Source of the DNA: Nonlabens ponticola
GTDB lineage: Bacteria > Bacteroidota > Bacteroidia > Flavobacteriales > Flavobacteriaceae
Assembly (NCBI RefSeq): GCF_003966335.1
Contig: NZ_CP034549.1
Location: 2,640,001 to 2,672,000 of the forward strand
Direction of reading: 5' to 3'
DNA length: 32,000 nt
This document shows, in pieces, positions 1 through 32,000 of the stretch. The position numbers and the translations under genes were made by a program. The number at the start of each line of letters is the position of its first letter. The first letter of the stretch is position 1. Below the pieces are notes generated by a model. That model was given only the letters and a program-made list of their open reading frames with translations, made no database searches and was not told where the DNA came from.

Positions 1-1096
1 AGAATTGCTGCTCGTTGTTTCCCCAACCATCGGAACCTGTTCCCGTATCAAAAGTCCAGTTGGCAGGATTAGGCGCACCATCAACATCAAACTCATCAGA
101 CCATACCAAGGTGCCTTCTGGCTCTCCTGAACCATCGCTGTTATCGTCACCACCTTGTTCTGCATTGGGATCATCCGTCGAGAACGTATGATACCATGCA
201 AGATCTCCATTCATGATCCCACGTACCACCATTCTATTCTCGGTTAATTCAAGAATGTCATACACGCTAGTATTAATGTAATAACTCATAAAACCATCAT
301 CACTAAAAGTCATAGTAGTTCCTCGTTTCTCGCTGTCTGGAACAATAGATTCTGATGGACTTAGAGTAACATTCTTTACGCCATCAGTATCAAAATCATA
401 GCAGAAGTCAAATCCATTACTACCACCAACGACCGATTCAAATGCGCCGTTGAAATAAGTTTGACCAAAATTGTTCAATTGATAAACTAATTCCTCATCG
501 TCATTTAAGCTAAAAACTAACTGATCTTCATAAAGACATAAGCTCTCGTCAGCTCCATTTTTTTCAAAAGGTGCCGCTTGATAGAATTGTGGGAAATTAT
601 TGTTTCCATCTGTAGGGTCACCATTGTTAGGTCCAACTCCTAGATGTCCAGGTTCAGCTGCTGCCCAATACCATATTTTTGAGGAGCCGCCAGTCAATAA
701 TTGTTTAGCATCGTTGTCTTCAAAAGCACTGAAAACTGTTACTTGAGTTGTTTGTGAAGTGGCTGCGCCACCAGTTCCTGTAGCCGTAACAGTTACAGTA
801 TATGTATTTACACCTTGCTGGACATATCTATGTTCTAAATCACCATCTGATGAAAAAGAAGAGCGAGAGTCACCGAAACTATAAGTGTAATTCAAGGCGT
901 TAGATGCATTTGCACTAAAGGTTACCACACCTGTACCATCACCATTAGGATTTTCATCATCTTCTCCTTGTACCTCAAATGACACGGATAAATCAGATGG
1001 TGCAACTACTGGCCCAAACTCTGTGTCATCATCCTGACAACCCAAAATGGTTACCGCAATAACCAGGAACCACCCTATTTTATTAAACATTTTCAT
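1..1096 (-). CDS. GH16-type beta-1,3-glucanase (laminarinase) lipoprotein, first 365 codons only; the gene runs off the left edge of the window
   Basis: Absent from the ORF track because it is open-ended. My own minus-strand translation from the ATG at 1096-1094 gives MKMFNKIGWFLVIAVTILGCQDDD (signal peptide plus lipobox Cys20). This is followed by a PKD-like segment (aa ~31-121, nt 734-1006), a ~190-aa unassigned domain (nt 173-733) and an acidic Gly/Ser linker. It ends with GTLVWSDEFDVDGAPNPANWTFDTGTGSDGWGNNEQQF (nt 115-1), which matches the conserved N-terminal strands of GH16 laminarinases. The catalytic ExDxxE motif would lie beyond nt 1 and is not visible. The gene starts 12 nt downstream of the preceding PUL gene. 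Confidence 0.75.
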   Translation of the reverse strand, partial: MKMFNKIGWFLVIAVTILGCQDDDTEFGPVVAPSDLSVSFEVQGEDDENPNGDGTGVVTFSANASNALNYTYSFGDSRSSFSSDGDLEHRYVQQGVNTYTVTVTATGTGGAATSQTTQVTVFSAFEDNDAKQLLTGGSSKIWYWAAAEPGHLGVGPNNGDPTDGNNNFPQFYQAAPFEKNGADESLCLYEDQLVFSLNDDEELVYQLNNFGQTYFNGAFESVVGGSNGFDFCYDFDTDGVKNVTLSPSESIVPDSEKRGTTMTFSDDGFMSYYINTSVYDILELTENRMVVRGIMNGDLAWYHTFSTDDPNAEQGGDDNSDGSGEPEGTLVWSDEFDVDGAPNPANWTFDTGTGSDGWGNNEQQF

Positions 1097-1108
1097 AGCT
1101 GTAATTTT

Positions 1109-3145
1109 TTAATTTGATAGTATTATTTCGTCAAAGTAGTATTCAAGATCCTGACCAATACCACCGTTACCAAAATCAAAGAATACAACTACCTTAGAAT
1201 ATTCTCTAGATAAATCCTGGGCACTGAAATCATAGACTAATTCTTCCCATTGATTGGCCACAGTATTCGTCACATCAATTTCTGTGCTTATATCAGGATT
1301 AGATTCATTCTCTAATTTTAATTTGATGGTGATACCGCTGACTGGTGCATATGTTTTCATTCTGATTTTAGTTTGCGACTGAAAATCAATAGGATCAGAA
1401 AGTGTGATAAAAGACCCTGCAAAGAATTCTGCACTAGCAGATTTTACACTACGTGCCACGGTGTCAGATGAATTAACGTCGTCTGCATCTGGATTTGAAG
1501 CAATGGATGTTGATGCACCACCGAAATCTACAAAGCTGTATGACTGCGAACTATCCTCAAAACTTAATGGTAAATCCAAAGGGTTTGAACCATCAGATTC
1601 TCTAATGTTATCAAAGTAGTAGCGGTCGCCTTGACCGTCTGTCAAGAAGTCAAAAAAGATGATCACACGTTGATAGTCTACTGACGTATCGATACCCGTA
1701 AAATCAAATGTCAATGTCTCCCATTCACCAGGTGTAGCAGATGTTACCGCGGTAACTTCTCTATTTCTACTAGCATCATCTAGATTCTCAACCTTAAGAT
1801 TAACCACAGATCCTGCTTTTGGGGAAAGAACGTCCACCTGAATTTGTGAAAAGTCATCAAAGTTGATGGCCTGCTCTAGATCTATAAATGCACCTGCAAA
1901 AGATTGCGCACCATTTACTTTAAGGGTAGTTGCTACTATAGGTGATATATTAATTCCTGTCGTCTGTGGATTATCAACGACCGTAGTAGGTGCACCGCCG
2001 AACTCTATAAAGTTGTACTCTATAACAGGAGATTCAAACGTTAATGGTAAGCGTAGCAATTCTGCCTGTTGATTGGTTTGTTCTATATCATCAAAGAAAT
2101 AGGTTGTTCCATCACCTGTGTTGCCTAAATCAAAGAAGATGATCAACTTAGAGTATTCTTGAGTTAGGTCTGCATCGCCAAAGTCAAATAATAAGGTTTC
2201 CCATTCATCTGTATCACCTGATGTTACGGCACTAACCTCGGCAGCGATGTCGCTGTTTGTGGCGTTCTCTAATTTTAAGGTGACAAATGTATTAGGTCTA
2301 GGAGAACGCACTTTCATTTTGATCTTTTCGAACGTCGAAAAATCTATTGGTGCTCCTAATTCTATGACGGTACCAGCAAAGGTCTCTGCTCCATCAGTCT
2401 TTATCGTTTGTGCTACATTTTCACTCTCGTTACCATCATTGTCTGGGTTGTCCACTTTCGCGGAAGCGGCACCACCAAAATCACCGAAGGTATATTCAAT
2501 CGTATCGGACTCAAAATCGATAGGTAACAAGACTGGATCGACGATCTCAACCTCAATAGTTTGTGTAGTTGTGGCTTCTCCACCACTAAAAGCTGTAACT
2601 GTAATCTCATAAATTCCTGTTGACTCGTACTCATAACTCGCAACTCCATCCAGTGCTAACTCTTGCGGCTCTTCATCATCGTCTTCACCAAAAGTTACCT
2701 CAAACATGGTAGCAAAATCTGCTGACGCGCTCACATCCACAGCAAATGAATTGCTAGGATCTGGAGTTACCTCAATCTCTAGATTTTCTGGCGCACGGAA
2801 TGAGACCATTAAATCCTTAGTAACCTCAGTTTGTTTACCGTTGACTCCTGTCGCTATGACTCTTACCTGATAATTGCCCTCATCATAGGTATATTGGGTA
2901 CTCTCACCTAATGCTAATTGTGCACTATCCTCTTCATTACCATCGCCGTAGAATACCTCAAATGTAGTAGCGCCTTGTGCCGTAGGCGTTATTGTCACCA
3001 GACCTGTATTGTCTTGAGTGATTTTGAAGGTGAGATCAACATTTTGCGGTGCTGCGATCGCATCTACCTCATCCTGAATATCGTCCTCTTCACAAGCGAT
3101 CATAGCAAATGCCGCAAACAAGAAGTAAATAAATCTATTTTTCAT
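1109..3145 (-). CDS. Surface glycan-binding lipoprotein (SGBP-like): two PKD/Ig-like domains followed by three tandem ~150-aa CBM-like modules
   Basis: 678-aa ORF. N-terminus MKNRFIYFLFAAFAMIAC is a lipoprotein signal (Cys18). There are two ~85-aa PKD-like segments (aa 33-116 and 118-201). Three paralogous modules follow, each starting LP(I/L)xFE...(Y)xFxxFGGA, containing FAG and WE(T/E)L, and ending (I/V)FFDF/L...YYFD(x)I. The gene lies immediately downstream of susD, the usual SGBP position in PULs. Confidence 0.8.
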   Translation of the reverse strand: MKNRFIYFLFAAFAMIACEEDDIQDEVDAIAAPQNVDLTFKITQDNTGLVTITPTAQGATTFEVFYGDGNEEDSAQLALGESTQYTYDEGNYQVRVIATGVNGKQTEVTKDLMVSFRAPENLEIEVTPDPSNSFAVDVSASADFATMFEVTFGEDDDEEPQELALDGVASYEYESTGIYEITVTAFSGGEATTTQTIEVEIVDPVLLPIDFESDTIEYTFGDFGGAASAKVDNPDNDGNESENVAQTIKTDGAETFAGTVIELGAPIDFSTFEKIKMKVRSPRPNTFVTLKLENATNSDIAAEVSAVTSGDTDEWETLLFDFGDADLTQEYSKLIIFFDLGNTGDGTTYFFDDIEQTNQQAELLRLPLTFESPVIEYNFIEFGGAPTTVVDNPQTTGINISPIVATTLKVNGAQSFAGAFIDLEQAINFDDFSQIQVDVLSPKAGSVVNLKVENLDDASRNREVTAVTSATPGEWETLTFDFTGIDTSVDYQRVIIFFDFLTDGQGDRYYFDNIRESDGSNPLDLPLSFEDSSQSYSFVDFGGASTSIASNPDADDVNSSDTVARSVKSASAEFFAGSFITLSDPIDFQSQTKIRMKTYAPVSGITIKLKLENESNPDISTEIDVTNTVANQWEELVYDFSAQDLSREYSKVVVFFDFGNGGIGQDLEYYFDEIILSN
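1121..2530 (-). repeat. Three tandem protein-level repeats (modules at nt 2081-2530, 1601-2053, 1121-1576) inside the SGBP gene
   Basis: Hand alignment of aa 206-355, 365-515 and 524-675 shows conserved anchors: LPLxFE, FGGA, NP, FAG, I(D/N)F, LK(L/V)EN, WE, DF, Y(S/Q)(K/R)(L/V)(I/V)(I/V)FFDF, Y(F/Y)FD. The repeats are divergent at the DNA level, so this is an old duplication. Confidence 0.8.
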
Positions 3146-3163
3146 TTTTAGTATTTTTCTTTT

Positions 3164-4633
3164 TTAATAGCCAGGATTTTGTTCCCATCGATTACCTGCT
3201 AATACGATTTCTTCTAATGGGATAGGAAATAGCTCGTTCTTACCAGATGTGAAACCATCAATTTCTTGAGCGGCACGACCCGTGCGTACCAAGTCAAAGA
3301 AATGATGACCTTCTCCAACTAGCTCCAGTCGTCGCTCACGGTAAATCGCGTCTCTAAGTGGCGTTCCCGAGCTTTCTATGTTATCAAGCCCTGCACGCTC
3401 GCGTACTTGATTCAAATAATCTCTTGCTTGACCATCATCACGACCTGATCTATTTAGAGCTTCTGCAGCCATCAGAAGAACATCTGCATATCTAATAGCT
3501 CGATAGTTATTAGGGTTGGTAAGATTTTGATCTCCTGTATTTAAGTCACCTTCACGAGCGATATACTTTCTATTGTAGTAACCGGTATGCTCAAAGCCTA
3601 CACTGAATGTTGCATCAAACTCATCTGCATGTTCATCAATATCTAATATTGCGACATCACGACGTACGTCATCATCGTCAAACTCATCGTAGGTTTCTTG
3701 TGTAGGCACATTAAAACTAAAGCCTGAATCAAATACGCGATCTTCAGGGTCTGCATAGCTTAAGTTCCTCACGCCGTTGAAACCTACCGCAATATTTCCT
3801 TCACTACATTGTAAACAGCCAAAGCCAGCACCTTCAATATCAGAATACTGAATCTCAAATACCGATTCTTCATTATTTTCATTGTCATTCTCAAAGATGG
3901 TTGAGTAATCCTCTACCAGCTCGTACTCACCAGAGTCAATCAAATCCACCAGAACGTCTGCCGCTTGATCAAATTGATCTTGATATAAGTACGCCTTGCC
4001 TAGCAATGCTTGAGCTGCGCCTTTTGAAATCCTGCCTTCCTGAGAAACTTCATAATCTAAATTATCAACAGCAAAAATCAGATCTTGCTCAATGAGATCA
4101 TAAACCTCTTCTTGCGGTGTTCTATCGATTTCAAATTGATCACCAAATAAGAGTCTTCTATCTATTGCCAATGGGATGTCTCCAAAAAATTTAGTCAATT
4201 CAAAATTGTAGTACGCACGTAAGAACCGTGCTTGAGCAATCACTTGTTCCTTACCATCAAAGTCAGTCTTGTCTTGAAATTCAAGTATGTAGTTGGCACG
4301 ATTAACACCAGCATACATCCATTGCCATATTTGCTGCAATTGTTCATTAGTTGATGTGTGAATCATGTCATCAATCTGCTGAATGCCAGGAACATCATTA
4401 GCATTCTCGCCACCTGCCAATGTGTTGTTGGAGGCTATTTCTCCTAGCATAACATTGATATAGGTGTTTTGCAATTGATCATAAGCGGCGACCAATGCAC
4501 TTTGATAATCCTCTTCGGAATTAAAGAAGTCTTCTGAATTTTCATCCTGACTCTCTACATCTAGATAGTCGTCCTCGCAGGCAGCGAAACCCAGCGCTGC
4601 GATAAACAGTATTAAAAATCTATATTTCATCAT
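3164..4633 (-). CDS. susD: SusD/RagB-family outer-membrane glycan-binding lipoprotein
   Basis: 489 aa. Lipoprotein signal MMKYRFLILFIAALGFAAC. Typical SusD-like helical TPR-type core (RFLRAYYNFELTKFFGDIPL, RYADVLLMAAEA, ERRLEL...EGHHFFDLVR). Lies 11 nt downstream of susC. Confidence 0.9.
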   Translation of the reverse strand: MMKYRFLILFIAALGFAACEDDYLDVESQDENSEDFFNSEEDYQSALVAAYDQLQNTYINVMLGEIASNNTLAGGENANDVPGIQQIDDMIHTSTNEQLQQIWQWMYAGVNRANYILEFQDKTDFDGKEQVIAQARFLRAYYNFELTKFFGDIPLAIDRRLLFGDQFEIDRTPQEEVYDLIEQDLIFAVDNLDYEVSQEGRISKGAAQALLGKAYLYQDQFDQAADVLVDLIDSGEYELVEDYSTIFENDNENNEESVFEIQYSDIEGAGFGCLQCSEGNIAVGFNGVRNLSYADPEDRVFDSGFSFNVPTQETYDEFDDDDVRRDVAILDIDEHADEFDATFSVGFEHTGYYNRKYIAREGDLNTGDQNLTNPNNYRAIRYADVLLMAAEALNRSGRDDGQARDYLNQVRERAGLDNIESSGTPLRDAIYRERRLELVGEGHHFFDLVRTGRAAQEIDGFTSGKNELFPIPLEEIVLAGNRWEQNPGY

Positions 4634-4644
4634 TTTCTTAGCTC

Positions 4645-7600
4645 TTAAAATTTGACATTCATTCCTAGAAGAAACGTTCTAGGTACTGGATAAAAACCTG
4701 GATCAATACCACCACCTATAGGCGCACCACTACTGGCACTAGGATCAAAACCTCTATATTTTGTTAAGGTAAATAGGTTGTTGACGGATCCGTAAAACCT
4801 TACCTCTTCAATATTTTTTCTGGCACCAGCATCATTAAACGTATATCCCAACTGTAGATTCTGCATTCTTAAAAAGGATGCGTCCTCAACAAAGTAATCA
4901 GAGAATATTCTATTGGCAGTTGCTCCGGTTGTCACACGAGGAACTGAATTTGACGTTCCTGGACCAGTCCATCGCGCTAAATCGTTAGTCGTAACGTTTG
5001 TAAGATTCTGACTACGTTCATAATTGCGCACCATATCATTACCGATGGATGCATATAAATAAGTCTGAAAATCAAAATTCCTATAATTAAAGGATAAATT
5101 AAGACCCATGGTAACGTCTGCAATTGGATCACCTATGTTCACACGATCATCTTGATCGATGACACCATCATTGTTTACATCAACAAATCTTATATCACCT
5201 GGCTGGGCGTTAGCTCCCAACGCTATTTGTGATGGATGTGCAGCCACCTCGGCAGCATTTTGAAAAATCCCATCTGTTCTCAAACCGTAGAAATATCCTA
5301 GTGGCTGTCCTTCTTCCATACGGGCTGGTGGTAGTTGACCGATACCGAATTGACCACCTTCTATAAATCCTACCGTGTTATTTACATCTAGAACCTCGTT
5401 ATCAATTACACCTATATTATAATTGACACCATAACTAAATTCATCTGTGATTTCACCATTGTAACCTATCGCAAACTCAAGACCTCTATTGCGCACCGAT
5501 CCACCATTTACCACTGGCGCTCCTGATCCTGGTGCCGCCGCACCTAGAATTCCCGATACGCTGGTTGTGATAAGTAGATCTTCTGTTCTTCTATTAAAAA
5601 CATCAAATGAGGTAGTCAAATTCCCGTCTAGAAAATTTGCATCAATACCAAAGTTAGCTACGTATTGTTCTTCCCACTTAAGCTCTGGATTTGAAATGGT
5701 TCCTGCGGCTGTTCCAAAAACAAGAACGTCATCAAATGGATAGGTCCCTTCACCGTTAAGTAAGGATGTAAAAGCGAATGCCGGTATTCTATCATTACCC
5801 GCGACACCGTAAGAGAATCTCACTTTAAGAAAATCTATCCAATCCTCATCATCCATAAATTCTTCTAACGACGGTACCCAACCAACGCTTGCGCTAGGGA
5901 AAAATCCGTATTTGTTACGCGGACCAAAATTGGAGCTACCATCTCGTCTAGCCTGTGCGGTAAATAGGTATTTATCATCGTAACTGTACCTAAGTCTCAC
6001 GAATTGCGAGAACAGACGTTGATCAAATGTGTCGCCACCGTTTACAAAATTATCTACCACATCTACTGCATTCTCAATGCTGGCATTTGCGATATCATTG
6101 TCTGGTATATCAAATCCAGTAAATCCATTGAACTTTCCTGTTGTTCTAAAGGCAGATATACCCAAGGTGGCTTGTACGTTGTGCACTTTCGCGAAAGCGT
6201 GCTCATAATTGAGATAGGAGTCAAACGTATAATCACGGAAGTAGTTACTGAATGTATTGTAAACGCTGCGCTCGACATTGAAAACTTTACCAGAACCGTA
6301 GAATACCTCTGGAGCAAAACTGTAACCGGAAACTTCGCTGTAGTTGGTCTGGATTCTTGAGGTAAGTTCAAAATCGTTCAAAAAGCTGTAAGTAAGACCA
6401 AAATTACCGCTCACCTTAAGAATGTTTGTCTCGTTGAATGAATTGGCGATTTGAGCTATTGGGTTGATAACCTCATTTCCCAGACCTTCGGCCAGTGAAA
6501 ACTCTCCATCTTCATCTCTAATAGGAATGGTAGGAGCCATGTTGAGAGCATTAAACAATACAGAGCCCAAACCAGATTCATTAATAGCGCGTCTATTGCT
6601 ATAATTGAGAAGAACACCAGTTTTCATTTCTAGATTATCCAACCAGAAATGATCGAAATTCCCTCTAAAAGTGCTGCGCTGGAATTTTGACTTTTCTGCA
6701 CCGACAATTCCATCTTGTAATAAAACAGAAGCACCTGCACCATAGGCTGATTTTTCAGTACCGCCACGTATACCAAGGTTATTGAAAAATATAGGAGCAT
6801 CGTCAAATACCTCATCCTGGTAGTCCACGTCACTCAGCTGTGTAAGATCTGGAAAAGGAATAGGCTCGCCGTTATTTGCAAATGCTTCATTTTTGAGCAA
6901 TGCATATTCTAGTGCATCGAGTGTTGGAAGCTTTCTTGTGGTTTGTTGGAAGCCTACATAAGCGTCATATTCTAGTTTGAGAGGCTGGTTGCGACGCCCA
7001 TTTTTTGTTGTGATAATTACTACACCGTTTGATGCGCGCACACCATAAATAGATGCCGTGGCATCCTTGAGTACTGATATGCTCTCAACATCATTAGGAT
7101 TGATAACACTCAAATCCTCGATGACATTACCATCAACAAGAATAAGTGGTCGCGAATCACCATTTGTCCCTATACCGCGTATTCTTATGTTTGAGGCAGA
7201 ACCTGGCGATCCTGATTGTGAGGTAATCGTTACCCCTGGAACTGTTCCTTGTAGTGCTTGTTCTATCCTAGTAGGCTTTAATTCCTCAATGGTCTCATTA
7301 TTAACAATAGATACTGCGCCTGTCACCTCTCTTACAGCTTGAGTACCATAACCTACGACCACCACTGCATCGAGTCCTGCGACATCTTGTTCTAGATTAA
7401 AAACGAGTGGACTTCCAGTGTACGTTTGACTTTTAGTTTTATAACCAACATATGAAACCACTATCACAGCACCATCATTTGCTGTAATTGTAAACTCACC
7501 GTCAAAGTCTGTTGTTACTGCCGTATTTGTGCCTTTAACTACAACTGTCGCTCCTAGAAGTGGTTCTCCTGTAGTCGCATCTGTGACAGTTCCATTAATT

Positions 7601-7662
7601 GTTTGCTGTGCAAATGAGAGAGAGCCCAGAAGTAAAAAAGTGATGGTAATAAATCTATTCAT
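4645..7662 (-). CDS. susC: SusC-family TonB-dependent outer-membrane transporter
   Basis: 1005 aa. Signal peptide, a carboxypeptidase-regulatory-like N-terminal domain (INGTVTDATTGEPLLGATVVVKG), a TonB-box-like DAVVVVGYG, a plug (SISVLKDATASIYGVRASNGVVIITTK), a long beta-barrel and a C-terminal aromatic residue (...GMNVKF). Confidence 0.95.
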   Translation of the reverse strand: MNRFITITFLLLGSLSFAQQTINGTVTDATTGEPLLGATVVVKGTNTAVTTDFDGEFTITANDGAVIVVSYVGYKTKSQTYTGSPLVFNLEQDVAGLDAVVVVGYGTQAVREVTGAVSIVNNETIEELKPTRIEQALQGTVPGVTITSQSGSPGSASNIRIRGIGTNGDSRPLILVDGNVIEDLSVINPNDVESISVLKDATASIYGVRASNGVVIITTKNGRRNQPLKLEYDAYVGFQQTTRKLPTLDALEYALLKNEAFANNGEPIPFPDLTQLSDVDYQDEVFDDAPIFFNNLGIRGGTEKSAYGAGASVLLQDGIVGAEKSKFQRSTFRGNFDHFWLDNLEMKTGVLLNYSNRRAINESGLGSVLFNALNMAPTIPIRDEDGEFSLAEGLGNEVINPIAQIANSFNETNILKVSGNFGLTYSFLNDFELTSRIQTNYSEVSGYSFAPEVFYGSGKVFNVERSVYNTFSNYFRDYTFDSYLNYEHAFAKVHNVQATLGISAFRTTGKFNGFTGFDIPDNDIANASIENAVDVVDNFVNGGDTFDQRLFSQFVRLRYSYDDKYLFTAQARRDGSSNFGPRNKYGFFPSASVGWVPSLEEFMDDEDWIDFLKVRFSYGVAGNDRIPAFAFTSLLNGEGTYPFDDVLVFGTAAGTISNPELKWEEQYVANFGIDANFLDGNLTTSFDVFNRRTEDLLITTSVSGILGAAAPGSGAPVVNGGSVRNRGLEFAIGYNGEITDEFSYGVNYNIGVIDNEVLDVNNTVGFIEGGQFGIGQLPPARMEEGQPLGYFYGLRTDGIFQNAAEVAAHPSQIALGANAQPGDIRFVDVNNDGVIDQDDRVNIGDPIADVTMGLNLSFNYRNFDFQTYLYASIGNDMVRNYERSQNLTNVTTNDLARWTGPGTSNSVPRVTTGATANRIFSDYFVEDASFLRMQNLQLGYTFNDAGARKNIEEVRFYGSVNNLFTLTKYRGFDPSASSGAPIGGGIDPGFYPVPRTFLLGMNVKF
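6185..6202. repeat. Partial copy (13 of 14 core positions) of the GCTTTCGCGAAAGC palindrome, inside susC
   Basis: actttcgcgaaagcgtgc. The 17-nt stretch ctttcgcgaaagcgtgc (6186-6202) is identical to the copy at 18227-18243. On the coding (minus) strand it reads GCT TTC GCG AAA = Ala-Phe-Ala-Lys (EHAFAKVHN). Confidence 0.7.
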
Positions 7663-7869
7663 CAGTTGATAATTATGATATTGATAAATATAGACTGGTT
7701 AAATTATTAATACAGCAATAGAATCATTACAACATCTCTACATTCTCTTAAAATAGCAAAATCTGCAATTCCTGTACTGTTGTAAAACCCGAAAACAGGC
7801 GCGAACAGTGTGTTTACTAAACCACTACAACGTTTTAGTAACTGGGTCTTTAAGATGCTTTTCAGTAAA

Positions 7870-7891
7870 TGTTGTGGTGATGTTGTGGTAA
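7870..7891. repeat. Tandem direct repeat tgttgtggtga / tgttgtggtaa (2 x 11 bp, 10/11 identical) in the regulator-susC intergenic region
   Basis: Read directly from the sequence. It lies 21-42 nt beyond the regulator stop (7912) and ~210 nt upstream of the susC start (7662). The 11-bp period is about one helical turn. Confidence 0.6.
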
Positions 7892-7911
7892 AATACAGTA
7901 ATGTAGCGCGT

Positions 7912-10704
7912 TTATATAGCTACCAAATATTCAAAAAGGTCAGTTTCCTTATCAAGTTCCATCTTTTTACGCAAACGATAACGCTTAATTTCTACACTGC
8001 GAGGTGAGATATTAAGGAGCGGCGCAATTTCTTTTGAGGATAGATTAAGACGTATGTAGATGCTCAATCTCAAATCTCCTGAAGTCAACGATGGATGCCT
8101 TGCCTTGATGTTTTTAATGAAGGCCTTATCTGTCATGGTAAAGGCTTGTTCAAAGGTTTTCCAGTCTTGACGTTCGGTCATGTTTTTATGGACTAAATCC
8201 TTGACAGCTTTGAGGTTCTTGCTATCATTATTTGCCTGCACTTTTTCCAGCGCTTTTTTGATCTCGCTAAGCGTCTCATTTTTCTTAATCATTGCCATGG
8301 TGGTCATGGCAAGTTCTCTATTACGGGATTCAATATCAGTCGTTAGTTGTTTATTGTTGACCTCTGCTAACTCCTTTTGATTTTTAAGTCTTTCTAGATC
8401 AAGCTCACGTTGCTTCTTTGTCAGCTCAGCCTCTTGTTTCTTATTGTAATACCATTTGTAAAACACATTAATAAGCACAATCAAAAGAATGGCTAACAAA
8501 ATGTAAATGATATAAGCTGCCATTGTGCGATAAATGGGTGGTAATATCTCAAACTCTATACGTGCGGTGCTGCCTACTACACCATTGACAACACTGCGCA
8601 CTTCTAGTTGATAATTATCATCCTCAAGATTTTCAAATATCAATGTGCTTGCAGCTGCTGATACTGACCATTGATCCATATCATCTTTGAGACGATACTG
8701 GTACTTTACGTCTGTTAGGGCGTCATACAACGGTGTATGGTAGTTGACCTCCAATTTGCTCGCATCATGCGGTAATTCAAAGCCATTTTGAATATCGATA
8801 CGTTCCAGCCTGTTATCGTTATAAGTCACCAGGATCTTATCTATGTAAACTAGCGACTGTTTATCCTCAAGTCGCGCTGTATCGAAAATGATGTATCCTT
8901 GAGATGATCCCATGAGATATTGATAATCTGTCAGTTTGAACAAACTCTCATAACCAGTTTTCTCTGCTCTTATTTCCTGCGGTATCGCATAGCGCTCAAA
9001 CTCAAATGTATTTTTTATAGGTTCGACGGTAACTTGTACCAATTGATTTTTCATGAAAAACCAAAACGATTGATCATCCATTGAGATCATTCTGCCAGAA
9101 GTGTACTCATCCTCATCCACCAATGCAGATAATTGCTCGTCTTTTTCAAAAGTGTCCGTATCTGGTTCCTTGACATAGAAACCATTTTTATTAGCATAAA
9201 TCAGGCGGTTTTTGAGCTTTATTAGATCAGAATAAGTGCCTTTACCAACTTCGTCTTTTAATTCTACATTGGTAGCTTTATTAAAATCAGCGTCTAGCGT
9301 TATCTCGAACAAGCCTTTATATTCATGACTTACATAGACTACATTGTCGCGTACAGCAAAATCCTTTGAGCTCACGTCAAATCCTGTAATCTTGTTTCTG
9401 ACCTTCCAGGAACTTCCAATACGCTCGAGCACGTATAAACCATCATAATTTCCTTGCAATAGCAAATTGTCTTGGCCTGGAATTTTTTGAATATCCCATG
9501 AACCGTTGATGCTCGCAATTTGTGTAGCTTGATCCTTACTTATATTAAATGTGCCTTTGTTGTGACCACAAAATAACGTACCATCAATTTCGACAAGGTT
9601 CCATACTTGGCCTTGCGTACCTTCTATAAGTTTAAATGCGTTATCTCTAGCATCACGCAAATACAAACCTTGATTAGTACCTAGATAGGTTTGATCATCC
9701 TTTACAAAGGCATCATACACAGTACCCAATTCGCCTACTCTATCAATAAAAGTGGTGAAACGCGCGTTTATATTTACGTAATCGATACCATTGTCCAGAC
9801 CCAACCATAGATTTCCATCTAGATCTTCGTACATAGAAAGGATCGTGTTGTTGGATAATCCATTGCGCTGATTCAACTGCATCTCAATTGAGCCGTCTTT
9901 TTCAATAAAAAATAATCCACTGTCGATGGTGCCTGCAGCTATTCTACCATCTGACAATATGGTAGCTGAATAAATCACTATATCCTTATCAACCTGATTT
10001 TTTGAAATTAGAGTAACTTCTCTTTCTTCAATGTGGAAAAGCGAATTGGCAGAAGTGATGAACACAATGATATCATCTTGAACAGCCATGGTAATGACAT
10101 TACCATCATCTTGCGACAGGCCGTGAACCAGAATCGAGGCTCCATCCACAATCTCGTAAAGACCATCATTAGCGATGTTATAAAAAACCCTATTTCCTAC
10201 CTTAAAGACTTTGGTTAGTGCTGGGTTTTGTAGAATTACTTCGACAGTTTTTGAATCTGGATCATAAGAATACAAGCGGTCAAGCGACTGTACCAGCAAC
10301 GTGGATCCATTAGGAATCAAGTTCCAGAACTGCTCATCTTCAAGAATATCAACCTCAAGCGTTTCTACAAGTGATGTATATTTTAATGATCCATCTGGTT
10401 GTGATTCCCAAAAACCAAAATCCATATAAGCGCCAGAATATAATCGATCCTCATACCACGCGACAGATCGCATGATACTCTCATTGTAAGTAGGATATAC
10501 TGTCCACTGCTCACCGTTATATTCTAACAATCCAGCACCGTTGGCGAAATACATGCGCCTATCATCAGACTGGGCAATCATCCAGTTTTGATTCTGGGCT
10601 TGGTACTGTGCAGGAGAAAAATTAGAAATAGGTGGCAGCTCTTGAGCCATACCATGGCTCAAACAGATCATGAAATAAAAAAGGAAAAACGTGCAATATT
10701 TCAT
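7912..10704 (-). CDS. Transmembrane one-component PUL regulator: periplasmic beta-propeller plus Y_Y_Y domain, one TM helix, coiled coil, C-terminal LuxR/GerE-type HTH (no histidine kinase or receiver)
   Basis: 930 aa. Signal peptide, repeated propeller-like segments, a Y_Y_Y-like segment (VNYHTPLYDALTDVKYQYRLKDDMDQWS...YQLEVRS) and a TM helix AAYIIYILLAILLIVLINVFYKWY. The C-terminal HTH is LTSGDLRLSIYIRLNLSSKEIAPLLNISPRSVEIKRYRLRKKM. It sits directly upstream of susC. Confidence 0.85.
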   Translation of the reverse strand: MKYCTFFLFYFMICLSHGMAQELPPISNFSPAQYQAQNQNWMIAQSDDRRMYFANGAGLLEYNGEQWTVYPTYNESIMRSVAWYEDRLYSGAYMDFGFWESQPDGSLKYTSLVETLEVDILEDEQFWNLIPNGSTLLVQSLDRLYSYDPDSKTVEVILQNPALTKVFKVGNRVFYNIANDGLYEIVDGASILVHGLSQDDGNVITMAVQDDIIVFITSANSLFHIEEREVTLISKNQVDKDIVIYSATILSDGRIAAGTIDSGLFFIEKDGSIEMQLNQRNGLSNNTILSMYEDLDGNLWLGLDNGIDYVNINARFTTFIDRVGELGTVYDAFVKDDQTYLGTNQGLYLRDARDNAFKLIEGTQGQVWNLVEIDGTLFCGHNKGTFNISKDQATQIASINGSWDIQKIPGQDNLLLQGNYDGLYVLERIGSSWKVRNKITGFDVSSKDFAVRDNVVYVSHEYKGLFEITLDADFNKATNVELKDEVGKGTYSDLIKLKNRLIYANKNGFYVKEPDTDTFEKDEQLSALVDEDEYTSGRMISMDDQSFWFFMKNQLVQVTVEPIKNTFEFERYAIPQEIRAEKTGYESLFKLTDYQYLMGSSQGYIIFDTARLEDKQSLVYIDKILVTYNDNRLERIDIQNGFELPHDASKLEVNYHTPLYDALTDVKYQYRLKDDMDQWSVSAAASTLIFENLEDDNYQLEVRSVVNGVVGSTARIEFEILPPIYRTMAAYIIYILLAILLIVLINVFYKWYYNKKQEAELTKKQRELDLERLKNQKELAEVNNKQLTTDIESRNRELAMTTMAMIKKNETLSEIKKALEKVQANNDSKNLKAVKDLVHKNMTERQDWKTFEQAFTMTDKAFIKNIKARHPSLTSGDLRLSIYIRLNLSSKEIAPLLNISPRSVEIKRYRLRKKMELDKETDLFEYLVAI

Positions 10705-10754
10705 AGTGCGTCCTAAAACTACTACAATCTATCTACAACCGCGAGAACATTGTC

Positions 10755-11522
10755 TTACTTATTGAAACCGCGCAGTTTTATGGCCGTCAATACCTTCTTG
10801 GTGTACAGCGGGAAATCTGCATTTTGAATCCAGCTGTAATAACCAGGCTCTGCTTCCAGCACGTCCACGACGCGTTTGCCTTTGTGCTTACCAAAGTTGA
10901 AACATTCCTCACCTTTCTCATTGTAAGCAAGCATACCGGCAAAATCCACTGGCTTGCGTCGCGTTGAGAATTCAGCAAGGGATTTCATATCGTTTTCTAG
11001 CTCTGGATATCTATCCAGCTGCCCCTTTAGGACTTCATAGGTAGCAATGGTATCTGCCTCGGCGCTGTGAGCATCTGTCAAGTCTTTGTTGCAGTAAAAC
11101 TTATAGGCAGCCACCAGTGTGCGCTGTTCCATCTTGTGAAAAATGTTTTGCACGTCTATCGCATTGCGGTTACCCATGTCAAAATCAACGCCAGCACGCA
11201 ACATTTCCTCAGCAAGTAAGGGAATATCAAATCTATTAGAGTTGAATCCAGCAAGATCACTATCCTTGATTAGATTGTTTATCTCGTGCGCCAGCTCTTT
11301 AAAAGTAGGTTGATTAGCAACCATCTCATCAGTAATACCGTGCACGGCAGTCGTCGCGGCAGGAATTGGCACAGTAGGATTTACACGGTAGGTATAAGTC
11401 TTCTCGGTTCCATCAGGAAGCACCTTGTGAACGGAAATCTCCACTATTCGATCTTTAGAAATATTGGTACCTGTAGTTTCTAAGTCAAAAAAACAAATAG
11501 GTCTGTGTAACTGTAACTGCAT
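10755..11522 (-). CDS. DEDDh-family 3'-5' exonuclease (DNA polymerase III epsilon-like domain plus C-terminal extension)
   Basis: 255 aa. Exo I is FFDLETTG, Exo II is AGFNSNRFDIPLL, Exo III is HSAEADT (H-x4-D). Confidence 0.85.
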   Translation of the reverse strand: MQLQLHRPICFFDLETTGTNISKDRIVEISVHKVLPDGTEKTYTYRVNPTVPIPAATTAVHGITDEMVANQPTFKELAHEINNLIKDSDLAGFNSNRFDIPLLAEEMLRAGVDFDMGNRNAIDVQNIFHKMEQRTLVAAYKFYCNKDLTDAHSAEADTIATYEVLKGQLDRYPELENDMKSLAEFSTRRKPVDFAGMLAYNEKGEECFNFGKHKGKRVVDVLEAEPGYYSWIQNADFPLYTKKVLTAIKLRGFNK

Positions 11523-11554
11523 AATAATGGTGGTTGTAAGATGGTGGTTTGTTT

Positions 11555-11570
11555 AGCTTTCGCGAAAGCT
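11555..11570. repeat. 16-bp perfect palindrome AGCTTTCGCGAAAGCT (core GCTTTCGCGAAAGC)
   Basis: Read directly. It lies in the divergent promoter region, 33 nt upstream of the exonuclease start (11522) and 94 nt upstream of the start at 11664. Confidence 0.9.
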
Positions 11571-11663
11571 TACTCTCAAAAATCTGTATCTTTAAATACA
11601 AATATAGGTTGCTCATAAGCTTAAGGCATGCTTATTGAAACCTGATTTATATAAAGTTAGAGC

Positions 11664-12038
11664 ATGAAAAAGTACCTGATAGCATTATTAATAATCTTAC
11701 CAGTGGTTATGCTGGCGCAGGAAGAAGAGCAAGAAACCCGTAAAATCATCACTTTAGAAGTAAGTGGCTCGTCGTCGAACTACCATTTAAAAGATGCTCC
11801 GGCTATGGCCGCAGCTGGCGAGTATGTATACATCTCTTACGGGATCGCGCCGGCGTTCAATCCTGGCTTTAACAGCTATGTTTTAAAGGAATATGGGATC
11901 ACGGTGATAAGTAATGGTTGTATGACGAGTGCAGGCCAGATGGCAACGGCCTCAGCTTTTAAAAAGGAGATCGAGAAGAAGTACGGCGAGCATTTTATGC
12001 ACGATGAATTTGAAAAATTTAAAAAAGCTAGAAGTTAA
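11664..12038 (+). CDS. Small secreted hypothetical protein
   Basis: 124 aa with signal peptide MKKYLIALLIILPVVMLAQ. No family recognised. Its stop overlaps the next start (TAATG at 12036-12040). Confidence 0.55.
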   Translation: MKKYLIALLIILPVVMLAQEEEQETRKIITLEVSGSSSNYHLKDAPAMAAAGEYVYISYGIAPAFNPGFNSYVLKEYGITVISNGCMTSAGQMATASAFKKEIEKKYGEHFMHDEFEKFKKARS

Positions 12039-12415
12039 TGAAGTATTTGACTATCCTCTTTTTACTAGTTAGTACCACTTGCCTCGCTCAACACGATGGC
12101 ATTGAAATAGATGTAGTTAAAGGACATAAAAAAATCACCTACACGGCCCAAAATACGACCAGCGACACGCTGGATCTGTTTTTTAAAGTCATCAGTGACG
12201 GTTTCCGTCGCAGTGCAGATAGACCGATTATCACGACTGTACCTGCAAAATCTACCATCAATCTACTCACACTTATTCCAAAGAAAAATGCGGATACAAC
12301 GCACACTTACATTGCCGTAGTGACAAAACCTGAGCATAATATCCAGATAAGAAAAACAGATACAGTGGTGCGCGAAATAAGAAAAGTAGATCCTGTCAAA
12401 AAATCTGGTAATTAG
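12038..12415 (+). CDS. Small secreted hypothetical protein
   Basis: 125 aa with signal peptide MKYLTILFLLVSTTCLAQ. No family recognised. Translationally coupled to the preceding ORF. Confidence 0.55.
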   Translation: MKYLTILFLLVSTTCLAQHDGIEIDVVKGHKKITYTAQNTTSDTLDLFFKVISDGFRRSADRPIITTVPAKSTINLLTLIPKKNADTTHTYIAVVTKPEHNIQIRKTDTVVREIRKVDPVKKSGN

Positions 12416-13704
12416 TCTTGCTTGAATAATTCCTTGCGCAATAAGACAGCCAAGACTGCAAAATATAGTAGGTAACTTATCGCGTGCGCCATTACAATAC
12501 CTTCAGTGTCATATTTTCTCACTAGGACATAGCTTGCTATGAGAAATGTTCCTAGACTCACAACCTCGGCAATCAGATATCTTTTCAAGTCGTTTTGAGC
12601 AATGAACCACATGGCCAATACGGTGGTGATTATTTTAATGAAATCACCGATGAGCTGCCATTTGAATAGCACCAGCATTCCTTCAAACTCTTCAGTAAAT
12701 AGAATACTGACTATCAAGTCTCTAGTGATAAAAATAGTCACGAGACCAGCAGCTAGCGGCAAAAGCAATGTCTTGTAAAAGTCAAGGCTTACCATCTTAA
12801 GATTTGATGCATCACTGGACTTGCTGAATTTAGGCAACACATACATACTGATAAGCGTAGTGAAAAACAGCATGTAGTAAGATGATACGCGCTGTATCGC
12901 TTCCCACAAACCTGCGGCATCATCATTGACCACGGCACGCAAATCCTGTCGCACCAAAATATGGACCACAGGAATCAGCACCGCACTCGCAAGCGCCATA
13001 AAGCTGTAGGATAATAAAGGCTTTAAACTGTTTTTGTCAAATGATCCCGTAATTGATGGAAAAAGAGGCAGGTCTTTTCTATGGTAATACCAAATGACGA
13101 TTGCCGTCACACATTGTATGATAGGTGCGATAACAATACCTGTCAAAGCACCGCTTAATTGATTCGTATAAATCAACCATGCACTGACGGCAAAAACCAA
13201 TACATTGACTGCTATATTAAGAGAAATGAATCGCTTGTACCATTCAAATCCCTGCATCATGGATGCGATGAAAATGAATAATGTATAGAATGGTAGTGAG
13301 ATAGCCAGATACTTAAAAACATAGGCATAGCTAGTTTCCAGTCCTATCAAGTAATTATCCAGCACCGAGGCAAGAAAGAAAGTAGTGATTCCTAATATTA
13401 CTGATATAGCAATACCAGCTATCCAGGCCGTGCTATATATTTTGCGCAACTGTTGTGGCTCTTTTTTGAGACTTGCTGCATGTCTTACCAGACCATTCTC
13501 AAGACCTAGCACGCTAAAGGTTTGTACGCCTTGCATGAAATTGCGCAGATTACCCAACACACCCAATCCTGTAGCACCTGCAAAAACGGCTAGAATATAA
13601 GACATCGCAGAGCCAAGACCTATGCGTACCAAAATCTGGATAGAGTTATATCCAGCCACCTTGAGCAATAAATTTTTATTTAAATACTTGAATAGATGTC
13701 TCAT
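12412..13704 (-). CDS. Wzx-type polysaccharide/oligosaccharide flippase (MOP superfamily; WzxE / lipid III flippase-like)
   Basis: 430 aa, hydrophobic throughout with about 12 predicted TM segments. Its start overlaps the aminotransferase stop by 4 nt (13701-13704). The gene order aminotransferase -> flippase resembles wecE-wzxE. Confidence 0.7.
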   Translation of the reverse strand: MRHLFKYLNKNLLLKVAGYNSIQILVRIGLGSAMSYILAVFAGATGLGVLGNLRNFMQGVQTFSVLGLENGLVRHAASLKKEPQQLRKIYSTAWIAGIAISVILGITTFFLASVLDNYLIGLETSYAYVFKYLAISLPFYTLFIFIASMMQGFEWYKRFISLNIAVNVLVFAVSAWLIYTNQLSGALTGIVIAPIIQCVTAIVIWYYHRKDLPLFPSITGSFDKNSLKPLLSYSFMALASAVLIPVVHILVRQDLRAVVNDDAAGLWEAIQRVSSYYMLFFTTLISMYVLPKFSKSSDASNLKMVSLDFYKTLLLPLAAGLVTIFITRDLIVSILFTEEFEGMLVLFKWQLIGDFIKIITTVLAMWFIAQNDLKRYLIAEVVSLGTFLIASYVLVRKYDTEGIVMAHAISYLLYFAVLAVLLRKELFKQD

Positions 13705-14843
13705 TCAAAGCTGTTCACGGTATCAATCACTCGTTGCACTTCCTGATCACTTAATAATGGGTGACACGGAATGCTCAGTTGGGTTTTATGCAGTCGTTCT
13801 GTAACGGGAAAATTAAATGCGTTGAATTCAGGATAGACCTCTTGATGATGTGGCGGAATTTTATAATGAAAATTAGTACCGATTCCAGCGGCATCCATAT
13901 GCTGCACCAGTCTACCTCGATCATCAGAATATATTGGGAAAACATGATGCGCATTGTGCTCGATCCATAAAGAATTAGGCACCTGTATTTTTTCATGTTT
14001 GATGCTGGAAATATAGGTTTCTGCGATCTCGCGACGTCTCGCATTGTCTTGATCTAGTAATGGTAAACGATTTGAGAGAAAACCTGCTTGCAAGGGATCC
14101 AATCGCGAGTTCACACCTAGAACGTCATTGACATATCGCGATTCACGACCATAGTTGGCTATTTTCCTGCACATGCTTCCCAGCTCTTCATCATCTGTCA
14201 CGATGGCTCCAGCATCACCTAATGCGCCCAGATTTTTGGTTGGGTAAAAGGAAAAAGCACTGGCTCTGCCGCGTGAGCCAGATCGCATTCCTTGATCGGT
14301 TCTAGCGCCGTGGGCTTGAGCAGCGTCAGTGTAGATGGGTATTTTTTTTGCTTTCGCGCCTGCCTGCCGGTCAGGCAGGAAAGCATACACCTCATCATCC
14401 ACCAGTTTACCATAAATATCTACCGCAATTACTCCATGGATGTTATCTAGCTGGTTCTTGATTTTATCTGCCGTGAGCAGTAATTCATCCACATCTACAG
14501 GAACAGGTATACAGCCTGCATTAGTGATGCTCAAGAATGTTGCGATGTAGGTATGTGCAGGCACCAGAATTCTAGCAGCTTTAGTTAAAACGCCTAACTC
14601 AACATCTGCACGCAGAATGATTTCTAGAGCTTCCAGACCGTTTGCAACGCCTATACAATGTTGGACACCGCAGTATGCGGCAAATTCGTTTTCAAATCGC
14701 GTGACCATATCGCCACCTATGTAGGTGCCACTATCATGCAAATGCTGCATGACGTCAAGATCCTGTTGCAGGAAACGACCTTGCAGGGACTTGAGATCTA
14801 GATATGGGATAGGAGCTGCCATCAAGCGGTTGAAGTTAATCAA
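13701..14843 (-). CDS. DegT/DnrJ/EryC1/StrS-family PLP-dependent sugar aminotransferase (WecE/RffA-like, dTDP-4-amino-4,6-dideoxyhexose type)
   Basis: 380 aa. Family motifs are TDAAQAHGA and the Schiff-base lysine context SFYPTKNLGALGDAG. It carries an extra LPDRQAG segment encoded by the split palindrome at 14350-14384. Confidence 0.85.
   Translation of the reverse strand: MINFNRLMAAPIPYLDLKSLQGRFLQQDLDVMQHLHDSGTYIGGDMVTRFENEFAAYCGVQHCIGVANGLEALEIILRADVELGVLTKAARILVPAHTYIATFLSITNAGCIPVPVDVDELLLTADKIKNQLDNIHGVIAVDIYGKLVDDEVYAFLPDRQAGAKAKKIPIYTDAAQAHGARTDQGMRSGSRGRASAFSFYPTKNLGALGDAGAIVTDDEELGSMCRKIANYGRESRYVNDVLGVNSRLDPLQAGFLSNRLPLLDQDNARRREIAETYISSIKHEKIQVPNSLWIEHNAHHVFPIYSDDRGRLVQHMDAAGIGTNFHYKIPPHHQEVYPEFNAFNFPVTERLHKTQLSIPCHPLLSDQEVQRVIDTVNSFE
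14350..14384. repeat. Split copy of the palindrome: gctttcgcg + 21-nt hairpin (cctgcctg-ccggt-caggcagg) + aaagc, in frame inside the aminotransferase CDS
   Basis: gctttcgcgcctgcctgccggtcaggcaggaaagc. The outer arms gctttc/gaaagc and inner arms cctgcctg/caggcagg are self-complementary. On the coding strand it reads A F L P D R Q A G A K A. Confidence 0.8.
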
Positions 14844-14853
14844 TTAAGAAAAC

Positions 14854-15156
14854 TCACGTGGCAAAAGCCGCTGTCACCCGTTGCAAATTGAGAAGTACAT
14901 TAACGGCAAGTAAAACAAACAAGATGACATTGACTGCTAGTCCAATAGTTTTGACTCTTGAACTAGGTTCCCGTAAACTTAGCATGGCAAACACAAAACC
15001 TGCCAGAACCGTTACAAAAAACAGGGTGATCAAATAACCTACAATGTCGTCCAGCATGGTGCTGCCGTCTCTATTGATGACAGATAAGGTTAGGAAAACC
15101 ACTAATAATATAATGCTGAATGCTGCCAGGTGATAGCTGCGCTTAGAATGTTTCAT
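14854..15156 (-). CDS. Small integral membrane protein (3 predicted TM helices), function unknown
   Basis: 100 aa. Hydrophobic segments are LAAFSIILLVVFLTLSVI, IVGYLITLFFVTVLAGFVFAML and IGLAVNVILFVLLAVNVLL. It overlaps the upstream gene by 4 nt and ends 10 nt before the aminotransferase start, so it looks embedded in the operon. Confidence 0.5.
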   Translation of the reverse strand: MKHSKRSYHLAAFSIILLVVFLTLSVINRDGSTMLDDIVGYLITLFFVTVLAGFVFAMLSLREPSSRVKTIGLAVNVILFVLLAVNVLLNLQRVTAAFAT

Positions 15157-16115
15157 GCTGTAAAAGTATAGGTTGCCGTAGCAACTTTGAGCTGCTTGCC
15201 GCCTAATTGTTTTTTAAATCGTAGAAGTCCTTGATTGATGCTACCATCGCGTTCATTGACGATACCTAGATCGATGTGTTTTTTACCATCTTGTCTGGCC
15301 TGTGCAATTAATTCCAAGTAAAGATAATCCATGGCATTTTTTTCAAACCCTAGACTGGTACTAGCCGCATACTGAATCTTAAGAATGTTGCCAAAATCAA
15401 AAACTAGTATTCCTGCAATTGGTTCCTGATCAAATTCTACTATGTGAAGTTTTATGCCGTCTGGGAATCTGGATTGTAAGAGCTGTATTTCAGCTAGCGA
15501 GTGAACTGGTGTTGCGTTGTGCCTATTTTTTAAGGATGGCACCAGAATGTTGTTCCAGTAATATGCAAGATCTTCTGATTGCTGTACTTGTAATTGATCA
15601 AACTTACCGTTGCGGTATCCTATGGTTTTTTTGGCGCTAGGTTGCCAGTCAGCGAGATCGATGACGACATCATCGGCTGTATCATTAACGCTGTAACCAT
15701 TGCTATTGAGAGCGTCAAATGTTTTTTGATAGATATCATCATAAATCGCTGGCGGCAGCTTGATTTTTAGGTTTATAATGCTGTTGTTCTGAGAATAGTC
15801 CAGTAAGGCTTGATGCAAATTATCTAGGTCGGTCGCATCTGCTGATACGATCCAACCAGCGTAGGTCAAGCCGTTATGGGAAATCAAATGATCATCTACT
15901 ACATGTGCTGGAAAGCAACCTCTCAGATTATCATCATCGAATGCCATGAGACTGTGATCCTGAAATCGGTCGCTGTGATATTCCATAAACTCACGCTCGT
16001 GCAGGAAACATCCATTGACAGATTGCTGTATAAAGTCATTCCAAGCAGCACGATCGCTAGATGTGTATAGTCTTAAACTCAATGGTGTCATTTGATGTGC
16101 TAAGATAGGCAGCAC
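15153..16115 (-). CDS. GNAT/FemAB-like acyltransferase-fold protein (putative amino-sugar N-acyltransferase)
   Basis: 320 aa. The N-terminal pattern WNDFIQQSVNGCFLHEREFMEYHSDRFQDHSLM resembles FemAB-like/GNAT proteins found in polysaccharide loci. It is the first gene of the operon with the aminotransferase and flippase. The family call rests on memory of sequence patterns only. The start could instead be the internal Met at MTPLSL. Confidence 0.45.
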   Translation of the reverse strand: MLPILAHQMTPLSLRLYTSSDRAAWNDFIQQSVNGCFLHEREFMEYHSDRFQDHSLMAFDDDNLRGCFPAHVVDDHLISHNGLTYAGWIVSADATDLDNLHQALLDYSQNNSIINLKIKLPPAIYDDIYQKTFDALNSNGYSVNDTADDVVIDLADWQPSAKKTIGYRNGKFDQLQVQQSEDLAYYWNNILVPSLKNRHNATPVHSLAEIQLLQSRFPDGIKLHIVEFDQEPIAGILVFDFGNILKIQYAASTSLGFEKNAMDYLYLELIAQARQDGKKHIDLGIVNERDGSINQGLLRFKKQLGGKQLKVATATYTFTA

Positions 16116-16212
16116 GGTCCTTAATCAATACATCCAAAAGACTGATGGTAGCTGCGTGAGTGATTGACGTGGAAATCCTTGTAATGGCGCGAGAGCGGCA
16201 TTGCAAGATTGT

Positions 16213-16260
16213 AACAAAAAGCACGACCCCATGAATTTCTCTGTAGAAATTCAAGGGGTC
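16213..16260 (-). terminator. Rho-independent terminator of typA
   Basis: The arms gaccccatgaatttct (16225-16240) and agaaattcaaggggtc (16245-16260) pair at 15/16 positions around the loop ctgt. On the minus strand the stem is followed by GTGCTTTTTGTT. The hairpin starts 26 nt after the typA stop. Confidence 0.7.
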
Positions 16261-16286
16261 ACGCCCGTATGGTAATCAATAGGATG

Positions 16287-18092
16287 CTAGCCTAGCTCTT
16301 TGGCATGGCGTTTACGCTCGTTTTCATCAAGGTAGATCTTGCGCAATCTCAAGAAATTGGGCGTTACCTCAACGTACTCGTCCTTTTGTATGTATTCCAA
16401 TGCTTCCTCTAGCGTGAACTTCACTGGTGGCGCGATCTTTACCTTATCGTCGTTACCGGCACTACGCACATTTGAAAGCTTCTTGGTTTTGGTCAAATTG
16501 AGGACTAGATCGTCTGGACGTGAGTTCTCGCCTACCACCTGACCGGTGTAAATTTCTTCACCTGGTGCGATGAAAAACTTACCACGATCCTGCATCTTAT
16601 CCATAGAATATGGAATGGAAGTACCCTTTTCCATGGAGATCAAGGAACCGTTGATACGTCCAGGAATCTCACCTTTATAAGGCTCAAAACCAACGAAGCG
16701 GTGGTTCATAATCGCCTCACCAGCTGTTGCGGTGATCAATTGGTTTCTAAGACCGATGATACCACGCGATGGGATCTTGAATTCACAGATCATGCGCTCA
16801 CCTTTGGGAGCCATGCTAGTCATCTCACCTTTTCTCATGGTCACCATCTCGACGGCTTTACCGCTCACGTTTTCTGGCAGGTCAATGGTCAACTCTTCAA
16901 TAGGCTCGCACTTGACACCATCAATCTCCTTGATGATTACCTGTGGCTGGCCTATTTGTAGCTCGTATCCTTCACGACGCATGGTCTCGATCAATACGGA
17001 AAGGTGCAGTACACCACGGCCGAAGACCATGAATTTATCTGCAGATCCTGTATCGTGAACCTGCAACGCGAGGTTTTTCTCAAGCTCCTTTGTCAGTCTG
17101 TCTTTAATGTTTCTAGAGGTTACAAATTTACCGTCCTTACCAAAGAATGGTGAGTCGTTGATGGTAAACAGCATGCTCATCGTTGGCTCATCGATGGCGA
17201 TGGTTTCCATAGCTTCTGGATTCTCAAAATCTGCAACGCTGTCGCCTATCTCAAATCCTTCTAGACCTACTAGTGCACAAATGTCACCAGCGTGAACTTC
17301 GTCCACTTTGGCCTTGCCCATACCGTCAAAAACGTAAACTTCCTTGACGCGTGCCTTAACTTCTGACCCGTCACGCTTACAAAGCGTTACCTGTTGGTTT
17401 TCTTTGATAGAGCCTCTTTTTACACGTCCTATCGCGATACGACCAGTGTAGTTTGAGAAATCAAGCGATGTAATCAATAATTGTGTGGTTCCTTCTTCTA
17501 CTTTAGGCGCTGGAACGTGCTCAATGACCATATCAAGTAATGGCTCAATATTTTCGGTCTCGTCTTTCCAATCCTCAGACATCCAGTTGTTTTTGGCACT
17601 ACCATAAACCGTTGGGAAATCAAGTTGCCACTCTTCGGCACCCAATTCAAACATGAGGTCAAAAACGGACTCGTGCACCTCATCTGGTGTACAGTTTTCC
17701 TTATCTACCTTGTTGACAACCACGCACGGCTTGAGGCCTAGGTCGATCGCCTTTTGCAATACAAAGCGTGTTTGTGGCATAGGGCCTTCAAAGGCATCAA
17801 CGAGCAATAACACACCATCTGCCATATTGAGTACGCGCTCTACCTCACCACCAAAATCGGCGTGACCAGGCGTGTCGATGATATTAATCTTAGTTCCCTT
17901 GTACATAACGGACACATTTTTTGCAAGGATGGTAATACCACGCTCGCGCTCGATGTCGTTATTGTCAAGGATCAATTCTCCTGTGGCCTCGTTCTCACGG
18001 AATATCTCACAGTGGTGTAATATCTTGTCTACCAGGGTTGTCTTACCGTGGTCAACGTGTGCGATAATCGCAATATTTCTAATGTCTTTCAT
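16287..18092 (-). CDS. typA: Translational GTPase TypA/BipA
   Basis: 601 aa. [25 protein letters not shown] (G1), [14 protein letters not shown] (G3), NKVD (G4), with full-length TypA-like domain order. Confidence 0.95.
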
Positions 18093-18114
18093 AAATAGCG
18101 CTCCTTAGCGGCTG

Positions 18115-18122
18115 CAAAAGTA
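18115..18122 (-). promoter_or_regulatory. Candidate Bacteroidota -7 promoter box (TACTTTTG on the minus strand) for typA
   Basis: Matches the TAnnTTTG consensus. It lies 22 nt upstream of the typA ATG, and a TTG is present ~22 nt further upstream (18145-18147 on the plus strand as caa). Confidence 0.35.
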
Positions 18123-18224
18123 CTCTTATTTATTGGTTTATAGTCAAGTAGGGCGTTAAAGTGGTATTTGTTATAGTTTATTGATTAACAGCTATCTAGT
18201 TTTTTTTGGATTTAGTCAGGATAC

Positions 18225-18240
18225 CGCTTTCGCGAAAGCG
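18225..18240. repeat. 16-bp perfect palindrome CGCTTTCGCGAAAGCG
   Basis: Read directly. It lies 133 nt upstream of the typA start, in the typA / UbiA-like divergent region. Confidence 0.9.
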
Positions 18241-18325
18241 TGCGTGAACAGTTTGTGTTGCAACGATCTAGGATATCAAAACCAATATCCACAGTTTATT
18301 TTTGATTTTCATTTTCTTTTTATTC

Positions 18326-18341
18326 CGCTTTCGCGAAAGCG
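18326..18341. repeat. 16-bp perfect palindrome CGCTTTCGCGAAAGCG
   Basis: Read directly. It lies 136 nt upstream of the UbiA-like gene start (18477) and 101 nt from the copy at 18225. Confidence 0.9.
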
Positions 18342-18476
18342 AAATAGATTCCATCGTACATGCTACTAATAGATTGATGAAGTACAAAAGACCACAGTTT
18401 TCATATATTGCCTATAAAGAGATAGACAATTAAAAACTTCATCGATTACCTTAATGAGCGATTTCCCGTAGTCAAT

Positions 18477-19325
18477 ATGGGATTGTTTGCTGTATTATTC
18501 TTTACCGTAAGAGCTGTAGCTTTTGACGGGCAAAACAATCCAATAGATAATGACTTGCAAAAATCCTGGTGGTGGATTGTTACAGGCGTTATAGCAGTAA
18601 TCTCATTTTTCTTCAGACTTAGGGTGTTTGACGAGATTAAGGATTTTTCCATAGACTCTGTCAATCATCCCGATAGGGTTCTTCAAAGTGGACGTGTCCA
18701 TTTAAAGCAGTTGCAGATCATAAGTTATTCGCTAATCGCGCTTGAAGTAGGATGGTCTTTGCTAACAGGTGTGCCCACATTCCTAGGCTGGCTTGCTGCT
18801 GTAGGCTATTCCCTATTGATGCGTTATGAGTTTTTTGTACCTGTGTTTTTAAAAAAGAGCCTTATCCTATATGGGTTCACGCACATGCTTATCATGCCGC
18901 TCATTATTTTATGGATATATGTGGCACACGCAGGTTTATATTTTCCATTAGCTTTCTGGTACGTGTGTGCAGCATCTTTGTTAGCAGGTTTTAGCTTTGA
19001 GATAGCGCGCAAAATTCATGCTCCTAGCCATGAAAGATCAGGAATCGATAGCTATTCAAAATCGTTAGGATTCAAAGTTGCTGTAGGCACATTACTTATT
19101 GTCTTGGCTGGTGGTCTAGCAGTTCAATATCTTCTATTAAATGCACTCGCTGCCAATTGGTATGTGGTAGCGTTGATAGGCATCATTTATCTGCTGTTAC
19201 TGATTCTATACATCACGAACCTGAGGAAGCCTGATGAAAATCAGTTGAGGAAAGGTGAATTGCTGGTAAGCCTGTTCATGATAGCCAGTTACCTGAGTGT
19301 CATTATAGTAGTCAATTTTCTATGA
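18477..19325 (+). CDS. UbiA-superfamily-like polytopic membrane protein (putative prenyltransferase, divergent)
   Basis: 282 aa with ~8 hydrophobic segments. A first Asp-rich motif-like stretch FDEIKDFSIDSVNHPDRVLQSGRV (nt 18627-) resembles NDxxDxxxD...RPLxSG of UbiA enzymes. The second motif region (ARKIHAPSHERSGIDSYSKSLG) is degenerate. An in-frame stop at 18423-18425 limits any N-terminal extension. Confidence 0.5.
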   Translation: MGLFAVLFFTVRAVAFDGQNNPIDNDLQKSWWWIVTGVIAVISFFFRLRVFDEIKDFSIDSVNHPDRVLQSGRVHLKQLQIISYSLIALEVGWSLLTGVPTFLGWLAAVGYSLLMRYEFFVPVFLKKSLILYGFTHMLIMPLIILWIYVAHAGLYFPLAFWYVCAASLLAGFSFEIARKIHAPSHERSGIDSYSKSLGFKVAVGTLLIVLAGGLAVQYLLLNALAANWYVVALIGIIYLLLLILYITNLRKPDENQLRKGELLVSLFMIASYLSVIIVVNFL

Positions 19326-21853
19326 TTCAAAAAGCCTATACTAATAACATGGGCGGCAAGGCTCGTGGCCTCTATAGATTGAAAGAGCTAGGATTAGATG
19401 TTCCCGATTTCATAGTGATACCCTATGATGTTTTCAAAAATGTGGTGGAAAGACATAATGATCCTGATATTCTGACACAGCAATTGGAGAAATATAAACT
19501 GGATCAACAAGTGGTAAGCAGGGTTGAAGAAGCTCTAGCGAAATGGGATTTTCCTAATCAAAAGATAGCCGTAAGATCATCCATTCTAGATGAGGATGGT
19601 AGCGATCATTCCTTTGCTGGTATGATGGACAGTTATTTAAATCTCTATGATAGAGAGAGTGTGTTTGAAGCAATAAAGAAGTGTGCGGCAAGTGCCTATT
19701 CACATCGATCCATCACTTACCGCGAGGAGAACGAGTTGCCCTCACGAGCACGTCCAGCAGTCCTCGTACAAAAACAGATCAACGCAACGGCCAGCGGCGT
19801 GATTTTCACGACGTCGCCTATTTATCCTCAAGAGGTTGCCATACACATGGCGCAAGGCCTGGGCGACAAATTGGTGAGCGGTCAAGTAGCGGCAGATGAG
19901 TTTTATTACTTGAAAAAATCTGGGAAATTACACCGCTGCATGACCACCGATAATCTAGATTTCAATAATGATATATTAGAAGATCCGTCTAGTAGAGAAG
20001 ATAATGACACGATAGGCACATTGCCTGATTATGTTCATCAGGATTTGTTGGATTACGCTTTCGCGAAAGCGGAACAGATAGAAGCCTTATACGGTCCTAG
20101 TGACATTGAGTTTTGTATAAAAGATGACCAATTCTATTTTCTACAATTAAGACCTATTACGACCAAGATTCCCGATGTCACCGTGTTTGATAATTCAAAC
20201 ATTCAAGAAAGTTATTGCGGTGTGACCACACCATTGACGTTTTCATTTGCGACACGTGCCTATGGTACTGTTTATAAGCAAACAATGAAAGTGGTAGGCA
20301 TCAACCAGCGGACGATTGACGACTATCAAAACGTACTCAATAATTTGCTGGCGCTTAGAAAAGGTCGCATTTATTACAACATCAATAACTGGTATCGCGG
20401 CCTGCAGCTGTTGCCATCCTTTAGCCAAAACAAGGAAGACATGGAGGCAATGATGGGACTGGAAGAGCCTGTGGATTTTGTAATTGACACCAAAAAAAGT
20501 TGGCGAGAAAAAATACAATTACTGCCGTCGCTTATTCTGAATCTGTCGCGATTACTGCTTGAATTTAAACGCCTTAAAAAACGTACCGAGCGCTTTAAAC
20601 ACGATTTTAATGAGGTGTATCGCAACTTTTATCGTGACTCAAATCCTTCGGTATCATTGCAAGAGTTCATTAAACGCCGTCATCAATTAGATGAATTATT
20701 GTATCAATGGGACGTGCCTATCATCAACGACTTTAAGGTCATGATGAGCAATGGTAAGGTAAAACGGGCATTGGAAAGCATAGGTATCAAGAAAACGGAA
20801 GCTTTTCTAGCCCTTTATTTATCAAATGATCATGAGATTGAAAGTGCCTTTCCTACCAGACTTATGATTGATCTAGCAAGCGAAGTTGATCGTGATCCAG
20901 AGTTATGTAAACTTATAAAAGCCTTACCTCAAGAATTGCATCATCAAATTAAAGCTAGCTATCCAGAATTTTATTTGAAGGTAGAAGATTTTATGGATAG
21001 ATATGGTGATCGCACTATTGGCGAACTGAAGCTTGAGACTATCACCATGCGGGTTCAACCTCAAATTTTCTATCAATACCTTAAAAACTTATTCGGCTAC
21101 CACAGTATTGATAAAGCTCCACAAAATTTACAGGATACAGCAAAGAAAGAGCTGGTGGAAGCCCTAGATGGTAAGTCCTTTTTTACAAAGCGATCTGTCA
21201 TTAATAAGCTCCATCAATTACAGGATAGCATTAGACGTCGCGAAAGTTTGCGACTGGACCGTACCAGGTTATTCGGTATGTATAGAACTCTTTATAGACA
21301 GTATGCCTCGCATCTAAAGAATCAAGATTTTATTGATCAAATAGATGATATATTCTACCTGACAGAAGATGAATTGATCAATGATCAACAAGATCATTTC
21401 AAAGAGCTTATCACAGAACGTCAAGGCCTTTTTGAATCATATGAATCTCAAGAAGTACCATCTCGTATTGTCCAGCCATATCCACCGGTAGGAAATGAAA
21501 AGCCTAAACTTGATGACAATGAATTAATGGGTCAAGGTTGTCATCCTGGTGAGGCAACTGGCGAGGTTCTCGTTATCACAAATCCTACAGATGATTTGAA
21601 TGTCAAAGACAAAATCATAGTCGCTCAACGTACTGATCCTGGATGGTGTGCGTTATTTCCATCTTGCCGTGCTGTCATTATTGAAAAAGGAAGCATGCTT
21701 TCCCATTCGGTTATCTTACTACGTGAATTAGGAATTCCAACGATTATCAATGTACCTGCGGTGACTAAAATCTTGAAAACCGGTCAAGAAATTAAAATGA
21801 ATGGCAGTACTGGCCACATTCAAATAATACAGAGAACTACTAAGAATGATTGA
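19322..21853 (+). CDS. PEP/pyruvate-binding (PPDK_N ATP-grasp) plus C-terminal PEP-utilising swivel-His domain protein; rifampicin-phosphotransferase-like architecture, substrate unknown
   Basis: 843 aa. The N-terminus GGKARGLYRLKELGLDVPDFIVIP resembles PPDK_N. The extreme C-terminus RTDPGWCALFPSCRAVIIEKGSMLSHSVILLRELGIPTIINV is a mobile phosphohistidine domain (His795, nt 21704-21706). No TIM-barrel PEP/pyruvate domain follows it. ATGA overlap with the upstream gene. Confidence 0.8.
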   Translation: MIQKAYTNNMGGKARGLYRLKELGLDVPDFIVIPYDVFKNVVERHNDPDILTQQLEKYKLDQQVVSRVEEALAKWDFPNQKIAVRSSILDEDGSDHSFAGMMDSYLNLYDRESVFEAIKKCAASAYSHRSITYREENELPSRARPAVLVQKQINATASGVIFTTSPIYPQEVAIHMAQGLGDKLVSGQVAADEFYYLKKSGKLHRCMTTDNLDFNNDILEDPSSREDNDTIGTLPDYVHQDLLDYAFAKAEQIEALYGPSDIEFCIKDDQFYFLQLRPITTKIPDVTVFDNSNIQESYCGVTTPLTFSFATRAYGTVYKQTMKVVGINQRTIDDYQNVLNNLLALRKGRIYYNINNWYRGLQLLPSFSQNKEDMEAMMGLEEPVDFVIDTKKSWREKIQLLPSLILNLSRLLLEFKRLKKRTERFKHDFNEVYRNFYRDSNPSVSLQEFIKRRHQLDELLYQWDVPIINDFKVMMSNGKVKRALESIGIKKTEAFLALYLSNDHEIESAFPTRLMIDLASEVDRDPELCKLIKALPQELHHQIKASYPEFYLKVEDFMDRYGDRTIGELKLETITMRVQPQIFYQYLKNLFGYHSIDKAPQNLQDTAKKELVEALDGKSFFTKRSVINKLHQLQDSIRRRESLRLDRTRLFGMYRTLYRQYASHLKNQDFIDQIDDIFYLTEDELINDQQDHFKELITERQGLFESYESQEVPSRIVQPYPPVGNEKPKLDDNELMGQGCHPGEATGEVLVITNPTDDLNVKDKIIVAQRTDPGWCALFPSCRAVIIEKGSMLSHSVILLRELGIPTIINVPAVTKILKTGQEIKMNGSTGHIQIIQRTTKND
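20056..20071. repeat. 16-bp perfect palindrome CGCTTTCGCGAAAGCG inside the PEP-utilising enzyme CDS
   Basis: Read directly. GCT at 20057 is in frame (codon 246), so it reads Ala-Phe-Ala-Lys-Ala within DYAFAKAEQ. Confidence 0.9.
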
Positions 21854-22907
21854 GCGGAAAGTTTATGAAAAAGGTACAGTAGTAGATCAACCATGGGCAG
21901 ATCTATATGAGGTGGTTTATGGCGAGTTGGAATTTAAACCTGATGAGCCTGCTCATGTTACTCAGTGGCTTTTTAATCACTATGCATCTAGCAATGATAT
22001 CATTGTTTACAAAGCTACAGGTAGTTTGAGCCTTGTGGGAATTTTTCCACATGGATCTGATACTGCTTATTTCGGCTATTGGGAAACCATCAATGATCTT
22101 GATCTTAACCAGCAAGCATTTAAACTGCTGGAAGAGGATGCTTTAAGACAAGATTATACCAGCGTGGTAGGACCATTACATTTTAATACATATCATCGAT
22201 ATAGGCTGCGATTAGGATCAGTACCTAGTTGGAAAATGTTTGATAAAGAACCCGTAAATCCTACATACTATCCAGAAATTATGGAACAATTAGGGTACCG
22301 CATCAAAAACACTTTTCAAAGCCATTGTTTATCTCATGAGGTAATTGAGCAAATGTATGAGGTGGCAAAGTCATTGAGTAAACAACAAGTTCCAGAAGAA
22401 ATTATAATCAGCCAACTGGATAAATCCTTATGGCTAAAGTATGCTGATCAGATATTTGAACTAACGTCTCAAATCTTTTCTGGCAATGCAAACTATAGTG
22501 GCGTTACAAGAGCCGAATTTGATTTGCAATACAATGCTGCGTTTGCGGCTGGTCTGTGCCCGCATTCCTCAAGCTTGCTTATCGATACCGTAAATGATAG
22601 ACTAGCTGCGTTAAGTTTATGCCTGCCTAATTACCATGGTTTAGAAACATCAACTCCTGTGTATGAAGATGATTATGCATCGCTGCAACAGCCTACTTTA
22701 CTTGCTAAAACCGTAGGCGTGCATCCAGATTATAGAGGACAAAACTTAATGAATGCTATGGGTATGTATGGAAGTGCTGGTTTTATAAATAGGTACGATC
22801 AAGTAATTTTTTGCTTGATGAAAGAAGATAATGCATCGCAAAATTTCACTAAATATCTTAAGAAAGAAACAGCATTGTATGGATTGTTTGAAAAATCAAT
22901 TGGTTAA
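21846..22907 (+). CDS. GNAT-like acyltransferase-fold protein with a large N-terminal extension, function unknown
   Basis: 353 aa. The C-terminal stretch TVGVHPDYRGQNLMNAMGMYG resembles the GNAT acyl-CoA-binding motif A (R/Q-x-x-G-x-G/A). It overlaps the upstream gene by 8 nt. The family call is tentative. Confidence 0.45.
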   Translation: MIERKVYEKGTVVDQPWADLYEVVYGELEFKPDEPAHVTQWLFNHYASSNDIIVYKATGSLSLVGIFPHGSDTAYFGYWETINDLDLNQQAFKLLEEDALRQDYTSVVGPLHFNTYHRYRLRLGSVPSWKMFDKEPVNPTYYPEIMEQLGYRIKNTFQSHCLSHEVIEQMYEVAKSLSKQQVPEEIIISQLDKSLWLKYADQIFELTSQIFSGNANYSGVTRAEFDLQYNAAFAAGLCPHSSSLLIDTVNDRLAALSLCLPNYHGLETSTPVYEDDYASLQQPTLLAKTVGVHPDYRGQNLMNAMGMYGSAGFINRYDQVIFCLMKEDNASQNFTKYLKKETALYGLFEKSIG

Positions 22908-24038
22908 ATAATCCTCGCAAAATTGATCAAGTAAAAAATAGGTCTGGTAAACGCGTTCCAAAAATGGATAAGGAGTAATCTTGTGAGCCATAGTATACAA
23001 ACCTAATCTGTGCAGCGCAAATTGAGATGCAGCAAGTTGTAGTGTCCCGACAAATTCTGGTAACTCTTGTGGATAGTCGTAGTTAACATTGAGATGCTCG
23101 TGATAACGATTGATCAGGGTTTCTATCTCACCTTTTCTATCTGCGGTGATTGCAAAACAAATAAATTCTGCAAGATCATAGTGAGGTATGTGCATAGTTG
23201 CCAGTTCCCAATCATAAAGCAATAAGCTATCATTTTTAATACAGCAATTGCGCAGGTTGCAATCATTATGAATGATTGTTTTGGGCAATTCATCTAATCC
23301 TGCGTAAAGTTGAGGTATCTTCTCTAAGTATCTCTCAAGAACAATGCATTGCTCTGACGTGATCAAATTAAGATCTCGCGAATTGTTCAATAGACTAGAT
23401 AGGACAGGTTTTATTTTCTTGTAAAAATTAGAGCTAGGTAAATCATACTGCCATTCATTATCTATCAATCGATCAGCGAGATGCAAAGCATCACCATGCC
23501 AACTAGCTAGATCTATGATGGCGCTGGACAAGTCATTATGTGTCCATACTTCTGGCTGCATGACCGTGTTGAGATTTTGCTGCGCGTACAGATCTTCCAT
23601 AAGTATCATGAATATCCCTTGTTTTTCATCGCGATGCGTACCATAAATAGTTGGCATAACAGCGTGTGTTACATGCTCATATAAGTACAATTCCTTGAAA
23701 TGACTGTTTTCAAATCCCATTAAAGTAGCATACGCTGGATACACGTCCTTTAAAGGCGATGAGGAAAGTTGAGATAGTCCAGTTAGCATTTCAGATGTTT
23801 CAGAGCCAAAGGTCTTTACCTTGAGAACCATTTTTTGTTTCTGAGGCTCTTGGTTTATGCGGTAATCTACACTATAGCCAAAGTGCCCAACCGATAATCC
23901 TTGCTGTGACTGATTAAGCGATGTTAGAATACTTGATGAATTATCAATCGCATAAGGCTCAAGCGATAATATCTTAACCTTTTTTTCCAATCTATCACTC
24001 ATCATTTGTGCGATGAAATTTTTGGAAATCTCTATCAA
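22896..24038 (-). CDS. APH/choline-kinase/EcKL-type small-molecule kinase (phosphotransferase enzyme family)
   Basis: 380 aa. The catalytic loop is HNDCNLRN (aa 257-264, nt 23247-23270, verified by back-translation). The metal-binding motif is DWE (aa 276-278). There is a VLKVK lysine strand (aa 71-75) and a hinge-like ILMEDL (aa 145-150). Confidence 0.75.
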   Translation of the reverse strand: MIEISKNFIAQMMSDRLEKKVKILSLEPYAIDNSSSILTSLNQSQQGLSVGHFGYSVDYRINQEPQKQKMVLKVKTFGSETSEMLTGLSQLSSSPLKDVYPAYATLMGFENSHFKELYLYEHVTHAVMPTIYGTHRDEKQGIFMILMEDLYAQQNLNTVMQPEVWTHNDLSSAIIDLASWHGDALHLADRLIDNEWQYDLPSSNFYKKIKPVLSSLLNNSRDLNLITSEQCIVLERYLEKIPQLYAGLDELPKTIIHNDCNLRNCCIKNDSLLLYDWELATMHIPHYDLAEFICFAITADRKGEIETLINRYHEHLNVNYDYPQELPEFVGTLQLAASQFALHRLGLYTMAHKITPYPFLERVYQTYFLLDQFCEDYLTN

Positions 24039-25165
24039 AAAGCTGTCATTTTTTCCAGTTCGTGTACTCTAGCAGGATCTGGATGGATTTGAAGCACACG
24101 CTTGTTTAAAAAATAGAAACATGCAGTCGTTGCGATACACTGATATTGAAGCCTTGCCTCCATCTCCGCATCAGACTGGCGAGTAATTTGTTGATCCTGA
24201 AGCAAGTTCCAATACACAAGCTTTAAAGACCGTGATCGGGAGAACAACTGTGATACGGCAGATTGAAAATCTGCAGGACTTACGTATTCAAAAATGTTTG
24301 ATAGTGAGGCTTTGGTAACTTCTTGCCCTGGCGCAGAATTCAAGTAATGCATTGCTTCATCCTTAACCACAGTGACTTTATGAACTTGTCTGGCAATGGT
24401 ATCAAAATTTTGTTCCTGATAACATGCTGGCCATAAATGAGGATCGATATTCTCGCAACCGTACATGAAGAACCTTGAATAAAAGTTATGGTTCAGTAAT
24501 TCAACTTTTGAATGTTCTAGTAATCGCTCATAAAACACTTCTCCTGTCGATTGACTCGTATAAGTGAAGAGCTTTGGGTCACGTCCTTGTGACAAATTGT
24601 TCTTATTAAAATAGCTGATGAATAATTCCTTGAATGCAGAATTGTCCAGTTCATCAATAAAAAAATCGGCTTGTTGTGATAATTCTTCAAATTTGAACAA
24701 CTTATCTACTTTAGGCTTTAGATCAACTGGTAGTGATTCATAGAATCCGTGTATATATCTTTCCAGCCTACCCGATTCCATCACCTTATCACCTGTGGTT
24801 TTGAAAAACGCCTTTGTCCATTCTAGCAAGTCCTTATCCATAGTCGCTGACAGGATTTGTATCACTTGCTCTTGCGATATTTTATTAGACAAACCCAAGA
24901 AAGAAGTCAATAATTCGTGATTGTGGTACTGGTATATGTGCAACTTAACCCTTAGTAATTGATTTTGATGCTCATTGACATCAACCGCAGTTACACTTTG
25001 TGGCTCGTCCAGCAAAGCATTAAGTGCATTACATCCAGCCGATGTAATGACCAGCACGTGATCCTGTGTATTGATGTCAAGTGCACGCCGCATGTTATCG
25101 CCACTTTCCCATATCATGGAATAACGCAATTGATCTAGATCTATATTAGAAAAAGCTGACTTCAT
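24035..25165 (-). CDS. BtaA-like / DUF3419-family protein (putative S-adenosylmethionine 3-amino-3-carboxypropyl transferase)
   Basis: 376 aa. The N-terminal LRYSMIWESGDNMRRALDINTQDHVLVITSAGCNALNALLDEPQSVTAVDVNEHQNQLLRVKL matches the pattern I remember for BtaA/DUF3419 (WED...D.VL.I.SAGCNAL...L...P..V.AVD.N..Q..LL.LK). It has 4-nt overlaps with both neighbours. Confidence 0.65.
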   Translation of the reverse strand: MKSAFSNIDLDQLRYSMIWESGDNMRRALDINTQDHVLVITSAGCNALNALLDEPQSVTAVDVNEHQNQLLRVKLHIYQYHNHELLTSFLGLSNKISQEQVIQILSATMDKDLLEWTKAFFKTTGDKVMESGRLERYIHGFYESLPVDLKPKVDKLFKFEELSQQADFFIDELDNSAFKELFISYFNKNNLSQGRDPKLFTYTSQSTGEVFYERLLEHSKVELLNHNFYSRFFMYGCENIDPHLWPACYQEQNFDTIARQVHKVTVVKDEAMHYLNSAPGQEVTKASLSNIFEYVSPADFQSAVSQLFSRSRSLKLVYWNLLQDQQITRQSDAEMEARLQYQCIATTACFYFLNKRVLQIHPDPARVHELEKMTAF

Positions 25166-26562
25166 AAGTCATTATAACGAATTTTGGACAAATGTCTTGC
25201 ATCTACTGGCAGAAATGGATGTTTCTCGACGAGAATCGACTGTATATCGATAATTTTTGTCAAGCAATCAATTACTCGATTACTAGATGCAAATCCAGAG
25301 AAATGGATGCTTGCCTTATTGGGATAAATGATTACTCCAACTTGCGATATTTCTAGCTTGGATAATAAATAATGCTCTATTTGATATGCATAATATCCAC
25401 CGTAGGTCATGGCATTATCCTTGCGCGCAACTAGATATAGCTCGTTATTTAAAAGATATCCGTAGTCACCGGTGTGATAAGACGACTTACTAATCACATG
25501 TTTCCCAGAGACCACGATCTCTCCTATAATGTCGCCATCACCGTTTTTCACCGCGTCATCCTCAATAATTTCAAGCTCGATATCTGGATGAATGGTTCCT
25601 ACACAGTAGCCTAAAAGTGGATCAAGCGATGCATTGTATTCTTTTACTGCTATGGGCTCTGCCTCGGTAGATCCGTAGATGACGTACAATTGAGCGTATT
25701 GAAATGCAATTGATACTCTATCCAGTAATTTGTTAGGGACTGGAGAACCGCCTATACCAATCATTCTTACAGTAGAAACATCAAACTCTCCATCGCTGGA
25801 TTTTTCTATACAATCCAACAGATGTGTAAAATAAAACACATTACCCGTCAATCTAGTCACGCCATGTCGCATGATTTGCTTGAGAATCCTCTCTGGCTCA
25901 AGGTTCTCTAGTTTCCAATCAGGTATATCTGGTACGACCGTTGTCACTCCAGCATTGAGATTATGCAAAAGCAGGTTAGGAAAAAGAGGTAAATCGATCT
26001 CGTCGTCTTGAGGATAAAATATCTTTAGAATAGCCTCGTGCTGGTTGATAAGATCTTGGTGGGTACGCTGGATAGGCTTACTCACATCAGTACTGCCAGA
26101 CGTATGCGATATGAGAGCTAATGTATCACCATCCAGAACCTTAAGTTTAAAAAATCTATTTTTTGAAAGAGCTATTCCTTGCAGCATTTGAATACCTAGA
26201 CTATTACAAAGTACCCTAATGAGAAAATTGTTAGAATCAAGTATCAAATATCTGATTTTGTGATTCCAAATAAATGATAGCAAATGCCACTTAGAACTTT
26301 GACGAGGTAAACTCGTGAGTGCGACACCTTGATGCAAACTCGCTAGGATAACATGCAAATTTTTATTTGAAATACTAGACATTGGCAGTGCGAGCGAATT
26401 TTTCACGGTACCCAGTGAATTAAAGTAACTCTCAAAAGAAATAACTCTATCAGCCAATTGCCCGTATGTCAATTCTAGAATAGCTGGATTTGGCCAGATA
26501 ATCGCCGTCTTTTGAGCATGCTTTACAGCTAGGTCAAAGAAAGTAGCAAGGAGGTTGGGCAT
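25162..26562 (-). CDS. Adenylate-forming enzyme (ANL superfamily: acyl/aryl-CoA ligase or stand-alone adenylation enzyme), short form
   Basis: 466 aa. Motifs are ISHTSGSTDVSKP (variant of TSGSTGxPK), YGSTE, GEIVVSG, YHTGDYGYL, VARKDN..YGGYYAYQIE and a C-terminal HLSKIRY lysine. Confidence 0.8.
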   Translation of the reverse strand: MPNLLATFFDLAVKHAQKTAIIWPNPAILELTYGQLADRVISFESYFNSLGTVKNSLALPMSSISNKNLHVILASLHQGVALTSLPRQSSKWHLLSFIWNHKIRYLILDSNNFLIRVLCNSLGIQMLQGIALSKNRFFKLKVLDGDTLALISHTSGSTDVSKPIQRTHQDLINQHEAILKIFYPQDDEIDLPLFPNLLLHNLNAGVTTVVPDIPDWKLENLEPERILKQIMRHGVTRLTGNVFYFTHLLDCIEKSSDGEFDVSTVRMIGIGGSPVPNKLLDRVSIAFQYAQLYVIYGSTEAEPIAVKEYNASLDPLLGYCVGTIHPDIELEIIEDDAVKNGDGDIIGEIVVSGKHVISKSSYHTGDYGYLLNNELYLVARKDNAMTYGGYYAYQIEHYLLSKLEISQVGVIIYPNKASIHFSGFASSNRVIDCLTKIIDIQSILVEKHPFLPVDARHLSKIRYNDL

Positions 26563-26754
26563 AGGTATTTAAAAGTAGTGCGTTCAATGTACAATTTATT
26601 TAATGGCCGTCATTGTAAGATGAGATCGAGCTAGGTTACAAATCGACAATAAGGATCGATGTTACTATCATTAATTTAGAAATTGGTGCCTGTCAATGAT
26701 CTCAATCCGTTTCATAGCCACGCAATTTCCTTGTTCATTAGTAAGTTTTCAGTA

Positions 26755-26770
26755 CGCTTTCGCGAAAGCG
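26755..26770. repeat. 16-bp perfect palindrome CGCTTTCGCGAAAGCG
   Basis: Read directly. It lies in the divergent region, 193 nt upstream of the adenylating-enzyme start (26562) and 179 nt upstream of the HAD ATG (26949). Confidence 0.9.
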
Positions 26771-26948
26771 AACTAACCAACATTACCCAAACAATAGTAA
26801 GTCGTTCGAATATTCTCCAGCTCCTAAAAAATGACCTCTTAATTAATTTTGTTTAAGATTCTAATTCCCAAAGAACATCACTGCATTAAACTTTAAACCG
26901 TAAACTAAAGCAATGAACAACTAGCTACCTTTGAGTCAAAATAGCCTA

Positions 26949-27572
26949 ATGCCCATAAAAAATATCATCTTCGATTTTGGAGATGTGTTTATTGATCTAG
27001 ACAAAACGTTTGTTTTTAAACAGATGCCAGTAGATGATCAGGAAGCTCGTGAACACTTACAACTAGTCAATGAGAAGTACGAAGTTGGTGCAATTACAAC
27101 CGTAGATTTTTTAGATGGTATTCAATCTATATATCCACAAGCGTCTCATGAGGAACTAAAGAACATCTGGAATAGAATGCTACTAGGGTATCCAGATTAT
27201 AGGCTTGAGTTTATTGAGAATCTTGCCACCACACATAAGTACAGATTGTTTTTACTGAGTAATACTAACGAGCTGCATATTGAGAATGTAGCGCAACAAA
27301 TGGGCGACAGCAAATACCGTAGGTTCAAATCGTGCTTTGAAAGGTTTTACTTATCGCATGAGATCGGCCTACGTAAACCTAATACTGACATTTTTGAATT
27401 TGTACTTCGTCAAAACAGGCTTTCTCCTGATGAAACCTTGTTCATTGACGATACCTTGGAGCATACCTTGACGGCAAAAAGTCTGGGCATTCATACTTGG
27501 CATTTGAAAGTTGATGAGGATGTGGTTGATCTTAAAAATCATATCGATACATATAATAATTTAACGCAATAA
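26949..27572 (+). CDS. HAD-superfamily phosphatase (subfamily IA, YihX-like)
   Basis: Motif I is IIFDFGDVFIDLD, motif II LLSNT, motif III GLRKP, motif IV FIDDTLEH. The ORF track begins at a TTG (26931). I prefer the ATG at 26949 (MPIKNIIFDFGDV) because HAD proteins start a few residues before motif I, and a TAccTTTG box (26926-26933) overlaps the TTG. Confidence 0.8.
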   Translation: MPIKNIIFDFGDVFIDLDKTFVFKQMPVDDQEAREHLQLVNEKYEVGAITTVDFLDGIQSIYPQASHEELKNIWNRMLLGYPDYRLEFIENLATTHKYRLFLLSNTNELHIENVAQQMGDSKYRRFKSCFERFYLSHEIGLRKPNTDIFEFVLRQNRLSPDETLFIDDTLEHTLTAKSLGIHTWHLKVDEDVVDLKNHIDTYNNLTQ

Positions 27573-27655
27573 CAACTAGATTGTTAGCCTGTACGATAGC
27601 CGTAATATCCTTTGCAGTGATGTGTAGACTTTAGGCATATAAGCTTTCTTGCCTG

Positions 27656-27692
27656 ACGAGCAGACAATCGCGGACCCGATTGGCTCGTTTTT
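27656..27692 (+). terminator. Candidate Rho-independent terminator downstream of the HAD gene
   Basis: The arm acgagc(aga)caatcg (27656-27670) pairs with cgattggctcgt (27677-27688) around the loop cggacc. That gives 12 bp with a 3-nt bulge, followed by a T-run up to 27692. Confidence 0.5.
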
Positions 27693-28084
27693 ATATTTGA
27701 CTAATAGACTAATAATGGATATTTGCCAGCCATCAACTCTTACAGGTCATAGACACTTGGATGGATATCATCAAAATCCATATCGTTATTTTCGATGTCA
27801 TCGATATTATTATCATCTTACTCTTCAATGACCTTATCTATGACATCAATTAATATATTACCCTCATCACCTAGCGGCTCAAATAATCTAAAATTCAAAC
27901 CGGCAGTTCCTGTCGTAGAATCATCAGCAGCACAGCAGTCTGGAATGACAAAATTTATATTTTCAATAGTTGGTTTTTTTTGGAGTTGTTAAGTCTTTCT
28001 TAAATACATGAATCTCAGACACTCAAATTTTGCAGTTGTTATTAGAATTTTACCTTAGTGCAAAACAGTAAAAAACAAGTTTTT

Positions 28085-28516
28085 ATGAGTACAGTACAAG
28101 CAAATGACACGGTAAAAGTTCATTATACAGGAAGACTGAAGAATGATGGTCGTGTTTTTGACTCTTCAGAAAAAAGAGAACCTTTGACAGCACAATTAGG
28201 TCAAGGACATTTGATCCCAGGATTTGAAAAGGGATTGATTGACATGAAAGTCAATGAGAAAAAAACCGTTGAAATTCCTATGGCAGAAGCTTATGGTGAT
28301 ATTAATAAAGAATTATTTCATGAGGTACAAAAAAGCATGTTACCGCAGGAAATCAAGCCTGAGATAGGTATGGCCCTCATGTCTAAAAACCCTGATGGGA
28401 CTGAGCATCAACTGCGAGTAGCAGATGTCAAAGAAGACCACATCATCGTGGACGCAAACCATCCACTGGCAGGACAAGACTTAGTCTTTGACCTAGAAGT
28501 AGTCCAAATCAATTAA
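28085..28516 (+). CDS. FKBP-type peptidyl-prolyl cis-trans isomerase with insert-in-flap domain (SlyD/SlpA-like)
   Basis: VKVHYTGRLKNDGRVFDSS...GQGHLIPGFEKGLIDMKVNEKKTVEIP...HPLAGQDLVFDLEVV. The ORF track starts at a GTG (28058). The ATG at 28085 (MSTVQANDTVKVHY) fits the family N-terminus better. Confidence 0.85.
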   Translation: MSTVQANDTVKVHYTGRLKNDGRVFDSSEKREPLTAQLGQGHLIPGFEKGLIDMKVNEKKTVEIPMAEAYGDINKELFHEVQKSMLPQEIKPEIGMALMSKNPDGTEHQLRVADVKEDHIIVDANHPLAGQDLVFDLEVVQIN

Positions 28517-28534
28517 TGATTAATTAAAATTGCT

Positions 28535-28571
28535 AAATGCCTTTTTGAATTTCTTCAAAAAGGCATTTTTT
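28535..28571. terminator. Strong hairpin terminator between convergent genes (15-bp perfect stem)
   Basis: aaatgcctttttgaa (28535-28549), loop tttc, ttcaaaaaggcattt (28554-28568), then T-run to 28571. It lies 19 nt after the FKBP stop. On the minus strand the trailing T-run is weaker (AGCAATTTTA). Confidence 0.8.
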
Positions 28572-28693
28572 ATACAGCAATTTCAAGTTTACAGATTTTG
28601 AAAGTCGCTTTGTGCTGCTCCTAGTGGACTGATTGATTCTATATCAATAACCATTTATCGCAGCTGGTCAACAACCCTAAACCATAAACTTTT

Positions 28694-29071
28694 TCAACAG
28701 GTCTTTTCCGCTAGAAGTCGCTGTACTTTGAAGACGTCAACAGCTTTAGAAAATTTCTTGCTTACGCTGGGCAGATTCTCACTGGATATCCAGATCTTAA
28801 GCTCTGCATCGCGGTCAAAAGTACCTGCTGTTTCTAATGAGAATCGTGATATGCTCTTGTAAGGCATGGATTTCATCTCGATCTTTTTACCCGTCAAGCC
28901 TTGCTTGTCAATCAATAACAAGCGTTTTGAAGTAAAAATAAACGTATCTCTAAACAGGATAAATCCCATCTCAATATTCTCACTATCAATAAGCAAGTGA
29001 CCGTATTCCTTTTGTAATTCATCAAGCGACACCTCGCCAGCGTTGCCCAACATTTTATCTAACAATCCCAT
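28694..29071 (-). CDS. Bacterial pleckstrin-homology (bPH, YokE-like) domain protein
   Basis: 125 aa. MGLLDKMLGNAGEVSLDELQKEYGHLL...FTSKRLLLIDKQGLTGKK...SIPYKSISRFSLETAG pattern is typical of bPH-domain proteins. Confidence 0.6.
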   Translation of the reverse strand: MGLLDKMLGNAGEVSLDELQKEYGHLLIDSENIEMGFILFRDTFIFTSKRLLLIDKQGLTGKKIEMKSMPYKSISRFSLETAGTFDRDAELKIWISSENLPSVSKKFSKAVDVFKVQRLLAEKTC

Positions 29072-29178
29072 AGTTTTAATTTTCCGATTTTAATAAGATA
29101 AGACTAATTCAAGAACTAAATCTAGACTTTATTCTACCATTATCCTTATTTATCTTGTTCATGGGTTAGTTGTAATTA

Positions 29179-29193
29179 CGCTTTCGCGAAAGC
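29179..29193. repeat. Palindrome copy CGCTTTCGCGAAAGC (14-bp core perfect)
   Basis: Read directly. It lies in the divergent region, 108 nt upstream of the bPH gene start (29071) and 99 nt upstream of the ffh start (29292). It shares the left flank attaCGCTTTCGCGAAAGC with the copy at 20052-20070. Confidence 0.9.
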
Positions 29194-29235
29194 AAAATTA
29201 CCACCATCACCACTGCATATTACCTGATTAAAACC

Positions 29236-29266
29236 TTGAACGCCAACTGTTGAAATTCTATCTTTG
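29236..29266 (+). promoter_or_regulatory. Candidate Bacteroidota-type promoter of ffh (-33 TTG at 29236-29238, -7 TATCTTTG at 29259-29266)
   Basis: The TAnnTTTG match lies 25 nt upstream of the ffh ATG, with a TTG 20 nt upstream of the box. Confidence 0.4.
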
Positions 29267-29291
29267 AAGCTTTCCAAAACAGTGTAGGAAT

Positions 29292-30620
29292 ATGTTTGAT
29301 AATTTAACGGATAAACTGGACAAAGCGATGCACGTCCTTAAGGGACATGGTAGCATCACAGAGGTCAATGTAGCAGACACGCTCAAAGAAATACGTCGTG
29401 CCCTTGTGGATGCCGATGTTAACTATAAAATCGCCAAGGAATTTACCAGAACGGCCAAAGAAAAGGCACTAGGTCAAGGCGTACTCACAACGCTCAAACC
29501 TGGTCAATTACTGACTAAGATCGTTAAAGATGAGTTAACTGAACTTATGGGCGGCAGCGTAGAAGGCATTAATTTATCAGGAAATCCATCGGTGATTCTT
29601 ATGTCTGGTTTGCAGGGATCTGGTAAGACTACCTTTTCTGGTAAACTAGCTAACTATCTCAAAACTAAAAAGAGCAAAAAGCCACTACTCGTTGCTTGTG
29701 ATATTTATCGTCCCGCGGCGATTGATCAGCTGCATGTAGTAGGTGAATCCATAGGTGTTGAGGTATTCTCAAATCGCGATGAGAAGAATCCCGTGAAAAT
29801 TTCTGAAGCAGCGATTGCTCATGCTAAGGCTAACGGATTTAATGCCGTCATTATTGATACCGCCGGTCGTCTAGCGATCGATGAACAAATGATGAACGAG
29901 ATTGCCGAGGTTCACGCAGCCGTTAAGCCTCAAGAAACGCTCTTTGTAGTGGATTCTATGACGGGTCAAGACGCTGTGAATACCGCTAAGGCCTTTAATG
30001 AGAAACTGAACTTTGATGGTGTAGTACTTACCAAATTGGATGGTGATACTCGCGGTGGTGCTGCTCTTTCTATAAAAAGTGTGGTTGACAAGCCTATTAA
30101 ATTTATAGGTACGGGTGAGAAAATGGAAGCCATTGATGTGTTCTACCCAGAACGTATGGCAGACCGTATCCTAGGAATGGGTGATGTTGTATCGTTAGTT
30201 GAAAGAGCTCAAGAACAATTTGACGAAGAAGAAGCCCGCAAGCTGAGTAAGAAAATCGCTAAAAATCAATTCGGTTTTGATGACTTCCTATCTCAAATCC
30301 AGCAGATCAAGAAAATGGGTAACATGAAAGATCTTATGGGTATGATTCCAGGTGCTGGCAAGATGCTCAAGGATGTGGATATCGACGATGATGCCTTTAA
30401 AGGTATTGAAGCCATCATACATTCCATGACCGTTGAAGAACGCACAAAGCCACAAGTGATTAATGGCTCTAGAAAAAAACGTATCGCAAAAGGTAGCGGT
30501 ACCAGCGTAACCGAAGTCAATCAACTGCTCAAACAATTTGACCAGATGAGCAAGATGATGAAGATGATGCAAGGCGGCAAAGGAAAGGCAATGATGCAAG
30601 CCATGAGTAAAATGAGGTAA
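29292..30620 (+). CDS. ffh: Signal recognition particle protein Ffh
   Basis: 442 aa. N domain, G domain (GLQGSGKTT, DTAGR, TKLDGD) and Met-rich M domain (MGNMKDLMGMIPG...MSKMMKMMQ). Confidence 0.95.
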   Translation: MFDNLTDKLDKAMHVLKGHGSITEVNVADTLKEIRRALVDADVNYKIAKEFTRTAKEKALGQGVLTTLKPGQLLTKIVKDELTELMGGSVEGINLSGNPSVILMSGLQGSGKTTFSGKLANYLKTKKSKKPLLVACDIYRPAAIDQLHVVGESIGVEVFSNRDEKNPVKISEAAIAHAKANGFNAVIIDTAGRLAIDEQMMNEIAEVHAAVKPQETLFVVDSMTGQDAVNTAKAFNEKLNFDGVVLTKLDGDTRGGAALSIKSVVDKPIKFIGTGEKMEAIDVFYPERMADRILGMGDVVSLVERAQEQFDEEEARKLSKKIAKNQFGFDDFLSQIQQIKKMGNMKDLMGMIPGAGKMLKDVDIDDDAFKGIEAIIHSMTVEERTKPQVINGSRKKRIAKGSGTSVTEVNQLLKQFDQMSKMMKMMQGGKGKAMMQAMSKMR

Positions 30621-30671
30621 AGCGTATTACTTAATTGCCGATTGGTAATTTTCAATTGCTACGCAATTTTG

Positions 30672-30681
30672 ATTGCCAATT
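30672..30681. repeat. Left arm of a 10-bp inverted repeat (attgccaatt) flanking the four-helix-bundle gene
   Basis: Its reverse complement, aattggcaat, occurs at 31164-31173. In addition, ttaattgcc (30631-30639) is the reverse complement of ggcaattaa (31168-31176). Both flanks are built of caattg / attgc / gcaat words. Confidence 0.5.
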
Positions 30682-30760
30682 GTTTATTTGTGATTGACTA
30701 TAACAACCAACAAAATGCTAACGTGATTTTTCATTTTTAACAATTGAAAACTCTATAACT

Positions 30761-31150
30761 ATGGCTCATTATAAATCCTTTGAAGAATTAGAAATTTGGC
30801 AGCGTGCAAGAATTATTTGTGACGATGTTTATAATCTTTACCTCGTCAGTGATTTGCAAAAAGATTATGGGCTTTGGAATCAGATTAATAAATCATCCGG
30901 CTCCATAATGGACAACATTGCAGAAGGTTTTGATAGAGATGGAAACCGAGAGTTTATCCAGTTTTTAAGTATTTCAAAAGCAAGTTGTGGTGAAGCAAAA
31001 TCACAACTATATCGATGTTTTGATAGAAAATATCTTGAGCCACAAGAGTTTGAAGATATTAAACGAAAGATGGAAGAATGTAAAGCACAAATTGCTGGCT
31101 TTATGAAATATCTCAAAAACAGTGATAGAAAGGGAAACAAATACGATTAG
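30761..31150 (+). CDS. Four-helix-bundle protein (23S rRNA intervening-sequence protein / Avd-like family)
   Basis: 129 aa. The N-terminus YKSFEELEIWQRARIICDDVYNL and the stretch QINKSSGSIMDNIAEGFDR...FIQFLSISKASCGEAKSQL match the family pattern. Confidence 0.8.
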   Translation: MAHYKSFEELEIWQRARIICDDVYNLYLVSDLQKDYGLWNQINKSSGSIMDNIAEGFDRDGNREFIQFLSISKASCGEAKSQLYRCFDRKYLEPQEFEDIKRKMEECKAQIAGFMKYLKNSDRKGNKYD

Positions 31151-31163
31151 CCAATTTCATTAA

Positions 31164-31173
31164 AATTGGCAAT
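31164..31173. repeat. Right arm of the inverted repeat (aattggcaat) flanking the four-helix-bundle gene
   Basis: See the left arm at 30672-30681. Confidence 0.5.
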
Positions 31174-31227
31174 TAACAAATTGCAATAGCAATTAAAAAT
31201 CACTAATAGGCAATAAATTAGACCAAC

Positions 31228-32000
31228 ATGACCATACTAGACGGTAAAAAAACCAGCAATGACATCAAGAACGAGATCACATCGATTGTCGATGAGATGA
31301 AGGCCAACGGCGAGAAAGTACCGCATCTAGCCGCTGTAATAGTTGGTAATGATGGTGCAAGTCTTACTTATGTAGGTTCAAAGGTACGTGCCTGTGAGCG
31401 TGTAGGTTTTGAGAGTACGATGGTGCGCATGCCTAATACGACTAGCGAGACTGAGCTACTACGCGAGATCAAAAAGCTCAACGACAATCCAGAAATTGAT
31501 GGTTTCATCGTACAGTTACCGTTGCCTAAACAAATTGATACTCAAAAGGTATTGATGGCGGTCGATCCAGATAAGGATGTGGATGGGTTCCACCCTACTA
31601 ACTTTGGACGTATGGCGCTGGATATGAGTACGTTTATTCCTGCAACGCCTTTTGGGATTCTAGAACTATTAGATCGCTATGATGTGCAAACTAAGGGAAA
31701 ACACACGGTTGTAATAGGTCGTTCACACATTGTGGGTCGCCCTATGAGTATCTTGATGGGAAGAAAAGGCTTTCCAGGTAATTCTACGGTTACCTTGACA
31801 CACAGCCATACCAAAAATATTACCCAGATCACCTCACAAGCTGACATCATTATTACAGCCTTAGGCGTTCCAGGATTTTTGAAAGCGGAAATGGTAAAAG
31901 ATGGCGCCGTTATTATTGACGTAGGAATCACTCGAGTTCCTGACGAGTCTCGAGAGCGCGGTTATTACATTACGGGCGATGTGGATTTTGAGAATGTTTC
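31228..32000 (+). CDS. folD: Bifunctional methylenetetrahydrofolate dehydrogenase / methenyltetrahydrofolate cyclohydrolase FolD, 5' part; the gene runs off the right edge
   Basis: Absent from the ORF track because it is open-ended. My translation from the ATG at 31228 gives MTILDGKKTSNDIKNEITSIVDEMKANGEKVPHLAAVIVGNDGASLTYVGSKVRACERVGF...VDGFHPTNFGRMAL...VVIGRSHIVGRPMS...DVGITRV. This is the canonical FolD pattern, with no stop up to nt 32000. Confidence 0.9.
   Translation, partial: MTILDGKKTSNDIKNEITSIVDEMKANGEKVPHLAAVIVGNDGASLTYVGSKVRACERVGFESTMVRMPNTTSETELLREIKKLNDNPEIDGFIVQLPLPKQIDTQKVLMAVDPDKDVDGFHPTNFGRMALDMSTFIPATPFGILELLDRYDVQTKGKHTVVIGRSHIVGRPMSILMGRKGFPGNSTVTLTHSHTKNITQITSQADIIITALGVPGFLKAEMVKDGAVIIDVGITRVPDESRERGYYITGDVDFENV

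Follow-up and report, generated by a model that had tools for sequence, protein, structure and literature searches.

The window analysed here is a stretch of 32,000 nucleotides from Nonlabens ponticola in which the perfect palindromic 14-mer GCTTTCGCGAAAGC occurs six times. Five of these copies lie in four divergent gaps and the sixth within a gene. The copy at 11556..11569 is found 33 nt upstream of the start of an RNase T/ExoX-like exonuclease gene, those at 18226..18239 and 18327..18340 share the gap between typA and a UbiA-like gene at a distance of 101 nt from each other, that at 26756..26769 separates an AMP-binding enzyme gene from a HAD hydrolase gene and that at 29180..29193 lies between a small gene (125 aa) and ffh. 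The intragenic copy (20057..20070) belongs to a PEP/pyruvate-binding gene (PPDK_N + PEP-utilizers), where it encodes in frame the peptide Ala-Phe-Ala-Lys-Ala. The copies at 18226, 18327, 20057 and 26756 are part of the 16-mer CGCTTTCGCGAAAGCG. All six positions, as well as the four occurrences of the 16-mer, had been given in a sequence-only reading of this DNA and were recovered exactly.

Three inexact copies are also present in the window. A one-mismatch (13/14) copy, ACTTTCGCGAAAGC, is located at 6185..6198 within a SusC-like TonB-dependent receptor gene, the change being CpG-to-CpA at the outer edge and, as first noticed in that reading, 17 nt (CTTTCGCGAAAGCGTGC) are shared with the 18226 copy. 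A two-mismatch copy at 2454..2467 (ACTTTCGCGGAAGC), within a gene as well, may have decayed from an exact copy or may match by chance. The split copy reported at 14350..14384, in a DegT/DnrJ aminotransferase gene, proved to be real. Indeed, at L165, the syntenic locus of Nonlabens MAG-97, its orthologue (L165:5138) is intact, while the one in the window is broken at 14359-14379 by a 21-nt GC-rich hairpin insertion (CCTGCCTGCCGGTCAGGCAGG), which is in frame and adds seven residues to the DegT-family aminotransferase (YAF-LPDRQAG-AKAK in the window vs YAF-------AKAK at L165). A GTTCAT box is seen 17-18 nt to the left of three window copies and was found neither at the other 480 half-sites nor at the orthologous L165 copy. 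In total the window holds 8 matches, compared to a mean of 0.10 and a maximum of 1 in dinucleotide-preserving shuffles, which bears out the claim of an enrichment beyond chance.

At L165, four of the five window sites are kept, against 1.4% identity among aligned ordinary 14-mers. The orthologue of the 11556 copy (L165:2310) is kept in surrounding intergenic DNA that has diverged, that of the 18226 copy is found at L165:8939 and that of the 26756 copy (L165:17463) lies at a similar distance from the AMP-binding gene start. The 20057 copy is identical at the DNA level in both L165 and locus L168, where the encoded proteins share 57-60% identity with that of the window. On the other hand, the 18327 copy is absent from the orthologous L165 gap, an example of site turnover, and in its covered region L168 keeps one of the five window sites, the coding one, the promoter-gap copies being lost. 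Orthologous copies thus remain exact although the bases around them, synonymous sites included, diverge, and at larger evolutionary distances the sites turn over. Orthologous sites without the motif are usually variants that differ from it by one base or a few (e.g. GCTTTTGCGAAAGC), CpG transitions being the commonest alternative states. Furthermore, the 20057 copy aligns gap-free to VFATAQ / IFEKAQ in distant PPDK-like homologues; hence the one testable coding copy arose by point substitution and not by insertion.

When 185,579 species genomes were scanned for the 16-mer, at least 120 tiles proved to contain it; among the matches listed, about 107 belong to Dokdonia, Nonlabens or unnamed Flavobacteriaceae, to which the word is almost confined. 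The main sample, made of the window and 114 flavobacterial tiles of 8 kb each, contains 194 copies against 0.002 expected. The density per 8 kb is 0.75 for the 16-mer plus 0.39 for other 14-mers, and loci not picked by motif hold 16 copies in 77 kb. The 14-mer is spaced at about one per 5-7 kb and scattered round the chromosomes, with several hundred copies per genome, nearly all identical, as an estimate rather than a whole-genome count. One complete chromosome has tiles at 0.88, 1.38, 2.15 and 2.82 Mb, and tiles of a single chromosome are 0.5-2 Mb apart, hence the copies are dispersed and do not form a parS or centromere-like cluster near the origin. Three copies also occur on an IMG/VR contig that resembles a prophage in having genes for portal, capsid and tape-measure proteins; one of the three is kept between relatives which are 64% identical, and the flanks of kept sites are only 38-42% identical. 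No copies were found in the two sequenced phage isolates of a Nonlabens host, P12024S and P12024L. We found no published description of this palindrome in the literature.

Only the complete 14-16-bp palindrome is enriched. Indeed, once full copies are masked, the ratio to expectation is 1.3x for the inner TCGCGA, 0.8x for CGCG and 0.9x for the half-site GCTTTCG. The tiles display 239 exact 14-mers and 13 with one core mismatch, a ratio biased, like the orthologous-pair statistics of the tiles, by their having been picked for containing a 16-mer; at loci chosen by synteny the exact:variant ratio is 8:1 and four of five sites are kept. Among the one-mismatch variants of the 16-mer, 42 of 55 differ at the outermost base, the 21 variants with two mismatches include no palindromic (compensatory) one and loop bases are as invariant as stem bases. 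The conserved unit is, as had been proposed, the palindrome itself rather than a longer mobile element. However, the description of the flanks as empty beyond 2-4 nt was incomplete. A weak symmetric consensus, TTaC...GtAA, directly surrounds the copies and weakens with distance from the core, and beyond it, over ~30 nt on each side, the strand reading outward is G-poor and A/C-rich (G 8-10% vs 19% background over positions 6-20), a compositional signature which is gone by ~40 nt. This skew is seen at coding copies of all frames, at copies between genes and at those of the window itself. At individual sites the flanks have no site-specific complementarity.

With genes called in the tiles by a simple in-house caller, 115 of the 194 copies (59%) in the tiles and window are intragenic and occupy all three reading frames (72:24:19), the peptides encoded being AFAKA, RFRES and LSRK. 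Intergenic DNA is nonetheless ~5-fold enriched, with 49 copies in co-directional, 14 in divergent and 7 in convergent gaps, and the three gap types are equally dense (0.86, 0.82 and 0.75 copies per kb respectively). In co-directional gaps 22 of the 49 copies are no more than 20 nt away from the stop codon of the preceding gene, compared to 8.3 expected, while the distance of copies to start codons varies from 3 to 740 nt with no fixed spacing. The sequence-only reading had placed every intergenic copy in a divergent promoter region, which is true of the window and does not extend to the other genomes. Given the equal density across gap types and the share of intragenic copies, the divergent-promoter pattern is explained as a local sampling effect.

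The same counts, together with the preference for stop codons and the scarcity of degenerate variants, speak against the earlier suggestion of an operator tied to divergent promoters. In a wider form, the palindrome would be bound, as an operator or otherwise, by a global regulator or nucleoid-associated protein acting mainly at promoters, the genic copies being tolerated noise. A perfect palindrome of 14-16 bp fits a dimeric helix-turn-helix protein, and the intergenic enrichment, the divergent location of all five intergenic window copies and the conservation of intergenic copies between N. ponticola and MAG-97 agree with such a role. Yet the coding copies are conserved as well, the promoter position is variable, co-directional copies prefer the 3' end of the gene that precedes them and the neighbouring genes have no common theme. 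Moreover, a word repeated several hundred times per genome in near-identical form, with hardly any degenerate-site spectrum, is unlike a regulon, and it is precisely the promoter-gap copies that are gone in L168. We consider this explanation improbable, and the unconstrained promoter position and the ratio of exact to mismatched copies speak against a transcription-factor operator or regulon. The word could also act at the RNA level, as a hairpin GCUUU-CGCG-AAAGC, G/U-rich on its 5' side and A/C-rich on its 3' side, serving mRNA processing or stability like REP. Its symmetry would give the same structure in transcripts of either strand, a folding energy of -7.3 kcal/mol (DNA parameters) is computed for the 22-nt consensus and copies in co-directional gaps cluster just past stop codons. 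However, the double mismatches are never compensatory, the loop is as constrained as the stem, the flanks do not pair and most copies are in coding sequence in all frames, which makes an RNA element very unlikely. No Rfam family was matched at any copy, and a structured RNA family was discarded on this result and on the lack of compensatory change. An intrinsic terminator was discarded as well: the T/G-rich 5' flank and A/C-rich 3' flank are the reverse of what a terminator has and no T-run follows the hairpin, the 18226 copy alone overlapping a hit, a weak one, in the terminator scan.

Spreading by insertion, as a miniature mobile or REP-like element, would account for the many identical copies, and the fading of the consensus away from the core or the GTTCAT box common to three window copies could be taken as its traces. 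Nevertheless, the coding copy shows no indel relative to distant homologues, orthologous alternatives are single-base variants and not empty sites, neither terminal repeats nor target duplications nor a REP signature of the GTAG type were found, most copies are intragenic and the box is restricted to those three copies, so that we give this mechanism hardly any credit. A MITE or insertion-type mini element was excluded on the gap-free alignment, the substitution-type alternatives and the non-complementary flanks, and REP/BIME on the intragenic share, the perfect palindrome, the TTaC/GtAA instead of GTAG flanks and the mostly single copies. A different view is that the word is a functionless by-product of biased mutation or repair, e.g. 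of a methylation-linked very-short-patch-type repair that restores near-matches, a type of model which Elhai proposed for HIP1 (PMC4390886). In its favour, one-mismatch neighbours are vastly rarer than exact copies, copies are made by point substitution, CpG transitions are the commonest alternative states and the strand-symmetric flank skew of ~30 nt resembles the length of a short repair patch. However, TCGCGA and CGCG are unenriched outside the full word, and the flanks show G-to-A-like together with T-to-C-like shifts, hence not a simple deamination signature. We know of no methyltransferase or Vsr site near 14-16 bp, all being far shorter, and the specificity required here far exceeds them. 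Positions are furthermore conserved over ~40% protein divergence, a pattern which Xu et al. attribute to selection and not to replenishment (PMC5861425). We consider this by-product explanation improbable.

Among known systems, HIP1 (GCGATCGC) of cyanobacteria is a close counterpart, being likewise a lineage-specific, GC-rich, perfect palindrome which is hugely over-represented, occurs in coding DNA in all frames as well as in non-coding DNA, is conserved at orthologous positions above background and, like the present word, has no settled function (PMC5861425, PMC4390886). The two differ in length (8 bp for HIP1 vs 14-16 bp), in frequency (up to once per gene vs about once per 5-7 kb) and in enrichment (15-300-fold vs ~10^5-fold). 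In addition, HIP1 is associated with methyltransferases for CGATCG and GATC while TCGCGA is unenriched alone here, and the strand-symmetric flank skew and the host phylum, Bacteroidota, set the Nonlabens/Dokdonia word apart. The uptake sequences of Pasteurellaceae (USS) and Neisseriaceae (DUS) are asymmetric 9-12-mers found about once per kb, for which uptake bias has been shown experimentally. By sequence pattern alone, the Nonlabens/Dokdonia word resembles them as an exact word restricted to one clade, with hundreds to thousands of copies, mostly genic, enriched in intergenic DNA and often just downstream of genes, made by substitution in tolerant reading frames and consisting of a core with a weaker extended flank consensus; it differs as a perfect palindrome which is ~5 times rarer. 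REP/BIME elements, linked to RAYT transposases, are also short palindromic repeats with hundreds of copies, the intergenic ones near gene 3' ends. However, REPs lie outside genes, are imperfect, measure 20-40 nt and are often clustered, with a conserved 5' tetranucleotide, whereas this word is mainly intragenic, perfect, loop-less and mostly solitary. ParB/Noc-type sites share with it a perfect palindrome of 14-16 bp with TTTC...GAAA arms in both genic and intergenic DNA, and parS and NBS are read by a dimeric protein. Nevertheless, parS (TGTTNCACGTGAAACA) has few sites near the origin and NBS (ATTTCCCGGGAAAT) about 70 degenerate ones, compared to several hundred exact copies all round the chromosome, and the TTTC arms are here 2 bp closer together, which gives a different geometry. 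Chi has a similar density of about 1 per 5 kb, is clade-specific and marks self DNA for recombination, but it is an oriented 5-8-nt word on single-stranded DNA while the present one is symmetric with half-sites unenriched alone.

We infer that the word is probably a lineage-specific, genome-wide iterated palindrome of Nonlabens and Dokdonia, belonging to the class of HIP1 and uptake sequences, and not a gene-specific operator. Hence, of the roles listed in the sequence-only reading, an uptake or recognition sequence or a target for a DNA enzyme is still the best kind of explanation. Since sequence identity is kept rather than pairing, and the half-site and inner TCGCGA are unenriched alone, the word would most likely be read as duplex DNA by a predicted protein that is symmetric (homodimeric) and has a long footprint. 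The process served would most likely act on the whole chromosome, given that single sites are dispensable while density is kept, and that prophages carry the word while P12024S and P12024L do not. Selection has been deduced from the conservation of HIP1 (PMC5861425), and the motif enhances natural transformation (bioRxiv 10.1101/2024.09.10.611283). We found no report of natural competence in Nonlabens or Dokdonia in the literature, and the only in-class precedent found is the preference for self DNA in Riemerella columbina (PMC7965970). Nucleoid organisation would be the next option after the sub-mechanism that we tentatively prefer, which has its parallels in USS/DUS and in a recent proposal for HIP1 and is possible though well short of an even chance: in these flavobacteria the palindrome may mark DNA of the same species, or favour it, during uptake or homologous recombination.

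A pattern search of the window located the 14-mer GCTTTCGCGAAAGC at six positions (11556, 18226, 18327, 20057, 26756 and 29180), exactly where the sequence-only reading had placed them, and four of these six exact copies are, as it had also claimed, the 16-mer CGCTTTCGCGAAAGCG. Dinucleotide-preserving shuffles gave a mean of 0.10 chance matches in the window and never more than one. Degenerate copies were found at 6185 (one mismatch) and 2454 (two mismatches), and the 6185 and 18226 copies do share the 17 identical nt that had been described. Genes were placed using the ORF listing, Pfam scans and our own codon-based gene caller. This agrees with the earlier observation that all intergenic copies in the window are divergent: five lie in four gaps (exonuclease/small ORF; typA/UbiA-like, with two copies; AMP-binding/HAD; small ORF/ffh) and the sixth in the PPDK_N/PEP-utilizers gene.

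The window has a GC content of 0.40 and a SusC/SusD pair. This pair, a SusD-like protein and a SusC-like TonB-dependent receptor, belongs to a polysaccharide-utilisation-type block on the minus strand (1109-10704), which also encodes a PKD/CBM-like lipoprotein and a 930-aa protein whose C-terminal domain is LuxR-type (Y_Y_Y-type according to the annotation of L165, the syntenic locus of Nonlabens MAG-97). In the 10 kb of this block the palindrome is present as degenerate copies only. Copy pairs ~ 90-100 nt apart in a single intergenic gap were seen in the window (18226-18340) and in an unrelated Nonlabens MAG tile (L099, 5296-5397). Furthermore, a GTTCAT box is found 17-18 nt left of the core at three of the six window copies (20033-20038, 26733-26738 and 29157-29162) and reads cttGTTCAT at two of them. 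Neither ~ 480 other half-sites nor the orthologous copy of L165 carry the box at this offset, which rules it out as part of an extended element; it reflects either flank exchange among copies of the N. ponticola genome or coincidence given multiple testing.

The 16-mer was scanned for in 185,579 species-representative genomes, which yielded at least 120 8-kb tiles; these were assigned by record title. Among the matches listed, ~ 107 tiles come from Dokdonia, Nonlabens (including strain BBFL7) or Flavobacteriaceae MAGs, seven from other Bacteroidota (Saprospiraceae, Aquimarina, Leeuwenhoekiella, Flavobacterium) and six, with a single copy each, from high-GC non-Bacteroidota genomes. Tiles of one chromosome lie megabases apart, at 0.88, 1.38, 2.15 and 2.82 Mb in Dokdonia sp. 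R86516 and at 0.71, 0.75, 1.33 and 1.42 Mb in Asnod2-E02. Hence the word forms neither a local cluster nor an origin-proximal array, and a parS-like origin cluster is ruled out by these coordinates. Tiles with two or three copies are numerous. The density obtained from a zero-truncated Poisson fit is 0.75 16-mers per 8 kb, with 0.39 further 14-mers per 8 kb in the tiles, and 16 exact copies were counted in the 77 kb of the loci picked without the motif, i.e. the window, L165 and L168, a more distant syntenic flavobacterial locus. Both densities imply several hundred copies per 3-Mb genome, a figure estimated rather than counted. Relatives of the PPDK-like gene were also sought in one scan of metagenomes; only four loci were obtained, which are distant, high in GC and free of the motif, and they did not help in comparing orthologous sites.

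In order to define what is enriched, the full word was masked and counts were compared with an order-2 Markov expectation. The full 14-mer was observed 194 times for 0.002 expected. Outside the word, TCGCGA occurs 96 times for 73 expected, and CGCG and the half-site GCTTTCG reach 0.8x and 0.9x of expectation respectively; neither TCGCGA/CGCG nor the half-site is thus the cause of the enrichment. Partial words such as TTTCGCGAAA (18 observed vs 1.2 expected) are read as decayed copies. In distinct contexts, 239 exact 14-mers stand against 13 one-mismatch core variants in all; in the loci picked without the motif the ratio is 16:2. The 16-mer has 55 one-mismatch variants, and 42 of them differ at the outermost base. 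None of the 21 two-mismatch variants has a palindromic (compensatory) form, therefore it is sequence identity that is kept and not pairing.

The gene context was examined in 850 kb, made up of the window and 114 flavobacterial tiles, with 194 exact copies in total. Within called genes 115 copies are found, and the gaps hold 49 (co-directional), 14 (divergent, five of them the window's) and 7 (convergent). The check on intergenic versus coding DNA came out positive, with intergenic DNA enriched ~ 5-fold. However, the preference for divergent gaps suggested by the window is not general, as the density per kb is alike in co-directional (0.86), divergent (0.82) and convergent gaps (0.75), with overlapping confidence intervals, compared to 0.155 in coding DNA. 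The annotated genes of L165 and L168 give an equally mixed picture. Given that divergent gaps make up ~ 44% of the window's intergenic DNA, five of five copies there has p ~ 0.02 by our own arithmetic, and this only modestly unlikely pattern is treated as a sampling accident. In co-directional gaps the copies lie nearer the upstream gene (mean relative position 0.35, p = 4e-4), and 22 of the 49 are within 20 nt of a stop codon for 8.3 expected; this bias is the reverse of promoter proximity. In promoter and terminator scans, sigma-70-type matches, from a model not built for Bacteroidota promoters, were not above shuffles, and terminator-like matches showed no association with the copies.

Coding copies use all three frames (Ala-Phe-Ala-Lys-Ala 72, Arg-Phe-Arg-Glu-Ser 24, Leu-Ser-Arg-Lys 19) and every position along genes, several being within the AFA region of signal peptides. 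The AFAKA of the PPDK-like protein aligns gap-free to VFATAQ, IFEKAQ and LFALGQ in 27 homologues (45-52% identical), therefore the word was written by substitution, without insertion. Two PPDK-like relatives (57-60% identical) carry the same 14 bases while adjacent codons differ, synonymously and non-synonymously.

L165 is syntenic with the window over 10.7-26.6 kb and keeps four of the five window copies there (11556, 18226, 20057 and 26756), 18327 being absent; it also holds an intact copy where a window copy is split. In intergenic alignments of the two loci the word is an island of identity amid diverged sequence. Identical aligned 14-mers amount to 1.4%, so that four of five kept is far above background (binomial p ~ 2e-7, our own arithmetic). 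L168 shares the coding copy alone with the window and has four other copies of its own, indicating a turnover of sites while density persists. Over all loci, 82 of 108 orthologous comparisons, which are partly redundant and, for tile pairs, biased since both members were picked by the motif, are identical at the site, even with the 50 flanking bases 38-48% identical. Non-identical partners mostly show one to few base changes (e.g. GCTTTTGCGAAAGC, GCTTTCGCAAAAGC, or TTGCAA for TCGCGA); among the 108 comparisons, an insertion is seen at the window's split copy only and unrelated gapped sequence in one comparison only (L052/L113).

A six-gene cluster is also syntenic in three flavobacterial lineages (window 18477-26562, L165 9156-17260, L168 9132-17234). 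It encodes a UbiA-family prenyltransferase, the PPDK_N/PEP-utilizers enzyme, a 353-aa protein, an EcKL/APH-type kinase, a DUF3419 protein and an AMP-binding enzyme, and its probable role is the biosynthesis of a small molecule or lipid. In place of the window's HAD hydrolase gene, L165 has cas9 (HNH/RuvC, 1401 aa) and cas1 at 17736-22517, and this cas9 holds a one-mismatch palindrome copy at 20797.

The flanks had been described as unconserved past ~ 2-4 nt. This description is incomplete, as the consensus extends to TTaC-GCTTTCGCGAAAGC-GtAA and is followed by a symmetric compositional signature of ~ 30 nt on each side. Beyond the consensus the outward-read strand is G-poor and A/C-rich on both sides, with 8-10% G at outward positions 6-20 compared to a 19% background. 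At positions 6-20 the (C-G)/(C+G) skew lies between +0.44 and +0.53; it drops to +0.2 at 21-30 and vanishes past ~ 40. It is found on both sides of coding copies in every frame, at intergenic copies, and at the window's own six copies (G 9%). Since G-to-A-like and T-to-C-like shifts are both present, simple deamination does not account for it. A is also weakly phased, at outward positions 3/4, 7, 10 and 13, which can be seen clearly at frame-0 and intergenic copies but not in the smaller classes. Flanks of the same copy are no more complementary at mirror positions than mismatched flank pairs, which rules out a longer inverted repeat or hairpin hidden in them. As single-stranded DNA the 22-nt consensus forms a hairpin of 9 bp with an energy of only -7.3 kcal/mol, and natural 74-nt contexts fold at best modestly better than shuffles. 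An intrinsic terminator would show the opposite of the flank polarity seen here, which is T/G-rich before the copy and A/C-rich after it. No Rfam family matches at any copy; the sole match in the window, unrelated to the copies, is a Flavo-1 RNA (RF01705) at 16146-16232 (+), which scores 47.7 bits (gathering score 42) and lies in the gap that separates typA from a GNAT-like gene, both of these being encoded on the other strand.

Of the three coding copies of N. ponticola for which L165 offers a comparison, two show a lineage-specific small hairpin insertion in or beside the word. At 14359-14379 a 21-nt GC-rich hairpin, CCTGCCTGCCGGTCAGGCAGG, splits a palindrome copy in frame and adds the residues LPDRQAG to a DegT-family aminotransferase, the orthologous L165 copy being intact. 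No second CCTGCCTGCCGGTCAGGCAGG hairpin and no further split copy were found in ~ 1.3 Mb of loci. At ~ 20010-20045, 13-18 residues upstream of the coding copy at 20057, a 5-residue insertion specific to the N. ponticola lineage overlaps two small hairpins, TAGGCACATTGCCTG and CCTGATTATGTTCATCAGG; this second small palindromic indel beside a copy may be a repair scar.

The 16-mer also occurs in 40 IMG/VR stretches, with 3-6 copies on some contigs. One such contig, L150, encodes a tape-measure protein, a major head protein, a portal and a head-tail adaptor, its nearest isolate is Cellulophaga phage phi39:1, and a relative sharing only 64% identity retains one of its copies. In contrast, neither of the Nonlabens phage isolates P12024S and P12024L (35.7 kb each) contains TCGCGA or a copy of the word with up to two mismatches, where a host-like density predicts ~ five copies (P(0) ~ 0.006) and base composition ~ 3.7 TCGCGA sites per genome by our own arithmetic. 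Both encode a DNA methyltransferase, and the absence of TCGCGA weakly hints that restriction sites are avoided; the two are closely related in gene order and therefore count as a single observation. Thus the word accumulates in chromosome-resident DNA and is dispensable for replication in the host, L150-type contigs being putative prophages.

The word is an iterated genomic word of the class of HIP1, the cyanobacterial iterated palindrome, and of USS, since it is clade-specific, has hundreds of dispersed exact copies, enters genes by substitution in all frames, is enriched at low constraint, is conserved at orthologous sites with turnover and is favoured as a whole palindrome only. The joint features of the word speak for this class over an operator, a REP element, a mini-transposon, a terminator, a parS array and an RNA motif. 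Given that the whole 14-16 bp is needed, that compensatory changes are missing and that core and flanks are twofold symmetric, the duplex DNA would be recognised by a putative symmetric protein with a long footprint, for which the flank skew predicts ~ 70 bp.

What such recognition would serve can be approached by analogy. We tentatively favour the exchange or recombination of conspecific DNA, a role that is possible rather than probable. It is suggested by parallels in gene context and copy origin with the DNA uptake sequences USS and DUS of Pasteurellaceae and Neisseriaceae, by the contrast of putative resident prophages with the P12024 isolates, by an effect on transformation reported for HIP1 (bioRxiv 10.1101/2024.09.10.611283) and by the preference for self-DNA of Riemerella columbina, put in Flavobacteriaceae by the authors (PMC7965970). 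Alternatively, the word may serve nucleoid organisation, earlier proposed for HIP1 (PMC5861425), or may be made by a functionless repair drive, for which a model is given in PMC4390886. A more specific form of the DNA-exchange role, which we consider rather unlikely, would make the word the first self-DNA signal described in Bacteroidota, the site of a putative symmetric receptor or nuclease, possibly cut centrally between TCG and CGA, that feeds conspecific DNA to uptake or homologous recombination. A central break with 5' resection would then give 3' tails that are the G/T-rich, C-poor strands. RecA prefers G/T-rich, C-poor strands, and the symmetric flank polarity would fit such RecA-favoured 3' tails, which is consistent with this receptor or nuclease. 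The hairpin insertions in or beside the word could be scars of break repair.

In the full text of open-access papers and preprints we found no paper with the 14-mer, no account of an over-represented palindrome in Dokdonia, Nonlabens or flavobacteria and no description of TCGCGA methylation in flavobacteria, and the HIP literature found concerns cyanobacteria only. The word differs from HIP1 in length, fold enrichment, unenriched inner 6-mer, flank signature and phylum; being longer, it is far more specific. To our knowledge, HIP1-type palindromes have stayed unexplained since HIP1 was described more than three decades ago. The word would be an independent second case in cultivable marine flavobacteria, where the clean symmetric flank signature constrains the footprint of the reader, and where reader and purpose would be directly testable, e.g. 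by pull-down with one 22-mer (TTACGCTTTCGCGAAAGCGTAA). Motif-finding tools will repeatedly take the word for a regulatory site, and, as a marker in binning, it is nearly diagnostic of Nonlabens/Dokdonia DNA and prophages. Moreover, it could improve genetic tools for Nonlabens and Dokdonia, if it acts like HIP1 in transformation.

Follow-up and report, generated by a model that had tools for sequence, protein, structure and literature searches.

This study identified a genuine insertion of 21 nt, with exact boundaries, at positions 14359 to 14379 of the window, that is, the whole 32-kb stretch of DNA analyzed. The insertion lies in frame within a putative sugar aminotransferase gene, where it splits one copy of an iterated 14-mer palindrome. 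We consider it probable that the 21 nt belong to a widespread family of ultra-small, GC-rich hairpins, one member of which was inserted into a 14-mer that already stood in the reading frame. These hairpins look like an undescribed and widespread family of ultra-small mobile elements.

The forward strand of the window reads GCTTTCGCG + CCTGCCTGCCGGTCAGGCAGG + AAAGC at positions 14350 to 14384, and excision of the 21 nt recreates the 14-mer GCTTTCGCGAAAGC, exactly as the original prediction had described. The left part of the split palindrome, GCTTTCGCG, occupies positions 14350 to 14358 and was recognized by its 9-mer match, whereas the right part, AAAGC, occupies positions 14380 to 14384 and was recognized from orthologues with an uninterrupted GCTTTCGCGAAAGC. 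Owing to a shared G, the junction is ambiguous by 1 base, and the coordinates 14358 to 14378 are equally valid. The insert thus follows nt 9 or nt 8 of the 14-mer and lies 1 to 2 nt off the center in which it had been placed. Within the window, the 9-mer GCTTTCGCG was confined to the copies of the 14-mer and the split site, and the 21-mer CCTGCCTGCCGGTCAGGCAGG was present as a single copy. The 21-mer folds as single-stranded DNA into an 8-bp stem with a 5-nt loop, CCGGT (dG −8.6 kcal/mol, z = −3.9). An Rfam scan of positions 14200 to 14550 returned no real match, and neither the rest of the window nor five Nonlabens loci, 105 kb in total, yielded a further copy of the hairpin family.

The empty site was seen in four syntenic Nonlabens orthologues (Nonlabens sp. 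YIK11, N. antarcticus, N. marinus, and one Nonlabens MAG). In all four, the same codons spell out an unbroken 14-mer, GCT TTC GCG AAA GC, encoding AFAKA (TAC GCT TTC GCG AAA GCG with its neighboring codons), and synonymous sites nearby differed. Compared with this orthologous empty site, positions 14350 to 14384 contained no target duplication and had kept all target bases.

The host gene extends from 13701 to 14843 on the reverse strand and was assigned to the DegT/DnrJ/EryC1/StrS family of sugar aminotransferases on the basis of PF01041, homologues in the PDB, and an AF2 model. Precomputed Pfam annotation placed PF01041 on the product, P0001, and on every homologue listed, and the PDB homologues 5u1z and 7n63 matched it with E values of approximately 1e-78. 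An alignment with homologues revealed that the product has kept 64 invariant columns, including D173, A175, Q176, and K203; P0001 is therefore predicted to be a DegT-family sugar aminotransferase with its core motifs preserved. On the coding (reverse) strand, the site reads GCT TTC + CTG CCT GAC CGG CAG GCA GGC + GCG AAA GCA, encoding AF-LPDRQAG-AKA, and LPDRQAG corresponds to residues 156 to 162 of the 380-aa ORF. Since the insert is 21 nt long and open in the reading frame, the aminotransferase gene stays intact, and the 7-aa insertion is its sole change.

The 7 residues were absent from all 29 aligned homologues, down to 41% identity, and a gap lay opposite LPDRQAG in 5u1z, 7n63, and 5u21, the three solved homologues with a displayed alignment. 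Together with the four Nonlabens orthologues carrying the intact 14-mer, this result bears out the proposed in-frame insertion of a palindromic element. The two observations that the original prediction had named as contradicting it, an equivalent segment in distant orthologues and a 21-mer confined to this site, were both contrary to the findings: distant orthologues lacked the segment, and the 21-mer proved to be abundant elsewhere. The AF2 model of the aminotransferase had a mean pLDDT of 91.4, with internal low confidence only at residues 157 to 165. Judging from this model, LPDRQAG is a surface loop, probably disordered, and it would break the helix preceding the strand that leads to the DAAQ motif.

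The target of the insertion is itself a repeated sequence. Six exact copies of GCTTTCGCGAAAGC and one copy with 1 mismatch were found in the window, whereas shuffled sequences would be expected to contain 0.00. The exact, empty copies lie at 11556 to 11569 (intergenic, 34 nt upstream of an RNase_T-like gene), 18226 to 18239 (intergenic, upstream of bipA), 18327 to 18340 (intergenic), 20057 to 20070 (inside the PEP-utilising-enzyme ORF at 19322 to 21853, in frame AFAKA), 26756 to 26769 (intergenic), and 29180 to 29193 (intergenic, 99 nt upstream of a 442-aa ORF at 29292 to 30620). The last-named ORF is taken to be ffh on the basis of synteny and a length equal to that of the SRP54 genes of loci L189 and L190. 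The copy with 1 mismatch, ACTTTCGCGAAAGC, is located at 6185 to 6198, inside an ORF on the reverse strand (4645 to 7662). Nonlabens- and Dokdonia-like loci totaling 172 kb contained 34 copies of the 14-mer (approximately 0.2 per kb), and 13 of the 15 coding copies in the same 172 kb were in frame AFAKA; just 4 copies were found in 1.43 Mb of other loci. The 14-mer was mostly intergenic, occupied conserved positions upstream of particular genes, and was conserved at orthologous sites across species. Its core contains TCGCGA, and it folds as single-stranded DNA into a hairpin with 5 bp in the stem and CGCG in the loop; the insert is situated at the 3' edge of this loop. The 14-mer is thus a palindrome of the HIP type: it is exact, far more frequent than expected by chance, present in both coding and non-coding DNA, and common to related genomes.

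The 14-mer has served as a target more than once. A second occupied copy was found in a Dokdonia-like M14 peptidase gene, which reads GCTTTCGCG + CCTGCCTGTCCGTCAGGCAGG + AAAGC and encodes AF-LPDGQAG-AKAF. The insert was missing in 8 orthologues of the peptidase, and the empty 14-mer was present in 2 orthologous DNAs. The metagenome scan pattern preset the position of the insertion within the 14-mer, so the position shared by the two occupied copies is partly by design; the prior for the same orientation was 50%. The loops of the two inserts differ (CCGGT in the aminotransferase and TCCGT in the M14 peptidase). This independent second occupied site, in another gene and another genus and with empty orthologues, supports the site-specific insertion activity that had been proposed, and two independent insertions at a single site within the 14-mer suggest exposure or cutting of this palindrome in vivo. 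No occupied 14-mers besides these two were found in 1.59 Mb of collected sequence. Two other candidates were rejected: L188 has just a 9-mer in common with the occupied site and is a chance neighbor, and L082 contains merely a half-site at a different position.

A third exact pair of empty and occupied sites was found on a Leeuwenhoekiella contig, where the 21-mer lies in the loop of TTTCAGC-TT-GCTGAAA. None of the three exact pairs exhibited a target duplication. Hairpins were also found nested in other copies of the family's own hairpin, at loci L115 and L107. A random insertion would hit a 14-mer with a chance of approximately 0.3%. Among 130 copies, stems of at least 5 bp were present at 9.2% of the targets versus 4.8% (p = 0.024), and the majority of targets were non-palindromic; because this enrichment is no more than about 2-fold, palindrome loops constitute a preference and not a rule.

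The hairpin family spans phyla. The exact 21-mer was present in at least 120 genome stretches, compared with a chance expectation of approximately 0.27, and the sequences flanking its copies were unrelated to each other. By record title, the 120 matches listed comprised Bacteroidota (54), Patescibacteria (20), Planctomycetota (11), Omnitrophota (10), Ignavibacteria (7), Acidobacteriota (6), and others (12), with no cyanobacterial record title among them; 4 of the 120 came from cultured isolates, and many were MAGs. The 21-mer was letter-identical in at least 10 phylum-level groups and in phages. Among phage contigs, 11 stretches contained the 21-mer, 35 contained the 20-nt palindrome, and 30 contained N-loop 21-mers. 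At least 12 MAGs occurred twice among the 120 matches listed, and one phage contig carried 6 copies. Such verbatim identity across phyla weighs against the reading as a mobile element, in that it fits neutral selfish DNA poorly and requires either very recent spread or sequence constraint.

The relatives of the 21-mer have either a 4-nt loop, in which case the 20 nt form a perfect palindrome, or a 5-nt loop of different sequence. The core of the family is CCTGCCTG, followed by CCGG or CCGG plus 1 nt, followed by CAGGCAGG, with a total length of 20 to 21 nt, and it is usually preceded by a purine. The centers seen with these constant stems include CCGG, CCGG followed by T, A, or C, CCGCA, and others, and both decayed and compensatory variants of the hairpin exist. 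Flank preference was restricted to a purine at position −1 (G in 83 and A in 27 of the 120 matches listed) and to a base other than A at position +1.

In-frame copies recur among conserved genes. Long open frames held 51 of 123 copies (approximately 40%) among the matches listed, and 42 of these 51 (82%, p = 7e-10) were in the frame that encodes LPAGQAG or LPDRQAG. In BipA, the hairpin adds exactly 7 aa, and in TPI and TrpRS, the insert falls in alignment gaps of 6 and 9 residues, respectively, relative to the best solved homologues. Further hosts, for which the translations were judged by eye, were SerRS, DnaE, Mfd, MutL, FtsK, and HsdM/S. In a phage tRNA-Met, the 20-mer forms a clean extra arm, and its excision leaves a canonical 72-nt tRNA. 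Removal of the 20-mer at the RNA level would predict interrupted ORFs that are restored by its excision; the test for such ORFs is weakened by GC-rich contigs with long spurious ORFs.

Synteny and best hits place the source of the window next to Nonlabens. On the basis of these findings, we propose that in the lineage of this Nonlabens-like flavobacterium one hairpin entered an existing copy of the genus-wide iterated 14-mer, in frame AFAKA. The hairpin would be non-autonomous, and an enzyme acting in trans would mobilize it in the form of a single-stranded hairpin; this enzyme may prefer the loops of extruded palindromes or single-stranded DNA. Selection would then filter the surviving copies, favoring the LP..QAG frame, surface loops, extra arms of tRNAs, and intergenic DNA. 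We also advance, tentatively and at somewhat less than even confidence, a broader proposal: the 20- to 21-nt hairpin may be an active, pan-bacterial, phage-borne mobile element, the smallest known, which has an undescribed mode of movement that leaves no target duplication, favors palindrome loops, and lands in lineage-specific iterated palindromes (the 14-mer here and HIP1 for SDR5). No transposase or nuclease genes were found in the window. A parent IS with CCTGCCTGCC ends was not found either, the solo half-sites in 1.48 Mb being chance matches or decayed copies and one tandem array. In the genome loci, no gene family recurred beside the hairpins except type I R-M genes, and in the viral loci, the gene clusters beside the hairpins merely reflect phage relatedness.

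The absence of an associated transposase is also compatible with a de novo origin of the hairpins at DNA breaks, as a stereotyped filler and not as transposable units. A conserved enzyme or template would add approximately 10 nt (CCTGCCTGCC) at a break, and the end would fold back and copy itself to yield a palindrome with a variable center of 0 to 2 nt; breaks would often occur in fragile palindromes, of which the 14-mer is an example. This process would account for constant stems with variable centers, for three exact pairs without target duplication, and for palindrome loops among the targets. Nevertheless, the addition of a fixed 10-mer corresponds to no known bacterial activity, the targets are mostly non-palindromic, and the identity of the 21-mer in at least 120 places, including the loop base, is more consistent with the copying of a master than with independent fold-backs. 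We regard this explanation as unlikely.

The agreement of the two occupied 14-mers in insert orientation and, partly by design of the scan, in insert position could alternatively indicate that a 35-nt composite of 14-mer and hairpin, present elsewhere in these genomes, spread here through conversion or site-specific recombination between 14-mers, with no fresh insertion of a hairpin. The maintenance of 14-mers at the DNA level between species likewise implies some homogenizing process or selection. However, the unlike loops of the two inserts, the lack of a third occupied 14-mer in the 1.59 Mb, the flanking arms of 5 to 9 bp, which are too short for ordinary recombination, and the many hairpin sites that are not 14-mers render such a spread improbable.

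A sequencing, library, or assembly artefact contaminating many assemblies would explain a sequence that is constant over unrelated datasets and matches that include numerous MAGs. This explanation is very improbable: the copies lie deep in long contigs, with gene sequence continuous on both sides and nothing lost or duplicated, they are strongly biased in reading frame, they include mutated and compensatory variants, and they occur in isolates and in assemblies from different assemblers. The 21-mer is not known to be a sequencing adapter. A local origin of the insert from the 14-mer, by palindrome expansion or by template switching during replication, would produce a nested palindrome such as that observed, and expansion from the center of the 14-mer had been one of the original suggestions. 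The 21 nt are without similarity to the 14-mer or its flanks, however, and the same 21-mer is found letter for letter in many phyla without the 14-mer; we regard a local origin as already refuted and hardly credible. The related idea that the site is a snapshot of the propagation of the 14-mer is likewise not supported, the hairpin being an element in its own right for which the 14-mer serves as a target. An ancestral origin of the 7 residues, followed by loss in every other lineage, is a formal possibility alone, with a negligible chance of being correct and already refuted, for they are missing in the 29 homologues and the three solved structures, and their deletion recreates the exact 14-mer carried by the four orthologues.

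The insertion of hairpins into the palindrome remains the preferred explanation. The hairpin recurrently gives rise to 7-residue insertions (LPAGQAG/LPDRQAG) in conserved proteins that are essential, and it has also given a tRNA an extra arm; these insertions constitute a natural experiment on insertion tolerance. They may also confound alignments and annotation, especially in Patescibacteria. The insertions into the 14-mer provide a testable handle on the role of HIP-type palindromes. If the broader proposal is true, the palindrome-cutting enzyme could be traced by correlating the number of hairpin copies in each genome with the genes that it contains.

A search of the literature for the 14-mer, the 21-mer, its halves, and the encoded peptides yielded nothing relevant, and we compared the hairpins with the known classes of small elements. 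MITEs are typically larger than 50 to 100 bp, are derived from IS elements whose terminal repeats they share, and duplicate their target sites. The hairpins resemble them in being small and apparently non-autonomous with inverted-repeat ends, but the three exact pairs lack a duplication, and no IS with such ends was seen in 1.48 Mb. The Rickettsia palindromic elements of Ogata et al. 2000 are reportedly in-frame palindromic selfish DNA that adds a surface peptide and spares function. In-frame insertion is common to both; however, the Rickettsia elements are approximately 100 to 150 bp long and occur in Rickettsia only, whereas the hairpins are 20 to 21 nt long and occur in many phyla. REPs and REPINs are short, GC-rich, non-autonomous hairpins that are mobilized by RAYT (Y1 HUH) and are thought to move as single-stranded DNA (PMC3116915, PMC3733652), and the loops of REPs are in turn targeted by inserting IS elements (PMC3184786). 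Unlike REPs, which lie outside genes, are specific to a lineage, and mostly have a GTAG or CGTC head, the hairpins have no such head, are intragenic in approximately 40% of copies, and are identical across phyla. No RAYT gene was found in the 32-kb window.

The closest precedent appears to be the cyanobacterial SDR5, which inserts into HIP1; we set the hairpins beside the SDRs by description, as an analogue. The SDRs of Nostocaceae, according to Elhai et al. 2008 (Genome Res 18:1484), are said to have a hairpin core and an unknown mechanism. SDR4 to SDR6 resemble the hairpin family in being very small (21 to 27 nt) dispersed repeats that are presumed mobile. The hairpins have the size and the hairpin core of an SDR (20 to 21 nt with an 8-bp stem) and, as expected of one, insert precisely into an iterated palindrome (three exact pairs, two of them in the 14-mer). 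A passage in PMC4390886 describes the insertion of SDR5 as precise and off center, between nt 3 and 4 of the 8-nt HIP1; likewise, the hairpin is inserted off center, after nt 8 or 9 of 14. HIP1 (GCGATCGC) is a vastly over-represented exact palindrome of cyanobacteria, which is found in both coding and non-coding DNA and the function of which is unknown (PMC5861425). The 14-mer differs from it in length (14 versus 8 nt) and in occurring at approximately 0.2 per kb, chiefly in intergenic DNA and at fixed spots upstream of genes, in Nonlabens and Dokdonia. The hairpin and the SDRs also differ in target palindrome and probably in sequence, and the hairpin family may be distinguished by how often its copies reside in frame in conserved protein genes and by the copy in one tRNA. 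Furthermore, the SDRs were not found outside Nostocaceae according to a statement in PMC5861425 and, as far as that statement extends, are confined to this family, whereas the hairpin is present verbatim in at least 10 phylum-level groups and in phages. Mini-hairpins landing in iterated palindromes, described so far in Nostocaceae only, are now also documented in Flavobacteriaceae. What was a curiosity of cyanobacteria thereby becomes a general phenomenon, with genomes numerous enough to search for the enzyme by phyletic pattern. If the broader proposal is correct, iterated palindromes and mini-hairpins would be two halves of one general system.

The palindromic 14-mer GCTTTCGCGAAAGC was present in the window as six exact copies (11556, 18226, 18327, 20057, 26756, and 29180), one copy with 1 mismatch (6185), and a copy at 14350-14384 of the forward strand in which the 21-mer CCTGCCTGCCGGTCAGGCAGG separates the 9-mer GCTTTCGCG from AAAGC. 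Dinucleotide-preserving shuffles of the 32-kb window yielded 0.00 expected copies of the 14-mer, and no other long palindrome was over-represented in the window. The 9-mer was confined to the 14-mer copies and position 14350, and the 21-mer occurred there once. The single-stranded fold of the 21-mer is a hairpin of 8 bp with a loop of 5 nt (dG -8.6 kcal/mol, z = -3.9), that of the 14-mer a 5-bp stem with a CGCG loop, and that of the 35-mer (14-mer plus insert) a nested hairpin (dG -11.4). The insert sits at the 3' edge of the CGCG loop, after nt 9 or nt 8 of the 14-mer, the junction being ambiguous because of a shared G. The original prediction of a 21-nt hairpin that splits the palindrome in frame and adds LPDRQAG described the sequence correctly, except that the insert lies 1-2 nt off the centre rather than in it.

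The host ORF (13701..14843, reverse strand) encodes a DegT/DnrJ/EryC1/StrS aminotransferase; PF01041 was precomputed for this product and every listed match. The closest named matches among those listed were from Nonlabens spp. (57-61% identity), and the solved homologues 5u1z and 7n63 matched at E about 1e-78. The coding strand at the site reads GCT TTC, CTG CCT GAC CGG CAG GCA GGC, GCG AAA GCA (AF-LPDRQAG-AKA). Among 30 aligned sequences, the most distant at 41% identity, only the window protein contained LPDRQAG; Nonlabens orthologues read DEVYAF-AKA, and the HMMER alignments shown to solved structures had a gap at this site. The DNA of five orthologues, all syntenic with the window (bipA, two small genes, degT, flippase etc., followed by RNase_T-like and Y_Y_Y genes), lacked the 21 nt. 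Four of the five (Nonlabens sp. YIK11, N. antarcticus, N. marinus S1-08, and a Nonlabens MAG) carried TAC GCT TTC GCG AAA GCG, the exact empty 14-mer, and adjacent synonymous positions varied among species; N. ulvanivorans had GCT TTT GCG GCA GCG instead. Because four orthologues retain the uninterrupted 14-mer, the ancestral state was an intact 14-mer coding AFAKA. On the sequences compared, the window lineage gained exactly 21 nt, with target bases neither duplicated nor lost; the proposed in-frame insertion is thus supported by the four empty orthologous sites and by the 29 other aligned homologues without LPDRQAG. Other lineage-specific inserts, all in frame, were observed among DegT homologues: TCPELVSG directly after the same AK in Dokdonia sinensis (P0110), 21 aa following the DAAQAHGA motif (P0106), and KGYSPR (P0060). 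In one Nonlabens MAG (L192 365-5867), a type II CRISPR-Cas system (Cas9, Cas1, Cas2) adjoins bipA, a place taken by different genes in the window.

AlphaFold2, given the 30-sequence alignment, produced a model (mean pLDDT 91.4, pTM 0.90) with a single internal segment below pLDDT 50, residues 157-165; the insert occupies residues 156-162. In the model, helix 150-155 is shortened, and coil then extends as far as strand 170-173 (IYTD), the strand that runs into the DAAQ motif. The window protein kept each of the 64 columns that are invariant in the family alignment and probably remains a working enzyme that carries an additional flexible loop on its surface.

The target itself recurs. Nonlabens- and Dokdonia-like sequence totalling 172 kb contained 34 copies of the 14-mer (0.2 per kb), 19 of them intergenic and 15 coding; 13 of the latter were in the AFAKA frame with frozen synonymous sites. 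Besides the window, the palindrome was noted at loci L001, L189-L194, L046, and L082. Conserved positions were found about 99 nt upstream of ffh (identified in the window by synteny and by an ORF of the matching length), about 135 nt upstream of bipA, and 34-77 nt upstream of the RNase_T-like gene. With a core containing TCGCGA, GCTTTCGCGAAAGC behaves, as judged from sequence, as a HIP-like palindrome conserved at the DNA level. Binding sites of the ParB/Noc type are 14-16-bp palindromes, to which it is similar in shape.

The 21-mer proved far more widespread. A genome scan covering one genome per species (596 Gb) recovered exact copies in at least 120 genome stretches, against a chance expectation of about 0.27, and their flanks were unrelated. 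By record title, the matches listed fell into Bacteroidota (54 stretches), Patescibacteria (20), Planctomycetota (11), Omnitrophota (10), Ignavibacteria (7), Acidobacteriota (6), and others including Elusimicrobia, Sumerlaeota, Saganbacteria, and Desulfobacterota (12); none of the 120 listed was from Gammaproteobacteria, Firmicutes, or Actinobacteria. Cultured isolates contributed four of the listed stretches (Terrimonas pollutisoli, Subsaximicrobium wynnwilliamsii, and Paucihalobacter ruber of the Bacteroidota, and Mariprofundus erugo), and the G+C content of the loci ranged from 30 to 71%. Among phage contigs, 11 stretches contained the exact 21-mer, 35 the perfect 20-nt palindrome CCTGCCTGCCGGCAGGCAGG, and 30 the pattern CCTGCCTGCCGGNCAGGCAGG (N = T 11, A 11, C 9, G 1). 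Mutated variants, some of them compensatory, occurred in the same loci (e.g., CCTGTCTG...CAGACAGG). The base preceding the element was a purine in 110 of the 120 listed copies and the base following was A in only 5, and no consistent duplication or flank complementarity surrounded the listed 21-mer copies.

Several arrangements accompanied these copies. Identical 21-mers occupied the same position in paralogous or orthologous regions with clearly diverged flanks (by eye, ~10-25% where shown), namely the same-MAG pairs L090/L108 and L041/L099 and the phage pairs L125/L132 and L122/L130; this suggests either that insertion recurs at hot spots or that the hairpin sequence itself is constrained or homogenised. 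At the end of a phage contig (L166 19-230, reverse strand), at least 10 tandem units of the 21-nt variant CCTGCCTGCCGGTAGGCATGG formed an array. Intergenic copies often lay within short, approximately heptameric tandem repeats (L037, L120, L105, L055/L106, L133/L162, L141, and L156), such as (GTGTCGG)n on both sides of the copy in L037; these arrays resemble the heptamer STRR repeats of cyanobacteria.

Long open frames held 51 of 123 hairpin copies, and 42 of these 51 used the single frame that has no stop in either orientation, reading LPAGQAG (24) or LPDRQAG (18), against 40% expected with five open frames (binomial p = 7e-10). Most hosts were identified by eye from translations; they included BipA (three times, at different sites, one insert being exactly 7 aa), TrpRS, SerRS, DnaE, Mfd, MutL, FtsK, and triosephosphate isomerase. 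The TrpRS and triosephosphate isomerase identities were confirmed against solved structures, the insert falling within a 6-residue alignment gap in the isomerase and a 9-residue one in TrpRS. HsdS was also a host, as was HsdM in one acidobacterial and one planctomycete gene with two or three copies each. Type I R-M genes (HsdM, HsdS, HsdR) recurred at hairpin loci in four phyla (L011, L045, L050, L057, and L027); in the HsdM genes of L045 and L050, which have two or three copies each, two copies share almost one site, separated by 3 nt. In L011 the insert falls in HsdS, by eye in the stretch that separates the central conserved region from the second target-recognition domain, where it might change specificity. 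In phage contig IMGVR_UViG_3300033148_008720 (L157 2284-2303), the 20-nt palindrome falls precisely within the variable loop of a tRNA-Met(cat), which ARAGORN folded as 92 nt with a long extra arm; excision of the element left a canonical 72-nt tRNA. The element was also seen in tRNA-like sequence at L134 and L164, with no ARAGORN call.

We scanned metagenomes for hairpin family members of any kind immediately after GCTTTCGCG and obtained two matches. One (L188) shared only the 9-mer and was rejected as a chance neighbour. The other, a TARA scaffold (L187), carried GCTTTCGCG, CCTGCCTGTCCGTCAGGCAGG, and AAAGC, a second occupied 14-mer, in a Dokdonia-like M14 peptidase with a T9SS tail (AF-LPDGQAG-AKAF). 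Eight orthologues (62-89% identity) read AFAKAF without an insert, and two orthologous DNAs (84% and 80% nucleotide identity) contained the empty 14-mer GCT TTC GCG AAA GC. Gene, genus, and loop variant all differ from those of the window, making this a second, independent insertion event. Position and orientation within the 14-mer were the same as in the window, the position being set by the scan pattern and the orientation having a prior of 50%; a random insertion would land in a 14-mer with a chance of about 0.3%. The same scaffold carried a further intergenic variant, CCTGCCTACCGGGCAGGCAGG (476-496), giving two copies in 5.8 kb. A third exact pair came from one Leeuwenhoekiella contig with two ~180-nt paralogous repeats 360 nt apart, one of which has the exact 21-mer flanked by TTTCAGC and TTGCTGAAA, within the loop of a palindrome of 7 bp. 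At L115 and L107, copies were nested within the loop of another family copy. Palindromic targets were ~2-fold enriched among 130 copies (9.2% vs 4.8%, p = 0.024); palindrome loops are preferred yet dispensable. The suggested site-specific insertion activity is strengthened by the second occupied 14-mer.

The insertions were precise, 20-21 nt long, in both orientations, and without target duplication; targets were unrelated apart from a purine ahead of the element and the recurrent use of palindrome loops and the 14-mer. These findings make it likely that a member of a mobile mini-hairpin family inserted into the 14-mer. The element would be a non-autonomous hairpin that some enzyme mobilises in trans, in single-stranded form, and that enters where DNA is single-stranded or extruded; selection would afterwards leave copies in tolerant places. 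Any particular enzymology, such as an HUH/Y1-type enzyme, is far less likely. No transposase or nuclease gene lay within the window, no parent IS sharing the hairpin's ends was found in 1.48 Mb of sequence, and no gene family recurred near hairpins except the type I R-M genes, perhaps just because these are tolerant of inserts or are transferred horizontally. The main rival holds that the hairpin is a stereotyped break-filler produced by fold-back synthesis, which would account for the constant stems and variable centre but hardly for the same loop variant recurring at least 120 times. Expansion from the 14-mer centre, one of the possibilities first raised, was rejected, and so was a snapshot of 14-mer propagation: the 14-mer was essentially absent from the hairpin loci (4 copies in 1.43 Mb, all in Dokdonia or Flavobacteriaceae MAGs), so the hairpin is not derived from it and is a separate widespread element. 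Reading-frame bias, the existence of variants, the location of copies far inside long contigs, and their occurrence in isolates speak against a technical artefact.

The hairpin insertion opens onto a larger, apparently undescribed phenomenon; the 14-mer, the 21-mer, and the LP..QAG peptides were not found in the literature searched. Among known systems, the hairpin family differs from REP/RAYT elements in head motif and extragenic location, from MITEs in target duplication and parent IS, and from RPEs in size and taxon. The closest precedent is the small dispersed repeats (SDRs) of Nostocaceae: SDR5 inserts at a precise point, between nt 3 and 4 of HIP1 (PMC4390886), and SDRs are reported from Nostocaceae only (PMC5861425). 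Set beside the SDRs by their description, the hairpin family appears to be an analogue rather than a member.

Follow-up and report, generated by a model that had tools for sequence, protein, structure and literature searches.

Six genes arranged in two convergent operons occupy positions 18477-26562 of the stretch of Nonlabens ponticola DNA analyzed here (32,000 nucleotides, contig NZ_CP034549.1, positions 2,640,001 to 2,672,000; hereafter, the window). A sequence-only reading had recognized in these operons a combination of enzymes that it could not assign to any described pathway, and suggested that they assemble or remodel an amphiphilic or prenylated product. The locus raises the question of whether the six genes, denoted O1 to O6 in Table 1, form a single pathway and, if so, what this pathway makes. 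We found no description in the literature of the cluster or of the sister operon that is present in other phyla (see below).

Table 1. Features of the O1-O6 locus, with positions in the window
Feature	Position	Strand	Assignment
O1	18477-19325 as called	+	UbiA-superfamily polytopic membrane transferase; 282 aa from ATG 18477
O2	19322-21853	+	ATP-grasp and swivelling-His dikinase; Rph/PigC architecture
O3	21846-22907	+	predicted tandem GNAT transferring acyl (or aminoacyl) groups; the cluster's marker family
O4	22896-24038	-	EcKL/APH-fold small-molecule kinase, soluble
O5	24035-25165	-	DUF3419 (BtaA-superfamily) SAM-dependent transferase
O6	25162-26562	-	short ANL adenylate-forming enzyme; PRK09274/OleC-related branch
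typA-O1 intergenic	18093-18428	none	presumed promoter of the O1-O2-O3 operon; two exact palindrome copies
O6-HAD intergenic	26563-26930	none	presumed promoter of the O6-O5-O4 operon; one palindrome copy

Organization of the locus

The six open reading frames (ORFs) and their overlaps, as originally described, were reproduced at the same coordinates. The O1/O2 and O5/O6 junctions both read ATGA (19322-19325 and 25162-25165, respectively), and O2 and O3 overlap in ATGATTGA at 21846-21853. The O4/O5 junction reads TTGA (24035-24038), so that O4 would start on TTG. The convergent 3' ends of O3 and O4 overlap by 12 nt (22896-22907). The identification of the neighboring genes as typA and a HAD gene was confirmed by the ORF list and by matches to Pfam and NCBIfam profiles, and no mobile-element genes were found at the cluster borders within the window.

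The N-terminal motif YLxERFP, which is conserved in the O1 family, is encoded in frame upstream of ATG 18477, in the segment TIKNFIDYLNERFPVVN, for which no canonical start codon is available. Hence, translation of O1 probably starts upstream of this ATG on a rare codon, either ATT 18429 or ATC 18441.

The palindrome CGCTTTCGCGAAAGCG had been noticed at both outward-facing promoters. When up to two mismatches are allowed, it occurs in eight copies across the whole window, three of these within ORFs, including O2. The copies in the typA-O1 intergenic region lie at 18225-18240 and 18326-18341, and the copy in the O6-HAD region lies at 26755-26770. Outside the window, the palindrome was found only in a Nonlabens metagenome-assembled genome, where one copy (6413-6428) is located upstream of O1, in a position matching that in the window. 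With its copies scattered through the window, the palindrome is not specific to the cluster but a dispersed, Nonlabens-specific motif, and a special role in this cluster is unsupported.

Protein families encoded in the two operons

Profile searches bore out five of the six original family assignments (UbiA, dikinase, EcKL/APH, DUF3419 and AMP-binding), whereas the sixth, O3, had no match among the Pfam and NCBIfam profiles but could be assigned through its modeled fold. Assignment of these proteins to known pathways had been named in advance as a result that would speak against a novel system; none of the six attains a curated cut-off for a characterized family. The catalytic motifs are retained in all six families (59-73 orthologues per family).

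O1 is assigned to the UbiA superfamily by its match to the Pfam profile PF01040 (1.3e-15, 57.8 bits against a cut-off of 34.2, profile positions 17-241 of 250), its polytopic membrane topology, and the presence of two acidic motifs. The first of these, DExKDxxxD, is conserved; the second is atypical (ExxRK...ExxGxD/ExYS) yet conserved across phyla. O1 and its orthologues from Brevibacillus, Roseinatronobacter and Leptolyngbya have in common the family signature RxRxxDExKDxxxD ... SHMxxMPLI ... ExxRKxxxPxxExxGxxxYS. The two best NCBIfam models, PRK05951 (81 bits, cut-off 239) and PRK13592 (65 bits, cut-off 443), are uncharacterized, and the further matches, to DGGGPS, EboC and ChlG types, are all below the cut-off. 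Scores this far under the thresholds argue against membership in the characterized UbiA, MenA, ChlG, DGGGPS and EboC subfamilies (for EboC, 21 bits against 250; for ChlG, 20 bits against 313). The ebo cluster (EboA-F, with the UbiA-like EboC) of Bacteroidota and cyanobacteria (PMC5133447) resembles the locus in having a UbiA-like membrane enzyme in a compact conserved operon and in a similar phyletic range. Unlike the ebo cluster, the locus lacks the TatD-like, sugar-phosphate cyclase, xylose-isomerase-like TIM barrel and phosphatase families.

The 843-residue O2 protein contains a PPDK_N domain (3.6e-48, residues 9-282) and a PEP-utilizers domain (1.2e-18, residues 762-831). Only 12 residues remain past this His domain, no PEP-utilizers_C domain was detected in the Pfam search, and the Rph_4th domain is annotated in orthologues. 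This amounts to the Rph architecture, with an ATP-grasp, a central domain and a swivelling His but no PEP barrel. The motifs GSxLSHSVILLRE, TDPGW and VRSSxxDEDG are conserved among the orthologues. The best NCBIfam model, PRK06241.2-2, represents an uncharacterized subfamily (631 bits, cut-off 883), and the nearest solved structure is that of the Listeria rifampicin phosphotransferase (5fbs/5hv1, 174 bits). Specific identities were rejected: Rph (NF041857, 216 bits against 999; NF000283, 139 against 1700), PigC (233 against 1300), RedH (220 against 1350; no pig or red genes near O2 in the window), and PEP synthase or pyruvate, water dikinase (TIGR01418, 163 against 740; TIM barrel absent).

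The AlphaFold2 model of O3 (pLDDT 92) matched, in a Foldseek comparison with solved structures, the tandem GNATs MAB_4324, clavulanate CBG, MshD and Sba18/Sbb17 (E 2e-13 to 4e-9; at the top, probability 1.0, TM about 0.54). On the strength of this model, O3 is confidently predicted to be a tandem GNAT whose C-terminal domain carries the acyl-CoA-binding motif A. The motifs GVHPxxR (also GVHPxxR(G)Q) and IFCLMxxxNxS are conserved among its orthologues, and the protein shows homology to the sister-operon GNATs (3e-11, 2e-10 and 1e-13).

In the second operon, O4 matches the Pfam families EcKL (4.5e-10, 39.8 bits, cut-off 22) and APH (6.4e-9, 36.4 bits, cut-off 23.2) and has the HxDxxxxN catalytic loop and the metal-binding Asp of these kinases. 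In 63 orthologues, the motifs HNDxNxRN and YDWE are retained, and the VxK lysine is conserved as well; sequence search yielded no solved relative. The kinase is specific to the Bacteroidota version of the cluster (0 of 44 loci in other phyla) and is dispensable in some Pedobacter, where it is missing from three loci (L002/L033, L050 and L056).

O5 belongs to the DUF3419 family (PF11899; 4.1e-41, 142 bits, cut-off 28) and has no match in NCBIfam, hence none to a BtaA model. Its SAM-binding motif, ITSAGCNxLN, is conserved in 64 orthologues, and DxNxxQN and LSNIFEY are also conserved. O5 scores lower against the Chondrinema BtaA (76 bits, 26% identity), which belongs to a canonical BtaA-methyltransferase pair on a plasmid of this member of Bacteroidota, than against the DUF3419 proteins linked to the cluster in other phyla (96-129 bits). 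Methyl transfer, in place of aminocarboxypropyl transfer, is also conceivable for O5.

O6 matches the Pfam AMP-binding profile (4.7e-25) and, in NCBIfam, best PRK09274 (165 bits), the model to which its sister-operon orthologues score 281-403 bits. Motifs A3, A5, A7, A8 and A10 are conserved, the SKI lysine included. The Brevibacillus orthologue aligns over its full length with the olefin beta-lactone synthetase model (253 bits, cut-off 900). O6 itself was rejected as an OleC (81 bits against 900), and no ole genes are present in the window.

Conservation in Bacteroidota and a sister operon in other phyla

Failure of the six genes to co-occur in related genomes had likewise been set beforehand as a refuting outcome. 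Among 75 species-level genomes from several classes of Bacteroidota (78 loci scored), the genes do co-occur, with unrelated genes on the flanks: O3 was detected in 77 loci, O2 in 76, O5 in 70, O1 in 69, O4 in 68 and O6 in 66, and most of the absences fall at contig ends. Two rigid modules are apparent, UbiA-dikinase-GNAT and ANL-DUF3419-kinase, which are adjacent in approximately 65 of the 75 genomes, in three different relative arrangements; in three loci (L023, L025 and L039), the O4-O6 module was not found within 10 kb. The six genes are functionally linked. Relatives of the marker GNAT number more than 461 in metagenomes, and the family comprises about 2,000 clusters at the 50% identity level. 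The distribution of the cluster among Bacteroidota species is patchy.

In 42 Bacteroidota loci, O1 adjoins an MMPL/HAE3 exporter, which accompanies it even where O1 is relocated. This transporter matches the HAE3 model (144 bits, cut-off 352) and MMPL models with a sterol-sensing-type domain, suggesting that a hydrophobic product is exported. It resembles exporters of the HpnN/MmpL type (HAE3/MMPL RND), from which it differs in falling under the HAE3 cut-off and in lacking a counterpart in the N. ponticola window.

Five of the six families recur together in one rigid operon, which is found in Bacillota, Cyanobacteria, Alphaproteobacteria and numerous metagenomes; its gene order, HMG-CoA reductase (HMGR)-UbiA-dikinase-DUF3419-X-GNAT-ANL, interleaves members of both Bacteroidota modules. 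The proteins of these five families are homologous to those in the window and have the same best NCBIfam models. The order is invariant in Brevibacillus, Leptolyngbya, Roseinatronobacter (where HMGR is lacking), as well as in 44 loci, each 6 kb or longer, from metagenomes or genomes. The HMGR, which is class-I-like and of the NADPH type, is encoded in 19 of the 27 sister loci that include the UbiA end, and some sister operons contain a MacB/FtsX ABC exporter. X is a membrane protein annotated at NCBI as 'diacylglycerol/polyprenol kinase family protein' and at JGI as 'phytol kinase'. It has no match in Pfam, NCBIfam or PDB sequences, and its AlphaFold2 model (pLDDT 85) has no significant Foldseek match (best E 0.07); X-like domains also occur fused to a DUF92 domain. 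No Bacteroidota locus encodes HMGR or X within 10 kb. Bacteroidetes such as Flavobacterium have a native mevalonate pathway, and cyanobacteria use the MEP pathway (PMC6107057, PMC4026382), which fits a need for HMGR only in the operon outside Bacteroidota.

Thus, O1-O6 is the Bacteroidota version of a widespread operon, the other version of which adds HMGR and X, and an exporter for lipophilic cargo frequently accompanies either version. The notion of an amphiphilic or prenylated product gains support from the UbiA-fold membrane enzyme, from the lipid-type exporter linked to its gene in both versions, and from the HMGR and the protein X, named as a polyprenol/phytol kinase in databases, of the sister operon.

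Candidate pathway and competing explanations

None of the known systems compared (BtaAB betaine-lipid synthesis, Rph, PigC, OleC and ebo) fits the cluster. We lean towards the view that O1-O6 constitute one pathway for a membrane-associated, isoprenoid-containing amphiphile exported to the cell envelope, and, with about the same modest confidence, that in Nonlabens this pathway is split into two convergent operons. By analogy, O4, or X in its place in other phyla, would phosphorylate either an alcohol, lipid or isoprenoid in nature, or the head group under construction, and O2 would add a second phosphorylation, converting ATP to AMP; the outcome would be a diphosphate-activated donor or else a phosphorylated leaving group. 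O1 would then catalyze, within the membrane, a diphosphate-dependent transfer of an alkyl or prenyl group. The BtaA-like O5 may move the 3-amino-3-carboxypropyl group of SAM onto a hydroxyl or carboxyl of the intermediate. O6 could activate a carboxylic acid, for which a beta-hydroxy acid (mevalonate, HMG) is attractive and a fatty acid possible, and the tandem GNAT O3 would pass the activated acid to the new amine. On the best reading, then, the head group of the product would be SAM-derived and N-acylated. Export would fall to the MMPL/HAE3 transporter, in N. ponticola either encoded elsewhere or absent.

The logic of the proposed phosphorylations recalls phytol salvage in plants and cyanobacteria, where the phytol kinase VTE5 and the phytyl-phosphate kinase VTE6 act ahead of the UbiA-type VTE2 or ChlG. 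Both schemes combine two phosphorylations with a UbiA-family membrane transferase, and X of the sister operon bears the name of such a phytol/polyprenol kinase in databases, although its modeled fold has no significant Foldseek match. However, the first kinase in Bacteroidota has a soluble EcKL/APH fold, a phosphohistidine dikinase, an enzyme type not known to catalyze this reaction, would serve as the second, and the ANL, GNAT and DUF3419 proteins have no counterpart in phytol salvage. Swivelling-His enzymes are known to phosphorylate hydroxyl or enol oxygens; formation of prenyl diphosphates is not known for any of them.

The main competitor, which we rate as rather unlikely, is a soluble or secreted specialized metabolite, such as a mevalonate- or HMG-derived N-acyl amino acid, or a beta-lactone-type compound for which an OleC-like ANL would cooperate with the GNAT, ATP-dependent condensation would fall to O2 in the manner of PigC, and a short prenyl group would be attached by O1. 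The affiliation of O6 with the PRK09274/OleC-related branch (scores to the OleC model being sub-cut-off) agrees with this, although the cluster lacks OleA, OleB and OleD genes. Also in its favor, O2 matches the PigC and RedH models no less well than the Rph model, and the lone class-I-like HMGR in operons of organisms with the MEP pathway points to mevalonate itself as a building block. In fungi, SidI is a mevalonyl-CoA ligase and SidF is a transacylase, a precedent for mevalonate activation and transfer to an amine that the adjacent ANL and GNAT genes with HMGR in the sister operon bring to mind, although the cluster lacks a hydroxyornithine pathway. The patchy species distribution and the occasional accessory P450, sulfotransferase and hydrolase genes are also reminiscent of natural-product clusters. 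Against such a metabolite, two integral-membrane enzymes (O1 and X) and the lipid-type exporters (MMPL/HAE3 and MacB/FtsX) are the most regular accessories, PKS, NRPS and carrier proteins are all absent, and the order of the genes hardly varies from phylum to phylum, a degree of rigidity that would be unusual in natural-product clusters undergoing diversification.

A pathway for a betaine lipid (DGTS-like) or another phosphorus-sparing lipid, in which O5 would act on diacylglycerol as BtaA does and the homoserine head group would be tailored by the remaining enzymes, is improbable. O5 is a clear member of the DUF3419/BtaA superfamily with a conserved SAM motif, probably capable of the same transfer of aminocarboxypropyl from SAM to a lipid hydroxyl, and GNAT and ANL could N-acylate the homoserine amine in place of methylation by BtaB. 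Nevertheless, a BtaB-type methyltransferase was found in or near the cluster in none of about 120 loci, the fixed partners of O5 have no role in DGTS synthesis, and the UbiA enzyme, the dikinase and HMGR would be left without a function. With the BtaB partner missing and O5 so distant from a methyltransferase-paired BtaA, the specific betaine-lipid analogy drawn in the sequence-only reading is not supported. Still less credible is an island for antibiotic or xenobiotic inactivation in which the Rph-like, APH-type and GNAT proteins are independent resistance enzymes among bystanders. APH and GNAT folds are classic for drug-modifying enzymes, and the solved structure nearest to O2 is that of a rifampicin phosphotransferase; the ATP-grasp/central substrate/swivelling-His architecture, catalytic His motif included, is common to O2, Rph and PigC/RedH. 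Yet the score of O2 is far below the Rph cut-off and its context is biosynthetic, neither resistance nor prodiginine; moreover, the synteny with UbiA, DUF3419 and ANL, plus HMGR in the sister operon, spans phyla, the sister operon lacks an APH-type kinase, and the borders in the window are free of mobile elements. We give almost no credence to a chance juxtaposition of two unrelated operons. The two are transcribed separately, from opposite strands, and the O4-O6 module does not lie within 10 kb in three Bacteroidota loci, but the recurrent adjacency of the modules amid non-conserved flanks and their interleaving in a single operon in other phyla contradict this explanation.

The exported-amphiphile reading can be extended, tentatively, to an unrecognized, widespread class of exported isoprenoid amino-acid lipids made by the cluster and the sister operon, with a SAM-derived, homoserine-type head group, a mevalonate/HMG-type or fatty N-acyl group, and a phosphohistidine dikinase that takes on a new role by activating the lipid alcohol or head group for UbiA-type transfer. 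If this is true, the stand-alone class-I-like HMGRs of MEP-pathway bacteria, such as cyanobacteria, would acquire a function. If the exported-amphiphile reading is right, many soil, freshwater and marine bacteria, including at least 75 species of Bacteroidota, would possess an unstudied pathway for an envelope lipid or isoprenoid conjugate. New chemistry would then also be implied for the BtaA-like aminocarboxypropyl transferases, the Rph/PigC-type dikinases and the PRK09274/OleC-related ANL branch, families for each of which very few reactions are known. The rigidity of the sister operon makes it a testable seven-gene unit for heterologous expression. The GNAT-ANL pair of this unit also occurs by itself (L117 and L122) and thus may serve a more general role.

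Gene organization and family assignment

The six ORFs described in the sequence-only reading were recovered exactly, as two convergent sets comprising a UbiA-type protein, a dikinase and a tandem GNAT (O1, O2 and O3), and an EcKL/APH kinase, a BtaA-like DUF3419 protein and an ANL adenylating enzyme (O4, O5 and O6). O3 matches a Nonlabens ponticola protein at 100% identity. All junctions were read directly from the sequence (see the table); from the TTGA at the O5/O4 junction, O4 would use a TTG start. The O1 ORF opened at ATG 18477 lacks YLxERFP, an N-terminal motif conserved in its family, which is encoded in frame directly upstream (TAG-ACA-ATT...: TIKNFIDYLNERFPVVN-M). The family N-terminal motif IDYLNERFPVVN lies between a TAG stop and this ATG, an interval with no in-frame ATG, GTG or TTG, and a Nonlabens metagenome-assembled genome (L004) has the identical arrangement. 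The true start of O1 is most likely a non-canonical codon, ATT 18429 or ATC 18441.

Features of the window (positions within the window)
Feature	Position	Strand	Remark
O1-O6 cluster	18477-26562	O1-O3 (+), O4-O6 (-)	six ORFs
Region upstream of O1	18423-18479		TAG at 18423, ATG at 18477
O1/O2 junction	19322-19325		ATGA
O2/O3 junction	21846-21853		ATGATTGA
O3/O4 3' overlap	22896-22907	convergent	12 nt
O5/O4 junction	24035-24038		TTGA
O6/O5 junction	25162-25165		ATGA
Palindrome CGCTTTCGCGAAAGCG	2453, 6184, 11555, 18225, 18326, 20056, 26755, 29179		16 nt each
PKD/CBM-domain protein	1109-3145	(-)	
SusD-like protein	3164-4633	(-)	
SusC-like TonB receptor	4645-7662	(-)	
930-aa regulator	7912-10704	(-)	LuxR-type HTH
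Flippase, aminotransferase, FemAB set	12412-16115	(-)	upstream of typA

Profile searches confirmed five of the six family calls made from sequence motifs: UbiA for O1 (1.3e-15), PPDK_N (3.6e-48) plus the PEP-utilizers swivelling-His domain (1.2e-18) for O2, EcKL/APH for O4, DUF3419 for O5 (4.1e-41) and AMP-binding for O6 (4.7e-25). O2 terminates 12 residues past the swivelling-His domain and therefore lacks the PEP/pyruvate barrel. No model in Pfam or NCBIfam matched O3, and its GNAT-like call is correct by fold only: an AlphaFold2 model built from 38 homologues (pLDDT 92) resembled tandem-GNAT proteins in Foldseek (E 2e-13 to 4e-9), among them MAB_4324, clavulanate CBG, glucosamine N-acetyltransferase, MshD and Sba18/Sbb17, the last being aminoacyl-tRNA-dependent. 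For each of the six proteins, the catalytic motifs are kept in 59-73 orthologues, including the O2 swivel His (GSxLSHSVILLRE), HNDxNxRN and YDWE of the O4 kinase, the O5 SAM motif (ITSAGCNxLN), and ANL motifs A3 to A10 with the A10 lysine in O6.

All six proteins can be placed clearly in a superfamily (UbiA, PPDK_N/PEP-utilizers, GNAT, EcKL/APH, DUF3419 or ANL), but none reached the curated threshold of a characterised family. O2 scored 216 bits against the Rph model (cut-off 999), 233 against PigC (1300), 220 against RedH (1350) and 163 against PEP synthase (740); O6 scored 81 against OleC (900), and O1 21 against EboC (250) and 20 against ChlG (313), while no NCBIfam model matched O5. Sequence searches of solved structures gave no useful relatives of O1, O4 or O5. 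The full-text literature within reach of the search, which excludes most subscription journals, yielded no description of the gene combination, and neither the Lipocone paper nor a 2026 HMGR paper describes the set. UbiA also occurs in the neighbourhood of Lipocone/YfiM-1 and in the ebo cluster, whose gene sets differ from O1-O6.

Conservation in Bacteroidota and the sister operon of other phyla

Linkage was scanned with the O3 family as marker, taking a single genome from each species. The 75 loci recovered are essentially all from Bacteroidota (Flavobacteriia, Cytophagia, Sphingobacteriia, Chitinophagia and Saprospiria). In tblastn searches of 78 loci with the window proteins, O3 was found in 77, O2 in 76, O5 in 70, O1 in 69, O4 in 68 and O6 in 66, the missing genes being mostly those on short contigs. 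The genes flanking the cluster (typA, HAD and FemAB-like) are conserved only in the other Nonlabens. Two rigid modules, O1-O2-O3 and O6-O5-O4, stay together; they are convergent in most genomes and co-directional elsewhere, as O6-O5-O4-O1-O2-O3 or O6-O5-O4-O2-O3-O1. Because module adjacency survives rearrangement, there is strong evidence that the six genes are functionally linked, and the idea that two operons lie side by side by chance, contradicted by this synteny, is scarcely credible.

When every ORF of these loci was clustered de novo, a seventh partner emerged, an MMPL/HAE3-type RND transporter encoded in 42 Bacteroidota loci (for example, L001 3613-6021). Its gene almost always adjoins O1 divergently and relocates together with it; the N. 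ponticola window contains none. The O4 kinase is missing from three Pedobacter loci (L002/L033, L050 and L056), where O3 is directly convergent on O5, and retained in a fourth (L071); some lineages can therefore dispense with O4 or have replaced it. Two 'Janthinobacterium lividum' metagenomic contigs (L020 and L030) carry a Hymenobacter-like cluster in the Hymenobacter arrangement, with O3 at 46-47% identity, and are probably mis-binned Bacteroidota.

Searching plasmid records with O5 revealed a sister operon outside Bacteroidota. In Roseinatronobacter (Alphaproteobacteria), it encodes UbiA, a PPDK-like protein, DUF3419, hypothetical proteins of 439 and 281 aa, and ANL; in Brevibacillus laterosporus, the array runs HMG-CoA reductase, UbiA, PPDK-like protein, DUF3419, a 439-aa membrane protein (X), GNAT, ANL and P450. 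The GNATs of these operons are homologous to O3 (3e-11 and 2e-10). In each of the five shared families, the sister-operon proteins align with their counterparts in the window, and the best NCBIfam models are identical in both versions (PRK13592/PRK05951, PRK06241.2-2 and PRK09274). The UbiA proteins of both share a distinctive signature that includes an unusual second acidic motif. The order HMGR-UbiA-dikinase-DUF3419-X-GNAT-ANL is invariant across the 44 loci that span at least 6 kb, and EcKL and MMPL never occur in them. Of the 27 sister loci extending to the UbiA end, 19 carry HMGR, an NADPH, class-I-like enzyme whose score of 326-345 bits on TIGR00533 falls short of the cut-off (442). Some sister operons carry a MacB/FtsX ABC exporter between X and GNAT. 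X, HMGR and the MacB exporter were not found near the Bacteroidota clusters, X and HMGR being absent within 10 kb of any. Sister-branch GNATs gave 1527 matches, in Cyanobacteria, Chloroflexota, Tectomicrobia, Nitrospinae and others; the Bacteroidota O3-family profile gave 2073 clusters at 50% identity (E at most 1e-3), and a metagenome scan returned more than 461 GNAT relatives.

A partial sister variant (L084, 6303-15147) encodes a 716-aa protein and a 448-aa one resembling X, along with GNAT, ANL, sulfotransferase and P450 proteins; it lacks genes for UbiA, the dikinase and DUF3419. The GNAT-ANL pair stands alone in two other loci (L117 and L122), adjoining MacB/FtsX-type transporters in L117. 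Its neighbours in these three loci give no clue to the substrate.

X is named 'diacylglycerol/polyprenol kinase family protein' by NCBI and 'phytol kinase' by JGI. It had no match in Pfam, NCBIfam or PDB sequence searches, and its structure model (pLDDT 85) had no significant Foldseek match when a CdsA/phytol-kinase-type fold was sought. Identity of X with the O4 kinase by sequence was rejected, as the two show no similarity; any equivalence between them would be positional and functional. In one 481-aa protein (P0415), an X-like domain is naturally fused to a DUF92/TIGR00297 domain. The plant phytyl-phosphate kinase VTE6 belongs to the DUF92 family, so the fusion would suggest a two-step prenol-phosphorylating protein.

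Proposed pathway and competing readings

These comparisons show one conserved set of predicted enzymes in two versions, each often coupled to a putative exporter for lipophilic cargo and one coupled to HMGR and to a protein called polyprenol kinase by annotation pipelines. We infer an amphiphilic, membrane-associated product that is partly isoprenoid. A linked pathway making an exported isoprenoid-type amphiphile has, in our estimate, slightly better than an even chance of being correct, and any single step assignment has well below an even chance. In such a pathway, O4 (X elsewhere) and the phosphohistidine dikinase O2 would phosphorylate a lipid alcohol or growing head group, yielding a diphosphate donor or activated leaving group; O1 would perform a diphosphate-dependent transfer in the membrane; O5 would, like BtaA, add the aminocarboxypropyl group of SAM; O6 would activate a carboxylic acid, which the tandem GNAT O3 would move onto the new amine; and an MMPL transporter would export the product.

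The kinase-kinase-UbiA logic parallels that of phytol salvage (VTE5, VTE6 and VTE2/ChlG). The HMGR-ANL-GNAT trio of the sister operon recalls fungal SidI, a mevalonyl-CoA ligase, and SidF, a transacylase. O6 sits on the PRK09274/OleC-related ANL branch, whose characterised members use beta-hydroxy acids, a class that includes mevalonate and HMG. The mevalonate pathway is reported to be native in Bacteroidetes such as Flavobacterium johnsoniae, and cyanobacteria use MEP (PMC6107057, PMC4026382); a Bacteroidota version without HMGR would fit this.

The main competitor is a soluble specialised metabolite, a mevalonate-derived N-acyl amino acid or a compound of beta-lactone type, in which case O2 would act as a PigC-like condensing enzyme. 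Accessory P450, sulfotransferase and hydrolase genes speak for it; the rigid gene order, the lipid-type exporters and the presence of two membrane enzymes weigh against it, and we consider it unlikely, albeit a serious contender. A DGTS-like betaine lipid is considerably less probable: BtaB was not found at any locus, and O5 is closer to cluster-linked DUF3419 proteins (96-129 bits) than to a BtaB-paired Bacteroidota BtaA (26% identity, 76 bits). The presence of Rph-, APH- and GNAT-type proteins could also denote a drug-inactivation island, a reading that the sub-threshold scores and synteny render very improbable.

The feature is real, and its initial interpretation as a candidate novel lipid- or small-molecule-modification system is supported. 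It is a conserved and widespread biosynthetic cluster that appears to be uncharacterised, and we rate it as a membrane pathway for isoprenoid conjugates, centred on UbiA and equipped with a tailoring set that has no precedent. As its product is a prediction and all parts come from known superfamilies, we do not call it categorically new. On a more novel reading, it may make a new class of lipids and use swivelling-His dikinases in a new role.

Palindrome and other features of the window

The perfect 16-bp palindrome that had been noted at the outward-facing promoters of the cluster is not confined to them. Its eight copies (up to 2 mismatches; four exact and four near-exact) are dispersed over the 32-kb window, five being intergenic and three lying within ORFs, including one in O2 that encodes YAFAKAE. 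Among 165 loci, the palindrome occurs outside the window only in the related Nonlabens genome L004, at 2612 and 6413. A cluster-specific operator was rejected on account of this dispersal, the three coding copies and the restriction to Nonlabens. The palindrome is a dispersed, genus-specific motif that might be REP-like or serve as the operator of a global regulator.

The window also includes an ordinary polysaccharide-utilisation locus (1109-10704). Upstream of typA stands a row of three genes, encoding a Wzx/MurJ-like flippase, a DegT-type aminotransferase and a protein of the FemAB family that scores 51 bits against the PEP-CTERM-associated TIGR03019 model; the row looks like a small glycan or envelope modification set unrelated to the O1-O6 cluster.
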